Assembly (NCBI GenBank): GCA_963764345.1
Contig: CAVXSF010000009.1
Location: 131,116 to 195,115, forward strand
DNA: 64,000 bases
Direction of reading: 5' to 3'
Source: an uncultured Bacteroidales bacterium
Lineage (GTDB): Bacteria; Bacteroidota; Bacteroidia; Bacteroidales; GCA-2748055
Shown: positions 1 through 64,000 of the stretch, one piece after another
Layout of the letters: each line of letters begins with the position of its first letter
Position numbering within the stretch: the stretch's first letter is position 1
Made by a program: the position numbers and the translations under genes
The notes under the pieces: generated by a model
What the model was told of the DNA's origin: nothing
What the model saw: only the letters and a program-made list of their open reading frames with translations
Databases searched by the model: none

Positions 1-207
1 CTGAAACATAAAATACCGTTTATTGAACATATTGAAGGCGGTATCAACTTCAATACACGCGATAAAGCTTTCGATGTGGCGCTCGTCAGCGATTTTCGGT
101 CGCGTGAGGACCTGGAAGCCTACCGCATACATCCCGATCATCTTAAGCTGATCGCTTTTTTGAAAAACTATGATTATGATCTCGTGGTAACCGATTATGA
201 ATATTAA
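1..207 (+). CDS. C-terminal fragment of a Dabb / stress-responsive alpha-beta-barrel family protein; the 5' end lies outside the window
   Basis: The frame is open from base 1 to TAA at 205-207. My translation is ...IEGGINFNTRDKAFDVALVSDFRSREDLEAYRIHPDHLKLIAFLKNYDYDLVVTDYEY. The DLxxYxxHPxH segment is typical of Dabb domains. It is absent from the ORF track because it has no start codon in the window. Confidence 0.55.
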   Translation: MKHKIPFIEHIEGGINFNTRDKAFDVALVSDFRSREDLEAYRIHPDHLKLIAFLKNYDYDLVVTDYEY

Positions 208-1203
208 TGCAAATCAACATGAACGAACTTTATCCTCTTAAATTCAGACCAATATTAAAAGACAAGATCTGGGGCGGAACAAAGTTAGATGAGGTTCTTC
301 ATAAAACCGAAGCCTCTGCCCAGTGTGGCGAAAGCTGGGAAATCTCGACCCTCGAAGGCAACATCTCCGTGGTTGACGGGGGTTTCCTTGACGGCAATAA
401 TCTCCTGGAGCTCGTTGAAATCTACATGGGCGACCTGGTGGGTGACCGGGTTTATGATACCTTTGGCCTTGAATTTCCGCTTCTGATCAAATATCATCGA
501 CGCCAACGAATGGCTTAGCATCCAGGTGCATCCCGACGATGCAACGGCGGCTGAAAGGCACCAGTCTTTTGGTAAAACGGAGATGTGGTATATCATTGAT
601 GCTGAAAAAGACGCTGCGCTGATTACCGGTTTCAACCGTACGGTTGACAAAGCCACCTATCTTGAGCATTTCAACTCCGGCACGCTAAAAGACATTCTGA
701 ATGTCGAGAACGTAAAAGCCGGTGATTGTTTCTTTATCCCGGCCGGCAGGATTCACACGATCGGAGCAGGTATTCTCCTCGCCGAGATCCAGCAGACCTC
801 TGATGTGACCTACCGGATTTTCGACTGGAACAGAACCGACGACCAGGGCAATGCCCGGGAGCTGCATACCAGCCTGGCCCTGGATGTTATTGATTTCAAC
901 CATTACGATGATTACCGGACGGAATATGAGGCAGTCATGAACAAGACAGTTAATCTGGTGGACTGCAACTATTTCACTACGAACATCATCCGGCTGACCG
1001 AACCAGTGGAAAAGGACTACAACCTGATTGATTCCTTTCTGATCTATATGTGTCCCCGGGGAAAGGTGAATATTCTTTACGCTGAGAATCAGAGTGTCAG
1101 TCTTTGTCAGGGAGAAACCGTCCTGATCCCGGCCCAGCTGAAAAACCTGGTAATCGAACCTCTTGAAGAATCCGAACTACTGGAGATCTATATAAGGCAT
1201 TAA
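207..1203 (+). pseudogene. manA: Class I (cupin-type) mannose-6-phosphate isomerase, interrupted by one +1 frame change as sequenced
   Basis: ORFs 207-518 and 526-1203 are the two halves of one protein. The N-part reads LYPLKFRPILKDKIWGG...GESWEIS. The next frame reads IDANEWLSIQVHPDD...GKTEMWYI. Dropping one base in ctgatcaaatatcatcgac (about 495-505) restores LIKFIDANEWLSIQVHP. The probable true start is ATG 219 (MNELYPLKF). Confidence 0.85.
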
Positions 1204-1280
1204 ACGGCATCCGGGGCCTCAGGCGGGACTGCTTAGTTCTTCAGGTGAAGATGGCCATATTGCCGGGATAAATAAATTTC

Positions 1281-1670
1281 ATGAATATGATCCTGCATGT
1301 CAGACCAGGCATTGAGAATACTATCCGGCGTGAAGTAAGGGAGGAAAACATCGCCTCGGGGTATGGTGAGGACCAGCTGCCGGTACCGGAGATGGACTCT
1401 TTCATGGAGTACCCCACCCTCTCCTCCGTACATTCGATGCTGCCTGACGAATACAGCAGTGTTGGGCCAGAGATCCGTTTAAAGCATATGAAACCTGTAA
1501 CAGCAGACACAATGCTGATACGCCATTCAAATCTGAGGGATGAAAGCGGCAGAAAACTCTTTTTCGAAATCAGTATTCGCAGCCGTACTGATTTTGTTAG
1601 TACAGCCTCGCATGTCAGGGCTGTTGTGAATAACGAAAGTTTCTTACGAATGATCAGGACGGAACCATGA
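1281..1670 (+). CDS. Hypothetical protein (weak call)
   Basis: This 129-aa ORF is co-oriented with its neighbours. Its TGA overlaps the engB ATG in an ATGA arrangement at 1667-1670, which suggests coupling. I recognise no motif, and the opposite strand is also open across this interval. Confidence 0.3.
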   Translation: MNMILHVRPGIENTIRREVREENIASGYGEDQLPVPEMDSFMEYPTLSSVHSMLPDEYSSVGPEIRLKHMKPVTADTMLIRHSNLRDESGRKLFFEISIRSRTDFVSTASHVRAVVNNESFLRMIRTEP

Positions 1671-2272
1671 AGATGACCAGTTCAGAATTTATTAAAAGCA
1701 GTGCAAAACTGCAGGAATGTCCGGATACCGGTTTGCCGGAGATCGCTTTTATCGGCCGGTCAAACGTGGGCAAGTCATCACTGATCAACTTACTGACGGG
1801 ACGAAAAAACCTGGCAAAAACATCGGTGTCTCCGGGAAAGACAAGGCTCATCAACCATTTTCTGATAAACAGACAGTGGTACCTGGTAGACCTGCCGGGT
1901 TACGGATATGCCAGGGTCAGTAAGGGAGAACGGAAAAAGTTCGGGAAGCTGATCGAAAGCTACATTTCCGGGAGCAAAAACCTGGTATGCCTGATGGTAC
2001 TGATTGACAGCCGTCTTGAACCCCAGCAGACCGACCTCGATTTCATTCAATGGCTTGGAGTGAACGGTGTACCTTTCTGCCTTGTTTTCACTAAAACCGA
2101 CAAGCCCAAACAAAGGGAACTGCGTCTGAACATACAACGGTTTGAAGCAGAAATCCTGAAAACATGGGAAGAGATGCCACCGACATTCATGACTTCTGCC
2201 CTGAAAAAAACAGGAAAGGAGGATGTTCTGGATTATCTGGGGAAAATCACGGAACTTCAAAGTAACTTTTAA
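1667..2272 (+). CDS. engB: Ribosome-biogenesis GTPase YihA/EngB
   Basis: It has the G1 motif FIGRSNVGKSSLIN, then DLPGYGYA and TKTDK (G4). Its length of 201 aa is typical of EngB. Confidence 0.9.
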   Translation: MKMTSSEFIKSSAKLQECPDTGLPEIAFIGRSNVGKSSLINLLTGRKNLAKTSVSPGKTRLINHFLINRQWYLVDLPGYGYARVSKGERKKFGKLIESYISGSKNLVCLMVLIDSRLEPQQTDLDFIQWLGVNGVPFCLVFTKTDKPKQRELRLNIQRFEAEILKTWEEMPPTFMTSALKKTGKEDVLDYLGKITELQSNF

Positions 2273-2305
2273 AAAAGATTCATTTAATATTGCCTTAAGA
2301 TTGAT

Positions 2306-2313
2306 TACATTTG
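2306..2313 (+). promoter_or_regulatory. Candidate Bacteroidota -7 promoter box (TAnnTTTG) for prs
   Basis: TACATTTG lies 43 nt upstream of the prs ATG at 2356. This is a motif match only. Confidence 0.35.
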
Positions 2314-2355
2314 CCACCGTAAAAACATCATATTCATACTATCCCTGTAGAAACC

Positions 2356-3294
2356 ATGATCAATAATGCTCCTGTAAAATTCTTCGCAGGAAGGGGGACA
2401 AAACCTCTGGCAGAAAAAATAGCTAAATCCTTCGGGATCGAGCTTGGAAAAACGACTGTTCTTGAATTCAGTGATGGCGAATTGCAGCCTTTTTATGAAG
2501 AATCGGTCAGAGGATGTATAATCTTCATCATTCAATCCACGCCCCCGCCTGCTGAAAACATCCTTGAACTGCTTCTCATGATCGATGCGGCAAAAAGGGC
2601 CAGCGCCTACAAGGTGGTGGCTGTCCTCCCCTACTTTGGATATGGCCGGCAGGACAGAAAAGACAAGCCAAGGTCGTCCATCGGCGCTAAACTTATCTCC
2701 AATCTGCTTGTCTCTGCCGGCGTCGACCGGGTGATGACCATGGATCTGCATGCCGACCAGCTCCAGGGGTTTTTTGACGTTCCCGTCGACCATCTCTATG
2801 CATCTTCCATCTTCGTGCCCTATATAAAAAGTCTTGAACTCGAAAATCTGGCCGTTGCTGCACCCGATATGGGAGGTACCAAACGGGCAAATGCCTACGC
2901 CCGATTCCTCGGCTGCCATATGGTGATCTGTTACAAGGTCAGAAAAAAACCAAACGTGGTTGAGGAGATCAGGGCTATCGGGGATATCAAGGGCAAAAAT
3001 ATTTTTATCGTCGACGATATGATCGATACGGCAGGTACCATAACCCTGGCCGCCGAGATGATGAAGAATGAAGGTGCCCTGTCGGTACGTGTCGTAGCCA
3101 CACATCCCGTGCTGTCGGGCCCCGCCTACGAACGCATTGAACAATCTTTCATCGATGAGGTGATCGTCACCGATTCCATACCTATAAAAGACTTCTCCGG
3201 GAAGATCAAAGTCCTTTCTATTGCCGACCTGTTTGCCGAGGTCATTAATAAAGTCTATAATTATCAGTCCATAAGCTCACATTTTATCACATAA
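2356..3294 (+). CDS. prs: Ribose-phosphate pyrophosphokinase (PRPP synthetase)
   Basis: This 312-aa ORF carries DLHADQLQGFF and the PRPP-binding loop VDDMIDTAGT. Confidence 0.95.
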   Translation: MINNAPVKFFAGRGTKPLAEKIAKSFGIELGKTTVLEFSDGELQPFYEESVRGCIIFIIQSTPPPAENILELLLMIDAAKRASAYKVVAVLPYFGYGRQDRKDKPRSSIGAKLISNLLVSAGVDRVMTMDLHADQLQGFFDVPVDHLYASSIFVPYIKSLELENLAVAAPDMGGTKRANAYARFLGCHMVICYKVRKKPNVVEEIRAIGDIKGKNIFIVDDMIDTAGTITLAAEMMKNEGALSVRVVATHPVLSGPAYERIEQSFIDEVIVTDSIPIKDFSGKIKVLSIADLFAEVINKVYNYQSISSHFIT

Positions 3295-3299
3295 GTTAT

Positions 3300-3307
3300 T
3301 ATATTTG
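3300..3307 (+). promoter_or_regulatory. Candidate -7 promoter box (TAnnTTTG) for rplY-pth
   Basis: TATATTTG lies 85 nt upstream of the rplY ATG at 3392. This is a motif match only. Confidence 0.3.
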
Positions 3308-3391
3308 CACTCCAATTTTCAAAGATGTCTAAATGACCTATATGTGATGGGGAATTAGAGTATTGTTTAATTCTTAGTAGCAAAATTTATT

Positions 3392-4042
3392 ATGAAAACT
3401 GTAGAAATTCAGGTTAAAAAAAGAGAAAAACTCGGTAAATCCGACACCAAACGCCTCAGAAACGAGGAAATGGTACCCTGTGTAATGTATGGCGGAAAAG
3501 AAAACTATCATTTTTACGCTCATGAAAACCTGTTCAAGAAGATCGTGTTCTCTCCCGATATCTTTCTTGTTTTGATCAATATGGAAGGAACTAAAATAAC
3601 AGGCATTATACAGGAAATCCAGTTTCATCCGGTAAGCGACAAGATCACACATATCGATTTTGTTGAGGTAATCGAAGGCAAACCGGTGATAGCTAACATC
3701 CCGATCAGCCTGACGGGTAATTCTGTCGGTATCCGTAACGGCGGTAAACTGAGACAGAGAAGAAGGTATCTAAAGGTAAAAGGCCTTGCAGAGAACCTGC
3801 CCGACAAACTCGAAGTGGATATTTCCAACGTCAATACTGGCGAGGTGATCAAGGTCGGTGACCTTACCTACCCCAATCTTGAAATTCTGGATCCTCACCG
3901 TTCCATGGTTGTCTCCGTCGTTTCCTCACGCGTTGCCTTGAAGGGGATGTCGATCACTGAAGAAGGGGTTGAAGTTGAAGAAGCTGCTGCTGAAGGTACT
4001 CCTGCAGAGGGTGAAGGTGCTGAAGAAGCCGCCGCTGAATGA
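3392..4042 (+). CDS. rplY: 50S ribosomal protein L25 / general stress protein Ctc
   Basis: This 216-aa ORF has an N-terminal L25 fold signature (KREKLGKSDTKRLRNEEMVPCVMYG) and an acidic Ala/Glu-rich tail. It lies immediately upstream of pth, which is the usual arrangement. Confidence 0.9.
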   Translation: MKTVEIQVKKREKLGKSDTKRLRNEEMVPCVMYGGKENYHFYAHENLFKKIVFSPDIFLVLINMEGTKITGIIQEIQFHPVSDKITHIDFVEVIEGKPVIANIPISLTGNSVGIRNGGKLRQRRRYLKVKGLAENLPDKLEVDISNVNTGEVIKVGDLTYPNLEILDPHRSMVVSVVSSRVALKGMSITEEGVEVEEAAAEGTPAEGEGAEEAAAE

Positions 4043-4066
4043 TGATTTAAAATTGTCTGTTCAATT

Positions 4067-4630
4067 TTGAAGTATCTAATCACAGGACTCGGTAATCCCG
4101 GTGAGCAATACGCCCACACACGCCATAATATTGGATTCGATATACTGGATGCCCTTGCCGGGGCATCCGGTATTTCCTTCCAGGATAAGCGCTACGGGTA
4201 CATTGCCGAGTTTAAGTACAAATCCAGGATTTTTCATCTGCTCAAGCCTACCACCTTTGTCAACCGCAGCGGGCTTGCTGTTCATTATTACCTTAAAAAG
4301 CTTGCCATCCCTCAGGAGAACCTTCTGGTGATCGCCGATGACCTTGCCCTTCCTTTCGGCTCCCTGAGACTTCGTCCTCGTGGCAGCGATGCCGGACATA
4401 ACGGGCTCAACAGCATCATCTCAACATTGGGAAACCAGATTTTTCCAAGGCTCCGTTTCGGTATTGGTAATGATTTCCCCCAGGGCTACCAGGTCGATTA
4501 CGTTTTGGGGCACTTTACAAGTGAGGAGGAAAAACACCTCCCGGAAAGGATCAGCCTGGCGGTGGAAATTATCAGATCCTTCGGCACCATTGGGATCGGT
4601 TATACCATGAATGAATACAATAACCGCTGA
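4067..4630 (+). CDS. pth: Peptidyl-tRNA hydrolase
   Basis: Motifs present are LITGLGNPGEQYAHTRHNIGF and GSDAGHNGL. The start codon is TTG. Confidence 0.9.
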   Translation: MKYLITGLGNPGEQYAHTRHNIGFDILDALAGASGISFQDKRYGYIAEFKYKSRIFHLLKPTTFVNRSGLAVHYYLKKLAIPQENLLVIADDLALPFGSLRLRPRGSDAGHNGLNSIISTLGNQIFPRLRFGIGNDFPQGYQVDYVLGHFTSEEEKHLPERISLAVEIIRSFGTIGIGYTMNEYNNR

Positions 4631-4704
4631 AAAGATTACCGCAACCTTTCATGTAACCGTTTGTTACTTCATTTGTAATCCAACCTGAATCTTTCATTAC
4701 ACAT

Positions 4705-5991
4705 TTGCTTCCGATGGGGAAACGAACGATTCAATATATCATCTTTTTCTCGGCACTGTCACTTTCGGGACTTATCGTCACACAGATGCTGTGGGTACGT
4801 AATGCCCTGAACCTGGCTGAAAGACAGCACTCTCACAGGGTCGACCTTGCTCTCGATGATGTACTTCAGGAACTGAATGACAGAATCGCTTCTGTAAAAG
4901 ACAGCGTCGTAAATGTTCAGAGAACAGAATTATCACGCCAGGAAGGAATCTTCAGTGTTCTGGACCTTACTTTCCTGGATGAGCTGATCCGGAAATATGT
5001 CGACTATCACGATCTGGACAGAAAATATGTATATTCTATCGTTAAAACCAGGAACGATTCTGTCGTATTCAGCTCTTCCGCCTATCTGCCAAAAAGGAAC
5101 CGGTCCGGGATCCACAAAGCCTGTCTTCACAGTATCTGGAAGAAAGACTATTACCACCTCGAACTATATTTTCCAAACCAGAGGCGGGACGAACTGATCC
5201 GGATGTCGGCATGGATGCTGACTTCGGGTATTTTCCTGATCATCATCATCTTATCCTTTTATTATATCATCTTTACCATCATCCGGCAAAAGAAGATCTC
5301 CCAGATCCGTGACGATTTCATCAATAATATCACTCATGAATTCAAAACCCCGATCGCTACCATCTCCCTGGCTTCCGAAGTCCTTCTGAACACTCAGAAA
5401 GAAGATCCAGGATCAAGAATTGCCAGGTACTCGCGTGTGATTTACGATGAAAACAGCAGGATGCGCCGGCAGGTAGACAGGGTATTGAAGCTGGCTGAAC
5501 TGGAAAAAGGCGACTTCCGGCTCGACATGACTATTCTCAACATGGATGATATGATCCGGAAAAATGTGGATAACCTGCTGCTTGAACATTGTAACCGGGA
5601 AATTGAACTCATTTACCACCTCGAAGCAAAAAACCCGATGGTCCGTATTGATGAACTTCATTTTGGAAATATCATCAACAATCTTGTCGGCAATGCCATA
5701 AAATATTCGGCTGAAAAACCGGTTATTATAATCAGCAGCCGGAATGAAGGCAACTCCTATGTATTCTCCGTCGGGGATCAGGGTATCGGGATAAGTCGTG
5801 AGAACCTGTCTCACATTTTCGACCGGTTTTACAGGGTTCCCACAGGGGATGTACATAACACAAAAGGCTTTGGCATAGGCTTATATTATGTGAAGCGCAT
5901 GACCGAAAGTCACGGGGGTAAAATAAATGTTCACAGCGAACCCGGTAAAGGTACGCGTTTTGATGTATTCATTCCACAGGCGAATTTATAA
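4705..5991 (+). CDS. Membrane sensor histidine kinase (HisKA + HATPase_c)
   Basis: There are two hydrophobic segments, the H-box ITHEFKTPIATISLASE, an N box NLVGNAIKYS, and the G boxes DQGIGIS / GFGIGLYYVKRMTESHGG. The start may be ATG 4714 rather than TTG 4705. Confidence 0.85.
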   Translation: MLPMGKRTIQYIIFFSALSLSGLIVTQMLWVRNALNLAERQHSHRVDLALDDVLQELNDRIASVKDSVVNVQRTELSRQEGIFSVLDLTFLDELIRKYVDYHDLDRKYVYSIVKTRNDSVVFSSSAYLPKRNRSGIHKACLHSIWKKDYYHLELYFPNQRRDELIRMSAWMLTSGIFLIIIILSFYYIIFTIIRQKKISQIRDDFINNITHEFKTPIATISLASEVLLNTQKEDPGSRIARYSRVIYDENSRMRRQVDRVLKLAELEKGDFRLDMTILNMDDMIRKNVDNLLLEHCNREIELIYHLEAKNPMVRIDELHFGNIINNLVGNAIKYSAEKPVIIISSRNEGNSYVFSVGDQGIGISRENLSHIFDRFYRVPTGDVHNTKGFGIGLYYVKRMTESHGGKINVHSEPGKGTRFDVFIPQANL

Positions 5992-6001
5992 AGTGAACGT
6001 C

Positions 6002-6718
6002 ATGAAGAAAAATAACAGTCCGAAAATACTACTCGTGGAAGATGATACCAACCTCGGGTATGTTCTGAGCGACTTTCTTCAAATAAGCGGCTATGAGGTT
6101 ACTCTTGCCAGGGACGGCCGGGAAGGATTGGATAAATTCCGCGATGGCAATTTCGACCTTTGTATTATCGATGTTATGCTTCCGGTAATCGACGGCTTCA
6201 CTCTCGCGGAGGAGATCAGAAAATCAGCCCTCGGCATCCCCTTCATTTTTCTCACCGCCAAGAGTATGGAAAAGGACCGAATCAGGGGATTGAAAATTGG
6301 TGCCGATGATTATATCACCAAACCATTCAGTACTGAAGAACTGAGTCTGAGAATCGACGCAATCCTCAGACGATCAAAATATTCCATTCTGAAGAATGAT
6401 GTCACCGACGTATTTCATATAGGCAGCCTCGCCTTCGATTATACCAATCACCTTCTGACAACTCCAAAGGGCGAAAGACGGCTGACCAGGAAGGAAGCCG
6501 AAGTTCTTCGTCTCCTGTGCATCAACAAAAACAAAGTGGTCAGAAGGGAAGTGGCCCTTAAGAATATCTGGGGTGATGATGATTATTTCATGGGGCGAAG
6601 CATGGATGTGTACATCGCCAAACTCAGGAAATTCCTGAAAGACGATACGAGGGTGGCTATTGTGAACATCCCCAGGACCGGCTTCATGCTTGAGGTCAGT
6701 GATGAAGCGGATGATTAG
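6002..6718 (+). CDS. OmpR/PhoB-family response regulator (receiver + winged-helix)
   Basis: I chose ATG 6002 (MKKNNSPKILLVEDD) rather than the track start at 5927, which overlaps the kinase. The receiver Asp context is DLCIIDVMLP, and the C-terminal trans_reg_C-like segment reads LTRKEAEVLRLL...DVYIAKLRKFL. Confidence 0.9.
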   Translation: MKKNNSPKILLVEDDTNLGYVLSDFLQISGYEVTLARDGREGLDKFRDGNFDLCIIDVMLPVIDGFTLAEEIRKSALGIPFIFLTAKSMEKDRIRGLKIGADDYITKPFSTEELSLRIDAILRRSKYSILKNDVTDVFHIGSLAFDYTNHLLTTPKGERRLTRKEAEVLRLLCINKNKVVRREVALKNIWGDDDYFMGRSMDVYIAKLRKFLKDDTRVAIVNIPRTGFMLEVSDEADD

Positions 6719-6774
6719 CTGCCGGCTTTGTGACTTTCCCACCCGTACTTATTCGTTAATATGAATCTCAATGT

Positions 6775-7161
6775 ATGATAGTAAAAGTGGATAACCAGCC
6801 CAGAATAGACAAATACCTCTGGTGCATCCGTGTGTTCAAAACCAGGTCGATGGCTACGGAAGCCTGCAAAAAAGGCAGGGTCAAAATCGATGGTCAGCAG
6901 GTCAAACCTTCAAGATCTGTTAAGGAGGGGGAAGAAATCGAGGTTAAAAAAGCCCCGGTGACGTATATCTTCAGGATCCTGGCCTTTCCCAAAAACAGGC
7001 TGTCTGCCAAACTGGTGCCTGAATACGCTGAAGACAGGACTGCGGAAGAGGAACTGTCCAAACTGAAGTTGCAGGATGATTTCTTTATCAGACGGGATAA
7101 AGGAACAGGACGGCCAACCAAAAGGGAACGACGCATTATCGATAAGCTAAAGAATAACTGA
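6775..7161 (+). CDS. S4-domain RNA-binding heat-shock protein 15-like (HslR family)
   Basis: This 128-aa ORF has the S4 motif IDKYLWCIRVFKTRSMATEACKKGRVKIDGQQVKPSRSVKEGEEIEV. Confidence 0.75.
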   Translation: MIVKVDNQPRIDKYLWCIRVFKTRSMATEACKKGRVKIDGQQVKPSRSVKEGEEIEVKKAPVTYIFRILAFPKNRLSAKLVPEYAEDRTAEEELSKLKLQDDFFIRRDKGTGRPTKRERRIIDKLKNN

Positions 7162-7162
7162 T

Positions 7163-7705
7163 ATGATCATTGCAAATCAAAAAAGACAGGAAAACATTGC
7201 CGAATACCTGCTATACATGTTTCAGATCGAAGACATGATCAGGGCTTCAGAATTTGATATTGATCTGATTGAGAAACGGATCATCTCCGGTTTTGATCAG
7301 CCTTATGATGTGAAACGTGACATGCGGGAGTGGTACCTTTCCCTGATCGGTATGATGAAGGAAAACAGCCTGGAGATCCATGGGCACATCCCGTTGTTAA
7401 CCAGTCTGATCGATGAGGTGAATCAGCTTCATATCCGGCTGCTGAACAAGGCGGACGAGTTTGAATATAACCGGATTTTTGCCAGTGCCCGACCCGGGGT
7501 GGAAGATCTGAAGGCTAAATCACACGCGAGTGATATCAGTGATGTTGAACTGGGTCTGAACGGCCTCTATGGCCTTCTCATGCTGAGGCTTCAGCAACGA
7601 AAGCTCAATCCCGGCACAGTGAAAGCCCTTGGTTATATAAGCGAGTGGCTTGCTGAACTGTCTTTGCGTTTCCGCGAACTGGAACAGGGCAGGGTCGAAA
7701 TCTAA
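7163..7705 (+). CDS. Conserved hypothetical protein. It resembles the DUF4924 family often found next to hslR in Bacteroidota (from memory, unverified).
   Basis: This 180-aa ORF starts 2 nt after the previous stop. Its N-terminal segment is QENIAEYLLYMFQIEDMIRA. Confidence 0.55.
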   Translation: MIIANQKRQENIAEYLLYMFQIEDMIRASEFDIDLIEKRIISGFDQPYDVKRDMREWYLSLIGMMKENSLEIHGHIPLLTSLIDEVNQLHIRLLNKADEFEYNRIFASARPGVEDLKAKSHASDISDVELGLNGLYGLLMLRLQQRKLNPGTVKALGYISEWLAELSLRFRELEQGRVEI

Positions 7706-8583
7706 AACGTGTATGCGAAGCCCACACCCAGAACTTCCTTGATCTGCCAGCCCGGACCTGAACTCCCGTCTTTCTTTATCAATTTGATGTTGTCATCGTA
7801 AATGCCGTTCATGCTCACGGTGGCCGAAAGGAATTTATTAATCTTCATATTCAGGAGCAGTTCGAAATTGATATCGATATTTCCGGGTTTATCCAAATAA
7901 TTGGAAAAGAAGTCCACCTTCGATCCAAAGGTTACGTTCTCCATAGGTTCAATCGAATACACGACCCTGACATACCCCCCGAATTCCGTCCGGAGCTTGT
8001 TTCCCGGTTCCACGCCGAACTGGCCTGCAGCAGAGAGAGAATCATCAAGGACGAAGGTCATTTTTGCCGCCAGAGGCGAGAGGAAAAGGCTGAAATGATC
8101 ACCCGGTTTATAATCCATACCAACTGAACCAGTAAGATACGCCGGGGAAAAGAAGTCAGATATCCGGCTTTTAGCTGTGTCACCATAATATTTGTAACCG
8201 CTGGCAAACTGGCTCCTGAAATTCAGCAGGGCACTGTACTGCCATTCTTCAGAGGCTTTCATTCCATACTGGGAGGTAAATTCAAGACGGTCGTTGGTTT
8301 TTCGGGTAATGGTACCCTGCCGGTTAAAGCCGAATCCAAGGTCAAGGGAATTATTCCAGCTGGATTTAAGCGTCAGGTAATTGGCGAAGGTATTGAAAAT
8401 CGCCACACCCGAGACTGAAGGATCACCACCTGCCGACCATTGGTAAAGGGAGACCTGTGAGAACGTCAGATTTCCCATCCCTCCGGTGTTCCAGCCAAGA
8501 GTGTCTTTATCGGCATCCTCATCCTGGGAAAAGACAAGATTAAAAGAGAGAAGAAGAGATAGTGCAAAAAGGAGCTTTTTCAT
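7702..8583 (-). CDS. Outer-membrane beta-barrel protein, DUF3078-like
   Basis: It has the signal peptide MKKLLFALSLLLSFNLVFSQ, alternating beta-strand patterning, the motif WNTGGMGNLTFSQVSLYQWSAGG, and a C-terminal aromatic residue (YTF). Confidence 0.6.
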   Translation of the reverse strand: MKKLLFALSLLLSFNLVFSQDEDADKDTLGWNTGGMGNLTFSQVSLYQWSAGGDPSVSGVAIFNTFANYLTLKSSWNNSLDLGFGFNRQGTITRKTNDRLEFTSQYGMKASEEWQYSALLNFRSQFASGYKYYGDTAKSRISDFFSPAYLTGSVGMDYKPGDHFSLFLSPLAAKMTFVLDDSLSAAGQFGVEPGNKLRTEFGGYVRVVYSIEPMENVTFGSKVDFFSNYLDKPGNIDINFELLLNMKINKFLSATVSMNGIYDDNIKLIKKDGSSGPGWQIKEVLGVGFAYTF

Positions 8584-8792
8584 AGAGTAGTCTTTTGAGT
8601 AGTCAGGTTTTGAGGCAATAGATTGCAGTAAAAATAGATATTATCCGATTTAACCGTTAACAAGCGATAACAGGATAAATTGTTTGGACTTCCGGAATGA
8701 ATACCTGGCCACCGGAAGACAGGGCAAAAAGGGTATCAGCCCCTCTTTTGAGAACGCTTGCTTCCCTTGCCTCCTGTAGTCCAAAATCCTTC

Positions 8793-9248
8793 TCACTCCG
8801 GCCCGGATACCAATTCCTTTTCTTTCATACCTTTTTCCAGAAACCGGTCCTCCCATTTTCCGCCGGGATTCAATGGTTCCTCCCTCTGTCCGAACCACCT
8901 GAACCTGTTTTTCGCTACCCAGTTGTAGAGCCGGTCTCTTACGAAAGGAGGTATAATGACCAAAGCATAGAGAAGATTCACCGGGAACCGGAGCTGCCGA
9001 AATATGCGGAGCACAGCCTCCGAGCGAAAATATTTTATTCCCTTCTCCACCAGGATCACCGATTTAAAAGGGGATTCATTGACCGACAGGGGAAACATCA
9101 CTTTGCGCTTTTTTGACCGCAGACCCAGAAACCGGAAGGTCCCTTTGATGTCATGCCGCAGTATGAACATGACCGTGGCGCTGCATAGATTGCAGTGCTC
9201 ATCGTACAGGATAACGGGAAAATCCGGGCCGGATGGTTTTTTGGGCAT
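8793..9248 (-). CDS. DCC1-like thiol-disulfide oxidoreductase (DUF393 family)
   Basis: ILYDEHCNLCSATVMFI carries the CxxC motif near the N-terminus. The 151-aa length fits the family. Confidence 0.75.
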   Translation of the reverse strand: MPKKPSGPDFPVILYDEHCNLCSATVMFILRHDIKGTFRFLGLRSKKRKVMFPLSVNESPFKSVILVEKGIKYFRSEAVLRIFRQLRFPVNLLYALVIIPPFVRDRLYNWVAKNRFRWFGQREEPLNPGGKWEDRFLEKGMKEKELVSGPE

Positions 9249-9307
9249 GATGCCTTGTTTTCTTGATGAACAATCTTCGGGCGATAATGATCGGAGAAGA
9301 AGAGGTT

Positions 9308-9551
9308 GGGGAGTTAGGGATTGAGGGATTGAGGGATTGAGGGATTGAGGGATTGAGGGAAAGAGGAAAGGAGGAATGATGGTGTTTGTAGAGGCGCAAT
9401 TAGGAGATCTGGAGGAATCGAGATTAATTTCGCAAAAACGAATTGAGGGATTGAGGGATTCAGGGAATAGGGATTAATCGATTGACGTGCAAAACTGAAA
9501 TCTGTGCCTAATCTGTTCGTAATTGTCCTAATCTGTGAAATCTGTGGTGAA
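9308..9551 (+). repeat. G-rich mosaic repeat array R1, the shortest member of the five-array family
   Basis: The left end is GGGGAGTTAGGGA, followed by 5x GGGATTGA (9317-9356). A degenerate middle follows. The right end is TTCGTAATTGTCCTAATCTGTGAAATCTGTGGTGAA. Confidence 0.85.
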
Positions 9552-9560
9552 TCTTCTTCT

Positions 9561-10085
9561 TCACTGCTCCTCCCTCAGCATCACATCCACCACCTCCCCG
9601 ATATAAAACCGGTGAAAATCCTGCTTCGGATAATGACGTCTGCTGATTTTCGGATCAATGAAACTGCCGGACTTCAGGTCGTCGGCATACAATTTCCTGC
9701 ATTCCAGGATCAGTCGTGCCTGTTCGTAACCGATATTACCCGCCCTGGTAGCAAAAGGCTTCAGACCGGTTTCCCTCATCTTGTCATAGTCCCGTCCCGA
9801 CTTCGAACCACAAAAATTAAGGATCTTCCGGTATTCTTCCGTAAAAAAGGACAGGGTAAAATACGCCGACTCTTCAGCAAAACCGAAGGTATGGCGCTGC
9901 GGCCTGATATAACAAACTGCGACGGGAAGGTTCCATAAAACACCCATGCCTCCCCAGCTCGCCGTCATGGTATTAAAGGAAGTCAGCCCGCCGGCAGTAA
10001 TAAGCATCCAGTCATCCCCGATAAGCTTGAAAACATTGCCCGGCATGTGCTGCGGACTGATATGTGTAAATACTTCATTCATCAT
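9561..10085 (-). CDS. Flavin reductase-like domain protein
   Basis: This 174-aa ORF carries NTMTASWGGMGVLWN...CYIRPQRHT, which is typical of the Bacteroidota flavin reductase family. Confidence 0.7.
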   Translation of the reverse strand: MMNEVFTHISPQHMPGNVFKLIGDDWMLITAGGLTSFNTMTASWGGMGVLWNLPVAVCYIRPQRHTFGFAEESAYFTLSFFTEEYRKILNFCGSKSGRDYDKMRETGLKPFATRAGNIGYEQARLILECRKLYADDLKSGSFIDPKISRRHYPKQDFHRFYIGEVVDVMLREEQ

Positions 10086-10259
10086 GTATCCAAATTAACC
10101 AGTTTAAAATTAAAACGATAAATTTACAATTTTGTAAGACATATTATATATTTGTTATCTTCGTCACGTAATAATAACAAGCTCCGCCCTGTTCTTTTGC
10201 CCTGGCTTCCTGTGAATTAACGTCAGGCCGGGATATTTTGAGAGCCTAATTCATGACCT

Positions 10260-11273
10260 ATGAAAGAAGCCTTAGAGACACTCGACAAAATTCATCTCAA
10301 TTTCTCCCCTCAGGGACTTTTTGTCCTTAACCTTACCCTGGCCTTTATCATGTTCGGCGTAGCTCTGGAAATCAAGCCGGAACATTTCAAACGGGTGTTT
10401 CTGAATCCGAAATCAACGATCGTAGGATTTGTCTCCCAGTTTCTTTTTCTGCCCGCGTTGACGTTCATACTGATCATAATCTTCAGCCGTTTTATCACGC
10501 CTACCATTGCGTTGGGGATGATCCTGGTTGCAGCCTGCCCGGGTGGAAACATCTCCAACTTCATCTCTTCCCTGGCCAAAGGCAACGTGGCCTTGTCAGT
10601 CAGCCTGACAGCCGTTGCAACCCTGTCGGCGATCATCCTTACCCCGCTCAACTTTGCCCTGTGGGGTAAACTGTATATCCTGTTCTGGAATGAAAAAGCA
10701 CAAAGCCTTCTCCAGCCTCTTACCATCGATGCTTTTGAAATGTTCAAAACCGTTTTCATCCTTCTCGGCATACCTCTGCTCCTTGGCATGGGATTCAATC
10801 ATAAATTCCCAAAAACCACGCTTAGGATCGTAAAACCTCTCAAAAAGATATCCATCCTGCTCTTTATGGCCATCGTTGTCCTGGCTTTTGCTAAAAACTA
10901 TAATTACTTTATCCAGTATATCTCATGGATTTTTATCATTGTCCTGATCCATAACTCCCTTGCCCTTACCACAGGTTACACTGCAGCATCGGCCTTCAAA
11001 CTGAACCGGACCGACCGGCGCACCATTTCCATCGAAACGGGAATACAGAATTCAGGGCTCGCCCTTGTGCTGCTCTTCAACCCCAATGTATTCCCGGAAA
11101 CGATTATCGTCAACGGTTCGGTGAAACCCCTGGAAATCGGAGGGATGGCTTTTATTGCCGCATGGTGGGGAATATGGCATATCCTGGCGGGACTTACCCT
11201 TGCCGGATTTTGGTCGGTCATACCGGCGGAAGAAAAATTTTCACTCAGAAGATTATTTCATAAGAACAGTTAA
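10260..11273 (+). CDS. Bile acid:sodium symporter (BASS) family transporter
   Basis: This 337-aa polytopic membrane protein carries the motif ACPGGNISN. Confidence 0.8.
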   Translation: MKEALETLDKIHLNFSPQGLFVLNLTLAFIMFGVALEIKPEHFKRVFLNPKSTIVGFVSQFLFLPALTFILIIIFSRFITPTIALGMILVAACPGGNISNFISSLAKGNVALSVSLTAVATLSAIILTPLNFALWGKLYILFWNEKAQSLLQPLTIDAFEMFKTVFILLGIPLLLGMGFNHKFPKTTLRIVKPLKKISILLFMAIVVLAFAKNYNYFIQYISWIFIIVLIHNSLALTTGYTAASAFKLNRTDRRTISIETGIQNSGLALVLLFNPNVFPETIIVNGSVKPLEIGGMAFIAAWWGIWHILAGLTLAGFWSVIPAEEKFSLRRLFHKNS

Positions 11274-11278
11274 GGTAC

Positions 11279-12682
11279 ATGAATCGAAAAGAGGAAACAA
11301 TCCATAAGTATAACCTTTTTTACAGGATTTTAAAGAGTTATGAAAGGTTCGTCTTTAAAAGGTTTTACAGGCACTTTCAGGTCATCGACCAAAAAAACAT
11401 TCCCTTCAATGAGCAATATATTCTGACACCAAATCATCAGAATGCTCTCATGGATGCCCTGGCAATACTGAACTCCTGCGGCACAGATGTGGTATTCATG
11501 GCCCGGGCCGATATCTTCCACAAAAAAAGGCAGGCGAAACTTCTCCGGTTTTTTAAAATTCTCCCTATCTACCGCATCAGGGATGGTGCCGGTGAACTGT
11601 CGAAGAACGAGGAGATTTTTGATTCAGCCATTACCATCCTGAGAGATCATATTCCTGTAGGCATGATGCCCGAAGGCAATCATGGCGACAAACGAAGGCT
11701 GCGTCCCCTCGTAAAGGGAACAATGCGTATTGCCCTCAGGACCCAGGAGAAATTAGGAAAAGAACGGGGCGTGAAAATCGTTCCTGTAGGGTTGGATTAT
11801 GAACATTACCAGAAATTCTTCCAGGACCTCCTTATTATTTACGGGCAGCCTGTCGAGGTCTCGGAATTTTACGAATCTTATCTCGAAAATCCTGCAAGGG
11901 CTCAGAATGAACTGCGTGAAAGGCTTTCTGCTGAGATGAAAAAGGTCATTATCCATATCGAAAATGAAGAACTCTATGATATGTATCAGAACCTCAGGGA
12001 GATCTACAATAAGCGGATGCGCAGCAAAGTGGGTATTCTTGGGAAATCTCATTATGAGAGATTCAGGGCTGACAAACAGATGATCCGGATTCTCGACTGC
12101 AAATTCGAATCTGATCCGGAATCACTCAGACTGTTATCCACCAAGGTGAACAGCTATGTCGAAGACCTGAAGGAGCTGAATATCCGTAACTGGATTTTCG
12201 AGCGTTCGGGCTTCACCACCAAAAAACTTATCTATAAACGGTTCGGACTCCTGTTAACCTCGCCCTTATACTTTTATGGCTACCTCAATAACTACCTGCC
12301 TTACCGGCTTCCGCTCCGGCCGTTGAAGAATGTTAAAGACCCGCAGTTTCATTCCTCGTTCAAGTTTGTGCTGGCCATGATCCTCTTCCCGGTTTTCTAT
12401 GCCCTTCAAACCACTATCGTAGCACTGCTCACCGGACCTGCCTGGATCGCCTGGGCTTACCTCCTGAGCCTTCCGGCTACCGGCTATTTTGCACTGTTCT
12501 GGTCGATATGGTACAAAAGATGGCGGGCCGGACTGAAATACAGGCGGATGAAAAAGAGCCGTCATGAGAAGATCCTGAGTCTCGAAAGGAAGTACAAAGA
12601 AATTATGGAAACGATGGACCACATCGTTAATGAGTATCCCGGCAGATTCGGCGAGAAGGATAAAAAACACGAGTATGTCTGA
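11279..12682 (+). CDS. PlsC-family (1-acyl-sn-glycerol-3-phosphate-type) acyltransferase with a C-terminal membrane extension
   Basis: It has an HX4D box in TPNHQNALMDA and a second block MMPEGNHG. Hydrophobic segments lie near residues 320-400. Confidence 0.75.
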   Translation: MNRKEETIHKYNLFYRILKSYERFVFKRFYRHFQVIDQKNIPFNEQYILTPNHQNALMDALAILNSCGTDVVFMARADIFHKKRQAKLLRFFKILPIYRIRDGAGELSKNEEIFDSAITILRDHIPVGMMPEGNHGDKRRLRPLVKGTMRIALRTQEKLGKERGVKIVPVGLDYEHYQKFFQDLLIIYGQPVEVSEFYESYLENPARAQNELRERLSAEMKKVIIHIENEELYDMYQNLREIYNKRMRSKVGILGKSHYERFRADKQMIRILDCKFESDPESLRLLSTKVNSYVEDLKELNIRNWIFERSGFTTKKLIYKRFGLLLTSPLYFYGYLNNYLPYRLPLRPLKNVKDPQFHSSFKFVLAMILFPVFYALQTTIVALLTGPAWIAWAYLLSLPATGYFALFWSIWYKRWRAGLKYRRMKKSRHEKILSLERKYKEIMETMDHIVNEYPGRFGEKDKKHEYV

Positions 12683-13481
12683 GCTGCATTTTTTTGAAGA
12701 TAAAATCGTATGGATAACCGGCGCTTCCTCCGGGATTGGGGAAACCCTGGCAAAAAGGCTGGCGCCACTGGGATGCAGACTGATTCTCTCGGCCCGCCGC
12801 CCTGATGAACTGGAAAGGGTCAGGGCCGGGTGCGGCGAAGTGAAACACGGGATCATCCTCGTCCCCTTTGACCTGTCGTCCCCGGAGGAATGTGAAAAAG
12901 CAGCCGATGAAGTGTTAGCAGGCTTCGGAACCGTGGATTTCCTCTTTAACAACGGCGGAATCTCACAGCGGACCTCCGTTCTGGATACCAGTATAGACAT
13001 GGACCGGAAGATCATGGAAGTGAACTATTTTTCGGGTATCATTCTCACCAAAAAACTTCTGCCGGCCATGATTGAACATGGCGGCGGACATATCACTGTT
13101 ACCAGCAGTATCTCGGGACTCTTCGGCTTCCCTCTGAGAACGGCCTACTGTGCCTCCAAACATGCGGTGAACGGCTTTTACGAAGCCGTATGGACTGAGA
13201 TGCACGACAAAGGGATCCGGACTACGGTTATCTGTCCGGGACGGATCCGGACCAACATCTCCTTTCATGCCCTCGACAAGGGAGGCGTCCCGCACGGGGT
13301 AATGGATAAGGCCCAGGAAGAGGGACTCAGCCCGGAAAAATGTGTGAACGCCATGCTGAAAGGTGTAAGAAGAAATAAAAGAATGGTTCTCATCGGACGT
13401 AAAGAACTTATCCCTGCTTATCTGAAACGGTTTATCCCTTCGCTTTTCTACTGGCTGATTATCAAAATAAAGCCCACCTGA
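12675..13481 (+). CDS. Short-chain dehydrogenase/reductase (SDR)
   Basis: I chose ATG 12675 (MSELHFF), which overlaps the upstream stop by 8 nt. The cofactor motif is ITGASSGIGE and the catalytic motif is YCASKHA. Confidence 0.9.
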   Translation: MSELHFFEDKIVWITGASSGIGETLAKRLAPLGCRLILSARRPDELERVRAGCGEVKHGIILVPFDLSSPEECEKAADEVLAGFGTVDFLFNNGGISQRTSVLDTSIDMDRKIMEVNYFSGIILTKKLLPAMIEHGGGHITVTSSISGLFGFPLRTAYCASKHAVNGFYEAVWTEMHDKGIRTTVICPGRIRTNISFHALDKGGVPHGVMDKAQEEGLSPEKCVNAMLKGVRRNKRMVLIGRKELIPAYLKRFIPSLFYWLIIKIKPT

Positions 13482-13536
13482 GATCCGTTTTGTACAATAA
13501 TTATTAATTTCGCATCGAATAAACGGAGAGAGTATC

Positions 13537-14625
13537 ATGAAAGAGAAAATTATCAGCGGGATCCAGCAGATAGGGATAGGTGTGGCGAATGTGAAGGAAG
13601 CCTGGAAATGGTATAAGGATAATTTTGGTATGGACATCCGGATTTTCGAAGATGCTGCCATGGCTGAACTAATGCTCCCCTATACCGGTGGGAAACCCCG
13701 CATGCGGCATGCTGCCCTGGCCCTCAACCTTATGGGCGGCGGCGGTTTTGAGATCTGGCAGTATACCGAACGAACCCCTGTCGCACCGGTAACTGAGGTG
13801 AAAGCCGGTGATCTGGGGATCTTCGCTGCCAAGATAAAAAGCAGGGACGTCAAAGCCACCTTTAAATATTTCAAAAACAAAGGACTTAATGTCAATGGTC
13901 TTACACGTGATCCTCAGGGACGTGAACATTTCTTCATCCAGGATCCTTTCAATAACATCTTCGAGATCGTCGACAGCCAGTCATGGTTCAGGCTCGACCG
14001 GCGAAAATTCACCGGTGCTGCTGCCGGAGCGGTGATCGGCGTTAGTGACATCGATACCTCCAGGAAAGTATATTCCAGCATTCTCGGGTATGATGAAGTC
14101 ATCTACGACCGGGAAGGCACCTTTGAAGATCTTGGCCCCCTGAATGGCGGTAATAACCGGTTCAGACGCGTCCTCCTGAAACACAGCAAAGCCAGGCTCG
14201 GCGGATTTTCAAGGCTGTTCGGACCGAGCGAGATCGAACTGCTGCAGGTTACCGACCGCAAGCCTGAAAAAATCTTCAGGGACCGCTACTGGGGCGACCT
14301 GGGTTTTATCCACCTTTGTTACGACATCATCGGCATGAAAGCCCTTAGGAAAGAATGCTATGAAAAAGGATTCCACTTTACCGTCGACAGCGATGTTGAC
14401 CCCAAAGGTAGCAGTTTTGACATGGGTGAAGCAGCCGGACATTTCGCCTATATCGAAGATCCCGATGGCACCCTGATCGAATTCGTTGAAACCCACAAGA
14501 TCCCTATCCTGAAAAAGCTGGGCTGGTATCTCGACCTTCAGAAACGCAACCCGGAAAAACCATTGCCGAACTGGATACTCAAAGCATTGAAATATAGCCG
14601 GGTAAAGGATAAACATTTCAGGTAG
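13537..14625 (+). CDS. VOC (glyoxalase/bleomycin-resistance/dioxygenase) superfamily protein with tandem domains
   Basis: This 362-aa ORF has two repeated VOC-like halves (GIQQIGIGVANVKEAWKWY... and AVIGVSDIDTSRKVY...). Confidence 0.65.
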   Translation: MKEKIISGIQQIGIGVANVKEAWKWYKDNFGMDIRIFEDAAMAELMLPYTGGKPRMRHAALALNLMGGGGFEIWQYTERTPVAPVTEVKAGDLGIFAAKIKSRDVKATFKYFKNKGLNVNGLTRDPQGREHFFIQDPFNNIFEIVDSQSWFRLDRRKFTGAAAGAVIGVSDIDTSRKVYSSILGYDEVIYDREGTFEDLGPLNGGNNRFRRVLLKHSKARLGGFSRLFGPSEIELLQVTDRKPEKIFRDRYWGDLGFIHLCYDIIGMKALRKECYEKGFHFTVDSDVDPKGSSFDMGEAAGHFAYIEDPDGTLIEFVETHKIPILKKLGWYLDLQKRNPEKPLPNWILKALKYSRVKDKHFR

Positions 14626-14983
14626 AAGAAGACGCCTCAAAAGTCAGTTTCACCAAAATTCTTCTTTACAATCCGACTTTAAAGACACCCTCTTACATAG
14701 AAAACATTACAAAGACTCTTCGCTTCACTCAGGATTTCCCCCTTTCCTCCAACAGCAAATACAACACGGGCACCACCAGAAGTGTCAGTATGACTGAACC
14801 AGCAGGCCTCCGATGACGGTTCGCATGGGAGCCCGGAGTGTGTCTCCTCGTAATGTCACGGGACAACAATACGCAAACATTAGTCAGGCTGGTGAAATGA
14901 CGGGGGATGGAAGGACCTGCCGGGGTCGGAAAATGCTCGTCTTTTATTATCTTTACCTTCTGATCCGCAAAAACCGTTTTGTC

Positions 14984-15598
14984 ATGCTTAAAGATCTCTT
15001 TCTTAAAAACCGCAGCTACCGGAGATTTCACCAGGGTGTGCCCGTACCGGCAGCCGACCTCATGGATATGATCGACAATGCCCGTCTGGCCGCTTCCGGC
15101 AGGAATGTCCAGCCCCTGAAGTACATCCTGGTAAACGATCCCGCCGTATGTTCAAAGGTGTTTCCCTGCCTGGCCTGGGCCGGGTATCTCAAAGACTGGG
15201 ACGGTCCTGCCGACGGTGAACGGCCGTCGGCCTACATTGTGCAGCTGCACGACACCACCCTCGCCCCCGGGTATTTCTGCGATGACGGTATCGCTGCCCA
15301 GAGCATTCTTCTCACCGCCGTGGAAAAAAATTTCGGCGGATGCATCATTGCCACCGTTAAACGCGACGAATTGTCCGCCCTTCTCAACATCCCGTCCCAC
15401 CTGAAAATCCTGCATGTCTTTGCCCTTGGAAAACCAAAGGAGACTGTCATCGTCGAAGATGTGAAAAACAACGACATCCGCTACTGGCGGGATGAAAACC
15501 AGGTGCACCATGTGCCGAAGCGATCACTGGAGGAGCTGGTGGTGGGGATGGGAGGAGTTAGGGAAAGGCAAAAGGCGAAAGGCGAAAGGCAAAAGTGA
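14984..15598 (+). CDS. Nitroreductase family protein; the last ~15 codons are supplied by repeat array R2
   Basis: I chose ATG 14984 (MLKDLFLKNRSYRRF, a typical nitroreductase N-terminus) rather than the track start at 14813. The tail GGVRERQKAKGERQK is read from the GGAGTTAGGG and GAAAGGC repeat tracts. Confidence 0.85.
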   Translation: MLKDLFLKNRSYRRFHQGVPVPAADLMDMIDNARLAASGRNVQPLKYILVNDPAVCSKVFPCLAWAGYLKDWDGPADGERPSAYIVQLHDTTLAPGYFCDDGIAAQSILLTAVEKNFGGCIIATVKRDELSALLNIPSHLKILHVFALGKPKETVIVEDVKNNDIRYWRDENQVHHVPKRSLEELVVGMGGVRERQKAKGERQK

Positions 15599-17004
15599 GG
15601 GATTGAGTCAGGAAATTAGAGGTTAGGGAGGCCGAATGAACCGTGTAAACGGGAATTCCGATTGTTAAATATCAATATCAAAAACGTAGAGACGTGATGC
15701 ATCATGTCTTCGTGGGGAATTGAATATTGAATATCGAATATCGAATATTGAATATCGAATATTGAATATTGAATTTGGAGACGGGTGAAAATAGACAAAA
15801 ACCGGTCAACGAATTCGTAGACGCACGCCTTGGCGTGCATACGATAAATGCCGTTTTCATTTGGAAGAAAAAAGGCGAAAGGCAAAAGTGAGGGATTGAG
15901 TCAGGAAATTAGAGGTCAGAGGTTAGGGAGGCCGAATGAACCGTGTAAACGGGAATTCCGATTGTTAAATATCAATATCAAAAACGTAGAGACGTGATGC
16001 ATCATGTCTTCGTGGGGAATTGAATATCGAATATCGAATGTCGAATATTGAATGTCGAATATCGAATATCGAATATTGAATATTGAATTTGGAGACGGGT
16101 GAAAATAGACAAAAACCGGTCAACGAATTCGTAGACGCACGCCTTGGCGTGCATACGATAAATGCCGTTTTCATTTGGAAGAAAAAAGGCGAAAGGCAAA
16201 AGTGAGGGATTGAGTCAGGAAATTAGAGGTCAGAGGTTAGGGAGGCCGAATGAACCGTGTAAACGGGAATTCCGATTGTTAAATATCAATATCAAAAACG
16301 TAGAGACGTGATGCATCATGTCTTCGTGGGGAATTGAATATTGAATATCGAATATCGAATATTGAATATCGAATATTGAATATTGAATTTGGAGACGGGT
16401 GAAAATAGACAAAAACCGGTCAACGAATTCGTAGACGCACGCCTTGGCGTGCATACGATAAATGCCGTTTTCATTTGGAAGAAAAAAGGCGAAAGGCAAA
16501 AGTGAGGGATTGAGTCAGGAAATTAGAGGTCAGAGGTTAGGGAGGCCGAATGAACCGTGTAAACGGGAATTCCGATTGTTAAATATCAATATCAAAAACG
16601 TAGAGACGTGATGCATCATGTCTTCGTGGGGAATTGAATATCGAATATCGAATTCGAATCTTTCGAATATTGAATATCCGAATATTGAATATCGAATTTG
16701 CGTAGATCTGTGGTGAAAATAGACAAAATCGGTCAACTAATTCGTAGACACACGCCTTGGCGTGCATAACCGATAAATACCGTTTTCATTTGGACGAAGA
16801 AAGGCGAAAGGCAAAAGTTAGGATTGAGTTAGGAAATTAGAGGTGAGAGGTTAGGGAGGCCGAATGAACCGTGTAAACGGGAATTCCGATTGTTAAATAT
16901 CAATATCAAAAACGTGGAGACGTGATGCGTCATGTCTTTGGAAAAATCGGATAATCTTTCCTAAAATCTGTGCTAATCTGTGTAATCTGTGTAATCTGTG
17001 GTGA
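15551..17004 (+). repeat. G-rich mosaic repeat array R2: about 5 tandem copies of a ~300-bp higher-order unit
   Basis: The anchor AAAAGTGAGGGATTGAG recurs at 15591, 15884, 16198 and 16498, with a degenerate copy at 16813 (spacings 293, 314, 300 and 315 bp). Each unit contains a GAAAGGC tract, a 20-nt imperfect palindrome AGACGTGATGCATCATGTCT, a variable GAATATC/GAATATT tract, GGAGACGGG, and the palindrome GCACGCCTTGGCGTGC. The array ends in (TAATCTGTG)n GTGGTGA. Confidence 0.9.
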
Positions 17005-17135
17005 TTCCCTCTCCTGCCCCAATATCTTTATCGTTATCAACACTTTGTGGATAAACTCGTTTTCCCGGGATAGGAATATTACGTACATTTAATAAATGGG
17101 AATATTCTTCCCGTGCAACCTTTTTTTTCAAAGCC

Positions 17136-17717
17136 TTGTCTACCATGCGGAGCGAATCTATGAAAGATGAAAAGGAATTACTCAGACGCTGCACACGTAA
17201 CGACAGGACCGCCCAGAAGATCCTGTACGACCGTTTTGCGCCGGCGATGCTGGGTATCTGCGTGAGGTTCACCGGCAACCGGGCGGAAGCCGAGGACATC
17301 TTGCAGGACGGGTTCGTGAAGGTCTTTTTAAAACTGAAGGATTTCGAAGGCAGGAGTTCCCTCTACGGCTGGATACGTAAGGTGATGATCAACACGGCCA
17401 TCACCCATTACCACCGCAACCTGAAGCACCGCTACCATTACGACATCGACGATTTCAGGGAGCGGGACACCGTGGAAGCCGATTGGCAGGATGCCGGTTT
17501 CACCGCAGATGAGCTGCAGGGGGTGATCGCTTCGCTGCCCCCTGGCTACCGGATGGTTTTCAGCCTCTACGCAGTGGAAGGCTACAAGCACCGGGAGATC
17601 GCCAAAGAGCTGGGCATCGACGTCAACACCTCGAAATCGCAGTACTCCAGGGCCAGGAAGCTCATCCAGAGCCGGCTGGCCAGTATGGACAAAGTAGCGA
17701 AAAAGAAAAATGGTTAA
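17136..17717 (+). CDS. ECF-type RNA polymerase sigma-70 factor
   Basis: Region 2 reads RAEAEDILQDGFVKVF...YGWIRKVMINTAI. Region 4 reads PPGYRMVFSLYAVEGYKHREIAKELGIDVNTSKSQYSRARKLI. The start could instead be ATG 17145 or 17160. Confidence 0.9.
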   Translation: MSTMRSESMKDEKELLRRCTRNDRTAQKILYDRFAPAMLGICVRFTGNRAEAEDILQDGFVKVFLKLKDFEGRSSLYGWIRKVMINTAITHYHRNLKHRYHYDIDDFRERDTVEADWQDAGFTADELQGVIASLPPGYRMVFSLYAVEGYKHREIAKELGIDVNTSKSQYSRARKLIQSRLASMDKVAKKKNG

Positions 17718-18102
17718 GAAAAACAACGATATTGAAAAGCTGTTCCGTAAAGGTCTGAAGGACCAGGAGATCCTTCCCTCAGCCCGTGTATGGTCCGGCG
17801 TGAAACGGCAACTGTTCCGGAAGATGTTCATGCAGTTCAGTCCCGGGCGTTTCAATATCTTGTATGCCGCCCTCCTGGCAGCGGCTGTCATCACCCTGGC
17901 TTTGTTGTATGCCAGGCCGGAACAGAAACATCCCAACACCATGCCTGAAAACATCCGGCAGGAACAGCCGGTACTTCAGGCACCTGAAACCGCAGACTCG
18001 TTGGCCCCCGATACGCTGAAAGTTCCCGCTCGCGGAAGTCACCGGCACTCAGCCCGGACCTTCAAAACCGGCTTTAAACACCGAAAAAACCACACCGCTT
18101 AA
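17710..18102 (+). CDS. Sigma-coupled single-pass membrane protein (anti-sigma-like); the 3' part is probably out of frame
   Basis: Its ATG overlaps the sigma stop by 8 nt. It has a short cytoplasmic N-terminus and one TM segment (FNILYAALLAAAVITLALLY). After ...APDTLKVP the translation becomes an Arg/His-rich run that looks like an out-of-frame reading. Confidence 0.55.
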   Translation: MVKKNNDIEKLFRKGLKDQEILPSARVWSGVKRQLFRKMFMQFSPGRFNILYAALLAAAVITLALLYARPEQKHPNTMPENIRQEQPVLQAPETADSLAPDTLKVPARGSHRHSARTFKTGFKHRKNHTA

Positions 18103-18178
18103 AACAAGGCAGGTCCCTGCCACGGCCTCCTCCACAGCCAGTAAGCCGGAATCCGGGACCATATCCGGAGGCACATCC

Positions 18179-19063
18179 ATGGCAACCGGAGAACCACCTG
18201 CCGCACAGGCATCAGAGGAGAACGATACAACCGGCACCGCCACCCTTGACCTTCTGCCCCTGGCCATCTTCGAGCCTTCGGTGAGAGAGGGTTGTGCCCC
18301 GCTGACCGTAACCTTTGCCAACCTCTCCCAAAACAGCCATGCCTGGCAGTGGAGTTTTGGCGACGGGCAGGAGGCGGATCAGAAAGAACCCGTCCATCGT
18401 TTTGAAAATCCAGGCGAATACTTCGTGATCCTGACGGCTGAAGGCGACAATCACACCGTCTCCACCCTCACCCTCACCATCGTGGTGCATCCGCGGCCCG
18501 AAGCCAGCTTCAACATAGAGGCAGCAGGCATGCCCGGCAACGGGAAGCCGGTGTACTTTTATAACCTCAGCACCGGCGCTGAAAGTTACGAGTGGCATTT
18601 CGGCGACGGCGGTGTCTCACACGACCGGGAGCCGGTATGGAACTACGACAAGGCCGGCAGGTATACCATCACCCTGATCGCCCGCAGCGCCTCCGGCTGC
18701 ACCGATACCATGGTGATGGAGAACGCCTTTGACCAGGGCGGGCCGGAGATCCGGTTCCCCAATGCCTTCAGCCCCGACATGAACGGGCCAACAGGTGGAT
18801 ATTACCATGCCGGCGACAGTAACCATGACGTCTTTCATCCGTATACAGGCGAAGTCCCGGAAACGTACGAATTAAAGATCTACAACCGCACCGGGAACCT
18901 GGTCTTTGAAAGTCATGATTTCCACCTTGGATGGGACGGCTATTACCAGGGCAGGCTTCAGCCACGCGGTGTGTATATATGGAAGGCCAGGGGACGTTTT
19001 GCCGGCGGAAAAACCTTTGAAGAAATGGGCGACGTAACGATGATATATAATGGAGGGAGTTAG
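18179..19063 (+). CDS. 2x PKD domain protein with a T9SS type-B (gliding-motility-associated) C-terminal domain; the real N-terminus is probably upstream
   Basis: PKD motifs are FANLSQNSHAWQWSFGDG and YNLSTGAESYEWHFGDGG. The CTD reads FPNAFSPDMNG...LKIYNRTGNLVFES...GWDGYYQG...GVYIWKARG. There is no signal peptide after M18179, and the same frame is open back to 18020. Confidence 0.8.
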   Translation: MATGEPPAAQASEENDTTGTATLDLLPLAIFEPSVREGCAPLTVTFANLSQNSHAWQWSFGDGQEADQKEPVHRFENPGEYFVILTAEGDNHTVSTLTLTIVVHPRPEASFNIEAAGMPGNGKPVYFYNLSTGAESYEWHFGDGGVSHDREPVWNYDKAGRYTITLIARSASGCTDTMVMENAFDQGGPEIRFPNAFSPDMNGPTGGYYHAGDSNHDVFHPYTGEVPETYELKIYNRTGNLVFESHDFHLGWDGYYQGRLQPRGVYIWKARGRFAGGKTFEEMGDVTMIYNGGS

Positions 19064-19797
19064 AGATTAGAGATTGGGGATTAGAGATTGGGGATTGGGG
19101 AGTTAGAGATTAGAGATTGGGGATTAGAGATTGGGGATTGGGGAGTTAGAGATTAGAGATTGGGGATTAGAGATTGGGGATTGGGGAGTTAGAGATTAGA
19201 GATTGGGGATTAGAGATTGGGGATTGGGGAGTTAGAGATTAGAGATTGGGGATTAGAGATTGGGGATTGGGGAGTTAGAGATTAGAGAGTTAGAGATTAG
19301 AGATTGGGGAGTTAGGAGGAGTACTGAATTAACATCTTCATAACTTCATAACCTCATAACCTCATAACTTCATAACCTCATAACCTCATAACTCTTTAGA
19401 AAAGTTAGGGAGTTAGGGATTGAGGGAGTTAGGGATTGAGTGGGAAGAAAGGTGTGAAAGGTGAAAGGAGGCGGATAAATGATGGTTTTTATTTCGTAGA
19501 GACGAGCAATTATGCACGTCTCCTGGAAAATACGGAATTAATCATTCGTGCGAAAAACAAAAGGTGAAAAGTGAAAGGTGAAAGTGAAGGAAAGAGAATA
19601 TTGAATATCGAATATTGAATATCGAATATCGAATAATGAATTCGGAGACGGGAGAAGGACTTAGTAAATACTGCGGCGGACTGGGTTTCCCCTTTAGGGG
19701 ACTAAGGGGTGAGCGTAGGGAGGAAGGGGAGACGGTCGTAGAGACGCCATGTATGGCGTCTCTACTACAAAACAACCCCGAATTTCCTAATATCATC
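19054..19797 (+). repeat. G-rich mosaic repeat array R3
   Basis: A 43-bp higher-order unit (AGAGATT AGAGATT GGGGATT AGAGATT GGGGATT GGGGAGTT) occurs about 5.5 times, with anchors at 19059, 19101, 19144, 19187, 19230 and 19273. It is followed by 7x TCATAACY, GGGAGTTA/GGGATTGA tracts, GAAAGGT and GAATATC tracts, and GGAGACGGG. Next come the GGGTTTCCCCTTTAGGGG module, a perfect palindrome at 19738-19765, and a CGAATTTCCTAATATC right end. Confidence 0.9.
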
Positions 19798-22700
19798 AAC
19801 CGCCAACCGGCATCATAAATAATTACGGGCAGGTTTTAATCCCGTCACGTAAAAGGAGAACGAACACAAGAGATATCGAATTATATCGAAGAAGACAAGG
19901 CCAGCCTTGTCCCAACGAAAAACAAAATATCCCCGCCCCAAAGGGGAAACCAAACCTGAGATAATGATACGGACGAACCTTATAAAAAGACGATTCCTCC
20001 CGGGACTGCTCCTGCTGCTCCTGGGAAGCTTCAATCTCTTTTCCCAGACACAGATCGACAGTGCGAAATATATCACCGTAAACCAGGATGTGATAACTGT
20101 ATACCTGAACGAGCCGGTGACCCTGACCACTGCTGCGGGCTGGTCTGTCAATGTGGGAGGTACCGTACATACCTATAATTCAAATACCCTCATACGTCCG
20201 AATATCCAGTACCTCTCGGGTAGTGGGACCAATACCATTAATTTCAGACTCTTATTCGTTTTTCCTAAAACAAATATTGAACCGCCCGATGTGGCTGCCG
20301 GAGTTACTGTTTCATATAACGGTAGTGGAAATACAAAAAATTTATTGAGTGTTTCAATGGGTGCAGACGGGCCTGTTACCGCAGTGAACGACCGGATTAT
20401 TACCTGTGATATGCTGACTTCAGTACAGTCAATTGGTGTGGAAAATAGTACAGGACCATGTCAACCAGTTTCTGTACAAATGAAAATTTCATGGAATTGG
20501 TCAATGGTCGCTAGAAATAGTACTCATTTTAATACAAATGGAATACAAGCAAGAACATCATGGAATGATCTGGCAAATACAAAAAATAACTACAATATGA
20601 CTGAAGATCCAATAAATTCAGGCAAATATGTAGTTGTAACTCCACTTTTCTCCTATTCTATTGAAAATACTTGTACCTTTAATTTAGCCGTATATCCAAT
20701 ACATCTTCATAAACCATCAGATCTACAACAAGCAAATCTATATGTGTTATGGGGAACTACTCAAGCAAGATTATATCTTCCAGCATATCGCTTAGATAAC
20801 CAACAACTAGGCGGTAACTTCCAAATCACACCAGCTACTGGCTCTAACCCAACACTTATTTGTCGTGGCAGTGATATTGACGGTTTCATTTTTCACGATG
20901 CCACCGAATTCAACTGTAACTCTGGCGTAGAACCCGACCGTCCCAACGAAGGCACCCGTTGGACGCAGTTCGTATATGGTACCCACTCAGGTGCCGGTAT
21001 CCCCAATGTATATATCGACGTTCACGGCACCATGGTCCAGATCACCGACAATGACGGTAATTTTATCCCCGGGCCCTTTACCGTCGATCCCAATACCGGG
21101 GCTACCGTGGCACCCTATGACACCGCCAGCGGCTTCTACGAAGGGCCGGTGGAAGAGATCCCGGAACCGGCCACAGGTCCTACCGCCCAGACTTTCCCCA
21201 TATACCACACCGGCAACTATTACAACGACCAGGTGAATGACGTGTTCGAGGTGACCCTCCGAAACTGGGGGCCGTGTAACAAATACATCGATTTTGAAGC
21301 CCCTATTGAAACCACTTCGGAATTGAGACTTATCGAAGCACCTCCCCCGCCCAACCCCGGAACGCACGATCATTGTTTCGGCTCTGTGCCGGGAACGATT
21401 TCGGTCACCGGTACCGGCGGGGATATCGACTGGTATTCCGACTCAACGCTTATCACCCTTATCAAAAACAACAGCAGCAGTTATACCCACGGTGAAACAG
21501 CGGTGGGCTCATATTATTACTGGGTAAACGAGACCGGCGGCAACGGCTGCGTCGGCCCCGACACCATGGTCACCCTCACCATCAACCCCCTCCCCCTGAA
21601 CAACCAGCCCGTCTCCGACCCGGTGATCTGTGCCGGCGAAACGGCTACCATCACCATCGGAACTCGGAGCCGGGCGTATCCTACCAGCTGCGTAACGACG
21701 CCAACGATAATCCCGTGGGCGCAGCACAGACGGGCACCGGCGGGACACTGAACTTCAGTGTCAGCCCCGGCTCCACCATTACCTATAATATCCTGGCTAC
21801 CAATATACCACAGGCTGCGACAATGAGCTCACAGACAAGGCCGTGGTTACCGTTCATCCCCTGGCCAACATCAGCAGCCAGCCGCCGAACCGGACCAGGT
21901 GCGAAGGCAACCAGCACTACCTTCTCCGTTACCGCCTCCGGTCCTATCGTCAGCTACAGGTGGTACGTAGACCCGAACACCGGCACCTTCTCGGCCATTA
22001 GCAACGGCGGCGTTTATACCGGCGCCACCACGGCCACCCTGCATGTCAACAACATCCCGGCGTCCATGAACAACTACAAGTACCGCGTGGAGATCATCAC
22101 CACCGGACCGTGCTCCAAAATCTCGAACGCCGGCACCCTGCGTGTCAACCCCGCTGCCACTCGACAAGAACGTGATCGCCGACGATTATTACCTCTGCTA
22201 CGGCACCTCCACCAGCATCGTGGTGCAGTCGTCGGAAAACGGCATCGCATACGATTTCCGCATCGGCAGCGACGTGAAGAACACCCAGACCGGCAACAAC
22301 GCCAACCTCGACTACCCCACCGGCAACCTCATGGCCGACACCACCTATAACGTCAATGCCCGTAATACCGTCACCGGCTGTTCACGCGTTCTCACCGACA
22401 AGCCCAGGGTAAATGTCAATCCCGATCTCACAGCCAATTTGTCCGTGGCACTCCCCGACATCTGCAGGACACGCCCATCGACCTGCCTTCAGTAACCGTC
22501 ACCGGCGGCTCCGGTCAATATTCCTACCTCTGGACCGGCACCGACGTCTATACAGCAGCAACAGCCAGAACCCGGCATCTTTCATGCCCTCTTCCGCCGG
22601 CGGACACAGCTATACCGTCACCGTCACCGACGAGGGCTTCCTCACCGAATCGGCCGGCACACGCACCTGTACGGCATCCGACAACACCAGCTTCACGGTC

Positions 22701-24053
22701 AACCCCATGCCCCTCGACCGGACCGTCCAGGTCACCCAGTCGAAGATCTGTTACAACACAACCACGGGCATACGCATCGTCAATTCCGAGAATAACGTTG
22801 AATACCAGGTGAAAAATGCCGCCACCGACGCCAACATTGGCGGTCCTGTCGCCGGTACGGGCGCTAACATCACCATTCCCACCGGCAACCTCACCGCCAC
22901 CACACAATATAAGGTTGTGGCCACACGGACCGACGTCACCCCCAATTGTGAGATCGTGCTGACCGACAAGCCTACCGTCACCGTCGACAATGACATTTCC
23001 ATCGTCGCTTCCGTCGATGATAATGCCATCTGTCTGGGCGAAACCATCAGCCTCAGCTCGACACCCTGCCGGCGGCACCACCAACTACAGCTTCACCTGG
23101 AGCGGTCCCGACGGTTTCAGCAGCGGCGCCGAAGATCCCGGTGTCCTACACACCGGTATCATCAGGCACTCCCCATACCTTCTCGCGTCACCGTGGCCGA
23201 CGATTTCAACCCGTCTGGCGGCGGCACCTGCCGGCCACCGATAATGTCACAGTGGATGTCTTTACACCCGCCTTCCAATGGCATCACACCTGTCGATCCA
23301 CCATCTGCGTGAACATCAACCAGGTGCTGAGCGGTAATCCTGTCGCAGGCAGCGGAGCTATCACCTCCCACTTATGGACCGGCGATACCGGTCCACTGTC
23401 GGCCGTTAGATATAGCGTCCCCGACCTTTAACACTGCCACACCCGGCGTATACAACCTTACTTATACCACTACCGACACACATGGCTGCCAGGCTGTCGA
23501 TAATGTGGCCGTTACTGCTTCAGGTCCACAGGTATCCCCGCTTCCGGGTGCCACTGCCGGCGTCTGTGCCGGGAAAGACCTGGCTATAGACGGAAATCCA
23601 TCCGGCGGACAGGCACCCCTGTCCCATCTATGGTCGGGAGATATCGGTCCCCTGAATAACGCCAACCTGCAGGCTCCTACATTTAACTCGCCTTCCACCG
23701 GTGTATTCAACCTTGTCTATACCGTTACGGATAATATCGGATGTAAAGCCTCGGGCCCGGTAGTTGTCACCGTCAGTGAAGTCAGCGCCAGTCCTCTTCC
23801 GGCATCACCCGCAAAGATTTGCACCGGCGAGGACCTGGCTCTCAACGGTAACCCCAGCGGCGGTACGGGCACCTACCCGATCCATCTCTGGTCACCCGGC
23901 GCCAACCCGCAGGCAGGAGTGCTGAGCGCCACCAACCAGCAGAATGTGACCTTCAACGCAGCCACTCCGGGTACCTATACCTTCGACTATTTTGTGCAGG
24001 ACCAGGCCGGTTGTAACTATACCGAAAGCGGCTACCAGGTAGTAGCCTACCTC

Positions 24054-26563
24054 AGCCCTGTTGCCGATGCCGGCAGCGGCGGCGATATTTGCGGACTTAC
24101 CTTCGGGCTGGCCGCAGCACCCAGCGTACCTGCCGGAAACCGTGTGAACTACACCGGCCAGTGGACAGTGACAAGCGGACCCGGAACAGCCTCCTATGCT
24201 TCCGGACAGAGCAGCGCGGTCACCGATGTTACCGTCACAGTCTATGGTACCTATGAATTCACCTGGACGGAGACCAACGGTAACGGACAGTGTTCCGACA
24301 GTAAGACCATCACGGTCAATTTCTACCAGCAGCCCACAGCCAATGCAGGAATCGACAAGGAGATCTGCGGCAGCAAATCGACAGCTCTCGCCGCCACAGC
24401 ATTCAACTATGCTGCTGCTCCCAACGTTAACTCTGGCAGTCGTACCTGGGCATACATCAGCGGCCCGGATGCCACACCCACATTTGCCAATGTCTCTGCA
24501 CCCAACAGCAATGTTTCGGTGGACTATTACGGTACTTACCAGTTCAGTTATACGGAAGATAACGGTGGTGTATGCACCGATGCCGATACCGTAACAATGA
24601 CCTTCTACGAAAGTCCTGTAACTTCTGCCGGCAACGACATTGAGGAATGCAATGCACTCACGACCAACCTCGCCGGCACCGCCTTCACATACGCCGGAGG
24701 TCTGAACCAGAATTCGGGCAGCCGCGGATGGGAATATATCAGCGGTCCCGACAACACGCCCACCTTCGGCAATACCACCAGCCCCACATCGGCTGTCACG
24801 GTGAACCGGTTTGGGCGTTACATGTTCCGTTTCGCCGAGACCAACGGCACATGCAATGATGCCGACACGGTGCAGGTATCTTTCTACGAGCAACCCACGG
24901 CCAATGCCGGTGCCGACTCATCGGTCTGCGGCAGTAAAACCATCACCCTCTATGCCAGCCCCTACGGATACCTTGGCGGAGGGAATATCAATTTCGGTGC
25001 AGGACTGTGGACCTATGTCAGCGGTCCCGATGCCACGCCCACCTTCTCCAACCCTGCCAGCCCGTTCAGCAGCGTAACGGTGGACTATTACGGCGTGTAC
25101 CGGTTCAGGTACACCGAGACCAACGGCACCTGCAGTTCATCCGATATCGTTCAGATCACCTTCTTCCAGGATCCTACGGCCAACGCAGGAATTGACAAGA
25201 ACGTTTGCGGCAGTCTGAGCACACCCCTGGCAGCTACGGCTTTCACTTACGCCGCAGCGCCGAATGTCAATTCAGGCAGCAGAACCTGGTCGTACGTTTC
25301 CGGCCCCGATGCCACACCCACCTTCAGCAGCCTTTCGAGTCCGACAGCCACCGTTACGGTAAACAACTACGGAACCTACCAATTCAGGTATACCGAGACC
25401 AACGGCACCTGCAGTGATGACGATATTGTACAGGTAAACTTTTACCAGCAACCCACAGCCAATGCCGGCATCGACCAGAAGATCTGCGATGCTCTGAACA
25501 CCAGCCTCACGGCCACAGCTTTCACCTACCGCCCGGCACCCGATGTGAATGCCGGCGTACGCCAGTGGAGTTATGTCAGTGGTCCCGACAACGCCCCGTC
25601 TTTCAGCGACCCGGCCGACCCGCATTCCTCCGTCACCGTCCTCTTCTATGGCATCTACCAGTTCAGATATACCGAGTCCAACGGCACCTGCAGCGATGAT
25701 GATGTTGTTCAGGTAACCTTCTCCCAGCAGCCCGTCGCCGATGCCGGCACCGATGTCCAGGTCTGTGCGGGGAAGACCGCCAACCTCACCGGTTCAGCCT
25801 TCCTGTATGCCGCCGGGCTGAATGAGAATTCGGGCACCCGCCAGTGGCAGTATGTCGACGGTCCCGATGCCACCCCTACCTTTGCCGCCCCGTCCAGCGC
25901 CACCTCCAGCGTCTCTGTGGACAATTACGGTACGTATCATTTCCGGTTCGTGGAAACCAACGGCACCTGCAATGATGCCGACACGGTGAAGGTCACCTAT
26001 AATGAAGAACCGTCAACTGATGCCGGCCCCAACCAGCAGGTGTGTGATGCCCTCACCACGGACCTGGCAGCCACATCCTATACTTACCTTCCGGCACCCG
26101 ACCAGAATGCCGGGACAATGACATGGTCGTATGTCAGCGGACCCGATGCCTCGCCGGTCTTCAGTGATGACGGCAGCCCTACTTCAGCTGTAACAGTGAA
26201 CGACTACGGCACTTACCGGTTTATGTTCACCGAGACCAACGGCAACTGTAGTGATGCCGACGTGGTAGATGTGACGTTCTATGAACAGCCCACTGCCAAT
26301 GCCGGCACCGACATCGACGAATGTGGTGTCCTGAGCACCAGTCTTGGCGCCACGCCATACAGTTACCTGGGAGCGCCAAACCTCAACTACGGCACCAGGC
26401 AATGGAGCTATGTGAGCGGTCCCGATGCGACACCGGTATTCACCAACCCGGCCAGCCCCACCAGCGGCGTGACTGTCGACACTTATGGCTCATACCAGTT
26501 CAGATATACCGAGACCAACGGCTCATGTCATGACGATGACATCGTCGTGGTTACCTTCCACCA
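24054..26563 (+). repeat. Intragenic tandem repeat: 9 copies of a 93-aa (279-nt) domain inside the giant gene
   Basis: The copies follow the consensus QQPTANAGxDxxxCGxxxxxLAATAFTYAAAPNVNSGSRTWSYVSGPDATPTFSxxxSPTSxVTVxxYGTYQFRYTETNGTCSDxDxVQVTFY. I counted them in the translation of 23505-30941. Confidence 0.85.
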
Positions 26564-28740
26564 GCTGCCAACCGTAACGCCTATGGCCGGCTTTACCGTC
26601 TGCCGCGACAGTGCGCTCAACGTCATTCCTGTAACCGGTACCTTCGGCGGCGGAGCTACCACCGCGTCGTGGTCTGTCCTTGCCCCGGCAACAGGAAGCA
26701 TTATTAATGAAAGCCAGACGGGGAATACCGTCACGGCCGAATACGTACCCGACTACGGTGACCTGGGCGGATCGGCAGTCTTGCGTCTCACCAGTGACGA
26801 TCCCGCAGGCCCCTGTGTGGCTGCATCGAATGATGTGGTGATCACCATCAATGAAGCTGCCTGGGTCGATGCAGGCCCCGACACCATCCAGATCGCTGCC
26901 GGTGCTACGGCTGCCCTTAACGGCATCGTTGCCGGTGGCACCAGCAACGGAACATGGACAGTCGTCTCCGCACCTGCGGGAGGCACCTTCACCCCCGGTC
27001 CCACTACCCTCAACGCAACCTTCGATCCGACAGCCACACAGGACGCCGTAGGATATGTCACCCTCCGGCTCACCTCCGACGATCCCGACGGTATACAACC
27101 CTGTGTGCCCGTATATGACGATATCGTCATCCATATCGGAGAGAACCCCGTTGCCGACGCACTTGCAGATACCACGATCTGTGCCAACGACACGATCTTC
27201 CTCAACGGCCGCATCAGAGGTTCTGCCACCAACGGCACATGGTCTGATCTCGATGGTGCCGGCTCGGTAGTATACAATACCCTTGTTGATGACAGCATCG
27301 TCATCGGCTATTACGTCACAAACGCCGCACAGATGGCTTCCGATGTGGCTCAGGGTTATGTCACCTTCAGGCTTACCACCGACGATCCCGACGGTGCCGG
27401 TCCGGTCATCGCCGACCACGATGATAAAACCGTAAGTATCAACCCGCTGCCAAACACCTCACCCATCAGCGGTCCGCCAGAAGCCTGTATCGGAACCAAC
27501 AACCTGTTCTACAACGTCACCCTTACACCGGGCTCCTACTACGACTGGACCTGGGCCGCTTCCCTCGGCACGAAAACCTTCGGCGGCGACGGCCTTAACA
27601 GCAATGCACTGGTAATCAACGCCTCACCCCTGCCCGCCAGCGACACGATCCGCCTCGTGGAAACAAACCAGTACGGCTGCGTCGGACAGGAGATCAAAAA
27701 GGCAGTACTAATCAAAGACAAAACACCGGTAACCACCGTTTCCGGACCTGCGGAAGTTTGCGACCGGCAGGAAAATATCGAATTCAGCATCCCGCAGATT
27801 GCCGGATCGACCTACCAATGGTTTGTACCCACAGGCTCCGGCATCATCTCCACTCCGAATATCGACTCCGTCTTTGTCAATTTCGGATCGATCAGCGGTA
27901 ATGTGAGTGTTACCGAAACCAATTCAGCCGGATGCGTCACCAACCACGACCCTCTGTTTGTGACTGTCAACCCGTTACCGCCGTCAAACCTCTCAGTGAA
28001 CAAAACCAATATCTGCCTCGGCGAGGCCGTCACCTTTACTGCCGGTCCTGCAGGAGCAGCCAATTATGAATTTTTCGTTGACAGCGTCAGCGCCCAGACC
28101 GGACCCGGGAACACTTACGTCACCGACAGCCTGACCGACGGGCAGCAGGTATTCGTGAATGTCACTACTATCAAGGGCTGCGAGAAAGCGAGCGCCGCTA
28201 TCACGATGAACGTCTACGCCAACCCGGTGGTAACCCTTACCAGCTCCGACATCGACAACACCATCTGCTTTGGCACAAATGTGCTCTTCACTGCCTCAGC
28301 TGCCGGAACAGTCGGTTACCAGTTCTTCCTCAATCATGCCAGCGTCCAGAACAGCGCCCTGAGTACCTACAACACCAGCGCGCTGAATGACGGCGATTCG
28401 ATCTACGTGATCGGAACCACCGCCCTCGGCTGTACCGGGGAGAGCAATGGCATCGAGACTTTGGTCAACCCGCTGCCCGTTGCGGTACTGAGCGGTGACA
28501 ATACAATATGTCCGGGCGATTCAACAGCCCTCACCGTCACCGTCACCACCGGCACAGGGCCTTACGACGTGACCATCAGCAATGGCGTGGGCACAATCTC
28601 AAATTACAACAGCGCCGATCCCATTTATATACATCCGCCTGCCAACAATGTTTACAGCCTCAGCCAGGTGACAGATGCCAACAGCTGTTCGGTGAGCATG
28701 CCGACGCCCAACCTTACGGGAACGGCCGTCATCAGCCTGA

Positions 28741-31700
28741 ACACCAATACCACCATCCTCATGCAGCCGCATGACGGTCTGACCTGCGAAGGCACCGACA
28801 CCAGTTTCTCGGTTGTCGTGACCGGCACTGCAGCCACGGTACAGTGGCAGTCCGACGACGGATCCGGCTTCACCGACCTGGCCAATATCGCCGGTGTATA
28901 CAGCGGCACAGCCTCTTCAACCCTCCGCATCCTCAACCCGGCCACAACACTCGACGGTTATACCTACAGGGCCGTGGCTACAGGCACCTGCGGACCCGCC
29001 GTAATCAGCGATACCGCTATGCTTACCGTCCTTGAAAAACCCGAAGTGACGAGTCAGCCTGCTGACGTGACCGAATGTGAAGACGGTGATGTATTCTTTG
29101 CCGTCTCGGCTGGTGTCACCACCGCCCCGGCATATCAGTGGCAGATCTTCAACGGATCGTCGTGGATCAGCCTGAACAACGGAATGACCTATTCGGGAGT
29201 AAATACCGATACATTGAGACTCACCGGCATCGCTTCAGGCTTGAACAACAGCCGTTACCGGGTTATGATATCCGGAAGCTGTGCGCCGGCCGTACCTTCA
29301 AACCAGGCCATACTAACCGTTCTTCAGAAGCCCGAAATCACCCTGCAGCCTTTTGATGCAGAAGAATGTGAAGGACAAGCCGTAACGTTTACCATCAATA
29401 CCGGTGTTACCACAATGCCGTCCATTACCTGGCAGGTATACGACGGCTCGTCGTGGGCCAATGCAAGCGGTGCAGCCTACAACGGGGAGACCACCCCAAC
29501 GCTGACCGTCAATCCTGTCATTTCAGCCATGGACGGATACCGTTTCAGGGCTGTGGTGAGCGGCACCTGTGCCCCGGAAGACACATCCTCGACAGCGGAA
29601 CTCACCGTTAAGGAGCTGCCCGAAGTGACGCTCCAACCCATTGATATGACTGCTTGTGAGGATGATACTGTGCATTTCGCGATTGATCCGGGCGTAACCA
29701 CCAACCCGTCGATCCAGTGGCAGGTCTCCACCGACAACGGCGTTAACTGGGCTGCTGTCTCCGGCATCCGATACAGTGGCGCCAACACGACCACACTCTA
29801 TATTAACGGCATCATTTCCACTATGCATAACTACCGTTTCAGGGCTGTGGTCAGCGGCGACTGCGGACCCGCAGCCACATCGAATGACGCTCTGCTGCAG
29901 GTGAACGAAAAACCGGAGATCACCCTTCAGCCTTTAAGCCAGGCTGTCTGTGAAGGTGATAATGCCATATACACCATAAATACCGGCGTGACCACCAGTC
30001 CGGTCATCCAGTGGGAGGAATGGAACGGCAGCGCATGGTCGGGTATTTCAGGCCCACCGTACTCCGGTGAGACCACTCCGACACTGACTGTCAATGCTGT
30101 GATTTCCACGATGAACCATTACAAATACAGGGCTTATCTCGAAGGCACCTGTGCCCCGCCGGTATATAGTGATCCGGCCGAGCTGATCGTACAGGAACAG
30201 CCGGAGATCATTGTCAACCCGAACGATACCGCCGTATGCGAAGGCCTTTCCGCCACCTTCAGTGTGGATGCCGGAGTGACGACAGCACCGGCCTTCCAGT
30301 GGTATGTCTCCACGAATGGCGGCAGCACATGGAATGCTGTTTCAGGAGTGGGTTACACCGGTATTAATACCGCCACCCTAAAGATCACCACTACCAACAC
30401 AGGTATGGACGGCTGGCTCTTCAGGGCCGAAGTAAGCGGCACCTGCCCCAACCCTGTGACCTCCACGCAGGCCGAACTCACCATTTACGAAATACCTGAG
30501 ATCACCACCCAGCCCGTCAGCGATACGGTATGCGAGGACGGTACGGCACATTTCAGCGTGGATGCCACGCCCACAACTGCACCAGCCTATTACTGGGAAG
30601 TGAACCAGGGCAGCACCTGGAATGCCGTTGCAGGACCCGATTATTCAGGCCAGGGGACGACAGACCTCACCATCACCAACGTCGTTTCCTCCATGTCGGG
30701 TTACCAGTACAGGGTCACCATCGCCGGGACCTGTAATCCGCAGGTCATCTCCAATGTAGCTAACCTCATCGTCAGGGAAAAACCGGAAGTCACCCTTCAG
30801 CCTTCTGATGCTGAGATATGCGAGAATGCACAATGCATCGTTCACCGTCAGCGCCGGTGTTACCACCAGCCCGCAGTATACCTGGGAAGTCTTCGACGGC
30901 AGCTCCTGGAGTACCGCCACCGGAGGTGTTTACAGCAATGAAACCACACAGGTTCTCAACCTGACCAACGTACCGGCGACAATGGACGGCTATATGTTCA
31001 GGGCCGTTATCTCCGGGATCTGTGCCCCTGAAGACACGTCTGATGCTGCAACACTCACCGTCAATGAACGGCCTGAGATCACTTCACAGCCGGTAAGCGT
31101 CACCGAATGCGAAGACGGCGATGTCTACTTTGCCGTTTCGGCAGGGGTCACCACCGTTCCTGCATACCAGTGGCAGATCTTCAACGGCGCGTCATGGATA
31201 AGCCTGAACAACGGACTGACCTATTCAGGGGTCAACACAGATACCTTAAGACTTACAGGCATCGTCTCATCGATGAACGGCAACCGTTACCGGGTAACGG
31301 TATCGGGCACCTGCTCACCGGCCGTTCCCTCGGACGAGGCCGTACTGACCGTTCTTGAAAAACCCGAAATAACACTTCAGCCTCTCGATGTTGTTCAGTG
31401 CGAAGGTCAGCCGGTGACCTTTACCATAAGTACAGGTATCACCACTGCACCGGCCATACAGTGGCAGGTCTACAACGGTTCAACATGGGCTGATGTAAGC
31501 GGCGCTTCCTACAGCGGGGAGACCACCACCACCCTCACCGTCGATCCAATCGTTATCAGCGATGAACGGCTACCTGTTCAGGGCTGTGGTGGGTGGCACC
31601 TGTGCACCGGAAGATACCTCGGCAACTGCTGAACTCACTGTGAAGGAACTGCCGGAAGTTACCCTCCAGCCTGGCGGTGTGACCAGCTTGCGAAGGCGAC

Positions 31701-34700
31701 ACGGTGAGCTTCAGACCGATCCCGGCGTCACCACCAATCCGTCCATCCAGTGGCAGGTATCTACCGACAACGGCACCAGCTGGGCCAATGTCTCAGGCAT
31801 AAGATACAGCGGAATAAACAATACAACCCTGTCTGTTAACGGTATCATTTCGGCCATGCATAACAACCGGTACCGGGCCGTAATCACCGGCGACTGCGGA
31901 CCGGCAGCCACTTCGAACGACGCCCTGCTGCAGGTGAACGAGAAACCCGAGTTCACCCTTCAGCCTGTCCCACAGGTGATCTGTGAAGGCGGGGATGCCA
32001 TATACACCGTCAACACCGGTGTGACCACCAGCCCGGTAATCCAGTGGCAGGAATGGAACGGCACGGCATGGTCCGATATCTCCGGCGGAATATATACCGG
32101 CGAAACCACGCCTTCACTCACTGTCCATAGCGTGACTTCAGGCATGAACAACTACCGGTACAGGGCATATCTCGAGGGTACCTGCACCCCGCCGGTTTAC
32201 AGTGATTCTGCAAGACTGACAGTAGAGGAACAGCCCGAGATCACTGCAGATCCGGCAGACACCGCCGTATGCGAAGGAATGCAGGCAACCTTTAGCGTCG
32301 ATCCCGGGGTAACTACCGCCCCGACCTTCCAATGGTATGTATCCATTGACGGAGGTACTAACTGGAATCCCGTTTCCGGTGTAGGATATGCCGGCATCAA
32401 TACTTCGACGCTGACCATCATCACCACCAATTCGGGGATGGACGGATGGCTCTTCAGAGCCGGGGTGAGCGGTACATGCCCGGGTTCCGTGACCTCTGCA
32501 CAGGCCGAACTCACCATTTATGAGATACCGGAAATCACCCTGCAGCCGGTGAACGATACGATATGTGAAGACGGTACAGCACAGTTCAGCGTCGACGCCA
32601 CGCCGACCACAGCACCCACCTATTACTGGGAAGTGAATGACGGAGGATCATGGTATGCCGCCAACGGCGTGAAATACAGCGGCCAGGGCACTAACACCCT
32701 GACGGTCTCCAACGTCACCTCCGCCATGTCGGGCTATCTCTACCGTGTCACCATAGGTGGCACCTGCAGTCCTGATGTACAATCCAACATGGCAAGCCTG
32801 ATCGTCAAAGAAAAACCCGAAGTTACCATGCAGCCTGCGGATGCAGAGATCTGTGAGAATGACGGCACGTCCTTCACGGTGAATCCCGGGGTGACCACCA
32901 ATCCTCAATATCTTTGGGAGGTGTATGACGGCAGCAGCTGGAATGCAGCCTCGGGACCCGTCTACACCGGTGAAACCACCGAGACGGTAAACCTTGTCGG
33001 GAGTACCTTCATCTATGGACGGATATCTATACCGGGTGGTCATCACAGGCGACTGTGCCCCGGCAGTCACATCTGCTTCCGCAGTGCTAACCGTCAACGA
33101 CAGGCCCGAAGTGACAGACGATCCGGATGACGTGACCTCCTGCGAAGGCGACACCGTGATATTCGCGGTATCTGCCGGCGTCACCACAACACCGGTGTAC
33201 AAATGGCAGGTATATAACGGCTCATCATGGTCGGTCATCACCGGCGGCAGCTACGGCGGTTACAACACCGACACACTGGTTATCAGGGGTACGATGTCCT
33301 ATATGAACGGGTATCAATACCGGGCGCTTGATCAACGGCAAGTGCTCACCTGCCGACACTTCGGCACCCGCCACCCTCATCGTAAGGGAGAAACCGGAAA
33401 TATCTGTACAACCTGTCAACAGTACCATCTGCGAAGATTCACCCACCGCTTTCGAGGTATCGGCAGGCGTGACCACCAGTCCGGCGTACAGCTGGGAAGT
33501 CGATCCGAACAGCGGAAGCTTTGTTCCGGCCAACCTTGCCGGCCACAGCGGCAGCACCACTTCCGTTCTGGATATAGCCTCAGGCACCAGCCTGATGGAC
33601 GGTTACCGGTACAGGGTCATCATCAGCGGTGCCTGTGCTCCTCCCGACACGTCGAATACCGTGGTTCTTCATATCGATGAAAAGCCCGAGGTTATCGTCG
33701 ATCCAAGGGATACTACTGTATGCGAAGGCTCCAATATCGCCTTCACTGCCGATCCAGGTGTGACCACCAGCCCGCAGTACCAGTGGGAAGTTGACGACGG
33801 CAGCGGTTGGGGCAATATTGCTGCCGGAGGCAACTTCATGGGCATCAACAGCCAGACACTTAATGTATACAATGTTGATTCCATCATGACCGGATACCTT
33901 TACCGGGTTGTAATCAGCGGTACCTGTGCACCCGCAGCCACCTCCCTGCCGGCAGAACTGACGGTGAACACCGCCCCGGTGATCAGCCTGAACCCGGATG
34001 ATGCCACGGCTTGCGAAGGCAGTAACGTGACTTTCAATGTGGCTGCCGTAGGTACGGCACCTGTTTACCAGTGGCAGATGGATAAGAACGATGGACTTGG
34101 ATTCCGCGACTTTGCCGATACGTCAGGTATTTACGGCGGGACCGGCAGTCCTGACCTCACGGTCTATAACGCCAACCGCAGGCTGCAGAACTACCGCTAC
34201 CGGGCCAGGGTGGAAGGCAGCTGTAACCCGTTTGCCGTTTCAGCCTATGCCGTTCTGCATATCAACACTCCACCGGAAATACTGAACCAGCCTTTACCGG
34301 CCACGATCTGCGAATATGGCAACGTCACCTTTAATATAAGCATTAACGGGAGCGGCCTTGCCTACCTGTGGCAGGAAAGTTCAGGCGGCACCTTCAAAGA
34401 CCTGGAAGATACGGCATCATTTATCGGCACAGGTACATCGTCGATGAGTATCTTTAATGTAAACCGTGACTTCAGCGGACACAGGTACCGGGTTATCGTC
34501 ACGGGAACCTGTAATCCGCCGGTAGTCTCGGGCGAAGCAGAGCTGACCGTCAAGACCAGCCCGGCCATCACCGCCCAGCCTGTCGATACTTCGGTATGCG
34601 AAAACGAGAATGCAGGCTTCAGTGTTACGGCCGAAGGATCGGATCTTGTTCTACCAGTGGCAGTACAACTCCGGAGGTGCATGGGCCTCATTGGCCAATG

Positions 34701-35126
34701 GCGGACCTTATGCCGGGGTCAATTCAACCGACCTGAGTATTACCGGCGCCGGCAACGGACTGAATGCTTACAAATACAGGGTAAGGATCACAGGAACCTG
34801 CGTACCTCCCGTCAATTCTGAGGAAGCCACGCTCAATGTCAATGCGAACCCGGTGATCATGCTCAATCCGGTTGATGCCCAGATCTGTGAGAACGGCTCA
34901 ACCAGCTTTACCGGAACTGCCTCAGGGCCTGATCTGGCATACCAGTGGCAGGTCTTCACCGGCGGTTCATGGCAGAACGTGACCGACGGGGATAACTACA
35001 GCGGAAGCCAGACCATAAGCCTTTCGGTCACCGACGCACCCGTATCATTCAACGGCAATCTCTACCGGCTGGCCGTGAGCAATGCCTGTACGGCCATCAA
35101 CAGTGGACAGGCCACGCTGACCGTCA
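28741..35126 (+). repeat. Intragenic tandem repeat: 22 copies of a ~96-aa (~290-nt) Ig-like domain, including a 7-domain (2,032-bp) super-repeat
   Basis: The domain consensus is EKPEITLQPxDxxxCEGxxxxFxVxxGVTTxPxYQWQVxxGSSWxxxxGxxYSGxxTxTLTVxxVxSxMxGYxYRxVVSGTCAPxxTSxxAxLTV. I counted 22 linker/Cys starts. The coordinates are approximate. Confidence 0.8.
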
Positions 35127-36977
35127 ATGCCAACCCGGTACCGGCCATCATCGGTGACGGCACCTTCCCGTTTGTCTGCGGCGGAACAAGTCTCAACATC
35201 GATGGTAATGCCACCGGCGGTTCGGGTACCTTCATCAGTCACAGCTGGACAGGTAATACAGAGCCTCTGAGTACTGTCACCGCGGAACAGACAGTCTTCA
35301 ATACCAATGTGGACGGTCTGTATACCCTCATTTACACTGTTACCGACAACAAGGGATGTACAGGGAAAGACACAGTAACCATCGAAAATAATTCCCCCAA
35401 TGCCCAGTTCTCATCTGATGCAGCGCCATCGTGCGGTTACAGGCTGGTCACTTTCACAAACAGCTCAACACGGGCTACATCGTACGAATGGCATTTCGAT
35501 GACGGGAGTCCGGTGGAAACCGGCATCAACGCCAGCCACGGCTTCGATAACTTCGATCCGCTGATCCGTTCCTACAATGTGAAACTCATTGCCGAATCGG
35601 CAAAAGGATGTATCGACAGTGCATCACAGGTTATCACCATCTACCCGAAGGTGGATGCCTCGTTCACCGTTGATCCCGACACCGGTTGTCAGCCCGTGGT
35701 TGCCATGATGGTATCGCTTCCGGGAGCAGCAAGCTACTACTGGGATTTCGGAGATAATACGCCGCAGGAGACCGGCGGGTACTTCGCTACCCATGAATTT
35801 ACGAATGTCTCGAACTCCACGAAGACCTATCATATCACACTTAAAACCACATCATTCTATGGTTGCGTGGCCACAGAGACGCAGAACATAACCGTCTATC
35901 CGCTGCCGACACCGAACTTTGCCGTATCACCTGTTCTCCAGACCTATCCTGATGCTACGGTTACAATTACCAACCTGGTAAATGCCGGCCCATGGACCTA
36001 TGAATACAACTTTGGTGACGGCACCACGGCATCGGTGGCCAATCCGGTCCATACCTATGCTGAGCCTGGAACCTATAAGATCACGCAAAAGATCAATGTG
36101 GGTTCCTGTACAGACAGTATTACCCAGACGGTGATCATCAGACCTGCTCCGCCGGTCGCCGGATTCGAAGTGCCGGGTCCGGGTTGTACACCACGCCAGA
36201 TTCAGTTCCTTAATACCTCGCGTGAATACAAACAGTTACCTGTGGGATTTCGGTGACGGAGGTATATCTACCAAGAAAGATCCAATCTACACTTACTTCC
36301 AGGAAGGAACCTTTGCCGTAACGCTGACCGTATCGGGTCCCGGCGGTTCCGATACCTACAAGGCCGACATCATCATCTGGCCAACACCCGCAGCCTTCTT
36401 TACACTGGCTCCCGATTCGGTTTACGTCAATGACAAGCCCGTAAAATTCTTCAACTATTCGTCAAGCGGCAGCAATTATTACTGGAACTTCGGCGATGTA
36501 GACGACCAAACCGGGCAGACGTCATCGACGAATACCACCGGCGATTTTGAGCCTACCCACGTGTATGAGTCAATCGGATTTAAAGACGTATTGCTGATTG
36601 CCAGCAATGAACATTGTGCTGACACTCTTCTCAAGAAAGACGCTGTGTACGTAAGTCCTGCCGGCGGATTACGTTTCCCGAATGTATTCAAGCCCAATTC
36701 CAACGGTCCGTCGGGCGGATATTACGATCCCAACGATCCGGCTTCCAAGAACTCCGTTTTCTTCCCTGGCGTTCTTGACCAGGTTCTCGAGTACCACCTG
36801 TACATTTACAACCGCTGGGGTGAACTCATCTTTTCGAGTGACAATGTCAATTTCGGCTGGGATGGATACGTCAACGGCACCCTGGCCAAACAGGGAGTAT
36901 ATGTATGGAAAGTGAAAGGGAAATATACCAACGGGAAGAACTTCGTAGAGGCGGGGGATGTGACGCTGCTGCATTAG

Positions 36978-38452
36978 GCGGAGTTAGGGAGTTAGGGAGT
37001 TAGGGAGTTAGGGAGTTAGGGAGTTAGGGAGTTAGGGAGTTAGGGAAGAGGATTGAGGGATTAAGGGATTTAGTGGGAAGAAAGGTGAAAGGCGAAAGGC
37101 GAAAGGCAAAAGTGAGGGATTGAGGGAGAATATCGAATGATTCGGAGACGGGAGAAGGATTTAGTAAATGCGATGGTGGGCTGGGTTTCCCCTTTAGGGG
37201 ATTAAGGGGTGAGCGTAGGGAGTTAGGGATTGAGGGATTGAGGGATTGAGGGATTGAGGGATTTAGTGGGAAGAAAGGTGAAAGGCGAAAGGCGAAAGGC
37301 AAAAGTGAGGGATTGAGGGAGAATATCGAATGATTCGGAGACGGGAGAAGGATTTAGTAAATGCGACTGGTGGGCTGGGTTTCCCCTTAGGGGATTAAGG
37401 GGTGAGCGTAGGGAGTTAGGGAGTTGAGGGATTGAGGGATTGAGGGATTGAGGGATTTAGTGGGAAGAAAGGTGAAAGGTGAAAGGCGAAAGGCAAAAGT
37501 GAGGGATTGAGGGAGAATATCGAATGATTCGGAGACGGGAGAAGGCCTTAGTAAATGCTACGGTGGGCTGGGTTTCCCCTAGGGGATTAAGGGGTGAGCG
37601 TAGGGAGTTAGGGAGTATAGGGATTGAGGGATTGAGGGATTGAGGGATTTAGTGGGAAGAAAGGTGAAAGGCGAAAGGCGAAAGGCAAAAGTGAGGGATT
37701 GAGGGAGAATATCGAATGATTCGGAGACGGGAGAAGGATTTAGTAAATGCGATGGTGGGCTGGGTTTCCCCTTTAGGGGATTAAGGGGTGAGCGTAGGGA
37801 GTTGAGGGATTGAGGGATTGAGGGATTTAGTGGGAAGAAAGGTGAAAGGCGAAAGGCGAAAGGCAAAAGTGAGGGATTGAGGGAGAATATCGAATGATTC
37901 GGAGACGGGAGAAGGCCTTAGTAAATGCTACGGTGGGCTGGGTTTCCCCCTTAGGGGATTAAGGGGTGAGCGTAGGGAGTTAGGGATTGAGGGATTGAGG
38001 GATTGAGGGATTTAGTGGGAAGAAAGGTGAAAGGCGAAAGGCGAAAGGCAAAAGTGAGGGATTGAGGGAGAATATCGAATGATTCGGAGACGGGAGAAGG
38101 CCTTAGTAAATGCTACGGTGGGCTGGGTTTCCCCTTAGGGGACTAAGGGGTGAGCGTAGGGAGTTGAGGGATTGAGTGGATTGAGGGATTTAGTGGGAAG
38201 AAAGGTGAAAGGCGAAAGGCGAAAGGCAAAAGTGAGGGATTGAGGGAGAATATCGAATGATTCGGAGACGGGAGAAGGATTTAGTAAATGCGATGGTGGG
38301 CTGGGTTTCCCCTTTAGGGGACTAAGGGGTGAGCGTAGGGAGTTATTGAGTTGTTGAGTTGTTGAGTTGTTGAGTTGTTGAGTTGTTGAGTTGTTGAGTT
38401 GTTGAGTTGTCCGTAATTCCTAATCAGTGTAATCAGTGTAATCAGTGGTGAA
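36978..38452 (+). repeat. G-rich mosaic repeat array R4: 7 tandem copies of a ~180-194-bp higher-order unit, between the giant gene and sprF
   Basis: It starts directly after the giant-gene TAG (36975-36977) with 8x GGGAGTTA. The unit consists of a GGGATTGA tract, TTTAGTGGGAAGAAAGGT, a GAAAGGC tract, AAAAGTGAGGGATTGAGGGAGAATATCGAATGATTCGGAGACGGGAGAAGG, and GGGCTGGGTTTCCCC(T)nAGGGGATTAAGGGGTGAGCGTAGGG. GAGCGTAGGG anchors lie near 37211, 37403, 37595, 37789, 37968, 38152 and 38331. The array ends with 8x GTTGAGTT, CCGTAATTCCTAATC, 3x TAATCAGTG and GTGGTGAA. Confidence 0.9.
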
Positions 38453-38657
38453 AAACTCGTTTGCTTTATTAATTCCGAATAAATATAGAATAATTCTGCA
38501 AATGTAACCTAACCAAACAGAATACGTTTAATTTTATGTATTCAAGAAACCAGACCTGATGTTCTAATTTTTTTTGATGATTAGCAATAGTAAACTATTT
38601 TCAGGTCTCGTTCCAAGAGTACGGTAAACGTTAATACCAGTCACTAAGATTACGGAT

Positions 38658-39635
38658 GTGAGAAGAAGCCTGACGACATTAATTCTCTTACTGTTATATT
38701 CTTATATTAGGGCACAGGATCCGCAATTCACCCAGTTTTATGCGAACAAGCTGTACCTGGCACCCTCTTTTGCCGGAGCCATTCAGCAGGACAGGGTATC
38801 GTTGAGTTATCGTAACCAGTGGCCTGAGATACCGGGGGTTTTTGTGTCCTATGCTTTTTCATACGATCATAACTTTTCCGCTTTTAATTCGGGAGTCGGC
38901 TTTCTTTTCCTTAGAGATGTTGCCGGTTCCGGAGATTTAAGCACCACAAATTTCGGGGTTTTATATTCTTATGATTTCAAGGTAAACAACTGGTGGCATA
39001 TACGGCCGGGCATTCATTTTATGTATACCCAGACGGGACTGGACTTCAATAAACTGATCTGGAACGATCAGATTTCACCTTCAGGGACAACGCCGACCAT
39101 TGAACAACCGACGCTGAATTCCAAAGCCGACGTCGATTTTTCCACCTCATTGCTGGTTTATTCCGATCAGCACTGGATGGGATTCACCGTCGATCATCTT
39201 CTGAAACCCAGGAATTCTCTGTATGACTCAGAAGAATTTGTCCCGATGAAACTTTCTGTTTTCGGTGGGACCCAGATCATCCGTCGGGGCAGGCTGCTCA
39301 GTCCGATCGATGAAACGCTGTCGCTCGCCTTTCTCTATAAAAATCAAAACAAAACCAACCAGCTCGATCTCGGGCTTTACTGGTATAAAGAACCGCTGAT
39401 GCTGGGGCTTTGGTACCGGGGTATCCCTCTTCTCAACCGTGAAAAGAGGGGTGATGCCATCGCCTTCCTTCTCGGCTATAAGATTGAAAATTTCAGCATA
39501 GGTTATTCCTACGATTTCACTATTTCAAAGCTGATCTCTTCCACGGGCGGGGCACATGAGATCTCGCTGGTATACCTGTTCAATACCACCCGCAAAAAAC
39601 AGAAAAGACACATGATTCCCTGCCCTGAATTTTAA
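38658..39635 (+). CDS. Type IX secretion system membrane protein, PorP/SprF family
   Basis: The start codon is GTG. The signal peptide is followed by AQDPQFTQFYANKLYLAPSFAG, the characteristic PorP/SprF N-terminal motif. The 325-aa length fits a beta-barrel of this family. It is positioned downstream of a type-B CTD cargo gene. Confidence 0.85.
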   Translation: MRRSLTTLILLLLYSYIRAQDPQFTQFYANKLYLAPSFAGAIQQDRVSLSYRNQWPEIPGVFVSYAFSYDHNFSAFNSGVGFLFLRDVAGSGDLSTTNFGVLYSYDFKVNNWWHIRPGIHFMYTQTGLDFNKLIWNDQISPSGTTPTIEQPTLNSKADVDFSTSLLVYSDQHWMGFTVDHLLKPRNSLYDSEEFVPMKLSVFGGTQIIRRGRLLSPIDETLSLAFLYKNQNKTNQLDLGLYWYKEPLMLGLWYRGIPLLNREKRGDAIAFLLGYKIENFSIGYSYDFTISKLISSTGGAHEISLVYLFNTTRKKQKRHMIPCPEF

Positions 39636-39735
39636 AACATGCGTTTCATGGTGTTATTATTTCCTTCTTCCTATACAGATCAAGCCTAAAGAATTATATT
39701 TGTGATCAAAATCAAATCTTCAACCATAGATTATC

Positions 39736-40359
39736 ATGAAACAACTCAGTCTAATTCTTAATGCTATCCTCATCATTGCCGTGGGTGTACTGTTTTATCT
39801 TCATTTCAGCGGGAAATCCAAAACAGCAGAACCGACCACTGTTACCACGGAACAAAACACGGATTCGCCTTCCGCCAATGCCGGGAATATCGCTTATGTT
39901 GAGATTGACACCCTGCTAAACAACATGAAGATGTATCAGGATCTTTCAGACCAGCTGGCTAAAAAGCAGAAAAAGATGGAATCTGAATTCGCGACCAAAT
40001 ACAAAAATTTCCAGAGTGAGGTCAGCGATTTTCAGAACAAAGTCCAGAAAGGTCTCATGACCAGCCGTGAAGCACAGGAACAGGAACAGCAATTATCGGG
40101 TAAAAGGATGGATCTTGAAAACCAGAGGAACGACTATCTCCGGCAGCTCCAGGAAGAAAATACGGTCAGCCAGAACAAGGTTATCGATTATATCATGAAT
40201 TACCTGAAAGATTATAATAAAGACGGCAGGTATGAATATATCCTCTCGTACAGTTTCGGCGGGGGCGTACTGTTTGCCGACAAGCGTCTCAACATTACCA
40301 GCGACGTGCTGAAAGGCATAAACGAGCGCTACAACCAGGAACAGACCACAACCAAATAG
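39736..40359 (+). CDS. OmpH/Skp-family periplasmic chaperone
   Basis: This 207-aa ORF has an N-terminal hydrophobic anchor and a long Lys/Gln/Glu-rich coiled-coil region (LADQLAKKQKKMESEFATKYKNFQSEVSDFQNKVQKG). Confidence 0.75.
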   Translation: MKQLSLILNAILIIAVGVLFYLHFSGKSKTAEPTTVTTEQNTDSPSANAGNIAYVEIDTLLNNMKMYQDLSDQLAKKQKKMESEFATKYKNFQSEVSDFQNKVQKGLMTSREAQEQEQQLSGKRMDLENQRNDYLRQLQEENTVSQNKVIDYIMNYLKDYNKDGRYEYILSYSFGGGVLFADKRLNITSDVLKGINERYNQEQTTTK

Positions 40360-40364
40360 CTTTC

Positions 40365-41621
40365 ATGAGTATTGCCGGCCTTTATCTGAAGCGGCATGCG
40401 CCGGGCAACCGCCTTATCGATGCCGGGCCGGCAGAACATCTCAGGTACATTGTTGTGATACCGGCATATAACGAATCCGGGCTGCACCACAGCCTGGATT
40501 CGCTTTTTAAGACCCTGACTGTCGAGGAAGCAGTTGAGATCCTGGTAGTGATCAACTGGCCTGAGGACGCCCCTGAGGAGGTCAGGGAATTCAACATCCA
40601 TCTTTACAGGGAATACTCAGCACGATACGGCAACAGTCCGGATCCGGGTATACGCTGTCATTTTATCCTGGCAGGTGATCTGCCTGCCCGGTATGCCGGG
40701 GCAGGGCTGGCCAGGAAGATTGGCATGGATGAAGCAATCCGGCGTTTTGAGGCCGCCGGGACAGAGGACGGCATTATTCTGTCGTTTGATGCCGATACGA
40801 TTTGTGATCCGGACTATTTCACCGCCATCCGGGATCATTTCCTTTCACATCCCGGTACCTGTGGGTGCAGCATCCGTTTTGAACATCCGCTGCATGGCAC
40901 AGGATTCGAACCCGCGGTTTACAGGGCAGTGACTTTTTATGAGCTACATATACGATATTATCTCAGGGGACTGCGTTCGACAGGGCATCCGAATGTCTAT
41001 CATACCGTTGGCTCGGCCTTCGCGGTAAGGGCCGACGCCTATTGCCGTCAGGGCGGCATGAACCGCAGGAAAGCCGGGGAAGATTTTTATTTTCTTCAGA
41101 AACTGTTCGGGGCAGGTGATTTTTCAGAATGCAACAGCACAAGGGTGGTGCCGTCACCCCGGCCTTCCGACCGGGTAGTCTTTGGCACCGGACCTGCAAT
41201 ACGGGAATTTCTTCAGACCGGCCGGGAGCCATTGACTTTCCATCCGGAGACATTCAGGTTCATCGGACGATTTTTAAGCCGCACTGAAAAGTTGTATAAA
41301 ATAAGCGAGGCCGGGTACACTGCATTTTCAGATGAGACCGACGGCCTGATGGCTTCTTTTCTGCAGGCGAACCGGTTTTGGGAAGTTCTGACGGAGATCA
41401 ACTCCAACGTGTCGACGCCCGAAAGTTTCCACAAGCGGTTGTTAAGATGGTTCAATATGTTCAGGATGCTAAAGTTTTTGAACTCGTGCAAAAATGAATA
41501 TCCGCCAGTCGCGGTGACGGCTGCGGCGAAGACTATGTTGGAACACGACGGGATTGATGCTGAGGGTAAAACGACGACTGAGATTTTGGAGATATACCGG
41601 GAACAGGAGCTGAAACAGTGA
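40365..41621 (+). CDS. Family 2-type glycosyltransferase
   Basis: The N-terminal segment VVIPAYNES and a downstream FDADT acidic motif fit GT2. The ORF is 418 aa. Confidence 0.65.
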   Translation: MSIAGLYLKRHAPGNRLIDAGPAEHLRYIVVIPAYNESGLHHSLDSLFKTLTVEEAVEILVVINWPEDAPEEVREFNIHLYREYSARYGNSPDPGIRCHFILAGDLPARYAGAGLARKIGMDEAIRRFEAAGTEDGIILSFDADTICDPDYFTAIRDHFLSHPGTCGCSIRFEHPLHGTGFEPAVYRAVTFYELHIRYYLRGLRSTGHPNVYHTVGSAFAVRADAYCRQGGMNRRKAGEDFYFLQKLFGAGDFSECNSTRVVPSPRPSDRVVFGTGPAIREFLQTGREPLTFHPETFRFIGRFLSRTEKLYKISEAGYTAFSDETDGLMASFLQANRFWEVLTEINSNVSTPESFHKRLLRWFNMFRMLKFLNSCKNEYPPVAVTAAAKTMLEHDGIDAEGKTTTEILEIYREQELKQ

Positions 41622-41629
41622 ATATCCGT

Positions 41630-41986
41630 TCAATGCTCCACGATCACAAATATATCCTCGTTATCCTTCTTCATCAGGTATTGTTCCCTGGCGAACTTTT
41701 CCAGGTTCTTCGAATTGGTCATCAGTTCCTTAAGACGGGTTGAGTCGGCCGCGATCCTTTGGATGTAATAATTTTTATCTTTTTGCAGCTGGTGAACCTC
41801 CCTTACCAGTTTGTACCGGTCGACCAGGTTATTCTGATCGAAAAACAGTATCCATATTACAAAGAGCGAAAGGCTCAGCAGGTACTTGCTTTTCAGGATG
41901 GGTAATATTATGTCGAAAAATTTTTTCACCACCGGGTTGTATATATTCACGACGAATATATGAAAAAAGGAAGGCCGTGATAACAA
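41630..41986 (-). CDS. Septum formation initiator family protein (FtsB/DivIC-like)
   Basis: One TM segment is followed by a coiled coil (LVDRYKLVREVHQLQKDKNYYIQRIAADSTRLKELMTNSKNLEKFAREQYLMKKDNEDIFVI). The true start is probably internal (the GTG before KKFFDII). Confidence 0.7.
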   Translation of the reverse strand: MLSRPSFFHIFVVNIYNPVVKKFFDIILPILKSKYLLSLSLFVIWILFFDQNNLVDRYKLVREVHQLQKDKNYYIQRIAADSTRLKELMTNSKNLEKFAREQYLMKKDNEDIFVIVEH

Positions 41987-42022
41987 CCTTCCACTTAAAT
42001 TATCAACAATACTGCAGAAATG

Positions 42023-43648
42023 CTATAGCATGAACGGGTATTTGAAATCCATCGCCGGCCTGAAATTTTCCTTAATAGTGCGTGGCGACACCCAGCGATA
42101 GAGATTGATGATGGAACCCGCCTTGTCGTTTGTACCCGAACCTCTTGATCCGCCAAAGGGTTGCTGTCCGACCACAGCACCGGTAGGCTTGTCGTTGATA
42201 TAAAAATTCCCGGCTGTATTTTCCAGTTTGCAGGTCGCCACCTCAATGGCATAGCGGTCAATGGCAAACACAGCACCGGTAAGTCCGTAAATGGTGGATT
42301 TATCCAGAAGGTCAAGGGTCTCTTCGTATTTATCATCCTTGTAAATGTAAACGGTCAGTACCGGCCCGAACAGCTCTTCCCGCATGGTGATGTAGTGGGG
42401 ATCGGTCGTTTGTATTACGGTAGGCTCGATGAAATAACCGACGGATTTATCACTTTTTCCACCGAAGATAACTTCTGCCTCCGTATCTTTTTCTGCCTGT
42501 TCGATGAACGACGTCAGTTTGTTGAACGAAGGTTCATCGATGACAGCATTAAAGAAATTACTAAAATCTTCCGCCGGCCCCATTTTGATCTCACTTAAGG
42601 CCTTTCCGATCATTTTTCTGATCTCAGGCCATTTGCTTTCCGGCAGGTAAACCCTCGACACTGCCGAGCATTTCTGTCCCTGGTATTCAAAAGCACCGCG
42701 TATGATAGCCGTCACCAGCTGATTGAGATTGGCACTATGGTGAGCGATAATAAAATCTTTTCCCCCGGTTTCGCCAACAATCCGGGGATAGGTTTTATAG
42801 TGGGGAATATTTTCGCCGATGGTTTTCCAGATATTCTGAAATACCTGCGTGGATCCGGTAAAATGGATACCGCCGAAATCAGGATTACTAAAGATCTCCT
42901 GGCCTGCCACGGGTCCTGAGACATACACGAGATTGATCACCCCGTCGGGCAGACCTGCTTCGTGAAGAACCTCCATGATGACGCTGGCGGCATAAACAGC
43001 AGTATTAGAAGGTTTCCAGACCACCGTATTACCCATGATGGCCGGGGCTGTCGGAAGGTTTCCTGCAATAGAGGTAAAATTGAACGGTGTAAGCGCGAAA
43101 ACAAATCCTTCGAGAGGACGCTGTTCCACCCTGTTCCACATATATTCACCAGAGATGGGCTGCTGCGAATAGATCTCCGTCATATAATGAACATTGAAAC
43201 GCAGGAAGTCGATGAGTTCGCAGGCTGAATCGATCTCAGCCTGGTATGGATTTTTAGACTGGCCAAGCATCGTAGCTGCATTGATCCTGAACCTGTATTT
43301 TCCGGCCAGCAGTGAGGCAGCCCTCAGAAACACCGATGCCCTGTTTTCCCAGGAGATATTCTGCCACTCCCTCTTGGCTTTCATCGCAGCCTCTATGGCC
43401 ATGTTCACATGCGAGGCATCGCCCTTATGATAATATCCCAAAACATGCTGATGATCATGAGGCGGATGAATGGCGACGCGGTTGCCGGATCTGATCTCTT
43501 TCCCGCCAATGATCATCGGAAGGTCTGCCTCCACAGAGCGCATGCCGGTAATCGCCTTCTTCAGTTCCGTTCTCTCCGGCGTACCGGGAGCATAAGAATA
43601 AACCGGTTCATTTTTCGGTTCGGGAACTTTGAAAAATCCTGTTGCCAT
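42023..43648 (-). CDS. pruA: L-glutamate gamma-semialdehyde (1-pyrroline-5-carboxylate) dehydrogenase
   Basis: This is a 541-aa aldehyde dehydrogenase with VGETGGKDF, the catalytic Cys in GQKCSAVSR, and the C-terminal motif RWVSPRTIKE typical of PruA. Confidence 0.85.
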   Translation of the reverse strand: MATGFFKVPEPKNEPVYSYAPGTPERTELKKAITGMRSVEADLPMIIGGKEIRSGNRVAIHPPHDHQHVLGYYHKGDASHVNMAIEAAMKAKREWQNISWENRASVFLRAASLLAGKYRFRINAATMLGQSKNPYQAEIDSACELIDFLRFNVHYMTEIYSQQPISGEYMWNRVEQRPLEGFVFALTPFNFTSIAGNLPTAPAIMGNTVVWKPSNTAVYAASVIMEVLHEAGLPDGVINLVYVSGPVAGQEIFSNPDFGGIHFTGSTQVFQNIWKTIGENIPHYKTYPRIVGETGGKDFIIAHHSANLNQLVTAIIRGAFEYQGQKCSAVSRVYLPESKWPEIRKMIGKALSEIKMGPAEDFSNFFNAVIDEPSFNKLTSFIEQAEKDTEAEVIFGGKSDKSVGYFIEPTVIQTTDPHYITMREELFGPVLTVYIYKDDKYEETLDLLDKSTIYGLTGAVFAIDRYAIEVATCKLENTAGNFYINDKPTGAVVGQQPFGGSRGSGTNDKAGSIINLYRWVSPRTIKENFRPAMDFKYPFML

Positions 43649-44091
43649 AGTGTGTGTATAAAGATTTATTTATGCGACCAAAAGTAGATCAATTTCTTTT
43701 TAAACAGACCCTGTAACTTCATATTATATAACAGCTTACAAAAAAGGCCGAATACTATTTTTTCATCAAATAAGGCTCATTTCTTATTGATTGCAACTTC
43801 CAGCCTCCTTCCGCTTTCTGATTATTGTGTTTGACGGCTAATTTCATCCTTTTAATCAACAGCTGATCCTTCACAAGGGCTGAAAATATTTTCACGTGCC
43901 AGATAAAAACATGATAAAAGTCAATATTAACAGGCATTTCAGAGAGGAACGCAGATTTGGCCCAGGTTTAACGAATTTTAACCGGATAACAAGATGTCCT
44001 TTGCTAAACAATATTGATTTTGTACTGTTATACCGTTGAATATTGATTATTTAGAATCATTCTAATGTTGAACAATTAAAAAATAAATGAG

Positions 44092-44694
44092 ATGTCATTT
44101 GAATTACCTAAATTAAATTATGGATATGATGCACTGGAACCGTACATCGACGCACGCACAATGGAAATCCACTACACCAAGCACCATGGAGGCTATACGA
44201 CGAAACTCAATGATGCGGTTAAAGGGACCAGCCTTGAAGGAAAAAGCATTGAAGAAATTTTCTCTAACATATCAAAAGCACCGTTAGCAGTGAGAAACAA
44301 TGGCGGAGGATATTATAATCACAAATTATTCTGGACGGTGATGTCGCCCAATGGAGGGGGCAAACCAAAGGGAGATCTGGCTGATGCCATTGATAAAAAC
44401 TTCGGATCGTTCGATGCTTTCAAACAAAAATTCAGTACTGCAGCCGCCACCCGTTTCGGATCGGGATGGGCCTGGCTGATCAAAAAGGGTGACGGCAGCC
44501 TTGATGTCGTATCGACGCCCAACCAGGATAACACACTGATGGATGTGGCCGAGGTAAAAGGAACGCCTGTCCTGGGTCTTGATGTTTGGGAACATGCTTA
44601 TTATCTGAAATATCAGAACAAACGTCCCGAGTATATCGATGCTTTCTGGAATGTGGTTAACTGGGATGAAGTCAGCAAGAGATTCAGTTCATAA
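44092..44694 (+). CDS. Fe/Mn-family superoxide dismutase
   Basis: Motifs are [26 protein letters not shown] and [19 protein letters not shown] cannot assign the metal specificity. Confidence 0.95.
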
Positions 44695-44734
44695 ACTGGT
44701 TGATTAACAGTTGGATTGTTAGTTAGTTGATTGG

Positions 44735-44767
44735 GGCTGTTTTCGTTAAGAAGACAGCCTTTTTTTT
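44735..44767 (+). terminator. Rho-independent terminator after the SOD gene
   Basis: The stem pairs GGCTGTTTT with AAGACAGCC (one mismatch) around the loop CGTTAAG. A run of 8 T follows. Confidence 0.6.
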
Positions 44768-44877
44768 GCTATATGTTCCACTTCTTTCATAACCCTCAGG
44801 GGGAGTAAGCGATCTGTTGTTGTCAAAACTGCATGAAGCCAGCAAGGCAAGACCCGCCGATAAATAAAATATAGCTT

Positions 44878-46710
44878 TCATCCTTTAATGGGTTCTGAGG
44901 GTATGTTGTACAATTCCTGCACTGAGAACCGCTCCAGAATGGATTCGTCGTTGATCTCTCTTGAAAGGGAGGATATGGTTTCGATGGGAACATCGTACAG
45001 GTCGAGGATCAACAGGCCGTCGAGGGCGTCGTTGAATTTGGGGTCGATGTTGAAACCGATGATCTTCCCGTTTTGTTTGAGGTACTTCTTAAGCAGCACG
45101 GGCATATTATAGTTGGACGTCTCGATGTCCTTGATAAATTTGTCAAACTTATTCAGGTCGTCAGCCGTTTCCATGATAATCTCGGTATCAAGGTCACGGG
45201 ATTCCTCAACCACAAATTTTTTTCTTGACCTGATGTATTTTGCAAACTTATGGTTATAATGGTTGAGCATGATGTATCGGATGATCATCCCTTTGGAAAA
45301 GTTCGAGAAGCGGTTGCTGATGCTCACCGGTCCTATCAGGTAGCGGTATTCAGGATTTTTGATGAGGAAATACAGAATCCCTTTCCATAAAAGGAACAGG
45401 GGAAGGGGCTTTTTCTGGTAATCGGCCACAATGAAAGAGCGTCCCAGTTCGAGCGATTGTTCGAGCACAGGGTAAAACCGGTGGTTTATCCGGAAAAGGC
45501 TTTTAATGTAAAAGCCATTGATCCCGTACTGGGTCATGATGTCTTTGCCTTTTCCTACGCGGTAAGACCCTACGATTTTTTTTTCGCTGTTATCCCAGAC
45601 AAAGAGATGGTTGTAATAGAGGTCGAACTCGTCGATATCGATACTCCGGTTTGTCCCTTCACCGATAAGCCTGAAGGTATTCTCCCGCAGGCGGCCCAGT
45701 TCGTTCATCACGGCGGGCAGACAGTACGAAGGCGCGCAGAAGACCTGGAATTCGCCGCTCTCAAAAAGCATATACCGCTCCCTTATCTGGCTAACTTCCT
45801 GTTCGAGATCTTCGCTTCTGACGGGAGGAATGACATCCTCCACCTTTTTTGACCTGGCTATTCCGGGAGTGAAAAACTTATGGACTTCGATGGCCGAGCC
45901 GAGGGCAAACGTCTTCGCGCGCAGGAATCTTCCGTAACGTTCGATATCGGTAAACTGCGACTGTTCTTTTACGGTGATAGGATTCCCAATACGTATCCGG
46001 ATGACTCGTTTCTTTTTATTGAACAATTCAGATGGAAGCCTTACCGTACGAAGGGAGGGATGTATCAGTCCGAGAAGGTGGAACAGCCGGCTGTTTGATC
46101 CGGTAAAATACACCGGTACTACAGGTACGCCGGCTTTCTTTATCATTTTAAGTGCGGAGATCTGCCATTTACGATCGCTGATTCCAACGGTATACATATT
46201 ATAGCTCGAAACTTCGCCGGCCGGAAAAATTCCCAGTGGATTTCCTTCTTCAAGGTGCTTCAGGGCATATTTAATACCTGTTATGCTCGATTTGATGTCC
46301 TTCCGGTCCTCGAAAGGGTTGACCGGCAGTATAAAATCTTTCACCGGTTCCACCCGCTGCATCAGGAAATTGGCAAGTACCTTATAGTCGGGGCGAACCA
46401 TTGTGATGATCTTGATCATGAGCATTCCGTCGATACCTCCGAAAGGATGATTGGAGACAGTAATGAAGGGACCGGTTTTTGGAATACGATTCAGTTCTTC
46501 TTCGCTGACCTCGTAGTTCAGTTTCAGTTCACTGATCAGGGAATCGATAAAATCGATTCCCTGTTTATGGGCAATTTCAGAATACAGCTTGTTGATTTTA
46601 TTGATCCGGAGAAGAAGCATCAGTACCCTTGCCGCGCTCGCCCCGCCGAACTTATTCAACTTTGCCGCGTTTATGATATCTTCTGTTTCGATCAGTTTCT
46701 TCATAGCCAC
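44878..46710 (-). CDS. Fused acyltransferase: N-terminal PlsC-like O-acyltransferase + C-terminal GNAT/hemolysin-like N-acyltransferase (OlsF-like aminolipid synthase candidate)
   Basis: The ORF is 610 aa. The N-terminal half carries VSNHPFGGIDG and FPAGEVS blocks. The C-terminal half carries ELGRLRENTFRLIGEGTNRSIDIDEFDLYYNHLFVWD...IVGSYRVG, as in OlsB-type N-acyltransferases. Confidence 0.6.
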   Translation of the reverse strand: MAMKKLIETEDIINAAKLNKFGGASAARVLMLLLRINKINKLYSEIAHKQGIDFIDSLISELKLNYEVSEEELNRIPKTGPFITVSNHPFGGIDGMLMIKIITMVRPDYKVLANFLMQRVEPVKDFILPVNPFEDRKDIKSSITGIKYALKHLEEGNPLGIFPAGEVSSYNMYTVGISDRKWQISALKMIKKAGVPVVPVYFTGSNSRLFHLLGLIHPSLRTVRLPSELFNKKKRVIRIRIGNPITVKEQSQFTDIERYGRFLRAKTFALGSAIEVHKFFTPGIARSKKVEDVIPPVRSEDLEQEVSQIRERYMLFESGEFQVFCAPSYCLPAVMNELGRLRENTFRLIGEGTNRSIDIDEFDLYYNHLFVWDNSEKKIVGSYRVGKGKDIMTQYGINGFYIKSLFRINHRFYPVLEQSLELGRSFIVADYQKKPLPLFLLWKGILYFLIKNPEYRYLIGPVSISNRFSNFSKGMIIRYIMLNHYNHKFAKYIRSRKKFVVEESRDLDTEIIMETADDLNKFDKFIKDIETSNYNMPVLLKKYLKQNGKIIGFNIDPKFNDALDGLLILDLYDVPIETISSLSREINDESILERFSVQELYNIPSEPIKG

Positions 46711-46972
46711 ACGGACAATTGGTACGAAGCCAAAGATAAATGAAAAAATACGGATTTGTGAAGAATCGGAGGGAAATAATGGGAAGAGGGATAGAGGGAA
46801 AAAAGTATTCAGTTACCCGCAGCCCGCACCTGATCATGATAAAAAGGAAATGATATCTGAAAGTCTCCCACCGGAGTTTCCGTGCTCCGAAATCATGACG
46901 GCAGGGCTGTTTACAAGGTAGAAGGAATGGCATTTATCCCATCCGATCTGTTTCGTGTCTGCCTCCTCACAC

Positions 46973-47608
46973 CTAACTGATAATCCAGATACTGATAATG
47001 GCAGCCATGCCGAGGGTGAAGATGACCACTCCGGCTACTTTGTTCATCCACCAGATATTTTTAAGCCTGAACCTGTCGCGCCAGTAATCCACGAAAGTGC
47101 TCAGCAGAAACCACCACACCCCCGATCCGGCAGTAACGCCTGCCACCATAGTGAAAAGCCTGAAAACGCTGACCGGCCCCGAGGCCAGGTTAATACCTGC
47201 GAACATGGCCAGGAAAAAGAATATCCCCATAGGATTGGTGATGGTGAGGAAAAAAACGGAAAAGAAGTCCTGCGAAAGCTTGTTACGGTTCATCCTCTGA
47301 AGACGTAGCTGACGGACGGGGTTGGTATAGAATATATGGATGCCCAGGTAGATAATGATCAATCCGCCAATCAACTGGAAATAGATATGTTGTTGTTTGA
47401 TGAAGGAAATAATAAAGGTCACGCCTAATCCTGCGATCAGAGCAAAGAATGTATCTGCAGCGGTAGCCCCCAGTCCTGAGTAGAACCCTGATTTTCTACC
47501 CTTGTTCAGCGTCCGCTGTACACAAAGGACACCGATAGGCCCGAGTGGTATTGAAGCCATCAGCCCTATGATCAGCCCCTTAAAAAATATTTCGAGTTCA
47601 ATCCCCAT
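46973..47608 (-). CDS. LysE/RhtB-family amino-acid exporter
   Basis: I chose ATG 47608 (MGIELEIFFKGLIIGLMASIPLGPIG). The protein is about 211 aa with multiple TM segments. The track start at 47734 adds an unlikely 42-aa leader. Confidence 0.75.
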   Translation of the reverse strand: MGIELEIFFKGLIIGLMASIPLGPIGVLCVQRTLNKGRKSGFYSGLGATAADTFFALIAGLGVTFIISFIKQQHIYFQLIGGLIIIYLGIHIFYTNPVRQLRLQRMNRNKLSQDFFSVFFLTITNPMGIFFFLAMFAGINLASGPVSVFRLFTMVAGVTAGSGVWWFLLSTFVDYWRDRFRLKNIWWMNKVAGVVIFTLGMAAIISIWIIS

Positions 47609-47874
47609 TAAAGACTCATAACGATTGTCACCTGGCGTGTTCCAGTTTTTCAACAATGCAGAATGACTTTCCGGAAAAATACTAACGCCGGTCTTACCCT
47701 TCAGGGTTTCACGGGCAAAAAGGCATGAAAACACTACGTATCCCGCAGAGCATTTTTCCGATTGTACAAAGAAACTAATTCTAATTCATTTAAACTTCCT
47801 TAATATAACAATATTTAAAAAGTATCGTTGATTAAAGCAAATTTCCATGATATTTCGTTTATTTTGCGCTGCAA

Positions 47875-49476
47875 ATGCATTATCTGATGACTAGAAAAAA
47901 ACAGTTATTTCTCTGCCTCCTCTCCGGCCTTTTATTCGTACCGGCCTGGTATACCTGGGGCAGCGGGCTCTTCCTTTTTGTGGCCTTCATTCCGCTGCTT
48001 TTTGTCGAGGCCGACATGGTTGAAAGAAAAGTCAAGGGGTCATCCTGGTTCTGGCTTCCGTTCCTCACCTTTGTTATCTGGAATTTCCTTACGACATGGT
48101 GGCTAAAAAACGCTTCCTTTCCCGGAATGTTGTTTGCCGTAGCCATTAACTCTTTTTTCATGAGTATACCGTTCTGGCTGTTCACCCAGACGCACCGTCG
48201 CCTTGGTGACGGTTTCGGATATTTCTCACTGCTGTTCTACTGGCTGGCCTTCGAATTTCTATACCTGCATGGCGAAATCTCCTGGACCTGGCTCAACCTG
48301 GGGAATGGATTTGCAAATAACGTAAAACTGATCCAGTGGTATGAGTTCACCGGCACTCTTGGCGGATCAGCCTGGGTGCTGATGGTGAACATGCTTCTGT
48401 TTAAAACCATCCGGTCGTACCTTACGAAGAAAACAGTCAGACCTGTGCTGACTGAAACCATTCTGGCGGCATTGCTGATCATCGTCCCCATCACCTGGTC
48501 GGTTATCAGATACCACACCTACACTGAAAAATCCCATCCCTATAATATTGCCATCATTCAGCCCAATATCGACCCGTACGAAAAGTTTAATGACATTCCG
48601 CCCGATCAGCAGATGGATATTCTGCTGCACATCGCCGATTCCCTTGGCTCGCCTTCGACCGACTATTTTGTGGCTCCTGAGACCTTTATCAACAACAATG
48701 TCTGGGAAAGCGAGATTCACTTGAATGAAAGTGTTCTCAGAATCAAACGTTTCGTGGAGCGGTATCCCCGGTCAAAGTTTGTAATCGGAGCAACCACTTA
48801 CCGGCTTTACAGTGATATGGCCACAAAAACCGCCCGGCCCTTTCAGGACAAATATTATTATGACTCTTTCAACTCAGCACTGCAGATCGATACTTCCAAC
48901 AACATCCCCATTTACCACAAATCACAACTGGTGGTCGGGGTTGAGAAAATGCCTTATCCGCAATACTTCAGATTCCTCGAGAAGCTGACCCTGCGTCTGG
49001 GTGGAACGTTCAGGAGTAACGGGACACAGGATTACCGCGAAGCTTTTCCCTCGCCCCAGGACAGCACCAGGGTAGGTCCGGTGATCTGCTACGAGTCCAT
49101 CTTTGGCGAATTTGTGACCGATTACGTTTCGCAGGCCGGAGCAAACCTGATTTTCGTCATCACCAATGACGGATGGTGGGGAAATACACCGGGGTATATC
49201 CAGCATAACAGTTTTTCATCCCTTAGAGCCATCGAGACACGACGCAGCATTGCACGCTCTGCCAATACAGGCATTTCATCTTTTATTGACCAGCGCGGCA
49301 AGATCCTTCAAAGTCTGGGCTGGTGGAAGCGCGGTGGATTGAAAGGCACTCTTAACGCCAATGATGCCATTACCTTTTATGTACAATATGGCGATTATAT
49401 CGGCCGGATCTCCGTTTTTACCGGCATCTTAATTTTGCTATATACCCTGGTCAGGTTTCTAATAAAAAAATCCTGA
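47875..49476 (+). CDS. lnt: Apolipoprotein N-acyltransferase
   Basis: The ORF is 533 aa. An N-terminal polytopic membrane domain is followed by a CN-hydrolase domain with the catalytic Cys context VICYESIFGEF. Confidence 0.85.
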   Translation: MHYLMTRKKQLFLCLLSGLLFVPAWYTWGSGLFLFVAFIPLLFVEADMVERKVKGSSWFWLPFLTFVIWNFLTTWWLKNASFPGMLFAVAINSFFMSIPFWLFTQTHRRLGDGFGYFSLLFYWLAFEFLYLHGEISWTWLNLGNGFANNVKLIQWYEFTGTLGGSAWVLMVNMLLFKTIRSYLTKKTVRPVLTETILAALLIIVPITWSVIRYHTYTEKSHPYNIAIIQPNIDPYEKFNDIPPDQQMDILLHIADSLGSPSTDYFVAPETFINNNVWESEIHLNESVLRIKRFVERYPRSKFVIGATTYRLYSDMATKTARPFQDKYYYDSFNSALQIDTSNNIPIYHKSQLVVGVEKMPYPQYFRFLEKLTLRLGGTFRSNGTQDYREAFPSPQDSTRVGPVICYESIFGEFVTDYVSQAGANLIFVITNDGWWGNTPGYIQHNSFSSLRAIETRRSIARSANTGISSFIDQRGKILQSLGWWKRGGLKGTLNANDAITFYVQYGDYIGRISVFTGILILLYTLVRFLIKKS

Positions 49477-49676
49477 CTGTAGCATATAAAATTAAAATGC
49501 CGCTATTCAATTTAGTCGCATAAGTAAGCCTCAGAGATTGACGCTGCGACAAGAATAAATAGTTCAGCATTTTCCATTTTAATCTTGCACCCACATTCAA
49601 TTTTTTTCGTAATTTTTCCACGTTCCGGGCAACCCCCGGAAAAAAACGCTGTCTTTCTTAAAGAAAATCCATCTCA

Positions 49677-50222
49677 TTGAGCACGTCTTACAGGGAAATA
49701 CACAAAGAGATCATAGAGCTCAGCAAGGCCGGCAACCGGAAGGCGCAATATCAGCTTTACAGCTTATACACCCGGGCCCTGTTCAATATGTGCATGCGTA
49801 TGCTGAATAGCCGTGTGGAAGCAGAAGATTCCCTGCAGGATGCCTTCACGGAGATCTTTGACAAACTTGGCAGTTACAGATATGAATCCGCGTTCGGCGC
49901 CTGGGCGAAACGGATCGTGGTCAACACCTGCATCAACAAGCTTAGAAAGAAGAGTGTACCCCTGCTATTCAGGGATGAAATTCCCGACAACAGTTACGGG
50001 GAAGACACGGATGATGAAGGCCCGGTATTGTCGGTGGATCTGGTCAGGCAGGCGCTCTCCTCACTTCCTGAAGGATACAGGGTTATTTTCAGCCTGTATC
50101 TGCTGGAAGGTTATGATCACAGCGAAATATCGCAGATTCTGGGAATTACGGAGTCTACCTCCAAAACCCAGTATATGAAAGCGAAACGGAAAATGAAAGA
50201 ACTATTAATGCAACAGAAATGA
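49677..50222 (+). CDS. ECF-type RNA polymerase sigma-70 factor (second copy in the window)
   Basis: Region 2 reads VEAEDSLQDAFTEIF...GAWAKRIVVNTCI. Region 4 reads PEGYRVIFSLYLLEGYDHSEISQILGITESTSKTQYMKAKRKM. Confidence 0.9.
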   Translation: MSTSYREIHKEIIELSKAGNRKAQYQLYSLYTRALFNMCMRMLNSRVEAEDSLQDAFTEIFDKLGSYRYESAFGAWAKRIVVNTCINKLRKKSVPLLFRDEIPDNSYGEDTDDEGPVLSVDLVRQALSSLPEGYRVIFSLYLLEGYDHSEISQILGITESTSKTQYMKAKRKMKELLMQQK

Positions 50223-50782
50223 AAGACAGGCTGGAAGAATTCATCAAAGCAAACCGTGAGGGGTTCGATGTTTATGAACCCGGGGAGAATATCTGGAAAG
50301 GCATTCAGAAACGAAGAACCGCCAGGATCATGGTGAGCCATTCCTTATTGGTCCAACTGACCCGGGTAGCTGCGGTACTCCTGATCTTTGCCGCTTCCTG
50401 GGCTCTGCACGACTATTTCGATTACCGGCACAGGATCGCTTTGGAAAATCAGGAAAACCAGATTTACAGTGAAATCCCGGAATTACGGGAAACCGAAAAC
50501 TATTACAACAGCCTGGTATCGGTGAAGATGAAAGAACTTCAACCCTATTTCAGACAGGTGCCGGGGCTTGACAAGGAGGTAAAGGGCGATCTGACCCAGC
50601 TCGACAGCGTGTATGTTTCCCTTAAAAAAGACCTCAGGGATAATATCGCAAATGATGAAGTCATTGAAGCCATGATACAGAATTACAGGATGAAGCTTGA
50701 GATCCTCGAGGATCTGCTTAACGAACTCAAAATGGAAAAAAATCCGGTTAAACATGAAACAAAAGGATCATCATCTATTTAG
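50219..50782 (+). CDS. Anti-sigma-like single-pass membrane protein
   Basis: Its ATG overlaps the sigma stop (ATGA). The N-terminal segment is LEEFIKANREGFDVYEPGENIWKGI, followed by one TM (VAAVLLIFAASWALH). Confidence 0.55.
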   Translation: MKDRLEEFIKANREGFDVYEPGENIWKGIQKRRTARIMVSHSLLVQLTRVAAVLLIFAASWALHDYFDYRHRIALENQENQIYSEIPELRETENYYNSLVSVKMKELQPYFRQVPGLDKEVKGDLTQLDSVYVSLKKDLRDNIANDEVIEAMIQNYRMKLEILEDLLNELKMEKNPVKHETKGSSSI

Positions 50783-51863
50783 TGCTCTGCTGATATTTGC
50801 CGTACTATGGCCGGTCAGCCTCTGCGGGCAAACCTTCACAGACAATAAAAAAGAGGAGAAAACCTTCAGGGCCGGACCGGAGACCACCATAGAAGTGGAT
50901 AATAAGTACGGCCAGATTCATGTCATCCCCTGGAAGAAGGATTCGGTGAGGTTTGAAGCCAATGCGCTCATCAGTTCCAACAATCTTTCAAGGGTGCAGA
51001 AAATCAAAAACAATATCCGGTTCGATTTCAGCGCATCGGACTATTATGTAACGGCCACCACCGATTTCGGGAACACCGGCAACCAGATCTTCACTGAACT
51101 GAAAAACATCTCCGACAACCTGATCACAGGGAAGAACAGCATTGAAATTAACTACACCATTTACTGTCCGGAAAAAGTCAATCTCTCCCTCATTAATAAG
51201 TTTGGCGATATCTATATGGATGACATATCCGGCCGGGTGAAGGTAAGCCTGTCAAACGGCGACATCCGGATAAACAGCATTGACGGGGAAGCCCAGATTG
51301 AAGTCAATTTTGGTACGGGGGTCATCAACCACCTGACTGACGGCAGACTGTCGGTAGCATATTCGGACCTGATGATCAGGAAAGCGGATAAACTGAACCT
51401 GACCTCAAAATCTTCGACAATAAACATTACCGATGCCGGTCTGATCAAACTGGAATCGCACCGGGATAAATTATTTATAACTAATGTGAGCCATCTCATC
51501 GGCTCGGGTGACTTTTCACAGATCTGGGTGGATAACCTGCTCTGTGAGTGCAGTGCCAATCTGAAATTTGGAAACCTTACGATTGACAAAGTCAGCGCAG
51601 ATTTTTGCAAGCTCGACCTGCAGTCGGAATACACTGACATCAACCTGTCACTTGAAAAAGGTGTGTGGTACCACGCCGACCTGTTTTATATCCAAAATGC
51701 GTTTGTCTCGTTTCCCGGCAGTGAGGAAAGTCTTGGTGTTACCAAAGAGGACTCATCACCAGATGAAGTACATGCATCATGGCATAGGGGACAGGGTAAT
51801 AATCTTCCGGAGCTGAAAATTAAGGCACTCCAGAAATGTTACGTCAACATCAGCCAGAAATAG
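50754..51863 (+). CDS. Secreted beta-rich protein, DUF4097-like (putative adhesin fold)
   Basis: I chose ATG 50754 (MKQKDHHLFSALLIFAVLWPVSLCGQ signal peptide). It has repeated G-D-I-x-I / GxxxV strand patterns (VKVSLSNGDIRINSIDGEAQIEVNFGTGVINHL). Confidence 0.5.
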   Translation: MKQKDHHLFSALLIFAVLWPVSLCGQTFTDNKKEEKTFRAGPETTIEVDNKYGQIHVIPWKKDSVRFEANALISSNNLSRVQKIKNNIRFDFSASDYYVTATTDFGNTGNQIFTELKNISDNLITGKNSIEINYTIYCPEKVNLSLINKFGDIYMDDISGRVKVSLSNGDIRINSIDGEAQIEVNFGTGVINHLTDGRLSVAYSDLMIRKADKLNLTSKSSTINITDAGLIKLESHRDKLFITNVSHLIGSGDFSQIWVDNLLCECSANLKFGNLTIDKVSADFCKLDLQSEYTDINLSLEKGVWYHADLFYIQNAFVSFPGSEESLGVTKEDSSPDEVHASWHRGQGNNLPELKIKALQKCYVNISQK

Positions 51864-51968
51864 GATGACCATGAGACGATCTGAAAAAACTCTCGCCGGG
51901 TTTACCCCGGAATTTGCGGCAACCCATCACGGAAATAATTTATGCAACAAACATAAAACCGTCAAATA

Positions 51969-52697
51969 ATGAAAACAACGATCAGAATTACAGCCATGCT
52001 GTCGGTCGCTTCACTCCTATTCCTTGCTTCCTGTGACGGATTCGGTCCGGGATGCATCAGGGGCAATAACCGGATAGCCTCCGAAAGGAGGACCGTCGGC
52101 AGTTTTAACGAGGTAGAATCAAACGGCAGCTTTGTCGTGGAAGTTACAATAGGAAGTTCAGGCGATCTCACTGTTGAGGGTGACGAAAATCTACTGCCCT
52201 ATATCGAGACCTTTATCCAGGGAAACCGTCTGATCATCGAGACCAGGAACGACAAATGTATACGGTCCAACGAACCGGTGAAGGTCTTTGTATCCACCCC
52301 GGATATCAGTAGTCTGAAAATGTCGGGATCAGGGGCTATCTATTGCGATCATATCACTTCACAAAACCTTTTCCTCGAAGTATCGGGTTCCGGGCTTATA
52401 GAGAGCCATGCCGTGAACCTGGCTTATATGCGCGCGAAAATCAGCGGATCCGGTGTCATTGAAGTATGGGGTAAAACCACCGATGCCGATCTGACCATAT
52501 CGGGTTCCGGACTCATCAAAACCCTCAACCTGCAACAGGACAAATGCTATGCAAACATTTCAGGTTCAGGGAACATTTACGCCAACGTTTTAAATAATCT
52601 CGATGTAACCATCAGTGGTAGCGGTAGCCTTTTTTACAATGGCGATCCGGTCATAACCCAAACCATCAGCGGATCGGGAAGTGTCAGGAAATATTGA
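51969..52697 (+). CDS. Lipoprotein with a DUF2807 / head-GIN beta-helix domain
   Basis: It has the lipobox LLFLASC and repeated SGSGxI motifs (MSGSGAIY, VSGSGLIE, ISGSGVIE, ISGSGLIK, ISGSGNIY, ISGSGSLF, ISGSGSV). Confidence 0.7.
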   Translation: MKTTIRITAMLSVASLLFLASCDGFGPGCIRGNNRIASERRTVGSFNEVESNGSFVVEVTIGSSGDLTVEGDENLLPYIETFIQGNRLIIETRNDKCIRSNEPVKVFVSTPDISSLKMSGSGAIYCDHITSQNLFLEVSGSGLIESHAVNLAYMRAKISGSGVIEVWGKTTDADLTISGSGLIKTLNLQQDKCYANISGSGNIYANVLNNLDVTISGSGSLFYNGDPVITQTISGSGSVRKY

Positions 52698-52743
52698 GCC
52701 GGCCTTTGAAACCGGATGAATTCAATCACAACGAAATACAACT

Positions 52744-53244
52744 ATGAAGAATTTTTTACTCACCGTGATTTTTCTGGGGATCACGACCGGCATGGAAGCC
52801 CAGAACTACACCCGGGAAGCCGGGATAAGAGGCGGCCTGACCTCTGGGTTTACTTTTCGACAGTACCTCAACGATCATCTGTCTTACGAAGGGCTCCTCA
52901 GTTTCAGGCAACGAGGCTTGCAACTAACGGTTCTGCGTCAGATCCATGAACAGGAACCGAATGATTATGTGGACAACCTCTTCCTCGTTTATGGTTTAGG
53001 AGCACACGCCGGTTTTTATTACAGTGACATATACCGTTCGATGTGGTACCGCGATTATTATTATTCACAACCGGTCTTTTCACCGGTGATTGGTATCGAC
53101 GGATATGTGGGGGCCGAATACCGCTTCACCACTGTACCCTTTGGTTTTGGTATTGATTACAAACCATTTTTTGAATTCTCCACGGTCCAGTTTTTCAGGC
53201 TGAGGCTCTGGGATTTTGCTTTCACGGCCAGGTACAGATTTTAG
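52744..53244 (+). CDS. Small outer-membrane beta-barrel protein (hypothetical)
   Basis: It has a signal peptide, Gly/aromatic alternation and a C-terminal ARYRF. Confidence 0.45.
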   Translation: MKNFLLTVIFLGITTGMEAQNYTREAGIRGGLTSGFTFRQYLNDHLSYEGLLSFRQRGLQLTVLRQIHEQEPNDYVDNLFLVYGLGAHAGFYYSDIYRSMWYRDYYYSQPVFSPVIGIDGYVGAEYRFTTVPFGFGIDYKPFFEFSTVQFFRLRLWDFAFTARYRF

Positions 53245-53290
53245 CCGTTCAACACCCTGATCATAATTACAAACCTTAAAACTTAAATAC

Positions 53291-53923
53291 ATGAAAACAT
53301 TAGCAACTGTCATACTACTGTCACTGATTTGTTTTCCCGTCTTTTCACAGGAACAGCCGGATAAAAATCAGGGGATTACCACCATTTTCGGACAGAACAA
53401 GGGCACAAACGGCGGATATGGTGCTTTCGGGGCAGGATACAGCATCATCAACAACCTGGATGCCATCGTCATCGGAGGCAGGGCAGCATGGATCATTAAT
53501 CACAGCCTGGCCCTCGGCTTTGCAGGTTCGGGATTCATGAATGACTTTCAATATGATGCGGTCTATGATGAAGATATCAACTTAACCGGCGGTTACGGCG
53601 GGTTGCTCATCGAGCCCATCATTTTCCCCAAAGCACCGGTACATTTGTCCTTTCCGATCATCGGCGGTGTAGGGGGAATTGCCTACACCCGAACAAGTCA
53701 CACCTATAACAACTGGGATTATCCAGGCAGCTGGATTGAGGATACGGAAACGTTCCTTGTATTTGAACCAGGAGTGGAGATGGAATTGAATATTGTCAAA
53801 TTTTTCCGGCTGGCCTTCGGTGTGAGTTACCGTTTCACAACGGATCTGCAGCTCCTCAATATACCACCACAGGCTCTGGAAGGATTCACCACCGGGATCA
53901 CCTTCAAGTTCGGCAAGTTTTAG
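53291..53923 (+). CDS. Gly-rich secreted/outer-membrane protein (hypothetical)
   Basis: It has the signal peptide MKTLATVILLSLICFPVFSQ, Gly-rich strands and a C-terminal FKFGKF. Confidence 0.45.
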   Translation: MKTLATVILLSLICFPVFSQEQPDKNQGITTIFGQNKGTNGGYGAFGAGYSIINNLDAIVIGGRAAWIINHSLALGFAGSGFMNDFQYDAVYDEDINLTGGYGGLLIEPIIFPKAPVHLSFPIIGGVGGIAYTRTSHTYNNWDYPGSWIEDTETFLVFEPGVEMELNIVKFFRLAFGVSYRFTTDLQLLNIPPQALEGFTTGITFKFGKF

Positions 53924-53931
53924 TCACCGGC

Positions 53932-55769
53932 TTAAAGCCTCACCAGACCAGTGAGCCAGGCAGCACTATGAGGTATCCAGTCTTCGTCGGTGAAGGATAC
54001 CGGCCCGTCATTAGCCCTGATTGGTTCAGTATCCATTTTGAATTGTTCACCGGTAGAGAAGCCGTTGCAGATGACGCCGCGTGTCTGAAACCAGGTACCT
54101 GCCCAGCGATTCCCGACGCCACACATCATGCTTGCAGGCAGGGCTGTATCCTGGGGCACATCTGTACTGAAGATAACACAGGCTTTCAGGTTATCACGCG
54201 TGATACCGGCATTGAGACCGGCCAGCCACTGGAGGTTTCCGTAGGCTATGTCTTTCAGGTGGGGTTCATCAAACAGCTTGTTAAGTTCAAGGGCCAGGGC
54301 AGCTGTATAGCCATAGATGGCATTTGTGCCGTGGAAAGGGCCGGCAAACCATATAGGACCTTCCTTCCCGAAAATACCCAGAGGAACGATGAGGAAAGGA
54401 TTGGCGTCACAGGCAGGGATCAGGAAGCCATGGGTAAAATGGTCAAGGGTATCCTTCCACTTTGCAGAATCCTCATGATCACTCCAGAGCTTCACCATTT
54501 CGATAAAAGGCATCAGGTAATTCGGGTAGAAACCGCCGATGTCTGATCCGAAATCTTTACCTACGATACAATGGCACCATGACTTTTCACTGAAAGGGAG
54601 GCTGGCATATTCATTAAAATGACCAAAAAAACCATTCTCGGGATTATCTTTTGTAATCTGGCGGGCCATGATCTTTCGTGCAAAGGTGACACAGGTATTC
54701 TTATCCGCATCCTTTTCACCCTCACATTTCCATTTTTCAAGAGCACCCCAGCACATCGCCACAAGATCGCGGGTCTGAAATTCATTATCCGGAATCCTGG
54801 TGTCGGGTGACAAGCCCCTTTGGCTGAAGCTGAATCCAAAACTTCCCATAGGTCTGGCTGTATAAAGCAACCAGTCAAAGGTTTGATCAGCAGTTTCACG
54901 GTACCGGGTCTTTTTCTCCCCGTACGTATCCGGCAGTAGTCGTGCTGCCCGATATAAAGCCACGACAGCTTTCGTGGCATCGTTTGGCAGGATATCCTTC
55001 TCATGGCCCAGCAGGTCGTGCGACATGGCGCCGGCAGGGTAGCCCAGCTCCCTGGCTTTGTCTGCCGTCATCACCAGGTAATCGCAGCCGATGATGATCT
55101 GATCGTATATGCGCTGACGGAAGGTGTCATCGTAACGGTTACCAGCCAGTTCAAGCAATTCCTGTAATCCAATGATCATGGCACTCTGGGCACAGCTTTC
55201 CACCCACAGCGTTCCGGCATCCTGCCAACCTGCACCAACTTTTGTAAAATGTTTCCTCCGCTCCAGCATATCTACCGAAGCATACGGAACCGATTTATCC
55301 CATAGGATATTCTTCGCCACGAAAAGACCGCCGTTCATTATCCGCCTCTTTCCTTTGTCAGTCACCTCGGCAGTCCATTCACCCTCTTCGTCTATCCCGG
55401 GAATTCCGCTACCCACCAATGGCTTCCCCACAATTCACCCCAGTATTTACATGCTGCGCTGTACTTACCTCCTCCATCTGCCGGCAACAACCTGCATTCA
55501 GCACCGTCGCCAAGTAATACTCTGGAAGGCAGTCTGACCAGTATCCTCACGGGATGACCAGTCTCATACCCGATCTGGCTGAATAAAAGGCCGGCCGCGC
55601 CCTGACCGGGTAAAAATTCAGGATGATGAAAAACAGGGAACGGTTCCCTTTCTTCCTTTTTTTCCATAGAAGAGCATGAAGCGACTGATGCTCCGCCAAT
55701 CATAATCGTCGAGGCCAGCGCTGATGTTTTGAAAAAACCACGCCGTGTAAAAGCTTTACCGGATTTCAT
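53932..55769 (-). pseudogene. TAT-signal lipoprotein with an N-terminal Ig-like domain and an (alpha/alpha)6-barrel glycoside-hydrolase-like body; one frame change as sequenced
   Basis: ORF 55392-55769 starts MKSGKAFTRRGFFKTSALASTIMIGGASVASC (twin-Arg plus lipobox). It ends ...HWWVAEFPG. ORF 53932-55431 continues IDEEGEWTAEV. Adding one G to ttcccggg-atagac (about 55392-55400) joins them. The fold assignment is tentative. Confidence 0.55.
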
Positions 55770-55937
55770 AAACCAGGGGTGTTAAGTTTGAATGACAAGG
55801 ACGAATGTATGAAAATCCACTTGTACGCACAAGCAGAAACCGGATAAATCGCATCCTCAAACCATTCACAAATGAAAGAGCCGCAGCAGCACCAGGCAAA
55901 CAATAAATGCCCGGTATTCAGCTTACGGATGACAAAA

Positions 55938-58076
55938 TTATTTCGCGTTGAAATTATGGATGCCCTGATCGAGATAGGCTACATAAGCAGAAATATTGAG
56001 TTCTTTGCCAATGGGATCAGCCAGCAGCTTGCCACTGGCATCGGTAAGGGCATACAATGGCGTAGTGAGGGTTCCGAAATGTACAATCTCGAAGTATTTG
56101 TTAATATCACCGATGTTCTTCAGTACTTTCCCGTCGGGTGTTGTCACCCATTCCTCTTCCGGCAGCCTGGTCTTATCGTCAGTGTAAAGCGATATGACCA
56201 CATAATCTTCCTTAAGTCTTTTCAATACCTGGGGATCGGACCAAACCTGGCTTTCCATCTGCTTGCAGTTACTGCAGGTGTGACCGGTGAAATCGAGGAA
56301 AATGGGTTTGTTCCTGGATGTGGCGCATTTCACACCATCGGCATAATCAAAATACCCCTGGATGCCATAGGGAAATTCGAACAGATCGTTGTATTTTCCG
56401 GGTCCGCAATAGGTATCATCATTATCCTGGCTGGCAGGCGTCATGGCCGTTGATCCTATGTGAAAGCTCTGTTCCGATTTTGGGGGTATCAGGGCAGCGA
56501 TCAGTTTCAGGTCATTACCGAAGATCCCTGTGAAAAGGTAGATACTGAACACGAAAAAGATGATCGCCAGGAGGAGTCTGGGTACAGAGATAAATGGTAA
56601 ATCGCTGTCATGTGAAAGTTTCAGTTTGCCTAGAAGGTAAAAACCGATCATCAGTGAAATGACAAACCAGATGGCCAGGTATACTTCCCTGCTGAAGATA
56701 TTCAGATGATATGCCTGATCCATCGCACTGAGAAATTTCATACCGAAGGCCAGCATGAAAAAGCCAAGAATGACCTTTACCGAATTCAGCCATCCTCCTG
56801 ATCTTGGCAGGTTTCCCAACATTGAGGGAAAAATGGCCAGGAAGGTGAACGGGAGTGCGAAGGCAAGTGAAAAGAAGAACATCCCCATGATAGGCTTCAG
56901 CGCAGCTCCTCCTGAAGCGGCTTCGATCAGTAATGTTCCGACGATGGGACCTGTACAGGAAAAGGACACCAGAACGGTGGTCAGACCCATGAAGAACGGT
57001 CCGATAAATCCGCCCCGGTCAGCCTGCCTGTCGGCCCGGTTCACCATGCCCGACGGAAGGACGATCTCGAACATACCCAGGAAGGAAGCTGCAAATACCA
57101 TAAACAGGGCGAAGAATATCAGGTTGGGGATCCAGTTAGTGCTGAGGGTGTTTCCAATATTGGCATCGAGGCCCGTCAGGGATACCAGCACGCCGAGGCC
57201 GGTATAGATTACGATGATTGAAAGTCCGAATACAAGGCCCTTCATAACAGCCGGTCCTTTCTTTTCACTTCCCCGCATAAAGAAGGAAACTGTCATCGGG
57301 ATCATGGGAAAAACACAGGGCGTAAGTACGCCTGCCAGACCTGCAAGAAAGGATATGAGCATAAAAAGCCAGAAAGATTTTTGTTCCTCCTTTATAGGGT
57401 TGGCAACGATGTTTTGCTGTGTGGAAGGCGAAGCTTCCTGTATCGAAGCCTGGCTTTCTTCTGCTTTTGACATTGTGCCGGCTGACAGATTCGTATCCTT
57501 TTCGCCAACCATACCAGCAGCTCCGGCAGATTCCGTTTCATGTTCCGGCCCGGACATTTTCGTGCCGGTTACTACTTTAGCCGCTGCAGAAGGATTACCA
57601 GGAAGAGAAAATGAGAAGTCCTTCTGGAAAGGCGGCAGGCAGGTCTCGTCGTTGCAGCACTGGTATTCGACACTCCCTTTCAGCGTAACAGGACTTGCTG
57701 AAAGTACTTTTACGGTCTGGTGAAACTGTGCTTTTTTGTAATATGCTCCTACATTAAACTGAAAACCTTCATCGAATTTTACCACCGGTTTGATATCTTC
57801 TTTGATATCACTGAAGAGCTTCACGGAAGGGTTTGGTGTAATACTGATCGTGGTAGGTATAGGTCCGGTTTGTTCCAGTTGGATGGCATACATATGCCAG
57901 GGACTCTGGATATCGGCTTTAAATATGAGGTCGTAAATGCCGTCACCTTTTTTCACTGTCGAATAGTCCCAGGTAACGGGATCCTGTGCCTGCATGTTAA
58001 ACTGAGAAAAGGCCGGCATGCAAAGGATAGCCAGGAGCGCGATCAGGAAACCTAACTTTTTCATCATTTCTGACAT
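55938..58076 (-). CDS. dsbD: Thiol:disulfide interchange protein DsbD (DipZ) family
   Basis: The ORF is 712 aa. The N-terminal periplasmic domain carries YQCCNDETCLPP. The CcdA-like membrane core carries LTPCVFPMIP. The C-terminal thioredoxin fold carries FTGHTCSNCKQME. Confidence 0.85.
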   Translation of the reverse strand: MSEMMKKLGFLIALLAILCMPAFSQFNMQAQDPVTWDYSTVKKGDGIYDLIFKADIQSPWHMYAIQLEQTGPIPTTISITPNPSVKLFSDIKEDIKPVVKFDEGFQFNVGAYYKKAQFHQTVKVLSASPVTLKGSVEYQCCNDETCLPPFQKDFSFSLPGNPSAAAKVVTGTKMSGPEHETESAGAAGMVGEKDTNLSAGTMSKAEESQASIQEASPSTQQNIVANPIKEEQKSFWLFMLISFLAGLAGVLTPCVFPMIPMTVSFFMRGSEKKGPAVMKGLVFGLSIIVIYTGLGVLVSLTGLDANIGNTLSTNWIPNLIFFALFMVFAASFLGMFEIVLPSGMVNRADRQADRGGFIGPFFMGLTTVLVSFSCTGPIVGTLLIEAASGGAALKPIMGMFFFSLAFALPFTFLAIFPSMLGNLPRSGGWLNSVKVILGFFMLAFGMKFLSAMDQAYHLNIFSREVYLAIWFVISLMIGFYLLGKLKLSHDSDLPFISVPRLLLAIIFFVFSIYLFTGIFGNDLKLIAALIPPKSEQSFHIGSTAMTPASQDNDDTYCGPGKYNDLFEFPYGIQGYFDYADGVKCATSRNKPIFLDFTGHTCSNCKQMESQVWSDPQVLKRLKEDYVVISLYTDDKTRLPEEEWVTTPDGKVLKNIGDINKYFEIVHFGTLTTPLYALTDASGKLLADPIGKELNISAYVAYLDQGIHNFNAK

Positions 58077-58089
58077 TTTATTGAAGGGA

Positions 58090-58097
58090 CAAAGATA
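58090..58097 (-). promoter_or_regulatory. Candidate -7 promoter box (TAnnTTTG) for dsbD
   Basis: TATCTTTG on the minus strand lies 13 nt upstream of the dsbD ATG (58076). It is squeezed between the gene and the left end of array R5 (58109). This is a motif match only. Confidence 0.3.
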
Positions 58098-58108
58098 TAA
58101 AAATATAT

Positions 58109-58919
58109 GGAGACGGGTCAGGGAAAGGCGAAAGGTGAAAGTTAGGGAGTTAGGGAGTTAGGGATTGAGGGAGTTAGGGAGTTAGGGATTGAGGGAGTTA
58201 GGGATTTAGGATAGTTAGGGATTGAGGGATTAGGGATTGAGGGATTAGGGATTAGGGATTGAGGGATTGAGGGATTGAGGGAGTTAGGGATTGAGGGATT
58301 GAGGGATTGAGGGATTGAGGGATTTAGTAAATGCTACGGTGGGCTGGGTTTCCCCTTTAAGGGGATTAAGGGGTGAGCGTGGGGAAAAAGATGCGGGAAA
58401 AAGAATAGAGGGAAGAGAGGTGGGAGTTAGGGATTGAGGGATTGAGGGATTGAGGGATTAGTGAAGATGGGTTGAGGATGGACTGAGATTTCCCCTTTAG
58501 GGGATTAGAGGGGTGAGCGTGGGGAAAAAGATGCGGGAAAGGGAAGGATAGAGGGAGAGAGTTAGGGAGTTAGGGATTGAGGGATTGAGGGATTGAGGGA
58601 TTGAGGGATTGAGGGATTGAGGGATTTAGTAAATGCTACGGTGGGCTGGGTTTCCCCTTTAAGGGGATTAAGGGGTGAGCGTGGGGAAAAAGATGCGGGA
58701 AAAAGAATAGAGGGAAGAGAGGTGGGAGTTAGGGAGTTAGGGAGTTAGGGAGTTAGGGATTGAGGGAGTTAGGGATTTAGTAAATGCTACGGCGGGCTGA
58801 GTTTCCCCTTTAGGGGACTAAGGGGTGAGCGTAGGGAGTGAGAGAGTTCGTGGTTGAGTTGTTCGTAATTCCTAATCTTTAATAATCTGTCCCGTATAGT
58901 TATCGGGATCTGTGGTGAA
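58109..58919 (+). repeat. G-rich mosaic repeat array R5
   Basis: It starts GGAGACGGGTCAGGGAAAGGCGAAAGGTGAAAGTTAGGGAGTTAGGG. It has long GGGATTGA / GGGAGTTA / GGGATTA tracts. There are four copies of TTTCCCCTTTA(A)GGGGATTAAGGGGTGAGCGTGGGG, each followed by a GAAAAAGATGCGGGAAA.. module. The right end is GTTCGTAATTCCTAATC...ATCTGTGGTGAA. Confidence 0.9.
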
Positions 58920-58952
58920 AATAAAGGATAAGGTCGAACGTAAGAAAGTGCC

Positions 58953-60512
58953 TTAATCTGTAAATAAAATCTCGTCGCCATTCTTATCGAAAAGCTTAAA
59001 TTCCAGAATGTTGATAGAGATTGAGGATGTGACTTTAATGACAGTACCAAATTCCTTGCTCCACTCTTTTCTCACCGAGTTGAAAAGGCCTTTATTTAAA
59101 TAGGCGGCGACGAAGGGGTGGGCTGAGATATGAATATATTTGAGTTTGTACTCATCCATCACCCGTACAAGAGTATTCTTAATGGTTTCGGTAAAAAGCA
59201 CAGTTGATTCCACCTTACCTGTTCCAAGGCAGGCGGGACATTTTTCCATAGTCTCGATATGCATCTCGGGTCGTACGCGTTGCCTGGTGATCTGCAACAG
59301 GCCGAACTTGCTCAGTGGAAGAATATGGTGTTTCGTTTTATCTTTGGCCATTATTTCCTTCATCCGCTCATAAACCATTTGTCTATGATCACTTGAGTTC
59401 ATATCGATAAAGTCGACCACAATGATACCACCCATATCTCTAAGCCGGAGCTGGCGTGCGATTTCATCAGCAGCAGCCAGGTTTACCTCCAGCGCATTCG
59501 TTTCCTGATCGGAACCTGATTTGGACCGGTTCCCGCTGTTGACATCGATGACATGAAGGGCTTCGGTATGATCAATAATAAGGTATGCACCGCTTTTAAA
59601 GGAAACCGTTTTCCCGAAGAGGGATTTGATCTGCTTCTCAATACCGAATTTTTCAAAAACGGGTTGCGATCCGTCGTACAGTTTGACTATACGGCTTTTC
59701 TCAGGAGCAATTTCCTGGATAAATTGTTTGATCTCCAGGTATGCAGCAGGCTCATTCACATAGATATTCTCGAAATTACCGTTGAGCATGTCCCGCAGGA
59801 TCACAGTGGTGCGGTTACTTTCACCCAGAATCAGTTTAGGCGTTTTGCCAGGTCTCAGCTTTTCAAAAGCATTCTCCCACTTCAACACCAGTCCCCGGAG
59901 TTCGGTATCCAGTTCGGCCACCTTCTTCCCTTCTGCCACCGTACGGACAATGACACCATAGTTCTTGGGTTTGATGCTGAGAAGGAGATTTTTAAGCCGT
60001 TCTTTTTCTTCCTGGGATTCAATTTTTGACGAAACGGAAACCTTGTCTGAGAATGGGATCAGTACAATGTTTCTGCCCGGTATGGAAACTTCGGAACCGA
60101 GCCGCGGACCTTTGGTGGAAATTGGTTCCTTGGCAATCTGTACAACTACATTTTGTCCCGATTTGAGTATTTCGGTAATCTTCCCGTCTTTATTAATATC
60201 GGATTCCCTTTTGAACTTGTAAAAGGGTATAATTTTCCCTTTCCTTGACAAAGCAAGGTTCATGTATTTATTCAGGGAATTAAACTGAGGCCCAAGATCA
60301 AGATAATGCAAAAATGCATCCTTCTCGTAACCTACATCTACGAATGCTGCATTCAATCCAGGCATGATCTTTTTTACCTTGCCAAGATAAATATCGCCAA
60401 CAGAAAACCGGGTATCCGTTTTCTCCTTGTTCAGTTCGATTAGCCTTTTATCTTCAAGCAAAGCAATTGATATTTCACTGGACGAAGCATCAATTACCAA
60501 TTCATTGCTCAC
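58953..60512 (-). CDS. rng: Rne/Rng-family ribonuclease (RNase G-like)
   Basis: The ORF is 519 aa. It has an N-terminal S1 domain (VGDIYLGKVKKIMPGLNAAFVDVG), the catalytic segment HVIDVNSG and a Zn-link CPACLGTG. Confidence 0.9.
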   Translation of the reverse strand: MSNELVIDASSSEISIALLEDKRLIELNKEKTDTRFSVGDIYLGKVKKIMPGLNAAFVDVGYEKDAFLHYLDLGPQFNSLNKYMNLALSRKGKIIPFYKFKRESDINKDGKITEILKSGQNVVVQIAKEPISTKGPRLGSEVSIPGRNIVLIPFSDKVSVSSKIESQEEKERLKNLLLSIKPKNYGVIVRTVAEGKKVAELDTELRGLVLKWENAFEKLRPGKTPKLILGESNRTTVILRDMLNGNFENIYVNEPAAYLEIKQFIQEIAPEKSRIVKLYDGSQPVFEKFGIEKQIKSLFGKTVSFKSGAYLIIDHTEALHVIDVNSGNRSKSGSDQETNALEVNLAAADEIARQLRLRDMGGIIVVDFIDMNSSDHRQMVYERMKEIMAKDKTKHHILPLSKFGLLQITRQRVRPEMHIETMEKCPACLGTGKVESTVLFTETIKNTLVRVMDEYKLKYIHISAHPFVAAYLNKGLFNSVRKEWSKEFGTVIKVTSSISINILEFKLFDKNGDEILFTD

Positions 60513-60631
60513 TTTTAGTCCTTTTAACTTATACTTTAAATATACAAAATGATATTGGACTATTCAACACAATAAACCTAAAGACCCGCAAGGACCTTTA
60601 GGTTTAAGGACTTTTAAAAAAGACTAAAAAA

Positions 60632-60724
60632 TTATCTCTTCTTTTTGTGCCTGTTTTTCCGCAAACGTTTTTTCCGTTTGTGCGTTGCCATCTTATGTCT
60701 TTTTCTCTTTTTACCGCTAGGCAT
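60632..60724 (-). CDS. 30-aa Lys/Arg-rich peptide, candidate tiny ribosomal protein (bS22-like); not in the ORF track
   Basis: My translation of the minus strand is ATG(60724)...TAA(60632) = MPSGKKRKRHKMATHKRKKRLRKNRHKKKR. It lies 17 nt downstream of hup on the same strand. It is below the 60-aa cut-off of the supplied track. Confidence 0.55.
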   Translation of the reverse strand: MPSGKKRKRHKMATHKRKKRLRKNRHKKKR

Positions 60725-60741
60725 AACCAAATGAGTTTAAA

Positions 60742-61026
60742 CTATTTTACGTTTGATTTTACTTTACTTACGAATGTCTTCGCAGGTTTAAAGGAAGGAA
60801 TGAAATGTTCAGGAATAATGATAGTTGTATTCCTGGAAATGTTCCTGGCGGTTTTTTGCGCCCTTCTTTTTACGATGAAGCTTCCAAATCCTCTGAGGTA
60901 TACGTTTCTGTTTTTACTCAGGGAGTCTTTAACAGTTTCCATAAAAGCTTCAACTGTTTTTTGTACAGTTACCTTTTCAATTCCTGTGTTTTTGGAAATT
61001 TCGTTTACGATATCTGCTTTAGTCAT
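60742..61026 (-). CDS. hup: HU-family DNA-binding protein
   Basis: This 94-aa ORF reads MTKADIVNEISKNTGIEK...VYLRGFGSFIVKRRAQKTARNISRNTTIIIPEHFIPSFKPAK. Confidence 0.9.
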   Translation of the reverse strand: MTKADIVNEISKNTGIEKVTVQKTVEAFMETVKDSLSKNRNVYLRGFGSFIVKRRAQKTARNISRNTTIIIPEHFIPSFKPAKTFVSKVKSNVK

Positions 61027-61164
61027 TTTAAAACACTTTAATTATCAATGAATTACAATTATCTTTTCAATTGGAGATGCAAATATAATTTTTTTATCCC
61101 GATTAATAAAATACAAATCCATTATTTTTGACGGTGAACGAGAGAATATTTTCAATTCAAGTGA

Positions 61165-62224
61165 ATGGAAATTAATAAGATATTGCTGAAATGGTATGAA
61201 GAGAACGGCCGTGACCTCCCATGGCGAACTACCTGCAACCCTTATAAAATATGGGTTTCAGAGATAATCCTTCAGCAAACCCAGGGTCATTCAGGGCAGG
61301 AAATATTATGAAAGCTTCCTGCAGCGTTTTCCCGATGTTTTTTCGCTAGCCTCAGCCACGAGTCGAAGAGGTTCTTAAAATATGGCAGGGTCTTGGGTAT
61401 TATTCAAGGGCAAGGAACATGCACGCCACCGCTGTTGATATTGTCCATAACCATAAGGGTGAATTTCCCGGCAAGTATAAGGAGTTGTTGCGTCTCAAAG
61501 GTATTGGCCCTTATACAGCAGCTGCCATTGGCTCCATAGCCTTCGGTGAAACAGTACCTGCTGTTGACGGTAATGTAAAACGGGTCGTCAGCAGGATTTT
61601 CGGTATCAGTCACGATATTAAATCCCGTAAGGGTCTTGAAGGAGCTGGAGTATGCAGCCCGTGAAATCATGGATAAAGATCAGCCCGGTAAGCATAACCA
61701 GGCTATAATGGATTTCGGGGCTATAGTTTGCCGGCCAAAAAATCCGGATTGTCAATCCTGTGTTCTCAACCATGAATGCTATGCTTTTCATAATAATATG
61801 GTGGACCGGCTTCCGGTCAATGTGCAAAACAAACAGATTCGCAGTCGTTATTTTTACTACTTCATTATCAGGAAAGGCGACCACATATATATAGAGCAAA
61901 GGAAAGAGAAGGACATCTGGAATCTCCTGTATCAGTTTCCGCTAATCGAATCCGACACAGAGCTGACCCATGATGAGATCATCAGGCGGATGGTAAATAC
62001 CTGGTTCAGTAAAACCTATGTACCTGAAATCACGAAAATTTCAACCACGTTGAAGCATCAGCTCAGTCACCAGCTGATAGCTGCACAGTTTATTCATCTC
62101 ACGGCTGGAGGAAAAAGATTCAGCGCCTGATGCAGCCGGCCTCATTGAGATCGCTGAAGACAGGCTTGATGGTTATGCTATTCCCAGGCTGATCGAGAAA
62201 TACCTCTGTGAGTCGGATGAATAG
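61165..62224 (+). pseudogene. mutY: A/G-specific adenine DNA glycosylase MutY, interrupted by four +1 frame changes as sequenced
   Basis: My hand translation runs across four frames. Frame 1: MEINKILLKWYEENGRDLPWRTTCNPYKIWVSEIILQQTQ. Frame 2: VIQGRKYYESFLQRFPDVFSLASA. Frame 3: EEVLKIWQGLGYYSRARNMHATA...LKGIGPYTAAAIGSIAFGETVPAVDGNVKRVVSRIFGI. Frame 4: ELEYAAREIM...AIMDFGAIVCRPKNPDCQSCVLNHEC (the Fe-S cluster loop). The final stretch reads DAAGLIEIAEDRLDGYAIPRLIEKYL, ending at TAG 62222-62224. Confidence 0.85.
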
Positions 62225-62720
62225 GTGGTGGCGTGGTAAAGACTTATGTTTACAGGCAACTGTGGGGTCGATTGACGGTATGTACATGTTTCACTAAGAT
62301 TTTCATTCCAGGCATGGATCTGAACAGTCATCAGATCTGTCCCTGGAGGAAAAATCCAGGTAGCAATAATATTAATGTATAAGGTCATGAAGGAGGAATA
62401 GGCTTCAGTATTCTCAGTGTGCCCAAAAACATATTGTGTCTTCACCCTGCAACGATCACTTATTCAGCTATCCGGCCGGGGAGAGAAGATGACCGGAGGG
62501 TTGCTGTCACTATCCCTGACAGCCGAATCAGAAAGAGAGCTGTTTAGTTATGAAGTTAGACAGCTTTAATGAAAACAGTTAAACCGACTTTTTATATAAA
62601 AGCATAAAATTTTTCATCTTGCATTACCGGAGAAGGGGAGCTGCAAAAACGAGGACTTTGCCATGAAGGCCGGAAAAACCAAAACGGTCGTTTTTCATGC
62701 ATAGTTCTCCCTGTAACCAT

Positions 62721-62728
62721 TAATTTTG
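62721..62728 (+). promoter_or_regulatory. Candidate -7 promoter box (TAnnTTTG) for ssb
   Basis: TAATTTTG lies 29 nt upstream of the ssb ATG at 62757. This is a motif match only. Confidence 0.35.
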
Positions 62729-62756
62729 TATCTTTACAGTTCTAAATTGTAATGTT

Positions 62757-63254
62757 ATGTCAGTGAATAAAGTAATCCTAATTGGAAATGTTGGTAAAGA
62801 TCCGGAAACCCGTTATCTGGAAGGAGGTACAGCCGTTTCAAAATTCTCCCTGGCTACCTCGGAAACCTACCGAAACAGGGATGGTGAAAAAATTACGACA
62901 ACAGAGTGGCATAATATTGTTGTGTGGAGAGGACTTGCAGAAGTATGCGAAAAATATGTAAAGAAAGGTTCCCAGCTATATATTGAAGGACGTATTAAGT
63001 CGCGTTCATACAACGACAAGGACGGCAATACCCGGTACATTACCGAGATTGTCGGAGACAACATGCAAATGCTGGGCAAGCGAAGCGATGACCTACAGGA
63101 GAATGCGTCAGGAGGCGGATCCTATCAGCAGGAGTCCGGAAATTCTTCGGCCACAACTCAACAGGCTGAATCCCCGGCCCAAAACACCGGAAAAGACGAT
63201 ACATACAACGAGCCGAACGAAGGAACAAATGAAGCTGATGACCTTCCGTTCTGA
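62757..63254 (+). CDS. ssb: Single-stranded DNA-binding protein
   Basis: The OB fold reads NKVILIGNVGKDPETRYLEGG...TEWHNIVVW. It has a Gly/Gln/Ser-rich linker and an acidic C-terminal tip DDLPF. Confidence 0.95.
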   Translation: MSVNKVILIGNVGKDPETRYLEGGTAVSKFSLATSETYRNRDGEKITTTEWHNIVVWRGLAEVCEKYVKKGSQLYIEGRIKSRSYNDKDGNTRYITEIVGDNMQMLGKRSDDLQENASGGGSYQQESGNSSATTQQAESPAQNTGKDDTYNEPNEGTNEADDLPF

Positions 63255-63290
63255 TTTTAATCTTAACCTGAATTCCTATTGGACTCAGAA

Positions 63291-64000
63291 GTGAACTTAT
63301 CGGGCATTCAATCACTGTTATCCATCCATTTGAATCCAGTCACTCCCGGAATTATCATCGGACTGATTGCCATTGTGATTCTACTGATCGGATCGGCGGT
63401 CATGTCAGGATCGGAAGTAGCATTCTTTTCTCTCAATCCAGGCCACCGAAGCAAACTGGTACACATGCATACCAATGCTTCAAGACGTGTTATTCAGCTC
63501 CTTTCCAAGCCTGAACGTCTGCTTGCAACTATTCTGATATGCAATAATTTCATCAATATAGGCATTGTCATCATCTCAACCTATATCACAACCACGCTTT
63601 TCGACTTCACTGAAGGCCCCGTTTGGGCTGGTTTTGTCATTCAGATCGTTATTGTCACCTTCCTGATCCTGCTGGTTGGTGAGATAATTCCAAAACTGTA
63701 TGCAAACCATCAGGCGCTCAGGTTTTCCCTCTTTATCTCCTACCCTATAATGCTAACCGATAATATATTTTCCCCGGTGAGCCGCCTTCTCATCCTTTCA
63801 ACATCACTGGTCAATAAAAAACTCGCCTCAAAAAAATCGAATATCTCCATGGGTGATCTTTCCGACGCCCTCGATCTTACCACCGGGGTGGTGACCGAAG
63901 AGAAAAAAATCCTGAAGAGTATTGTCAGATTCAGCAATACCGAGGTGGATGAAATCATGCGTCCAAGGATGGATGTTGTGGCCGTTGATATCAATACCGA
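63291..64000 (+). CDS. CNNM/CorC (DUF21 + CBS) family membrane protein, GldE-like; the 3' end lies outside the window
   Basis: The frame is open from 63267 to the window end. My translation is ...IIIGLIAIVILLIGSAVMSGSEVAFFSLNP...LLATILICNNFINIG...GEIIPKLYAN...ILKSIVRFSNTEVDEIMRPRMDVVAVD. The start is uncertain (GTG 63291, TTG 63279 or ATG ~63401). The position after ssb matches what I recall of gldE in Flavobacterium. Confidence 0.65.
   Translation, partial: MNLSGIQSLLSIHLNPVTPGIIIGLIAIVILLIGSAVMSGSEVAFFSLNPGHRSKLVHMHTNASRRVIQLLSKPERLLATILICNNFINIGIVIISTYITTTLFDFTEGPVWAGFVIQIVIVTFLILLVGEIIPKLYANHQALRFSLFISYPIMLTDNIFSPVSRLLILSTSLVNKKLASKKSNISMGDLSDALDLTTGVVTEEKKILKSIVRFSNTEVDEIMRPRMDVVAVDINT

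Follow-up and report, generated by a model that had tools for sequence, protein, structure and literature searches.

Five G-rich composite repeat arrays in the spacers of an uncultured Bacteroidales genome

Introduction

What are the five G-rich repeat arrays that punctuate a stretch of the genome of an uncultured Bacteroidales bacterium, and how do they relate to repeat families described in other bacteria? An initial annotation placed them at 9308-9551, 15551-17004, 19054-19797, 36978-38452 and 58109-58919 (hereafter R1 to R5) of a 64-kb stretch of DNA, the whole of which was analysed and is termed the window, and direct reading of the sequence together with TRF confirms these positions. Together they cover 4,728 bp (7.4%) of the window, in agreement with the earlier estimate of about 7%, and all 50 TRF rows obtained for the window (50/50) fall inside them. 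The genes beside the arrays are ordinary housekeeping genes. On the evidence below, R1-R5 are best explained as copies of a single composite repeat element, non-coding and specific to this lineage.

Five arrays built from one set of modules

That the arrays belong to a single family, with modules and polarity in common within the window, is upheld by a module map in which R1-R5 all follow one colinear order, and by the 11-mers common to pairs of arrays (2-30%), which lie on the same strand in every case. Each of the short units named in the initial annotation was found in the arrays, whose C content of 6-13% makes them strongly strand-asymmetric. As we would reconstruct it, the composite comprises, on its purine-rich strand, G-quadruplex-prone tracts of 7-8-nt units (GGGAGTTA/GGGATTGA, GGGGATT), further purine-rich 7-8-nt tracts (GAAAGGC and GAATATC), short GTAG-footed palindromes of REP type with a CCCC-loop-GGGG module, and a tail of AATCTGTG-N 9-mers with GTGGTGA at its end. 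Specifically, ATCWGTGGTGA occurs five times in the window against 0.03 expected, each time on the + strand, while GGAGACGGG, expected 0.5 times, is found 13 times; 12 copies lie within arrays, all on the + strand, and the single minus-strand copy at 21608 is the sole exception to the near-confinement of modules to arrays. Exact copies of GTAGAGACG are found in arrays only.

The ends of the arrays are less uniform than was first described. The supposed conserved left end is simply the point at which a GGGAGTTA/GGGATTGA tract begins, and R5 opens with GGAGACGGG, a module internal to the other arrays. The right end, a 9-mer tail with GTGGTGA, is present in R1, R2, R4 and R5, but R3 has no such tail.

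Arrangement of each array and its flanking genes

R1 (9308-9551, + strand), as delimited by reading and TRF, is a minimal copy with six copies of GGGATTGA (9309-9356), a degenerate GTAG palindrome (9388-9415) and a tail of CGTAATTGTCCTAATC followed by 9-mers with a GTGGTGA end (9498-9550). It lies between the start of a DCC1-like gene (8793-9248, - strand) and the stop of a flavin reductase gene (9561-10085, - strand). The higher-order units reported for R2, R3 and R4 were recovered by TRF. In R2 (15551-17004, + strand), a 314-bp unit is repeated 4.5 times (15578-16938) and contains, in order, a GAAAGGC tract, GGGATTGA, a GTAGAGACGTGATGCATCATGTCTTCG hairpin, a GAATATY tract, GGAGACGGG and a GTAGACGCACGCCTTGGCGTGCAT hairpin; the array closes with four copies of AATCTGTG-N and GTGGTGA (16964-17004). 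The first 47 nt of R2 encode the stop and C-terminal tail of a nitroreductase ORF (14813-15598), and an ECF sigma gene starts downstream at 17136.

R3 (19054-19797, + strand) opens with a 43-bp unit, repeated 5.9 times, of GGGAGTTA and AGAGATT/GGGGATT 7-mers (19055-19310), and the TAG stop of the upstream gene falls within the first GGGAGTTAG. There follow TCATAACY x7 (19338-19393), GGGAGTTA/GGGATTGA x4, a GTAG hairpin (19496-19522), GAATATY x5, GGAGACGGG (19644), a TTTCCCC..GGGGA..AGGGGTGAGCG module (19686-19716) and a double-foot REP-type perfect palindrome, GTAGAGACGCCAT-GT-ATGGCGTCTCTAC (19737-19766; DNA fold -13.8 kcal/mol, z = -6.65); a 9-mer tail is absent. Beyond R3 lies an isolated, inverted CCCC-loop-GGGG hairpin (TCCCCGCCCCAAAGGGGAAACC; 19930-19951, - strand) that complements R3 19684-19699. 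This hairpin sits about 15 nt 5' of the likely ATG of an adhesin gene (19966).

R4 (36978-38452, + strand) begins directly after the TAG stop (36977) of a giant T9SS adhesin gene and opens with GGAGTTAG x8.4 (36980-37046). Its middle (37033-38345) is a 178-193-bp unit, read by TRF as 178 bp x7.1 or 363 bp x3.5, in which a G8 tract, GAAAGGC x4, GAATATC, GGAGACGGG and TTTCCCC..AGGGGTGAGCG succeed one another, and its end is made up of GTTGAGTT x7-9 (38340-38410), CGTAATTCCTAATC (38412) and TAATCAGTG x3 plus GTGGTGA (38421-38451); a PorP/SprF gene starts at 38658. R5 (58109-58919, + strand), located between the start of dsbD (58076, - strand) and the stop of rng (58953, - strand), continues from its opening GGAGACGGG with GAAAGGY x2, and then has four higher-order units, each a G8 tract plus TTTCCCC..AGGGGTGAGCG; the corresponding period (135-151 bp x3.8) was missing from the initial annotation. 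GTTGAGTT, CGTAATTCCTAATC, degenerate 9-mers and GTGGTGA (58912-58918) complete the array.

Comparison with described repeat systems

The arrays had been set apart from CRISPR and insertion sequences, and rightly so: their units are contiguous with no unique spacers, they have no terminal inverted repeats, and about 50 ORFs scanned against Pfam yielded neither a cas family nor a transposase. The modules are also without match in Rfam or in plasmid and phage collections; covariance models gave no gathering-score match in the window or in 26 related loci, the sole match at E<1 was to a spurious miRNA model, and no array was matched among plasmids and phages. Neither patterns of sigma-70 promoters nor those of intrinsic terminators are in excess, in keeping with a non-coding setting. 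The further claim that conserved ends around a variable interior resemble no known element did not survive comparison. Pneumococcal BOX elements, boxA-(boxB)n-boxC, combine conserved terminal modules with variable internal tandem modules, and are intergenic and co-transcribed with their neighbours; found in Firmicutes, they consist of three defined 45-59-nt modules with a stable stem-loop fold, and are not known to contain simple-sequence tracts or to have G4 potential. The arrays are likewise modular, with conserved ends and a variable tandem interior, but differ from BOX in their simple-sequence tracts and G4 motifs.

The same design is precedented by BrickBuilt/MITEPgRS of Porphyromonas gingivalis (PMC4596501) and by REP/BIME clusters (PMC3733652). 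The former are elements of Bacteroidales, strictly intergenic and about 0.1-1 kb long, in which a leader, spacerless tandem repeats and a tail succeed one another, some copies missing one end; repeat number varies (1 to ~23 among loci and strains for BrickBuilt), and T9SS cargo genes are often adjacent (PMC4596501). The arrays, too, are intergenic and multi-copy, with a variable tandem interior enclosed by a conserved leader and tail, and a minimal copy exists at the related locus L060. In contrast, BrickBuilt repeats a single 23-nt unit, its leader and tail are non-repetitive, and it carries IS5-type terminal inverted repeats (GAGACCTTTGCA) (PMC4596501). The arrays contain many types of unit, lack inverted termini and do not resemble BrickBuilt in sequence. 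MITE-type ends are absent from the arrays, whose two ends are unrelated and joined by no inverted repeat, and no flank duplication was seen. Intergenic arrays of 7-nt units are also known from TAACTGA and other heptamer direct-repeat sets of Beggiatoaceae, Cyanobacteria and some Bacteroidetes, including spacers of Gramella and Aequorivita in which several different heptamer tracts, absent from close relatives, adjoin one another; these sets differ in their units and in lying mostly directly 5' of start codons, and conserved termini and higher-order units are not described for them (PMC4679880).

GTAG-footed hairpins (GTAGAGACG...) occur in R1-R3 as 20-40-bp GT[AG]G-footed palindromes, with fold z-scores of -2.2 to -4.9 apart from the double-foot form, and no GTAG-type palindrome was found in R4 or R5. 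The palindrome modules are extragenic, and within the window all copies lie inside arrays. The arrays share with REP/BIME sequences short palindromes outside genes, the GT[AG]G foot, the double-foot form, the tandem recurrence of palindromes with flanking DNA in clusters, species-specific sequence at recurrent spacers and scarcity between divergent genes; moreover, the AATCTGTG/CACAGATT core and GTAGAG..CTCTAC stems are found among listed REPs that adjoin the RAYT genes of four genera, Ignavibacterium, Chloroflexus, Flavobacterium and Pedobacter (PMC6006769, Table S1; PMC3733652). Unlike classical BIMEs, in which palindromes alternate in orientation with conserved linkers between them, the hairpin modules are all head-to-tail on the + strand inside tandem units, the arrays are mostly 7-9-nt simple-sequence tracts, and the tail is a single arm of tandem 9-mers rather than a 20-40-bp hairpin. 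A further difference is that neither a RAYT (Y1/HUH) gene nor any other transposase gene turned up in the ORFs of the window, by regex in loci L001-L146, or among called genes in six 21-kb loci of relatives (~128 kb), a weak test since RAYTs occur at 1-2 copies per genome.

As for the G-rich tracts, the + strand of the window has 20 canonical G4 motifs, 19 of them within arrays, and the - strand has none. The 19 (G3N1-7 x4) are distributed among R1, R3, R4 and R5, with none in R2. Every one of the arrays is flanked by co-directional ORFs, and its G-rich end comes within 0-60 nt of the 5' neighbour, either at or over a stop codon (R2-R4) or upstream of an antisense start (R1, R5). An equal placement rule is followed by the G4-forming 7-mer repeats GGGNATC and GGGGA(C/T)T of Xanthomonas and Nostoc, for which the authors found no regulatory role (Rehm et al., 2015, PMC4692102). 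Those repeats, together with cyanobacterial STRR heptamers, resemble the array tracts in having G3-4 every 7-8 nt (GGGGATT itself is in R3), and the Xanthomonas and Nostoc repeats are, in addition, intergenic, mostly between aligned ORFs, near the 5' neighbour in either orientation and at times over its stop codon, and widely variable in length among close relatives. By sequence motif and position, the array G-tracts match this described G4-prone class, from which they differ in being mostly octamers, in belonging to another phylum, in lacking a four-unit preference, and in sitting within kilobase mosaics with higher-order periodicity, other units and REP-like hairpins. The building blocks of the arrays are of already known kinds, and the arrays are an unusually elaborate version of them, not a new kind of system.

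Variation among strains and related species

A second strain (L121, DNA 94-97% identical) has seven higher-order units at the R5 locus against four in the window, in a spacer of 1,540 bp rather than 877 bp with identical flanks and termini; as the comparison of strains proposed at the outset now reveals, the length of R5 differs between the two by whole higher-order units. In two relatives (RNase G identity 90% and 82%), the rng-dsbD spacers measure 335 bp and 83 bp, respectively, and contain no array. A second species (MAG MFD02416) has the same modules in the same order, including a minimal 120-bp element of GGGAGTTA x7, CGTAATTCCTAATC, 9-mers and GTGGTGA. Three syntenic relatives (L147, L148 and L149) carry arrays in the same spacers, and share almost no 11-mers with the window. 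The loci of one genome have common module sets, while related species have replaced those sets with the same spacers still occupied. A 4.7-kb non-coding block is present at a single locus of one relative.

Origin and possible function of the arrays

Taken as a whole, the arrays are probably best explained as composite clusters akin to BIMEs, BOX or BrickBuilt, which grow by slippage and unequal recombination, spread within a genome and are mainly selfish or near-neutral. Inside tracts, length would change through slipped-strand mispairing; between higher-order units, it would change through unequal recombination. Gene conversion might account for dispersal and for homogenisation within a genome, as might a hairpin-recognising single-strand transposase of the RAYT/TnpA-REP type, or both might act together, as proposed for REP/BIME clusters, and it may be such a REP-type transposase that disperses the arrays; mobility is inferred here, since neither a target-site duplication nor a terminal inverted repeat nor a clean empty site came to light. 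The DNA would be tolerated where promoters are undisturbed. Read-through transcripts could have side effects: G4 could form in one direction, while the other would yield RNA that is rich in C, poor in G and suitable for the loading of Rho.

Selection could instead have turned the arrays into transcriptional insulators or 3'-end elements that separate co-directional genes and depend on orientation, acting through RNA or non-template-DNA G-quadruplexes and hairpins where the G-rich strand is sense, and through long C-rich, G-free RNA, an ideal substrate for Rho loading, where it is antisense. The placement rule shared with the Xanthomonas and Nostoc repeats, the scarcity of C, the confinement of G4 motifs to a single strand and the lack of canonical intrinsic terminators in the array spacers are consistent with such a role, and the position of the G-rich end, together with occupation of the same spacers across species, could reflect selection for function rather than tolerance. 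We nevertheless consider this reading unlikely, given the close relatives without an array between rng and dsbD, the almost two-fold difference in unit number between strains, arrays of relatives in divergent spacers and in both orientations, kilobase lengths well beyond the needs of termination, and the negative conclusion of the authors who described the Xanthomonas and Nostoc repeats.

The right terminus, which bears on the REP-like nature of the element, is not confined to this family but widespread in Bacteroidota. In (AATCTGTG-N)n-GTGGTGA we recognise a single arm of a palindrome that is present in more than 120 genome stretches, mostly of Bacteroidota, including gut Bacteroides, but also in MAGs of Chloroflexota, Planctomycetota and Acidobacteriota. 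Occurrences of the 9-mer motif are intergenic in 143 of 152 cases, half are long perfect palindromes (fold z = -10.7 and -14.9), and they are depleted between divergent genes; elsewhere in Bacteroidota the motif is multi-copy (at least 10 in MFD05684). The tail in the window is a single arm and gave no hairpin on folding. The 8-mer core AATCTGTG is listed among REPs adjoining RAYT genes, as in Ignavibacterium (GTAG-CACAGATT-AGT-AATCTGTG-CTAC), and the same list gives REPs of Chloroflexus (CACAGGATT/AATCCTGTG), F. johnsoniae (CACGGATT/AATCCG) and Pedobacter saltans (CCGTAGAG..CGTCTCTACGG) (PMC6006769, Table S1). The palindrome (TCACCACAGATT-ACACAGATT ... AATCTGTG-T-AATCTGTGGTGA) might represent an undescribed REP-type system, the half-sites of which, in one uncultured Bacteroidales clade, would nucleate kilobase-scale G-quadruplex-rich satellites whose units are renewed from species to species and which impede transcription in a polar manner. 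This scenario is speculative and, in our estimation, rather doubtful; if true, such satellites would be a bacterial counterpart of the fast-evolving satellites of eukaryotes.

It is very unlikely that the arrays are non-coding RNAs with their own promoter, such as protein sponges in which GGA or UGUG motifs recur. Short motifs are heavily reiterated; another species has conserved the 29-nt TTTCCCC..GGGGA..AGGGGTGAGCG module, which recurs also in an unrelated metagenome element of about 180 bp with inverted-repeat ends; and a compensatory change is seen in one stem of a relative's module (CCATGG/CCATGG versus CCACGG/CCGTGG). Yet the 29-nt module folds no better than shuffled sequences (z = -0.3), the C-poor strand permits little Watson-Crick structure, promoter patterns are not in excess, Rfam yields nothing at gathering or E-value threshold, and from one related species to the next the sequence is exchanged in its entirety.

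The uniform polarity noted at the outset holds for all five arrays of the window, and would be explained if they were polar chromosome-organising or replication-related sites, KOPS- or Chi-like, with the G-rich strand tracking replication. The arrays keep one orientation over 50 kb irrespective of gene direction, and share sequence strictly on the same strand, but five of five would arise by chance with p = 0.06, and uniform polarity does not extend to relatives: one and the same composite lies in opposite orientations 6 kb apart in L147, two tails face each other at a distance of 60 bp in L004, and orientations interleave along the 1.9-Mb contig CAVYRO010000002. Such a role is accordingly most improbable. 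Lastly, the arrays can hardly be assembly artefacts of low-complexity sequence: the adhesin gene is broken into 10 overlapping ORFs by probable long-read indel errors, which leave fine unit differences and perhaps unit counts uncertain, and homopolymer lengths differ between units, but R5 recurs with identical unique flanks and module order in a separate contig of another strain, the family is found again in other MAGs, and long-read contigs of 0.4-1.9 Mb span the arrays.

Significance

Bacterial genomes are usually compact, and here about 7% of a 64-kb housekeeping stretch is satellite-like DNA. The arrays unite three repeat types usually treated apart, with REP-type hairpins and G4-prone simple repeats combined in tandem units of higher order, and turn over completely between related species though the same spacers remain occupied. 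They are a practical hazard for assembly and potential markers for strain typing. In addition, they offer material for the study of repeat seeding, homogenisation and tolerance in bacteria, a test case for G4-rich or C-rich tracts as polar transcription barriers, and a route to whatever recognises the AATCTGTG 9-mer palindrome that is so widely conserved in Bacteroidota.

Five copies of one composite element

The window carries a polar, modular, non-coding repeat family of strain-variable copy number and genome-specific sequence, built of G4-prone simple repeats and hairpins of the type found in short extragenic palindromes (REPs). Direct reading and Tandem Repeats Finder, all of whose rows in the window are confined to these arrays, place R1 at 9308-9551, R2 at 15551-17004, R3 at 19054-19797, R4 at 36978-38452 and R5 at 58109-58919, all on the + strand. 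The arrays sum to 4,728 bp and fill 7.4% of the window, bearing out both the coordinates and the coverage of about 7% proposed in the initial annotation. Their units are GGGATTGA/GGGAGTTA octamers (G8 tracts), AGAGATT/GGGGATT, GAAAGGC, GAATATY, TCATAACY, GTTGAGTT and TAATCTGTG. ATCWGTGGTGA occurs five times in the window, on the + strand (0.03 expected), and GGAGACGGG 13 times (0.5 expected), while exact GTAGAGACG is found in the arrays only. Pairs of arrays have 2-30% of 11-mers in common on the same strand and none on the opposite strand.

A module map yields a single colinear order: G8 tracts, GAAAGGC, G8, (GTAG hairpin), GAATATY, GGAGACGGG, (TTTCCCC-loop-GGGGA-N3-AGGGGTGAGCG or a second hairpin), GTTGAGTT, CGTAATTCCTAATC, 9-mers and GTGGTGA. 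Because of this order, R1-R5 are regarded as copies of a single composite element that have been amplified to different extents, in agreement with the earlier proposal of a common module set. The conserved ends also proposed stand in part: the left end is conserved only as a G8 tract start, R5 beginning at GGAGACGGG, and the right end is the 9-mers and GTGGTGA of the module map, with R3 lacking the 9-mer tail (tandem AATCTGTG-N units ending GTGGTGA). Higher-order units, previously noted in R2, R3 and R4, have periods of 314 bp (x4.5), 43 bp (x5.9) and 178 bp (x7.1), respectively, and R5 adds a period missing from that list (135-151 bp, x3.8).

Genomic setting and strand asymmetry

The host belongs to the Bacteroidota. 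Besides ordinary housekeeping genes it carries T9SS CHU_C cargo and PorP/SprF, with GldD located in the flank. About 50 window ORFs were scanned against Pfam with no match to a domain of a transposase or reverse transcriptase, or to HUH or cas domains, the window holds no tRNA or tmRNA, and an exact-protein look-up returned no record for the ORFs at 55938-58076, 11279-12682 and 40365-41621, nor for P0121.

All five arrays are flanked by co-directional genes, with + strand genes preceding R2, R3 and R4 and - strand genes flanking R1 and R5, and in 5/5 the G-rich end lies 0-60 nt from the 5' neighbor. The TAG stop of the gene upstream of R3 comes from the first R3 unit, and the nitroreductase ORF at 14813-15598 (+) extends 47 nt into R2, such that its C-terminal residues and stop codon are repeat units. 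This ORF has 261 aa versus 190-195 aa called in relatives, and its start codon may be mis-set. The C content of the arrays is 6-13%. The window has 20 canonical G4 motifs, all on the + strand and none on the - strand, of which 19 fall within the arrays; the sole motif outside lies at 46771-46798 (+), between acyltransferase and LysE genes. It is this strand asymmetry, together with the placement rule relative to the 5' neighbor, that speaks for the main rival explanation, namely that the arrays have been selected as polar transcription barriers. Sigma-70 promoter and intrinsic terminator patterns were at background level under a scan model without Bacteroidota promoters, and GC skew is too noisy for replication direction to be assigned from the window.

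Variation among strains and relatives

RNase G, encoded by rng beside R5, is 100% identical to its counterpart on another contig of 415 kb (L121), whose DNA is 94-97% identical to the window and which thus represents another strain of the same species. The rng-dsbD spacer, the site of R5, measures 1,540 bp with seven higher-order units in that strain versus 877 bp with four in the window, the flanks and termini being identical. In relatives with 90% and 82% identical RNase G, the spacer is 335 and 83 bp long, respectively, and contains no array. One relative without the rng-dsbD array (L122) carries an unrelated 235-bp tandem repeat (x4.6) at the locus end, at 20487-21558.

In three syntenic relatives (L147, L148 and L149; acyltransferase 84-85% identical to that of the window), the same spacers hold arrays, but of other units. 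L147 contains (AAATGGTTTG)x20 and a composite in which ATTTGGTG, GAAGAG and TCAAACCAxx tracts surround a 9-mer hairpin. L148 contains, between glyoxalase and Fe-S oxidoreductase genes, a 4.7-kb block without called genes (13352-18037) made up of GGGTACGT, GTGATGGG and CTCAAACAATC tracts, a 21-bp unit, GGGGTAGAGATG-N9, and a 167-bp unit (x4.7), and in L149 (GTTAGGAA)x5.5 adjoins the start of DCC1. Apart from the 9-mer tail in L147, these arrays have essentially zero 11-mers in common with those of the window. The MAG MFD02416, by comparison, has the modules of the window itself, in unchanged order, although no other DNA similarity was detectable in the loci retrieved; its 120-bp minimal element consists of GGGAGTTA x7, a linker, CGTAATTCCTAATC, 9-mers and GTGGTGA. 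These comparisons indicate that module sets are homogenized inside each genome and replaced from one genome to another, as in REP families and their clusters (BIMEs), and that some spacers stay occupied while their module sets change.

Two further observations concern these relatives. The 21-bp unit of L148 is similar in length to plasmid iterons. A two-hairpin segment is conserved within spacers of L147 (13570-13690) and L149 (7300-7390); its first hairpin reads TCCCCGGAGGGGA (L147) or GCCGGAGGC (L149), and its second stem shows a compensatory double change, CCATGG/CCATGG (L149) versus CCACGG/CCGTGG (L147).

The uniform polarity claimed initially describes the window, where 5/5 arrays lie in one orientation (p = 0.06), but does not extend to other genomes: in L147 one composite occurs in both orientations, 6 kb apart and both times in divergent spacers, at the L004 locus two tails face each other, and on a 1.9-Mb contig the orientations of the array-tail motif interleave. 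These mixed orientations, the presence/absence pattern among relatives and the kilobase lengths of the arrays all speak against a role as polar barriers.

Another rival, an assembly artefact, gains some weight from indel errors in the assembly, in which an adhesin gene is broken into 10 ORFs, but is unlikely since the R5 array, flanks included, recurs in the independent L121 contig; given the indel errors, fine unit-to-unit differences should not be over-read. The gene concerned, a giant T9SS adhesin gene of about 17 kb at 19907-36977 (+) with PKD, Ig_7 and CHU_C domains, appears in the window as overlapping ORFs in different frames, whereas syntenic relatives have a single ORF of 4,869-5,193 aa; either indel errors of long-read sequencing or a pseudogene is the probable cause of the splitting. 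The gene has a G+C content of 54-59%, versus about 45-50% in neighboring genes.

The right terminus and a module common to two repeat families

When AATCWGTGNAATCWGTGGTGA was scanned against one genome per species, at least 120 stretches were recovered. Among the matches listed, Bacteroidota are overwhelmingly dominant (Bacteroides, Phocaeicola, Mediterranea, Prevotella, Prolixibacteraceae, Anaerophaga, Cyclobacterium, Saprospiraceae, Lewinellaceae, Haliscomenobacter, and MAGs labelled as Chitinophaga or Flavobacterium), and a few belong to Chloroflexota, Planctomycetota, Acidobacteriota and Verrucomicrobiota MAGs. In its usual form the motif is a long palindrome, TCACCACAGATT-ACACAGATT-N-ACACAGATT, loop, AATCTGTG-NN-AATCTGTG-T-AATCTGTGGTGA, and DNA folds of such palindromes gave z = -10.7 and -14.9. 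Again among the matches listed, the motif is intergenic in 143 of 152 occurrences, has an inverted partner in about half of the 152, and is scarce between divergent genes (12, versus 34 convergent and 64 co-directional). As in the window, other 6-11-nt tandem tracts lie beside it in the L003, L004, L012, L095, L115 and MFD05684 loci. The 9-mer tail of the window resembles a single arm of a REP-like palindrome; in the window this arm has no inverted partner and no fold.

Outside the Bacteroidota, the AATCTGTG palindrome is present in MAGs labelled Acidobacteriota, Chloroflexota, Planctomycetota and Verrucomicrobiota (L007, L008, L038, L064, L065, L078, L081, L083, L085 and L091), where CACGGATT arms often pair with it. 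Horizontal spread, a common lineage of REP-associated transposases (RAYTs) or binning contamination could account for this occurrence.

The 29-nt module, TTTCCCC-N2-6-GGGGA-N2-4-AGGGGTGAGCG, was found at 23 metagenome loci versus, by our own estimate, well under one by chance. In at least 11 of the 23 (L124, L125, L127, L128, L132, L134, L135, L137, L140, L144 and L146) it lies mid-way in an unrelated element of about 180 bp, whose ends form imperfect inverted repeats (TAGTGTCACTAAGAAAAC.../...GTTTTCTTATNNGCACTA) and which has three AAAACTCA repeats inside; the remaining loci include some in which it adjoins CCCCTAAAGGGG hairpins. The module is thus common to two repeat families, the window arrays and the 180-bp element, and neither it nor that element matched Rfam. 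Its fold in the window is no better than those of shuffles, and upstream of the adhesin start, at 19930-19951, there is a lone inverted CCCC-loop-GGGG hairpin.

Relation to described repeats

Database searches did not identify the family, which the initial annotation had not recognized either. Rfam returned nothing real, either at the gathering threshold (window and 15 loci) or in E-value mode (11 metagenome loci and 15400-19900), and the 314-bp R2 unit had no BLAST match in plasmid and phage collections. Viral contigs yielded only 12 matches to the 9-mer motif and none to the G8 tract, and the element is therefore not considered phage-borne. A text search of 8 million papers found no occurrence of the literal sequence strings.

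Several candidate identities were set aside. L067 and L072, inspected for a REPtron-like layout, had only ordinary operon-sized ORFs between paired hairpins; FopS sRNAs of Bacteroides were considered on a title and abstract search only; and DnaA boxes, KOPS, a CsrA sponge and telomerase-like or reverse-transcriptase-written repeats were dropped for want of a sequence match or of an enzyme in the window. An HUH...Y regular expression for RAYTs, which is not a meaningful test, matched none of the fetched loci.

The components themselves have described counterparts. Firstly, Rehm et al. (2015; PMC4692102) characterize two sets of repeats, GGGNATC in Xanthomonas and GGGGA(C/T)T in Nostoc, as intergenic, mostly between aligned ORFs and nearest the 5' neighbor, strongly different in length among close relatives, transcribed, and G4-forming in vitro, with no function identified in that account. 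The window arrays obey the same placement rule (5/5), GGGGATT itself is present in R3, and the G-rich tracts, for which quadruplexes are predicted, belong by sequence to this G4 repeat class. Secondly, spacers with several adjoining heptamer tracts, lacking in close relatives, are described in Gramella and Aequorivita (MacGregor, 2015; PMC4679880). Thirdly, within the same order, P. gingivalis has the closest architecture in BrickBuilt/MITEPgRS, which likewise has a leader, repeats (23- or 41-nt) and a tail and is intergenic, strain-variable and often beside T9SS cargo genes, but differs in its IS5-type inverted ends and single unit type.

Table S1 of Quentin et al. (2018; PMC6006769) catalogues REPs beside RAYT (TnpA-REP) genes, among them GTAG-CACAGATT-AGT-AATCTGTG-CTAC of Ignavibacterium album (subclass 2.7), GTAG-CACAGGATT-AATCCTGTG-CTAC of Chloroflexus aggregans, and, in subclass 2.6, GCACGGATT-GCA-AATCCGCGC of Flavobacterium johnsoniae and CCGTAGAG...CGTCTCTACGG of Pedobacter saltans. 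The same source describes 'atypical secondary structures' flanking the genes of the Bacteroidetes-specific subclass 2.6 and 'double-foot' GTAG...CTAC REPs in subclass 2.4 (Cyanobacteria, Bacteroidetes). On account of these RAYT-associated REPs and double-foot forms, the GTAGAGACG hairpins of the window look like REP-type units; among them is a perfect double-foot palindrome at 19737-19766, with z = -6.65.

Interpretation

Taken together, the feature is real and striking, and its components and behavior fit known classes of bacterial repeats. Expansion and contraction would proceed on two levels, through slippage and unequal recombination. Dispersal and homogenization may be due to gene conversion and/or a putative RAYT-type single-strand transposase; the arrays yielded neither a TIR or TSD nor a clean empty site.

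What the first reader, a model, noticed from the sequence alone, without database searches (positions are those of the whole stretch)
15551..17004. Array R2: a ~300-bp unit repeated about five times, with two palindromes and a length-variable 7-mer tract in every unit
Anchors at 15591, 15884, 16198, 16498 and 16813 give unit lengths of 293, 314, 300 and 315 bp. The length differences map to the GAATATC/GAATATT tract, so a microsatellite is nested inside a minisatellite. Every unit keeps two elements: an imperfect 20-nt palindrome AGACGTGATG|CATCATGTCT (first copy 15690-15709, with one G-T pair) and GCACGCC-TT-GGCGTGC (first copy 15823-15838). Copies 1 and 3 are identical over at least 270 bp; the spurious minus-strand ORFs 15616-15885 and 16230-16499 have identical translations. 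This implies recent duplication or gene conversion. Structures retained amid length variation suggest the palindromes are the selected part, either as protein-binding sites or as RNA/DNA hairpins.
Basis: seen in the sequence. Interest (0 to 1): 0.6.

Follow-up and report, generated by a model that had tools for sequence, protein, structure and literature searches.

The report
Tandem array of REP hairpin modules
This 1.4-kb non-coding block is four and a half tandem copies of a 300-base unit built around two REP-type DNA hairpins, a known class of small selfish bacterial repeat tied to RAYT transposases that this genome also encodes; it is a fast-changing but essentially ordinary repeat cluster, not a new kind of device.

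Summary
The array is real: four full units of 293, 314, 300 and 315 bp, then a truncated fifth, between a nitroreductase gene and an ECF sigma gene. An independent assembly of a second strain also carries it.

Both palindromes are worn copies of one known repeat type. This is the 28-nt "double-foot" REP (5' GTAG...CTAC 3') described for TnpA_REP/RAYT subclass 2.4 in Bacteroidetes (PMC6006769).

- **Palindrome 1:** its exact full version, GTAGAGACGTGATGCATCACGTCTCTAC, lies in frame inside a RAYT gene of this genome. It also lies inside homologous RAYT genes on unrelated metagenome contigs.
- **Palindrome 2:** it differs by one compensatory base pair from the REPs that flank a second RAYT gene here.

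The unit is a mosaic: microsatellite, module A, (GAATATY)n, module B. The pieces occur separately in dozens of other intergenic arrays of this species and its sister species.

The array turns over fast. The second strain (about 98% identical flanks) has different microsatellite lengths and a different set of units. The sister species has only the head and tail at this site.

No promoter, terminator, Rfam or coding signal was found.

Earlier scan notes had compared this genome's arrays with BOX and BrickBuilt elements, and had noted double-foot REPs in other genomes. The RAYT link was established here.

The parts
15551..15580 (+). G-rich head of the element (GGAGTTAGGG, then AAAGGCR heptamers). 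The nitroreductase ORF reads through it to a TGA at 15596-15598.
   Evidence: The same head sequence stands at the orthologous site in sister genome G004.
15581..15873 (+). Unit 1 (293 bp): mini-head, module A, (GAATATY)n, module B.
   Evidence: No substitutions against unit 3; the only difference is a 7-bp indel.
15874..16187 (+). Unit 2 (314 bp).
16188..16487 (+). Unit 3 (300 bp).
16488..16802 (+). Unit 4 (315 bp), diverged (about 93% identical to units 1-3). It has no counterpart in the second strain.
16803..16937 (+). Truncated unit 5: mini-head plus module A, ending at REP_A.
16938..17004 (+). Tail: GGAAAAATCGGA...AATCTTTCC, then (AATCTGTGT)n. The same REP_A-plus-tail ending closes at least two other arrays of the genome.
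   Evidence: The tail is also present in G004 at this site.
15686..15709 (+). REP_A copy 1, GTAGAGACGTGATGCATCATGTCT. The 5' GTAG foot is kept, the 3' CTAC foot is lost, and there is one G-T pair.
15986..16009 (+). REP_A copy 2.
16300..16323 (+). REP_A copy 3.
16600..16623 (+). REP_A copy 4.
16914..16937 (+). REP_A copy 5, with a GTGG foot and a second G-T pair.
15817..15842 (+). REP_B copy 1, GTAG-AC-GCACGCC-TT-GGCGTGC-ATAC.
16131..16156 (+). REP_B copy 2.
16431..16456 (+). REP_B copy 3.
16744..16770 (+). REP_B copy 4 (GTAGACACACGCC...; carries extra substitutions).
15719..15774 (+). (GAATATY)n microsatellite of unit 1, 8 copies.
   Evidence: This tract follows REP_A in nearly all genomic copies.
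16019..16088 (+). (GAATATY)n microsatellite of unit 2, about 10 copies.
   Evidence: It is 7 bp longer in the second strain.
16333..16388 (+). (GAATATY)n microsatellite of unit 3, 8 copies.
   Evidence: At this position the second strain carries a unit-2-type copy whose tract is 14 bp longer.
16636..16698 (+). Degenerate (GAATATY)n tract of unit 4.

Best explanation
Array R2 is a non-coding cluster of REP (repetitive extragenic palindrome) elements that has been amplified in tandem together with adjoining sequence.

Each 300-bp unit carries two worn copies of the 28-nt "double-foot" REP that goes with RAYT (TnpA_REP subclass 2.4) tyrosine transposases:
- **REP_A:** GTAGAGAC-GTGATGCATCAY-GTCT...
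- **REP_B:** GTAGAC-GCACGCC-TT-GGCGTGC-ATAC

The hairpins are kept because, as folded single-stranded DNA with a 5' GTAG guide, they are what the genome's own RAYT enzymes recognise. This step is inferred from the E. coli TnpA_REP biochemistry cited in PMC6006769.

The rest of the unit consists of bricks that this species and its sister species recombine into dozens of different intergenic arrays. These bricks are the G-rich mini-head, an AT-rich stretch, the (GAATATY)n tract that almost always trails REP_A, and the remainder of module B.

At this site a composite A+B unit was multiplied locally. It is now gaining and losing whole units and 7-bp steps on the timescale of strains. The likely processes are replication slippage and unequal recombination between units; this is inferred from the pattern of identity, not shown.

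The element most likely has no dedicated function for the flanking genes. Its only demonstrated effect is that the head supplies the last 15 codons and the stop codon of the nitroreductase ORF.
For: **Shown here**
1. **Modularity.** Modules A (28 good copies) and B (23-24) occur apart and together in other arrays of G000 and of the sister species G004. Among 185,579 species genomes, module B's hairpin was found only in G004, a MAG of an uncultured Bacteroidales bacterium.
2. **Both hairpins carry a GTAG foot.** Every one of the 26 exact B cores and nearly every A core has it.
3. **REP_A is a trimmed 28-nt palindrome.**
   - The genome has 15 full GTAGRGAC-N-GTCYCTAC copies.
   - The pattern occurs in 86 of 301 sampled Bacteroidota genomes, against about 12 for the reversed control. 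It is nearly always 28 nt long.
   - The variable centre stays self-complementary: 159 of 188 positions across 35 different 4-mers.
   - This matches the published "double foot" REP of subclass 2.4, which is abundant in Bacteroidetes (PMC6006769).
4. **Cognate enzymes are encoded in G000.**
   - C2:182045-182956 has NHFH, WQ and YIRRNP motifs and carries the exact full REP_A in frame (RDVMHHVST).
   - C8:306896-307567 carries its own REP type in frame twice, with two more copies just downstream.
   - C13:~75042-75539 is flanked by inverted GTGG..GCGCGCC-TT/AA-GGCGCGC..CCAC REPs. These differ from REP_B by one compensatory pair.
   - All hit only NCBIfam NF047646, REP-associated tyrosine transposase (E 4e-16 to 6e-7).
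   - Their profile hits only PDB 4ER8, E. coli TnpA_REP (E 1e-6, HuH and WQ/Y regions aligned).
   - REPs inserted in frame in the transposase gene are the stated hallmark of subclass 2.4.
5. **Link seen elsewhere.** Five of the 32 unrelated metagenome contigs holding REP_A carry a homologous RAYT frame with REP_A in frame. Four were extracted; three are full-length and one is truncated.
6. **Turnover.**
   - The second strain has unit lengths 296, 321, 314 and 302 and a different unit set.
   - G004 has only head and tail here, and G005 has nothing.
   - Most other A/B arrays sit at the same sites in G000 and G004 but differ in length.
7. **Published precedent.** Tandem reiteration of REPs together with flanking DNA is described in PMC3733652.
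Against: - The R2 copies lack the 3' CTAC foot, and REP_A has a G-T mismatch in all five copies. They may no longer be substrates for the enzyme.
- No exact REP_B was found in or beside a RAYT gene. The link to the C13 gene rests on near-identity.
- All REPs in the arrays are head-to-tail, an arrangement reported as rare for REPs.
- The RAYT hits are below NCBIfam's curated cut-off, and Pfam PF01797 missed them.
- The 65-nt AT-rich part of module A is as well conserved as REP_A and remains unexplained.
Confidence: 0.78

Rival explanations
1. The array is a host cis-element. Its stable hairpins act in the nitroreductase transcript, or between the two genes, as terminators, RNA-decay barriers or insulators. 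This role, proposed for some enterobacterial REPs, would be why the palindromes are kept.
For: The array lies between two co-directional genes and begins inside the 3' end of the upstream ORF. REP_B is a very stable C(CUUG)G-type hairpin, and module B folds better than shuffled sequence (z -2.3 and -2.5). Wobble changes that keep pairing on the G-rich strand occur in several copies. PMC3733652 argues that many REPs are transcribed.
Against: Terminator-like and promoter-like sites are not enriched over shuffles. No T-run directly follows either hairpin. Genome-wide, array orientation is unrelated to the direction of flanking genes: 17, 20, 15 and 10 arrays in the four classes. The sister species does without the units at this same site, and strains differ in unit content. 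Module A does not fold better than shuffles (z -0.97).
Confidence: 0.1
2. The whole block from head to tail is a MITE-like non-autonomous transposon, like BrickBuilt of Porphyromonas gingivalis. It would be inserted as a unit by a transposase unrelated to RAYT, and the REPs would be passengers.
For: Arrays share a G-rich head and an (AATCTGTG)n tail. The element is absent from the orthologous site in G005 and present in G004 and G000. A leader-repeat-tail layout resembles BrickBuilt.
Against: No terminal inverted repeat of 14 nt or more was found across 15400-17200. No target-site duplication could be defined. Most arrays are syntenic between the two species rather than at new sites. The head and tail are themselves microsatellites of variable length.
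Confidence: 0.08
3. Each unit encodes a structured small RNA, so the array is a tandem sRNA gene cluster.
For: Module B has a nested three-part stem on the G-rich strand, with weak signs of wobble-preserving change.
Against: There is no Rfam match at gathering score or at E up to 1. No promoter-like signal recurs in each unit. There are no two-sided compensatory changes among 38 distinct B copies. Modules recombine freely, and unit content differs between strains.
Confidence: 0.03

Closest known systems
"Double-foot" REP sequences of TnpA_REP (RAYT) subclass 2.4 (Quentin, Siguier, Chandler, Fichant 2018, PMC6006769)
   Same: They share the 5' GT[AG]G foot and, in full copies, the 3' C[TC]AC foot. 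The family is abundant in Bacteroidetes. [quoted passage not shown] The genome has roughly one RAYT gene per REP type.
   Different: The copies in R2 have lost the 3' foot. They are embedded in about 100-nt conserved modules and arranged head-to-tail in 300-bp tandem units with nested microsatellites. Tandem arrays are not mentioned in that paper's main text.
GTAG-tagged REP families and their clusters (Di Nocera, De Gregorio, Rocco 2013, PMC3733652); BIMEs of enterobacteria
   Same: REP_B has the same layout: GTAG tag, 2-nt spacer, 7-bp GC-rich stem, TY loop and short tail. [quoted passage not shown]
   Different: That survey found GTAG families mainly in Proteobacteria and reported only CGTC-type repeats in Bacteroidetes. 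Head-to-tail dimers are rare there, and BIMEs alternate REP orientation. Here every REP points the same way, and the units are far longer.
BrickBuilt minisatellite-containing MITE of Porphyromonas gingivalis (Klein et al. 2015, PMC4596501)
   Same: Both are Bacteroidales elements, strictly intergenic and present at many sites, with a leader, a tandem repeat and a tail. Copy number varies between strains.
   Different: BrickBuilt repeats a 23-nt unit and has small inverted-repeat ends and promoter activity. R2 has 300-bp composite units with REP hairpins, no terminal inverted repeats and no promoter signal.

Membership tests
REP elements (GTAG-tagged; PMC3733652, PMC6006769) | A conserved GT[AG]G tetranucleotide at the 5' foot of the hairpin. 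| tested here: met
   All 5 REP_A copies (GTAG four times, GTGG once) and all 4 REP_B copies in R2 have it. So do 26 of 26 exact B cores and nearly all A cores genome-wide.
REP elements (GTAG-tagged; PMC3733652, PMC6006769) | A short stem-loop (stem 6-13 bp, short loop), with the hairpin maintained across family members. | tested here: met
   REP_A has a 9-bp stem and REP_B a 7-bp stem with an NN/TY loop. Across the wider family, 159 of 188 variable positions are complementary. Within module copies, changes are one-sided only.
REP elements (GTAG-tagged; PMC3733652, PMC6006769) | Many dispersed, mostly extragenic copies in one genome. | tested here: met
   There are 22 exact A cores, 26 exact B cores and 15 full double-foot copies on many contigs. 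The arrays are mostly non-coding.
REP elements (GTAG-tagged; PMC3733652, PMC6006769) | A cognate RAYT/TnpA_REP gene in the same genome, physically associated with the same REP type. | tested here: met
   The exact full REP_A lies in frame in the RAYT at C2:182045-182956. A B-like REP (one compensatory pair away) flanks the RAYT at C13 in inverted orientation. RAYT identity rests on NF047646 (E down to 4e-16, below cut-off) and on PDB 4ER8 as the only profile hit.
REP elements (GTAG-tagged; PMC3733652, PMC6006769) | Cleavage, rejoining or mobilisation by the RAYT. | not testable with these tools
   This needs biochemistry or mobilome sequencing.
Double-foot REP subtype (subclass 2.4) | Both a 5' GT[AG]G and a 3' C[TC]AC foot on the same element. 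| tested here: not met
   The R2 copies end ...GTCTTCGT (A) and ...GCATACGA (B), so the 3' foot is degenerate. Full copies with identical cores do have both feet elsewhere in the genome. R2's hairpins are therefore filed as derivatives of this subtype, not as intact members.
BIME / REPIN | Two REPs in inverted orientation forming the basic unit. | tested here: not met
   All REPs in R2, and in the other A/B arrays, are in one orientation.
MITE (for example BrickBuilt) | Terminal inverted repeats and a target-site duplication. | tested here: not met
   No inverted repeat joins the two ends of the array. No duplication is evident at the G004 or G005 comparison sites; the site in G005 is too diverged for base-level mapping.
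CRISPR array | Short repeats separated by unique spacers. | tested here: not met
   Units are 93-100% identical over their whole 300 bp, so there are no unique spacers.
Any Rfam RNA family | A covariance-model match. | tested here: not met
   There were no matches at gathering score over the window, nor at E up to 1 over 15500-17100.

The most novel reading that the evidence does not exclude
The arrays are products of RAYT action rather than merely containing REPs. In this reading, hairpin-guided cutting and rejoining of single-stranded DNA at replication forks would seed the flanking microsatellites and multiply REP-bearing units head-to-tail. That would give a concrete route by which REP clusters and bacterial minisatellites arise.

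Hints, none decisive:
- A microsatellite almost always trails REP_A.
- Microsatellites also flank the REP_A that sits inside the RAYT gene itself.
- REP loci are about 4 times enriched for adjacent microsatellites: 19 of 70 loci, against 6.7% of random intergenic positions.
- The Y1 transposase genes examined in sister genomes G004 and G002 sit inside or next to tandem arrays of hairpin units.
- The G-rich strand of the arrays lies on the strand of negative GC skew in 37 of 54 cases.
Probability: 0.2. Interest if true: 0.55.

Novelty: new variant of a known kind. Interest (0 to 1): 0.3.

Why it matters
The two palindromes could have been taken for a new regulatory or RNA device. They are instead REP hairpins with their RAYT enzymes present in the same genome, so the finding is largely explained.

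What is modestly new:
- REP/RAYT systems of Bacteroidales can build long head-to-tail composite minisatellites with nested microsatellites.
- These arrays occupy dozens of gene gaps. G-rich non-coding arrays total about 38 kb in this genome.
- They change between strains.

Practical consequences:
- Pfam's Y1_Tnp model missed all of this genome's RAYT genes. "No RAYT" calls in Bacteroidota based on that model alone should be distrusted.
- Such arrays are useful strain markers.
- They can add a repeat-encoded tail and a new stop codon to an upstream gene, as with the nitroreductase here.

Tried and rejected
- **Pfam PF01797 search and tblastn with a sister-genome Y1 protein.** Both were negative. 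I first read this as "RAYT absent". A motif scan, NF047646 and a PDB profile search later showed it was a false negative.
- **Rfam at two thresholds.** Nothing found.
- **Sigma-70 promoter and terminator scan.** No more sites than in shuffles. Bacteroidetes-type promoters are not covered by the tool; reading the sequence by eye gave only one-mismatch TAnnTTTG matches.
- **Folding z-scores.** Weak for module A, moderate for module B on both strands. They do not show which strand folds.
- **Covariation among module copies from two species.** Stems are nearly invariant and all changes are one-sided, so this test has no power at that level.
- **Array orientation against flanking gene direction.** No rule.
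- **First metagenome pattern.** I had mis-specified it with fixed Ns; it was corrected.
- **Literature search by the sequence letters.** It returned only unrelated primer matches.
- **The genome search on metagenome loci.** Those records are not held.
- **Y1 gene 6 kb from REP_A on contig L075.** It has different flanking hairpins and is not a cognate.
- **CRISPR, coding repeat, iteron and sRNA-array readings.** Considered and rejected; see the membership tests.
Full report
**1. The observation**

Tandem Repeats Finder reports one array at 15578-16938 with period 314, 4.5 copies, 93% matches and score 2296. Exact-seed repeat finding and a MAFFT alignment give four full units, a truncated fifth and a tail:
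- Unit 1: 15581-15873, 293 bp.
- Unit 2: 15874-16187, 314 bp.
- Unit 3: 16188-16487, 300 bp.
- Unit 4: 16488-16802, 315 bp.
- Unit 5: 16803-16937, truncated.
- Tail: (AATCTGTGT)n, running to 17004.

Units 1 and 3 are identical over 300 nt. The two minus-strand ORFs translate identically but are spurious: every frame has at least 2 stops per unit, and the indels come in steps of 7 and 14 bp.

Two details are wrong. The fifth copy has neither the heptamer tract nor the second palindrome. The 293 versus 300 bp difference lies in an AGAGGTY heptamer, not in the GAATATY tract.

Units 1-3 are 99.3-100% identical to each other, and unit 4 is about 93% identical to them.

**2. The unit is a mosaic of bricks used throughout the genome**

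The window is G000:C9:131116-195115 of a 5.15-Mb, 35-contig genome. One unit finds 124 matches in this genome. These fall into separate pieces:
- the G-rich mini-head (query positions 1-30);
- module A (about 19-183);
- the GAATATY tract;
- module B (about 187-311).

The pieces occur together or apart in arrays with other periods. Tandem repeats take up about 2% of the genome. Of these, 62 non-coding arrays (37.7 kb) are strongly G-rich on one strand.

Among 40 relatives, only the sister species G004 shares modules A and B; other relatives share only microsatellite motifs. Among one genome for each of 185,579 species, the module B hairpin occurs only in G004, a MAG of an uncultured Bacteroidales bacterium.

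**3. The site in relatives and in a second strain**

- **G005** (flanks about 70% identical): the gap between the nitroreductase and sigma genes has no repeat at all.
- **G004** (flanks 92-96% identical): it has the G-rich head, 30 unrelated bases and the tail microsatellites, but no A or B unit.
- **Second strain:** an independent ENA assembly (ERZ25039549 contig_57031, locus L093, flanks about 98% identical) has the array with the same count of 4.5 units. Its unit lengths are 296, 321, 314 and 302. The diverged unit 4 of G000 has no counterpart there, and its third unit matches G000's unit 2 (2 substitutions, no gaps).

Whole units and 7-bp steps are therefore gained and lost between strains. 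Most other A/B arrays of G004 lie at sites orthologous to G000 arrays but differ in length. The family is thus mainly inherited in place and remodelled there.

**4. What the palindromes are**

Elsewhere in the genome palindrome 1 is perfect (GACGTGATGCATCACGTC). The R2 copies all share a C-to-T change. Both palindromes are preceded by CGTAGA.

- **Metagenome scan.** GTAGA(N0-3)GACGTGATGCATCACGTC found 32 contigs with unrelated flanks, GC content of 29-45% and at most 65-74% coding identity to G000. In 22 of them the match extends to the perfect 28-nt palindrome GTAGAGACGTGATGCATCACGTCTCTAC.
- **Phylum survey.** GTAGRGAC-N(6-16)-GTCYCTAC occurs in 86 of 301 sampled Bacteroidota genomes, against about 12 for the reversed control. 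It is nearly always 28 nt long. Its centre varies but stays self-complementary: 159 of 188 positions across 35 different 4-mers.
- **Published description.** An earlier scan note led me to Quentin et al. 2018, which I read. [quoted passage not shown] Uniquely, it has REPs inserted in frame within the tnpA_REP gene.
- **REP_B.** GTAG-AC-GCACGCC-TT-GGCGTGC-ATAC has the layout of GTAG-tagged REPs in Di Nocera et al. 2013: tag, 2-nt spacer, 6-9 bp stem, TY loop and short tail. Full double-foot versions (GTAGAG-GCACGCC-NN-GGCGTGC-CTCTAC) exist in G000.

**5. The enzymes**

Pfam PF01797 found nothing in G000, which misled me for a while. A motif scan and NCBIfam NF047646 then found four RAYT-like genes:
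- **C2:182045-182956.** 303 codons with NHFH, WQ and YIRRNP motifs. The exact full REP_A is in frame (RDVMHHVST), flanked by in-frame microsatellites.
- **C8:306896-307567.** Its own REP, GTAGAGACGCCCAATTTGGGCGTCTCTAC, is in frame twice, with two more copies just downstream.
- **C13:~75042-75539.** It is flanked by inverted GTGG..GCGCGCC-TT/AA-GGCGCGC..CCAC REPs. These differ from REP_B by one compensatory A-T to G-C pair.
- **C9:624046-624726.** It carries long hairpins of a different type.

All four hit only NF047646 (E 4e-16 to 6e-7), below the curated cut-off. A profile of three of them plus three metagenome homologues hits a single PDB chain, 4ER8, E. coli TnpA_REP (E 1e-6). Both the HuH and the WQ...Y regions align.

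Five of the 32 metagenome contigs with REP_A carry a homologous RAYT frame with REP_A in frame. Four were extracted; three are full-length and one is truncated.

"One RAYT per REP type" is the published REPtron pattern.

**6. Conservation**

- In module B the stem columns are 0.008 non-consensus against 0.119 elsewhere, and the loop varies.
- In module A the palindrome (0.037) is only slightly better kept than the rest (0.064).
- No two-sided compensatory change occurs among 30 distinct A copies and 38 distinct B copies.

It succeeds only across the wider family.

**7. Architecture around the REPs**

REP_A is almost always followed by GGGGAAT(TGAATAT/CGAATAT)n, whatever precedes it. Array-terminal REP_A copies are followed by a conserved tail (GAAAAAnCGGA...AATCTGTG) in three arrays, including R2.

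**8. Tests of function at this locus**

- There is no Rfam match.
- Promoter-like and terminator-like sites are not more frequent than in shuffles.
- Array orientation shows no relation to flanking gene direction.
- Fold z-scores are weak to moderate.

**9. Verdict**

R2 is a tandemly amplified, rapidly changing cluster of two degenerate double-foot REPs plus linked microsatellites and filler modules. It belongs to a REP/RAYT system whose enzymes are encoded in the same genome.

The kind is known: REPs, RAYTs, double-foot REPs, and REP clusters reiterated with flanking DNA. The long head-to-tail composite units with nested microsatellites and shared head and tail are a variant that I did not find described.

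Two steps are inferred, not shown: that local growth is by slippage or unequal recombination, and that RAYT recognition is what keeps the hairpins.

Noticed in passing
G000:C2:182045-182956 (outside the window): An intact 303-codon RAYT gene carries three different microsatellites in frame between its HuH and Y motifs, as well as the 28-nt REP_A. They encode the runs DCPR/DCPG, LNPFPP and NPNMHQ. The enzyme's variable insert is thus built from the same REP-plus-microsatellite material as the intergenic arrays.
   Followed up: partly
G000 whole genome; search: Pfam PF01797 (Y1_Tnp) detects none of the four RAYT-like genes of this genome at E up to 0.001. NCBIfam NF047646 finds all four, though below its cut-off. 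RAYT absence calls in Bacteroidota based on Pfam alone are unreliable.
   Followed up: yes
L081 (G004:C7:54177-57515) and L085 (G004:C12:283500-289500); also L080 (G002): Y1 transposase genes with DH[IV]H or NH[IL]H, WQ and YxxNQ motifs resemble subclass 1.2, which PMC6006769 lists as having no REPs. In G004 they nevertheless sit inside tandem arrays of 133-nt or about 200-nt hairpin-bearing units. In G002 a 100-nt hairpin-unit array lies just downstream. G000 lacks both G004 loci, but pieces of the 133-nt unit are scattered through its arrays.
   Followed up: partly
62 G-rich non-coding arrays genome-wide; in the window at 9308-9551, 15551-17004, 19054-19797, 36978-38452 and 58109-58919: The G-rich strand of the arrays lies on the strand with negative background GC skew in 37 of 54 scorable cases. 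All five arrays in the window point the same way. This may reflect a link to replication direction, but contigs cannot place the origin and the arrays are not independent of each other.
   Followed up: partly
window 15551-15598: The nitroreductase ORF (homologues in G002, G003 and G005 end near ...LEELVV) reads 15 extra codons (GGVRERQKAKGERQK) from the array head before a repeat-encoded TGA. In G005, which has no element, the protein ends ...IIVSKI.
   Followed up: partly
window 19490-19530 and 19735-19770: The neighbouring array R3 carries two more REPs of the same family: GTAGAGACGAGCAATTATGCACGTCTC, and the full double-foot GTAGAGACGCCATGTATGGCGTCTCTAC at 19738-19765.
   Followed up: no
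window 9309-9374, 37217-38012 and 58142-58626: Runs such as (AGGGATTG)n in sibling arrays fit the G3-N5-G3 pattern of potential G-quadruplexes on the G-rich strand. R2 itself has only single GGG runs in each unit.
   Followed up: no

Follow-up and report, generated by a model that had tools for sequence, protein, structure and literature searches.

A higher-order repeat array between two genes of an uncultured Bacteroidales bacterium is one locus of a genome-wide, REP-associated repeat family and probably neutral or selfish DNA

We analysed the repeat array R3, which separates a PKD/CTD gene from a giant gene in an uncultured Bacteroidales bacterium (genome G000), within a window comprising the whole analysed stretch of 64,000 nucleotides (contig CAVXSF010000009.1, positions 131,116 to 195,115). 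R3 is probably neutral or selfish REP-associated mosaic repeat DNA, one locus of a lineage-specific non-coding family. As one fast-changing copy of a genome-wide family it is therefore ordinary selfish or neutral repeat DNA, if exceptionally tidy, rather than a device serving its two neighbour genes, and it belongs with known repeat classes, namely the REP/RAYT subclass 2.4 hairpins and the G-rich heptamer repeats. The locus is laid out below; C1, C2, C4 and C8 are contig labels of G000 in locus coordinates, and G004 is the sister species.

18179-19063, + strand: upstream gene with PKD domains and a CHU_C (type-B T9SS) C-terminal domain (ORF list; Pfam PKD_4 4.7e-26, CHU_C 5.3e-9)
19055-19313, + strand: R3 higher-order array of the 7/8-mers AGAGATT, GGGGATT and GGGGAGTT (TRF, autocorrelation, unit parsing)
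19314-19337, + strand: left flank (...GAATTAACATCT) of a dispersed TCATAACY module, shared with C2:13139, C2:167987 and C8:283743-284160
19338-19393, + strand: seven TCATAACY 8-mers (TRF period 8, 6.9 copies; period 24, 2.3 copies, 100%)
19394-19440, + strand: right flank of the TCATAACY module (CTTTAGAAAAG), followed by AGTTAGGG/ATTGAGGG 8-mers (TRF period 8/16)
19441-19470, + strand: purine tract (GGGAAGAAAGGTG, GAAAGGTG), start of the family super-unit (aligned to the super-units at C4:119146-119664)
19471-19558, + strand: REP module with an imperfect single-foot hairpin at 19497-19524 (GTAGAGACG...CGTCTCC) (DNA fold; module copies elsewhere)
19559-19595, + strand: AAAGGTG/AAAGTG purine microsatellite (TRF period 7/13)
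19596-19641, + strand: GAATATY heptamer tract of about six units (TRF period 7, 5.7 copies)
19641-19733, + strand: conserved G-rich family core of about 85-93 nt (113 copies at 33 loci)
19738-19765, no strand assigned: perfect palindrome with GTAG and CTAC feet, 13-bp arms and a 2-nt loop, a putative double-foot REP (sequence, fold, hairpin family)
19766-19963, + strand: unique spacer before the giant gene (no second match in the genome; 89% identity to G004)
19964-21751, + strand: start of the giant adhesin-like gene, with ATG at 19964 and a signal-peptide-like N-terminus (translation; Pfam Ig_7, an Ig-like CHU_C-associated domain)

The array begins at the end of the upstream gene, whose final three codons and TAG stop (19061-19063) fall inside the first repeat unit of R3, and whose C-terminus we compared with those of G004 and of a further genome, G002. 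A six-element unit repeated with an exact 43-bp period had been predicted from this tract. Unit parsing found five such copies, 100% identical to each other, at 19062-19276, with the six units in the order predicted, followed by a diverged five-unit tail to about 19313. The periodicity was equally evident in the formal analyses proposed for it: TRF returned 19055-19310 with a period of 43, 5.9 copies, 98% matches and zero indels, and autocorrelation peaked at lag 43 (0.93) and lag 86 (0.91) versus 0.71 at lag 7. Read with a period of 7, the same tract gives 34 copies with 78% matches only (TRF). The period-6 agreement of the unit order was reached by none of 100,000 order shuffles, and the exact 43-mer occurs at a single locus in the genome, R3 itself. 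Duplication of whole units on the 43-bp register, as originally proposed, would thus appear to be the only reasonable source of five identical copies with the six-unit order exactly kept, and the array seems to have arisen locally and recently, because it is absent at the orthologous site of the sister species. In its process the array resembles the higher-order repeats of eukaryotic satellites such as alpha satellite, where diverged monomers are amplified as a block (here 100% block versus 78% monomer identity); the analogy is one of process only, since R3 spans 256 bp rather than megabases and is bacterial and intergenic, with no centromere function. The array was also considered as a CRISPR array and rejected as such: its units are contiguous, with no unique spacers and no Rfam match.

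Downstream of it, the seven TCATAACY 8-mers whose last base follows T,C,C,T,C,C,T were found as predicted, one base off the noted span of 19337-19394. TRF gave the 24-nt superperiod as 2.3 copies at 100%, a pattern that is weak taken alone: by our own reckoning, any period-3 pattern in seven binary letters has a chance of about 1 in 16. At other loci the TCATAACY module ends CC-CC-CT, and the R3 tract therefore looks like a duplication of this three-unit 24-nt block. The right flank and 8-mer region (19394-19440) has about 110 matches at 35 loci genome-wide.

To place R3 in its genomic context, we turned to the whole genome, where TRF yielded 1546 rows, 310 of them with period 7 and 211 with period 8. 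The merged arrays form 354 loci, covering 122 kb or 2.4% of the genome. Every segment of 19055-19735 was found again at 5-40 other loci, the GAATATY tract for instance with about 120 matches at 36-38 loci. The family is built of a super-unit of 270-350 bp that comprises a purine microsatellite, a REP hairpin module, a GAATATY microsatellite, an 85-nt G-rich core and a purine tail, and that is accompanied by tracts of G-rich 7/8-mers. R3 contains one such super-unit (19438-19733), of which 19438-19726 aligns to the super-units at C4:119146-119664. The core, present in 113 copies at 33 loci and 85-96% conserved, is restricted to G000 and its sister among 41 genomes. It has no significant secondary structure on either strand (z = -0.2 and +0.2), and a structured RNA was rejected, the consensus fold of 103 distinct copies yielding a 4-bp hairpin only and single sequences no significant fold. 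Nor did Rfam searches, at gathering thresholds over the whole window and at E <= 1 over 19000-20000, return more than chance-level matches to known RNA genes; no tRNA or tmRNA gene was found in the search.

The arrays show no tie to particular neighbours. Their orientation relative to flanking genes is distributed 30/29/22/21 over the four configurations, that is, without bias, and a link to T9SS cargo genes was likewise discarded, as a downstream array follows 3 of 108 CTD genes versus 3.1% of all genes. An array lies no more than 10 nt away from 32 of 137 gene 3' ends, but from only 3 of 179 gene 5' ends. A target-site reading of the excess of TAG at array edges (17/32 vs 14%) was abandoned, being inseparable from the TTAG inside the units themselves. 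As a separate observation, in 68 of 103 arrays the G-rich strand runs counter to the GC skew of the surrounding DNA.

Comparison with orthologous loci, as suggested in the original prediction, revealed synteny between the window and G004 at 95-96% identity. Each of the five arrays in the window occupies the same site there, but with a very different length (G000 versus G004: R2 1345 vs 72 bp; R3 547 vs 118 bp; R4 1123 vs approximately 0-100 bp). The R3 site of G004 retains the core, in a copy 96% identical, and the 199-bp unique region before the giant gene. Missing from it are the 43-bp array, both hairpins and the TCATAACY tract; it carries other units instead and is not a clean empty site. 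Judged from these alignments, the site is ancestral, but its content has been replaced since the two sister species diverged. Flank-pattern scans of metagenomes for an independent copy of the locus gave no match, and neither did a search for independent assemblies by exact match to the ECF sigma protein.

The array had been thought to fill nearly the whole intergenic space. This did not hold: because 19766-19963 is unique sequence, repeat-family DNA stops at 19765 and takes up about 78% of the 900-bp gap. With the last 199 bp before the giant gene unique, a promoter, if there is one, is most likely to be located downstream of the array, and the spacer 19766-19963 is the likely site of the promoter or 5' leader of this gene. 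The Bacteroidota -7 box (TAnnTTTG) was not found in 19000-20000, and no sigma-70-type site was found on the + strand of the array or of the spacer. A promoter or terminator within the array was rejected as a candidate, there being neither such a box nor such a site in it and no terminator call at the palindrome.

The predicted perfect palindrome at 19738-19765 was borne out as 13+2+13 nucleotides. Folded as single-stranded DNA, its 28 nt reach -13.8 kcal/mol (z = -6.7), with none of 200 shuffles as stable; it is a stable hairpin within the roughly 21-65 nt of single-stranded REPs. Its feet, GTAG (19738-19741) and CTAC (19762-19765), match the double-foot pattern GT[AG]G/C[TC]AC. The kinship proposed with weaker GTAGAGACG hairpins also proved right. 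The foot is conserved, and the hairpin at 19497-19524, although imperfect, is a genuine relative (DNA fold -9.7 kcal/mol, z = -4.9); the REP module of 19471-19558 that contains it recurs at C4:119481, C2:78012 and C8:345383. In the genome, GTAGAGACG occurs 39+33 times on the two strands, versus about 20 expected per strand. Hairpins with perfect feet number 31 at 23 loci and carry at least six different self-complementary apical stems genome-wide. The family thus consists of many, mostly extragenic copies with a conserved foot and apical stems that vary through compensatory changes, as REPs do. No identical donor copy of the R3 palindrome is present in the assembly; its apical stem is unique in the genome and differs by one swapped base pair from the copy at C1:84666.

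Using NF047646 together with a protein search, we identified RAYT-like genes that score at most 59 bits against this model (curated cut-off 80), and PF01797, the Pfam RAYT detector, gave no match in the genome at E <= 0.001. That such genes escape the standard Pfam model matters for annotation. One of them (C8:306896-307510), encoding 204 aa with the motifs NHVH, WQ and YIRNNP, has two hairpins inside and two just downstream, all of the same type as in R3, and a second, a 300-aa ORF on C2, has one hairpin inside together with tandem repeats. The RAYT-like (tnpA_REP) genes are accordingly flanked by or contain the same REP. Among 40 relatives, GTAGAGACG...CGTCTC hairpins with compensatory apical stems were found in 23, the reversed control pattern giving almost none, and RAYT-like genes in 21; both occur in 20, the hairpin only in 3, the gene only in 1 and neither in 16. 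In double-foot REPs of TnpA_REP subclass 2.4, a 5' GT[AG]G foot is complemented by C[TC]AC at the 3' end, and the RAYT genes carry the hairpin in or beside them (Quentin, Siguier, Chandler and Fichant 2018, PMC6006769). The likeness extends from the GTAG/CTAC feet, the long stem and the many copies to the RAYT-like genes with NH[IFV]H, WQ and YIxNNP, the in-frame hairpin that separates their HuH and Tyr motifs and the short repeats adjoining the hairpins of these genes. By these sequence features, the R3 palindrome can be assigned to the double-foot REPs of this subclass. The GTAG-tagged REP superfamily (Di Nocera et al. 2013, PMC3733652) is likewise among the closest known systems. Unlike the REPs of subclass 2.4, many hairpins of G000 form one module of a head-to-tail super-unit with microsatellites and the 85-nt core.

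Two further systems bear comparison. In the BIMEs (bacterial interspersed mosaic elements) of Enterobacteria, REPs alternate in orientation with fixed short linkers between them. Our family shares with BIMEs the intergenic mosaics of REP hairpins and other conserved short motifs, the tandem repetition and a copy number that differs between strains, but its units are direct repeats of 270-350 bp with length-variable 7/8-mer tracts; its super-units run head-to-tail in one orientation per locus, at spacings of 160-350 bp. The GGGGATT unit of R3 recalls the G-rich heptamer repeats GGGGA(C/T)T of Nostoc PCC 7120 and GGGAATC of Xanthomonas (Rehm et al. 2015, PMC4692102), which we group with the long simple sequence repeats and STRR of cyanobacteria as nearest systems. 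R3 also shares their placement, as it begins at a stop codon, lies in a genome where nearly a quarter of the gene 3' ends counted above adjoin an array, and differs in length between the sister species. In contrast to those repeats, R3 combines GGGGATT, AGAGATT and GGGGAGTT in a fixed order of six units, which leaves it without four G-tracts in close succession: a run of at least four G-tracts separated by short loops does not occur in 19055-19313, and neither does a canonical G4 motif, the loops there being 3, 10 and 18 nt. Furthermore, the arrays described here are tied to REP modules and a core, a linkage absent from the report on those repeats (PMC4692102).

Punctuation roles have been proposed for the REP/BIME elements of E. 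coli and for GGGGA(C/T)T repeats. Correspondingly, R3 could be a host-level structural element in which G-rich tracts (as G-quadruplex or i-motif) and REP hairpins punctuate the nucleoid or transcription, an explanation we consider unlikely, as we do its variants, with the array acting as an insulator between the ECF-sigma/PKD operon and the giant gene, as a stabiliser of the 3' end of the upstream mRNA or as a binding site for a host protein. The arrays, 2.4% of the genome, hold 219 of its 302 canonical G4 motifs (73%), and R3 has one by G4 pattern scan (19408-19434, in the 8-mer tract), but the 43-bp array has none. Array sites are conserved between the sister species and adjoin stop codons as published for analogous repeats (PMC4692102), whereas array content and length differ at 95% identity and orientation relative to neighbours is random. 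REPs are reported to influence mRNA stability, termination and translation (PMC6006769), but the R3 palindrome has no T-run and no terminator call, and the published study of analogous GGGGA(C/T)T-type repeats found no function for them (PMC4692102).

It is very improbable that R3 is a contingency locus, in which the copy number of the 43-bp unit or of the 7-mers would switch or tune the giant adhesin gene by phase variation. Slippage-prone units in perfect copies do lie upstream of a large surface-adhesin-like gene, and the array differs in length between the sister species. Against this, the array is not in a promoter spacer or 5' coding region, since it ends 199 bp before ATG 19964 with unique sequence in between; it has no Bacteroidota -7 box and no + strand sigma-70-type site, its 7-, 8- and 43-bp units lie outside any coding frame, and arrays occur in all gene contexts with no enrichment at T9SS cargo genes. 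An assembly artefact, that is, mis-assembly or a consensus artefact of a long-read MAG, is hardly credible even though the genome has many frame breaks typical of long-read consensus errors, as the 256-bp array is far below long-read length, its copies are free of homopolymer-type errors, and the same family, with higher-order arrays of its own, is seen at hundreds of loci as well as at the corresponding sites of G004, an independent genome.

Neutral or selfish repeat DNA would accommodate the whole locus. Two locally amplified heads precede the super-unit, one formed by a 43-bp block of six 7/8-mers repeated five times unchanged and the other by a three-unit 24-nt TCATAACY block repeated twice, and a perfect double-foot REP hairpin caps the single super-unit. 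The expansions probably took place very recently, through slippage during replication or through unequal exchange, with registers of 43 bp and 24 nt, and the hairpins may have been spread by a RAYT-type single-strand DNA transposase. The array would have no function specific to its two neighbours. It would run from a stop codon to 199 bp before the next start because selection guards the coding sequence and the promoter or leader, not the space after a gene; since the G-rich units contain stop codons, they could adjoin a gene end harmlessly.

A more speculative proposal, which we regard as doubtful, is that REP hairpins of RAYT subclass 2.4 and microsatellites of 7-9-mers are mechanistically coupled. 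Hairpin-stalled replication, or nicking and rejoining by RAYT at [G/T]TAG, might seed tandem units; alternatively, TTAG-bearing arrays might be preferred targets of REPs. Hairpins with perfect feet lie within 150 bp of a 6-9-mer tract in 16 of 31 cases versus 11% of random intergenic sites, and in arrays of contig C1 the foot GTAGAGA closes a run of TTAGRGR heptamers as its final, in-phase unit. In five other species, 11 of 20 sampled hairpin loci have adjoining tandem repeats with species-specific units, some of which contain half of the hairpin.

These results remove the tempting reading of R3 as a dedicated regulatory device placed between the secretion-cargo gene and the giant adhesin gene. 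R3 provides a clean bacterial case of how higher-order repeats form, in which diverged 7-mers make up five identical 43-bp blocks, and the sister comparison shows that, over a divergence of only about 5%, array sites stay in place as their content is exchanged. It also matters for annotation that 2.4% of the genome is such repeat DNA, which supplies stop codons and C-terminal residues to genes. Moreover, REP hairpins are repeatedly paired with 7-9-mer tracts in several genera, which offers a testable lead on the origin of long bacterial microsatellites; if the coupling were true, REP/RAYT activity would generate, as a by-product, the heptamer-rich intergenic DNA known for a long time from Cyanobacteria and Bacteroidota.

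Array R3, which occupies positions 19055-19765 between a PKD/CHU_C gene and a giant adhesin-like gene, appears from its sequence to be a recently expanded member of a mosaic repeat family associated with REPs, the hairpin repeats tied to TnpA_REP (RAYT) transposases. Using short-word BLAST with 19001-20000 as query against the whole genome (G000), we found relatives of each part of 19055-19735 at 5 to ~40 other loci, and 19766-20000 was unique, with no relatives elsewhere in the genome. Alignment of one R3 segment, at 74%, to two consecutive units of a tandem array on another contig (C4:119146-119664) revealed the super-unit of the family, which runs in the order purine tract (GAAAGGYG), GTAGAGACG...CGTCTCC hairpin module, GAATATY tract, G-rich core and purine tail. 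On these module alignments R3 consists of one super-unit, two heads that were amplified locally, and a palindrome at the end, and its parts are as follows.

19055-19310, 43-bp higher-order array
19338-19393, seven TCATAACY units
19408-19434, sole canonical G-quadruplex (G4) motif of R3, none lying in the 43-bp array
19438-19726, segment aligned to the C4 array
19497-19524, imperfect hairpin
19641-19733, core
19738-19765, perfect palindrome (13+2+13)

The original prediction of an exact 43-bp period in a six-element unit was confirmed by Tandem Repeats Finder (TRF), which described the array as period 43 with 5.9 copies, 98% matches and zero indels vs just 78% matches when treated as period 7, and by autocorrelation (0.93 at lag 43, 0.91 at lag 86 and 0.71 at lag 7). 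Unit parsing resolved 19062-19276 into five 43-bp copies without any difference, ordered AGAGATT, AGAGATT, GGGGATT, AGAGATT, GGGGATT, GGGGAGTT and followed on the 3' side by a five-unit diverged tail; the observed agreement was matched by none of 100,000 unit-order shuffles. The five identical copies, with the six-unit order kept, support the proposed unit-wise duplication. Within the genome the exact 43-mer was found in R3 alone, and higher-order periods at other loci measured 28, 35, 36, 42 or 44 bp. The predicted 24-nt superperiod of the 8-mers was also recovered, with the final bases T,C,C,T,C,C,T (TRF period 24, 100%, 2.3 copies), a pattern that is weak alone (chance ~1 in 16 by our reckoning). 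The tract recurs as a dispersed module, between conserved flanks (GAATTAACATCT left, CTTTRGAAAAGTTAKGG right), at C2:13139, at C2:167987 and three times within C8:283743-284160, and because the final bases read CC-CC-CT at these loci, the R3 pattern points to duplication of a 24-nt TCATAACY block. As single-stranded DNA the palindrome, predicted with its 13-bp arms, had a stability well beyond that of shuffled sequence (z = -6.7), and its expected kinship to a weaker hairpin at 19497-19530 was borne out by the imperfect relative at 19497-19524 (z = -4.9). A copy at C1:84666 differs from the palindrome by one swapped base pair.

In the 5.15-Mb genome (35 contigs, 45% G+C), of which the window is C9:131116-195115, TRF yielded 1546 rows, 310 of period 7 and 211 of period 8, with AGGGATTG, GAAAGGC, GAATATC, GGGAGTTA, AGGGATT and AGAGATT as the commonest units. 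After merging, these rows gave 354 array loci that together take up 122 kb, or 2.4% of the DNA; 181 of the loci were at least 100 bp long and just 9 lay inside ORFs. The core was present in 113 copies, ~90% alike, at 33 loci, mainly in tandem super-arrays with a spacing of 160-350 bp, and no significant fold of it was found on either strand. Large regular arrays without R3 units were also seen at C15:21973-23293 (29 bp x 45), C4:175785-176270 (51 bp x 9.5, 99% identity), C2:291486-292028 (42 bp x 13) and C11:12007-12585 (42 bp x 13.6).

The R3 palindrome is probably a REP, judging from the hairpins and RAYT-like genes of this genome. The GTAGAGACG motif was counted 39 times on one strand and 33 times on the other, vs ~20 expected per strand. 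At 13 of these sites it forms TAGAGACG...CGTCTCTA hairpins, the apical stems of which vary while self-complementarity is kept, and the hairpins stand both within arrays and alone. The pattern GTAGAGACG-N6-16-CGTCTC recurs, its apical stems specific to each species, in 23 of 40 relatives that span many genera and families; the reversed control gave nearly zero matches. A search for a Y1 transposase by PF01797 (E of at most 0.001) found none in the genome, and NF047646 (REP-associated tyrosine transposase) matched in five places, all under its cut-off. Two RAYT-like ORFs, missed by PF01797 and below the NF047646 cut-off, carry a GTAGAGACG hairpin in frame in the HuH-Tyr linker: C8:306896-307510 (204 aa; NHVH, WQ and YIRNNP motifs), with two in-frame copies inside and two more directly downstream (region C8:306777-307510), and C2:182045-182947 (300 aa), with one copy in that linker, which also has a long tandem repeat. 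The C8 protein has relatives in 21 of the 40 genomes; hairpin and gene occurred together in 20, the hairpin only in 3, the gene only in 1 and neither in 16, kin not being independent, and the hairpin lies inside the RAYT-like gene in the sister species (G004) and in G013, G016 and G037. These hairpins and genes fit the published features of TnpA_REP subclass 2.4, namely NH[IFV]H / WQ / YIxNNP motifs, double-foot REPs of the form GT[AG]G...C[TC]AC, REPs placed in frame between HuH and Y, and a variable insertion with short repeats, in a subclass abundant in Cyanobacteria and Bacteroidetes (PMC6006769); the in-gene hairpin is thus an already published oddity of that subclass and not new. The hairpins also fit the GTAG-tagged REP superfamily (PMC3733652). 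A third RAYT-like gene (C13:75042-75539, 165 aa; DHVH / WQ / YISNNP), followed by an ~18-bp tandem repeat, is flanked on both sides by a hairpin of a different, GC-rich type (GCGCGCC-WW-GGCGCGC with GTGG/CCAC feet). A second family of REPs is thereby implied for this genome.

Orthologs of the R3 locus are present in four congeners. The sister species is 95-96% identical throughout the window with full synteny, and all five window arrays lie at the same sites in both species, their lengths differing.

Lengths of the five window arrays in the genome under study and in the sister species
R1: 202 bp; sister species 363 bp
R2: 1345 bp; sister species 72 bp
R3: 547 bp; sister species 118 bp
R4: 1123 bp; sister species about 0-100 bp
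R5: 646 bp; sister species 375 bp

At the R3 site the sister species shares the core at 96% identity and the unique spacer upstream of the giant gene at 89%, with AGGGATTK, GTGATTGA and AATCTGTGT units ahead of the core, and has no 43-bp array, TCATAACY tract or GTAGAGACG hairpin. In the place of the palindrome stands the usual purine tail of the family and then a short remnant like a REP 3' arm, so that the palindrome may be either a gain in the genome under study or a loss in the sister species, where a clean empty insertion site was not seen. In the sister species, the ortholog of R1 (window 9294-9496) carries twelve GGAGTTAT units as well as a 44-bp block of its own in four copies; expansions of higher order are thus common in the family. 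The R3 core is nearer to its sister-species ortholog than to its paralogs, which argues that the core was dispersed before the two species parted and that inter-locus homogenisation has been weak since. In G002, which is ~80% identical, another purine-rich spacer stands at the site and the core is missing. Elsewhere in the window, ~1.1 kb is inserted in the sister species at the site of 44801 (44800-44802), and 277 bp at 62234-62511 is absent from it.

With genes taken as simple ORF calls in a genome that has frame breaks, 32 of 137 gene 3' ends lay within 10 nt of an array vs 3 of 179 gene 5' ends, which we read as selection protecting promoters and leaders. Stop codons were TAG in 17 of the 32 abutting genes vs 14% of all ORF-genes, and since the G-rich units hold TAG or TGA in all frames, they can touch gene ends harmlessly. 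In several abutting genes the last protein residues are repeat-encoded; in the PKD/CHU_C gene at R3 this applies to the final three codons and the stop, which differ from the sister species and G002. The giant gene was called as consecutive ORFs (19907-21751, 21715-22350, 22413-23312 and 23505-30941, spanning 19907-30941), whose frame breaks may come from errors in the long-read consensus or from genuine decay. No link to T9SS cargo genes was seen, arrays following T9SS C-terminal-domain genes in 3 of 108 cases (two being R3 and R4) vs 3.1% of all ORF-genes, nor was an orientation tied to neighbours (relative to the G-rich strand, co-directional sense 30, antisense 29, divergent 22 and convergent 21). 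No Bacteroidota -7 box, + strand sigma-70-type site or terminator was found in the R3 array, and no Rfam family or tRNA. Of 302 canonical G4 motifs genome-wide, 219 lie in arrays. Among 103 strongly skewed arrays, the loci not being independent, the G-rich strand of 68 runs against the local GC skew, and all five window arrays have G on the + strand and negative local skew. This opposition may represent a replication-strand bias, which is known for IS200/IS605-type elements.

Of 31 perfect-foot hairpins, 16 have a 6-9-mer tract no more than 150 bp away, vs 11% of random intergenic positions. In five further species 20 hairpin loci were sampled, and 11 of them adjoin tandem repeats whose units are species-specific and in some cases include half of the hairpin. 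In arrays on C1, the foot GTAGAGA closes a TTAGRGR run as its final, in-phase unit. This proximity, the half-hairpin units and the in-phase foot suggest, as a lead rather than a finding, that REPs and microsatellites might be mechanistically coupled; our literature search found no paper tying heptamer repeats to REP/RAYT. The GGGGATT unit of R3 is shared with the G4-forming heptamer repeat of Nostoc PCC 7120, to which the GGGAATC unit of Xanthomonas is related. Such repeats lie between genes, close to stop codons and on the sense strand, and vary among close relatives, and no function was found for them (PMC4692102). Heptamer repeats are also reported in Beggiatoaceae, Cyanobacteria and some Bacteroidetes (PMC4679880), as are prokaryotic satellites that derive from 6-8-mers (PMC6749651). 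The parts of R3 fall into known classes, the double-foot REP and the G-rich heptamer repeats. Among 41 genomes the core was matched only in the genome under study (35 matches) and its sister species (31 matches), and the family with its 85-nt core and super-unit order is confined to these two species.

Follow-up and report, generated by a model that had tools for sequence, protein, structure and literature searches.

Array R4, the block of tandem repeats at 36978–38452 (+ strand) of the window (the whole 64-kb stretch of DNA that was analysed), is probably one copy, expanded in this strain, of a genome-wide, modular, purine-/G-rich family of intergenic repeats. The element fills the first bases after the upstream stop codon, where relatives carry a strong terminator-like hairpin, and the array is not a feature peculiar to type IX secretion. 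The original prediction, which gave the array a role in setting the expression ratio between a type IX cargo gene and its sprF neighbour, is partly supported: the anatomy of the locus holds and a separate sprF promoter gains support, the ratio-setting role does not hold.

Anatomy of the array

The array is non-coding and consists of seven units of 178–194 bp each. Its first base is the one after the TAG of an ORF with a CHU_C domain, and its end lies 205 bp 5' of a gene of the PorP/SprF family. The coordinates of all features are presented in Table 1. Tandem Repeats Finder reports 37033–38345 with a period of 178, 7.1 copies, 91% matches and a score of 2094; an alternative period of 363 with 3.5 copies indicates a two-unit higher order. 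When the seven units are aligned, the mean column identity is 92%. The claimed seven-unit array of ~1.5 kb between the cargo gene and sprF was confirmed by both approaches. It had also been described as G-rich, which its composition bears out (G 41.6% and C 7.5% on the + strand, purines 70%, GC skew +0.69).

Table 1. Positions in the window of the features of array R4, its core copies and the neighbouring genes.
Feature	Position	Strand	Basis or remark
3'-terminal open piece of the giant adhesin-like gene	36222–36977	+	PKD domains, CHU_C C-terminal domain; stop TAG 36975–36977
Left-end microsatellite (GGAGTTAG)x8.4	36980–37046	+	Fits G-quadruplex motif G3N5
Seven tandem units as block	37033–38336	+	Tandem Repeats Finder, alignment
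Units 1–4	37033–37216, 37217–37409, 37410–37601, 37602–37795	+	
Units 5–7	37796–37973, 37974–38157, 38158–38336	+	
First 31-nt core, TTTCCCC-loop-GGGGAYTAAGGGGTGAGCGT	37186–37216	+	
Other core copies in the array	Ends 37409, 37601, 37795, 37973, 38157, 38336	+	
Core copies outside array R4	19686–19716; four places in 58349–58832	+	
Right-side microsatellite (GAGTTGTT)x8.9	38340–38410	+	Tandem Repeats Finder
(TAATCAGTG)x3	38421–38447	+	Right end of the array block
Right-end motif AATCAGTGGTGA, terminating the (TAATCAGTG)x3 segment	Segment 38421–38451	+	
Unique AT-rich spacer 5' of sprF	38453–38657	+	33–35% GC
Promoter-like island GTAACC-N15-CGT	38504–38527	+	Conserved, alignment of 8 spacers
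Imperfect 22-nt inverted repeat, presumed sprF leader	38538–38622	+	
PorP/SprF family gene sprF, GTG start	38658–39635	+	PF11751 PorP_SprF 214 bits
ompH	39736–40359	+	Downstream of sprF
Glycosyltransferase-like gene	40365–41621	+	Downstream of ompH

Each unit starts with (AGGGATTG)n, followed by (GAAAGGC)n, then GAATATCGAATGATTCGGAGACGGG and then the core, which is written as TTAGTAAATGC..GGGTTTCCCC(T)nAGGGGAYTAAGGGGTGAGCGT. The run of T residues in CCCC(T)nAGGGG is 3, 2, 1, 3, 2, 2 and 3 nt long in units 1–7, between intact arms (the C-arm of unit 5 counts five C), just as the original prediction had described for runs of one to three T. Units 1 and 4 are identical outside the microsatellites and units 1 and 7 differ at one position, so the expansion is a recent one. 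With tandem units whose copy number is polymorphic between close strains (in metagenome assemblies), the array is an intergenic minisatellite (VNTR).

Several other identities were considered. No ORF of at least 40 aa is present on the + strand of the array, the units being closed in all + frames, and the two ORFs on the − strand (92 and 95 aa) are merely low-complexity Pro/Ser/Leu translations of the repeat; a coding role is ruled out on these grounds. No inverted repeat joining the two array ends was found, which excludes a MITE. A CRISPR array is excluded by the repetition of the whole 178–194-bp unit, at 92% identity and with no unique spacers. Promoters inside the array were also rejected: TAnnTTTG, the Bacteroidota −7 box, is absent from both of its strands, and sigma-70-type sites show no excess in it.

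Concerning the 31-nt core, the 64-kb window contains 11 matches against 0.01 expected, and the seven units, like every core copy there, are direct repeats on the + strand. Across genera the core keeps an exactly identical sequence, and it is present in Thermophagus xiamenensis and other Bacteroidales genomes. This exact identity points to some sequence-specific function, which a purely neutral model leaves unexplained. The loop occurs as TA, TTA, TTTA, CAC, TAC, GAC, TTC and TTAA, and the CCCC and GGGG arms are kept. In other genera the core is embedded in other repeat architectures, and in another MAG it is found inside a TIR-bounded element of ~190 bp. Only four JGI metagenome contigs contain it, all in MITE form. 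A mobile origin was rejected, as no viral contig, phage record or plasmid record was found to contain the core.

The repeats had been called hairpin-containing. A stem does exist in the unit, consisting of just 4–5 bp of CCCC/GGGG or, alternatively, of 8 bp, but neither unit nor core folds better than shuffled sequences: z is +1.0 and −0.5 for the whole unit on the two strands and −0.4 for the core folded alone. RNAalifold on 16 diverse core copies gave only 5 pairs, with no covariation or compensatory change. A structured RNA was rejected on the basis of these folds. A known RNA family was likewise rejected: Rfam gave no match at the gathering threshold in the window or at four other loci, and at permissive thresholds (E up to 10 or 1) only chance-level miRNA matches were obtained. 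One weak, chance-level Rfam match is due to the imperfect inverted repeat of the presumed sprF leader. Six stretches on the sense strand of array R4 fit the G-quadruplex motif, and five units are predicted to contain quadruplexes by G4-aware folding. In the window as a whole, all 15 such motifs are on the + strand, 14 of them within arrays, and the − strand has none.

Flanking genes and a putative sprF promoter

The anatomy that had been proposed, the stop of a type-B cargo gene followed by the array and then by a PorP/SprF gene, was confirmed, and the stop codon at 36975–36977 and the sprF start at 38658 are both correct. The last open piece of the upstream gene scores 33.5 bits against Pfam CHU_C (cut-off 27) and just 27.6 bits against TIGR04131 (cut-off 35, E 2.4e-6); the upstream protein has a type-B sorting domain by CHU_C, TIGR04131 being below its cut-off. 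The sprF product scores 226 bits against TIGR03519 (cut-off 90.6) as well as 214 bits against PorP_SprF, and belongs to the PorP/SprF family. The order sprF, ompH, glycosyltransferase-like gene is kept in all relatives examined.

A single giant cargo ORF does not stand up in the window, where the intact reading frame is missing: the gene at 19853–36977 is broken into ~10 overlapping stop-free pieces; the frame changes at least 8 times along it, and one stop lies in frame. One +1 insertion is common to the window and a second assembly of the species (L001) and is absent from a third (L017). The frame breaks are either real decay or assembly error.

The only conserved island across eight aligned spacers, G[TC]AACC-N15-CGT, is located 3' of the array. 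In the window it resembles an ECF-sigma promoter, and it overlaps TACGTTTA and TAATTTTA, near-matches to the Bacteroidota −7 box. In Flavobacterium psychrophilum, CGT-box ECF-type promoters drive T9SS genes (PMC9723704). We infer that sprF is transcribed from its own promoter 3' of the array, and the suggestion of such a promoter between the array and sprF gains support from this candidate. Based on the intrinsic-terminator scan of 36800–38800, no terminator-like site is predicted from the cargo stop to sprF, so read-through from the cargo gene could occur. RNA with 7.5% C would be a poor Rho loading site. The poor Rho loading expected of the array RNA would permit read-through, and hence an effect of array length on sprF.

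The repeat family in the window and the species

Five related arrays are found in the window, at 9.3, 15.6–17.0, 19.1–19.7, 37.0–38.5 and 58.1–58.9 kb, which sum to 4.7 kb or 7.4% of its length. They have common modules, a right-end motif and the 31-nt core. The module GGAGACGGG has 13 matches in the window against 0.5 expected, and the right-end motif 5 against 0.58. The latter, AATCWGTGGTGA, terminates four of the five arrays (its other sites are 9539, 16993 and 58907), and the left array ends are of the GGGAGTTAGGG type. Shared end modules bound a variable number of units at several loci, an organisation like that of BOX elements. GTAG-tagged palindromes are present in other window arrays (b and c, e.g. 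19738–19765) and none is found in array R4.

The other four arrays sit in gene gaps unrelated to that of array R4, two in antisense orientation relative to their neighbours. The neighbouring genes are those for a DCC1-like protein and flavin reductase, for nitroreductase and an ECF sigma factor, and for RNase E/G and DsbD. All five window arrays are G-rich on the + strand; the background GC skew of the window, about −0.05, is uninformative. At other loci of the species both array orientations are found side by side, within 2 kb, on which ground a tie between orientation and replication was rejected. Elements start at, or within a few bases of, the stop codons at 15598, 19063 and 36977, and the Thermophagus array (positions 7446–7820 of locus L006, NZ_FONA01000018.1) starts directly after an upstream stop. 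Canonical terminators are used elsewhere in the genome, e.g. after sod (~44733–44768). Both type-B-CTD genes in the window (ends 19063 and 36977) have an array directly 3', and this could be more than coincidence.

Strain variation and array-free relatives

Three assemblies of one species have 7 (window), 2 (L001) and 1 (L017) units at the R4 site, counts that rest on metagenome assemblies, which are prone to mis-sizing tandem repeats. Their flanking DNA is 95–96% identical, and the flanking genes differ by only 4–5 indels in 6.1 kb. In one assembly (L014), only the end modules of array b (314 bp x 4.5) are left and the units are gone. The divergence of the units between strains is 1.4–6% vs 3.6–10.8% at 4-fold degenerate sites; as it is not clearly below that of the degenerate sites, there is no sign of strong constraint.

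The relatives' loci were reached via a homologue search; an exact look-up of the window SprF (with retyped M start) and OmpH proteins gave no match. The array is absent from five orthologous loci, where the cargo–sprF spacers are about 232–426 bp long. In four of the five a strong hairpin lies directly 3' of the cargo stop, with −19.9 to −51.8 kcal/mol and z from −4.8 to −9.4. A strict terminator scan of the relatives flagged only L003, which has a canonical terminator; the hairpins of the others rest on folding energies. With the hairpin present in four of five relatives, the cargo gene and sprF are probably not co-transcribed there; the hairpins and the conserved promoter-like island 5' of sprF speak indirectly against co-transcription in the lineage. 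In one relative an IS is inserted in the cargo–sprF spacer and sprF is intact.

Explanations of the array

An element of the family to which we assign array R4 would have (GGAGTTAG)n as its left end, then one or more internal units of 7–8-nt microsatellites and the 31-nt core with its tiny CCCC/GGGG hairpin, and (GAGTTGTT)n ... AATCWGTGGTGA as its right end. The number of units and the length of the microsatellites would shift via replication slippage and unequal recombination between units. The effect of the array would be generic at most: a longer 3' UTR or intergenic stretch. Its sense strand, being prone to G-quadruplexes, may also impede read-through. The original prediction, which makes the array a regulatory spacer controlling the cargo:SprF ratio via attenuation, RNA stability or insulation of a co-transcript, appears very unlikely to us. 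The cargo gene adjoins a porP/sprF-like gene, and in Flavobacterium sprB and sprF share the operon remFG-sprCDBF (PMC9723704; PMC9143113); the lack of a predicted intrinsic terminator, the quadruplex motifs of the sense strand and a unit number that varies by strain, as that of a tunable element would, are also consistent with such a spacer. However, the family occupies four other, unrelated gene gaps in the window and occurs in both orientations, a hairpin or terminator follows the cargo stop in the array-free relatives, the conserved promoter-like island lies 3' of the array, the reading frame of the cargo gene is broken in the window and one relative tolerates an IS in this spacer; together with the counts of 7, 2 and 1 units, this argues against the array as setter of the ratio. 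It is also highly improbable that the size of the array is an artefact, i.e. that its tandem repeats were mis-sized in metagenome assembly. The disagreement of the three assemblies is what this would produce, the neighbouring giant gene has 47 1-nt indel differences in 9.25 kb between assemblies, and length differences in T-runs and C-runs are typical of long-read errors. Yet the giant-gene indels are not in homopolymers, indels in the flanking genes are few, and the units are not identical copies, having ordered variants, two alternating subtypes and the 363-bp higher order.

A role of the whole family as substitute for intrinsic terminators, i.e. as a 3'-end insulator or stabiliser directly after stop codons, is unlikely on the present evidence. 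Such elements would act in sense via G-quadruplexes or R-loops and in antisense via C-rich Rho-loading RNA, with the core as a protein or RNase recognition site. The start of elements at or near stop codons, in Thermophagus as in the window, fits this role, as do the strong hairpin that relatives have instead at the R4 site, the use of canonical terminators elsewhere in the genome and the restriction of the G4 motifs to the + strand, nearly all within arrays. Also, a preprint reports that REP elements of E. coli act as regulators in the 3'UTR, depending on context (bioRxiv 10.64898/2026.03.23.713779). Against it, one unit would suffice as well as seven, which leaves the expansion unexplained, the units have no clear excess of conservation over 4-fold degenerate sites, and the core hairpin is weak and without covariation. 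We find it quite doubtful that the arrays are an undescribed family of bounded, G-quadruplex-prone Bacteroidales mosaic elements whose exactly conserved core, TTTCCCC-loop-GGGGAYTAAGGGGTGAGCGT, is the recognition site of a dedicated protein (a transposase, recombinase or nucleoid/RNA-binding factor); these elements would replace 3'-end intrinsic terminators and insulate neighbours, and differences between strains in unit number would tune how much transcription runs on into the next gene (sprF at this locus). There is very little probability that the repeat unit represents a small gene for a structured RNA, copied in tandem, or a cis-acting RNA motif. The exact conservation of the core across genera and a loop that varies in length and sequence between kept CCCC/GGGG arms would fit an RNA, but the Rfam searches, the shuffle-level folds of the units and the 5 uncompensated pairs from RNAalifold do not, nor do the absence of TAnnTTTG from the array and the occurrence of elements in both orientations relative to transcription.

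Comparison with known systems

No relevant literature was found in searches on the repeat sequences themselves. In Streptococcus pneumoniae, BOX elements have the structure boxA-boxB(n)-boxC, with fixed ends and variable tandem internal modules (PMC3049150). Like these, the elements described here are dispersed, intergenic and strain-variable, lie beside unrelated genes and have fixed end modules and a variable unit number (here 1, 2 or 7). Unlike BOX, the units are ~185 bp long and built of 7–9-nt microsatellites, vs ~45 bp in BOX, array R4 has an extreme strand asymmetry (42% G, 7.5% C), and neither terminal inverted repeats nor a stable fold of the whole were found. The likeness is one of architecture only. 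REP/BIME elements (PMC2817692, PMC3733652) are also short-module mosaics which are found mostly 3' of coding regions, in tandem clusters, and vary between strains. According to PMC3733652, GTAG repeats belong to Proteobacteria, Cyanobacteria, Chloroflexi and the PVC group; from Bacteroidetes it reports CGTC repeats alone. Unlike REP/BIME, array R4 is without a 20–40-bp palindrome tagged by GTAG/CGTC, its sole hairpin being of 4–5 bp (or the alternative 8 bp) with z about 0, and its seven units are all direct, with no alternating orientation.

The MIRU of Mycobacterium tuberculosis are intergenic minisatellites (VNTR) with units of 46–101 bp, often with small ORFs that keep translational coupling. 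Here, too, tandem units lie between co-directional genes, at many loci, with a copy number that is polymorphic in close strains; unlike in MIRU, the units are closed in all + frames and the downstream gene apparently has its own promoter. Heptamer direct-repeat assemblages (TAACTGA and others) are intergenic and occur in some Bacteroidetes, Cyanobacteria and Beggiatoaceae (MacGregor 2015, PMC4679880). They share with our arrays the long intergenic sets of several 7–9-nt direct repeats, the absence from close relatives with the same gene neighbourhood and the sporadic taxonomic distribution. TAACTGA repeats are absent at our arrays, which differ from those assemblages in having a higher-order unit of 178–314 bp, a conserved core of 31 nt that is not a microsatellite, and end motifs that are defined. 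Concerning the genes, the locus is like sprB–sprF in that a gene with a CHU_C domain is directly 5' of the PorP/SprF gene, followed by ompH, an order kept in relatives. Unlike in Flavobacterium, the two are separated by a gap of 230–430 bp with a hairpin and a promoter-like island and, in the source species, also by the repeat element.

Implications

By analogy with BOX, BIME and MIRU, the array is best read as a modular hypervariable minisatellite at the position where relatives have a terminator. It gives no evidence for a special control of the cargo:SprF ratio in type IX secretion, and the annotation of the locus can be that of a variable intergenic repeat with a putative sprF promoter after it. 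The arrays break or mis-size assemblies and create spurious ORFs on the C-rich strand; they could also serve as strain markers. About 7% of the window consists of fast-evolving, strand-asymmetric, G-quadruplex-prone repeats, placed where relatives have terminators. Their 31-nt core is common to repeats of the cultured Thermophagus xiamenensis DSM 19012, where its function could be tested.

Structure of the array

The region between the cargo gene (the giant type-B CTD gene 5' of sprF) and sprF had been described as seven tandem units, which agrees with our analysis: Tandem Repeats Finder reports a period of 178 with 7.1 copies and 91% matches (score 2094), and an alternative period of 363 bp (3.5 copies) which corresponds to a two-unit higher order. 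Based on the alignment of the seven units, their length varies from 178 to 194 nt, mostly through the copy number of the AGGGATTG octamers which open each unit, and mean column identity is 92%. The array is bounded on both sides: it begins two bases 3' of the cargo stop codon with (GGAGTTAG)x8.4 and closes with (GAGTTGTT)x8.9 followed by (TAATCAGTG)x3, the last base being 38451. Its plus strand contains 41.6% G, 7.5% C and 70% purines, with a GC skew of +0.69 vs -0.05 in the remaining window. The variable T-run of CCCC(T)nAGGGG is also confirmed (3, 2, 1, 3, 2, 2 and 3 residues in units 1–7); the arms are kept, and unit 5 has one additional C.

The hairpins attributed to the array are present as CCCC/GGGG stems of 4–5 bp, or as an alternative 8-bp stem formed with a second GGGG, but their energy is unremarkable (z -0.4) and the fold of a single unit is no more stable than that of shuffled sequence (z +1.0 and -0.5, one value per strand). 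The sense strand has G-quadruplex potential in six merged stretches of the G3N1-7 motif, and under G4-aware folding quadruplexes are predicted in five units; in the whole window there are 15 such stretches on the plus strand, 14 of them within repeat arrays, and 0 on the minus strand. No tRNA genes were found, and the array contains neither terminal inverted repeats nor a Bacteroidota -7 box. By their defining tests it is not a REP/BIME, MITE or CRISPR. It was also rejected as coding sequence, since the plus strand has no ORF of at least 40 aa; the C-rich strand has two low-complexity ORFs.

Positions of the features discussed, in the window unless a locus is named
Feature	Position	Strand	Remarks
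Array a	9300-9550		G-rich mosaic
Array b	15556-17005		G-rich mosaic; 314-bp units x 4.5
Stop of nitroreductase ORF	15596-15598		Final codons and stop provided by first modules of array b
Hairpin module of array b (example)	15826-15848		REP-like, CGTAGA...; one per unit
ECF sigma gene	17136-17717		
ECF sigma gene, possible anti-sigma ORF and small PKD/CHU_C cargo	17136-19063; L022 3646-5574		Clustered
Array c	19052-19765		G-rich mosaic
Stop of small CHU_C gene	19061-19063		Inside first repeat of array c
GTAG-tagged palindrome	19738-19765		Perfect, REP-like; GTAGAGACGCCAT-GT-ATGGCGTCTCTAC
Giant Ig/PKD adhesin-like gene	19853-36977	+	Ten overlapping stop-free pieces
Upstream ORF	36222-36977	+	PKD domains and CHU_C
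Insertion in cargo gene	~36238		+1 (C), CCTCGCGTG
Cargo stop codon	36975-36977	+	TAG
Cargo–sprF array	36978-38452		Tandem repeat 37033-38345
Conserved island	38504-38527		~130 nt 5' of sprF GTG
Inverted repeat	38538-38559 / 38601-38622		22 nt, imperfect; 77% complementary, 41 nt apart
PorP/SprF gene	38658-39635		Pfam 214 bits; TIGR03519 226 bits
Intrinsic terminator 3' of sod	~44733-44768		Canonical
Site without peptidase M19 gene	~44800		Gene in L001 at 16155-17247
Array e	58100-58925		G-rich mosaic
Insertion sequence	L002 7906-9926		Cargo–sprF spacer, related species
IS256-family transposase gene	L008 2620-4440		Transposase_mut, 390 bits
Palindrome 3' of cargo stop	L020 2376-2490		115 nt
MITE-like element	L007 ~1790-1990		~190 bp

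A dispersed family of arrays

The array is a member of a dispersed family, with five related arrays in the window which together cover 4.7 kb (7.4%). They are mosaics of common modules, including the octamers AGGGATTG and GGGAGTTA and the heptamers GAAAGGC and GAATATC. The module GGAGACGGG has 13 matches in the window (0.5 expected), the motif (AATCTGTGT)n-AATCWGTGGTGA, which closes four of the five arrays on the right, has 5 (0.6 expected), and the core TTAGTAAATGC..GGGTTTCCCC-loop-GGGGAYTAAGGGGTGAGCGT, a 31-nt segment found once per unit, has 11 (0.01 expected). The genes next to the other four arrays are mutually unrelated (DCC1-like and flavin reductase; nitroreductase and ECF sigma factor; small PKD/CHU_C protein and giant gene; RNase E/G and DsbD). 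The genes on either side of arrays a and e are on the minus strand, which makes the G-rich strand of these two arrays antisense, and G-rich arrays are found beside C-rich ones at other loci of this species. Because both orientations occur, the family in general is unlikely to have a function dependent on RNA sense.

GTAG repeats were reported for other phyla and, for Bacteroidetes, CGTC repeats alone (PMC3733652); the window contains a GTAG palindrome, and the hairpin modules of array b are related to it. In the locus L008, the inserted transposase gene separates a G-rich stub from a C-rich array, and the arrays of the pre-insertion site were paired head-to-head.

Concerning the core, the GTDB representative genomes were scanned for exact matches to TTTCCCC-N1-5-GGGGAYT-N1-3-GGGGTGAGCGT. 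Thermophagus xiamenensis DSM 19012 has it in three tandem 116-bp units; the first begins five bases 3' of a stop codon, and 3' of the last there is an (ATTAGTG)n microsatellite and then a 2-hydroxyacid dehydrogenase gene. It is also present in the same-species MAG and in MAG GFS_5746. In MAG Co_metawrap_1956 a dispersed ~190-bp element, delimited by the terminal inverted repeats TTAGTGNCNNTAAGAAAAC, has the core in its middle, a MITE form also found in four JGI metagenome contigs; viral contigs, phage records and plasmid records do not contain the core. Loop sequences vary while the arms are constant, and RNAalifold gives a 5-bp stem only, with no compensatory change. The copies were retrieved by an exact pattern, so their identity is partly by construction; the recurrence of a specified 25-nt pattern across genera, within different repeat architectures, is what is informative. 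We would guess at a sequence-specific protein partner. In the MITE-like copies (L007, L009, L015, L025, L026 and L028) a 5' segment resembling ACGCTCA could base-pair with TGAGCGT of the core, and two copies have G-U-compatible changes in this pairing.

Variation between strains

The window was compared with two other assemblies of its species, with flanking DNA 95–96% identical: L001, an ENA contig with a 100% identical SprF, and the GTDB representative MAG MFD02416.bin.1.410 (L014 and L017). The number of units at the cargo–sprF site varies among these close strains, L001 having two and L017 one, with left and right ends as in the window. L014 contains end modules only at the site of array b and a different interior at that of array c. 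In the non-microsatellite part, unit 1 of the window is identical to unit 4 and has one difference from unit 7; judged from this, the expansion is younger than the strain split. The best-matching units diverge by 1.4–2% from L001 and about 6% from L017, which is similar to, or slightly under, the divergence at 4-fold sites of sprF, ompH and the glycosyltransferase gene (3.6–6.8% and 10.8%), and with only about 148 sites no constraint on the units can be claimed.

The sprF gene and its upstream region

SprF is 73–88% identical in many metagenomic relatives, and the order cargo(CHU_C)–sprF–ompH–glycosyltransferase is kept. In five independent relatives the cargo–sprF spacer is array-free and 232–426 bp long. 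The window's array sits at the first bases past the stop codon, where four of these five carry a strong hairpin (-19.9, -27.6, -26.5 and -51.8 kcal/mol; z -4.8 to -9.4). The hairpin of the related-species locus L003 is a canonical terminator, flagged by the terminator scan as well; the strict scan did not flag those of the other relatives. In L020 (SprF 80% identical) the palindrome has (GTTACN)n microsatellite arms (-51.8 kcal/mol, z -9.4) and resembles a terminator assembled from short tandem repeats.

ECF-sigma promoters are marked by AAC at -35 and CGT at -10. In the alignment of the final ~230 nt before sprF (eight sequences, six lineages) the sole conserved island is promoter-like, G[TC]AACC-N15-CGT, with 2 matches in the window vs 0.56 expected. 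It lies between the array and sprF. Near-matches to the Bacteroidota sigma-A -7 box overlap with it (TAATTTTA in the window, TACATTTG in L020), so either an ECF-type factor or sigma-A may read it. One candidate reader is the ECF sigma factor whose gene lies in this neighbourhood and shows synteny with sprF in L022. In Flavobacterium psychrophilum, a CGT-box motif found 5' of several T9SS genes was attributed to an ECF sigma (PMC9723704). Conservation of the island makes it very probable that sprF is read from a promoter of its own 3' of the array, which supports one alternative of the original prediction, a promoter in 38453-38657.

Also, the presumed sprF 5' leader contains an inverted repeat 3' of the island. 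In one population of the L003 species the spacer contains an IS whose DDE transposase is broken, the adjacent sprF being intact. The IS in the spacer at L002 has a split DDE_Tnp_1 transposase and is flanked by a ~190-bp direct duplication, including terminator and promoter-like island, which far exceeds the normal length of a target-site duplication. Further downstream, the window lacks ~1.1 kb with the peptidase M19 gene, located between sod and an acyltransferase gene in L001, L002 and L022.

The cargo gene

The predicted giant cargo gene holds for its CHU_C end (Pfam 33.5 bits, cut-off 27; TIGR04131 27.6 bits, under the cut-off of 35) but not as a single ORF, as its frame changes at least eight times and there is one in-frame stop. 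Compared with L001 it has 47 indels of 1–2 bases in 9.25 kb, 0 of them in homopolymers, vs 4 in the 6.1 kb 3' of it. The +1 insertion is shared with L001 and absent from L017, where the final 1.08 kb is in a single frame; the orthologue of a related species has 6495 aa. The broken frame reflects either a gene in decay (pseudogene) within a subset of the population or a local polishing or assembly error in this repetitive gene. In L022 the small PKD/CHU_C cargo is directly 5' of sprF, by which the giant gene of the window resembles an insertion between the two.

Possible roles of the array

We consider it reasonably probable that the array, a bounded modular repeat of a dispersed family, has at most a generic effect, sprF being independent. 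Such an array would expand by slippage or unequal recombination, sprF would be transcribed independently of the cargo, and the array would be a spacer or insulator at most. The original prediction had the array well placed to set the cargo:SprF ratio. RNA that is rich in G and low in C is a poor substrate for Rho, and no terminator-like site is predicted within 36800-38800, both of which favour some read-through effect; the window as given contains no intact cargo available for such a ratio, and this T9SS hypothesis, which we regard as quite improbable, is largely set aside.

It is unlikely, though less so, that the family actively replaces terminators, through G4 or R-loop formation in sense and Rho loading in antisense. 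Tandem small-RNA genes are highly improbable, and the array matches no Rfam family at any threshold; an assembly artefact deserves equally little credence.

Comparison with known repeats

MIRU-type repeats are VNTRs, and in population behaviour the array is closest to them. In architecture only, the family is closest to pneumococcal BOX, with A-B(n)-C modules and variable n (PMC3049150). Its mosaic make-up and position 3' of a gene bring the array closest to REP/BIME clusters (PMC2817692, PMC3733652), and its microsatellite content to MacGregor's intergenic heptamer-repeat assemblages, which are found in a few Bacteroidetes and lacking in close relatives (PMC4679880). By sequence it belongs to none of these. 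The array is an interspersed modular intergenic repeat, an already known kind; neither the family nor its conserved core appears to have been described, and both could be tested in a cultured relative.
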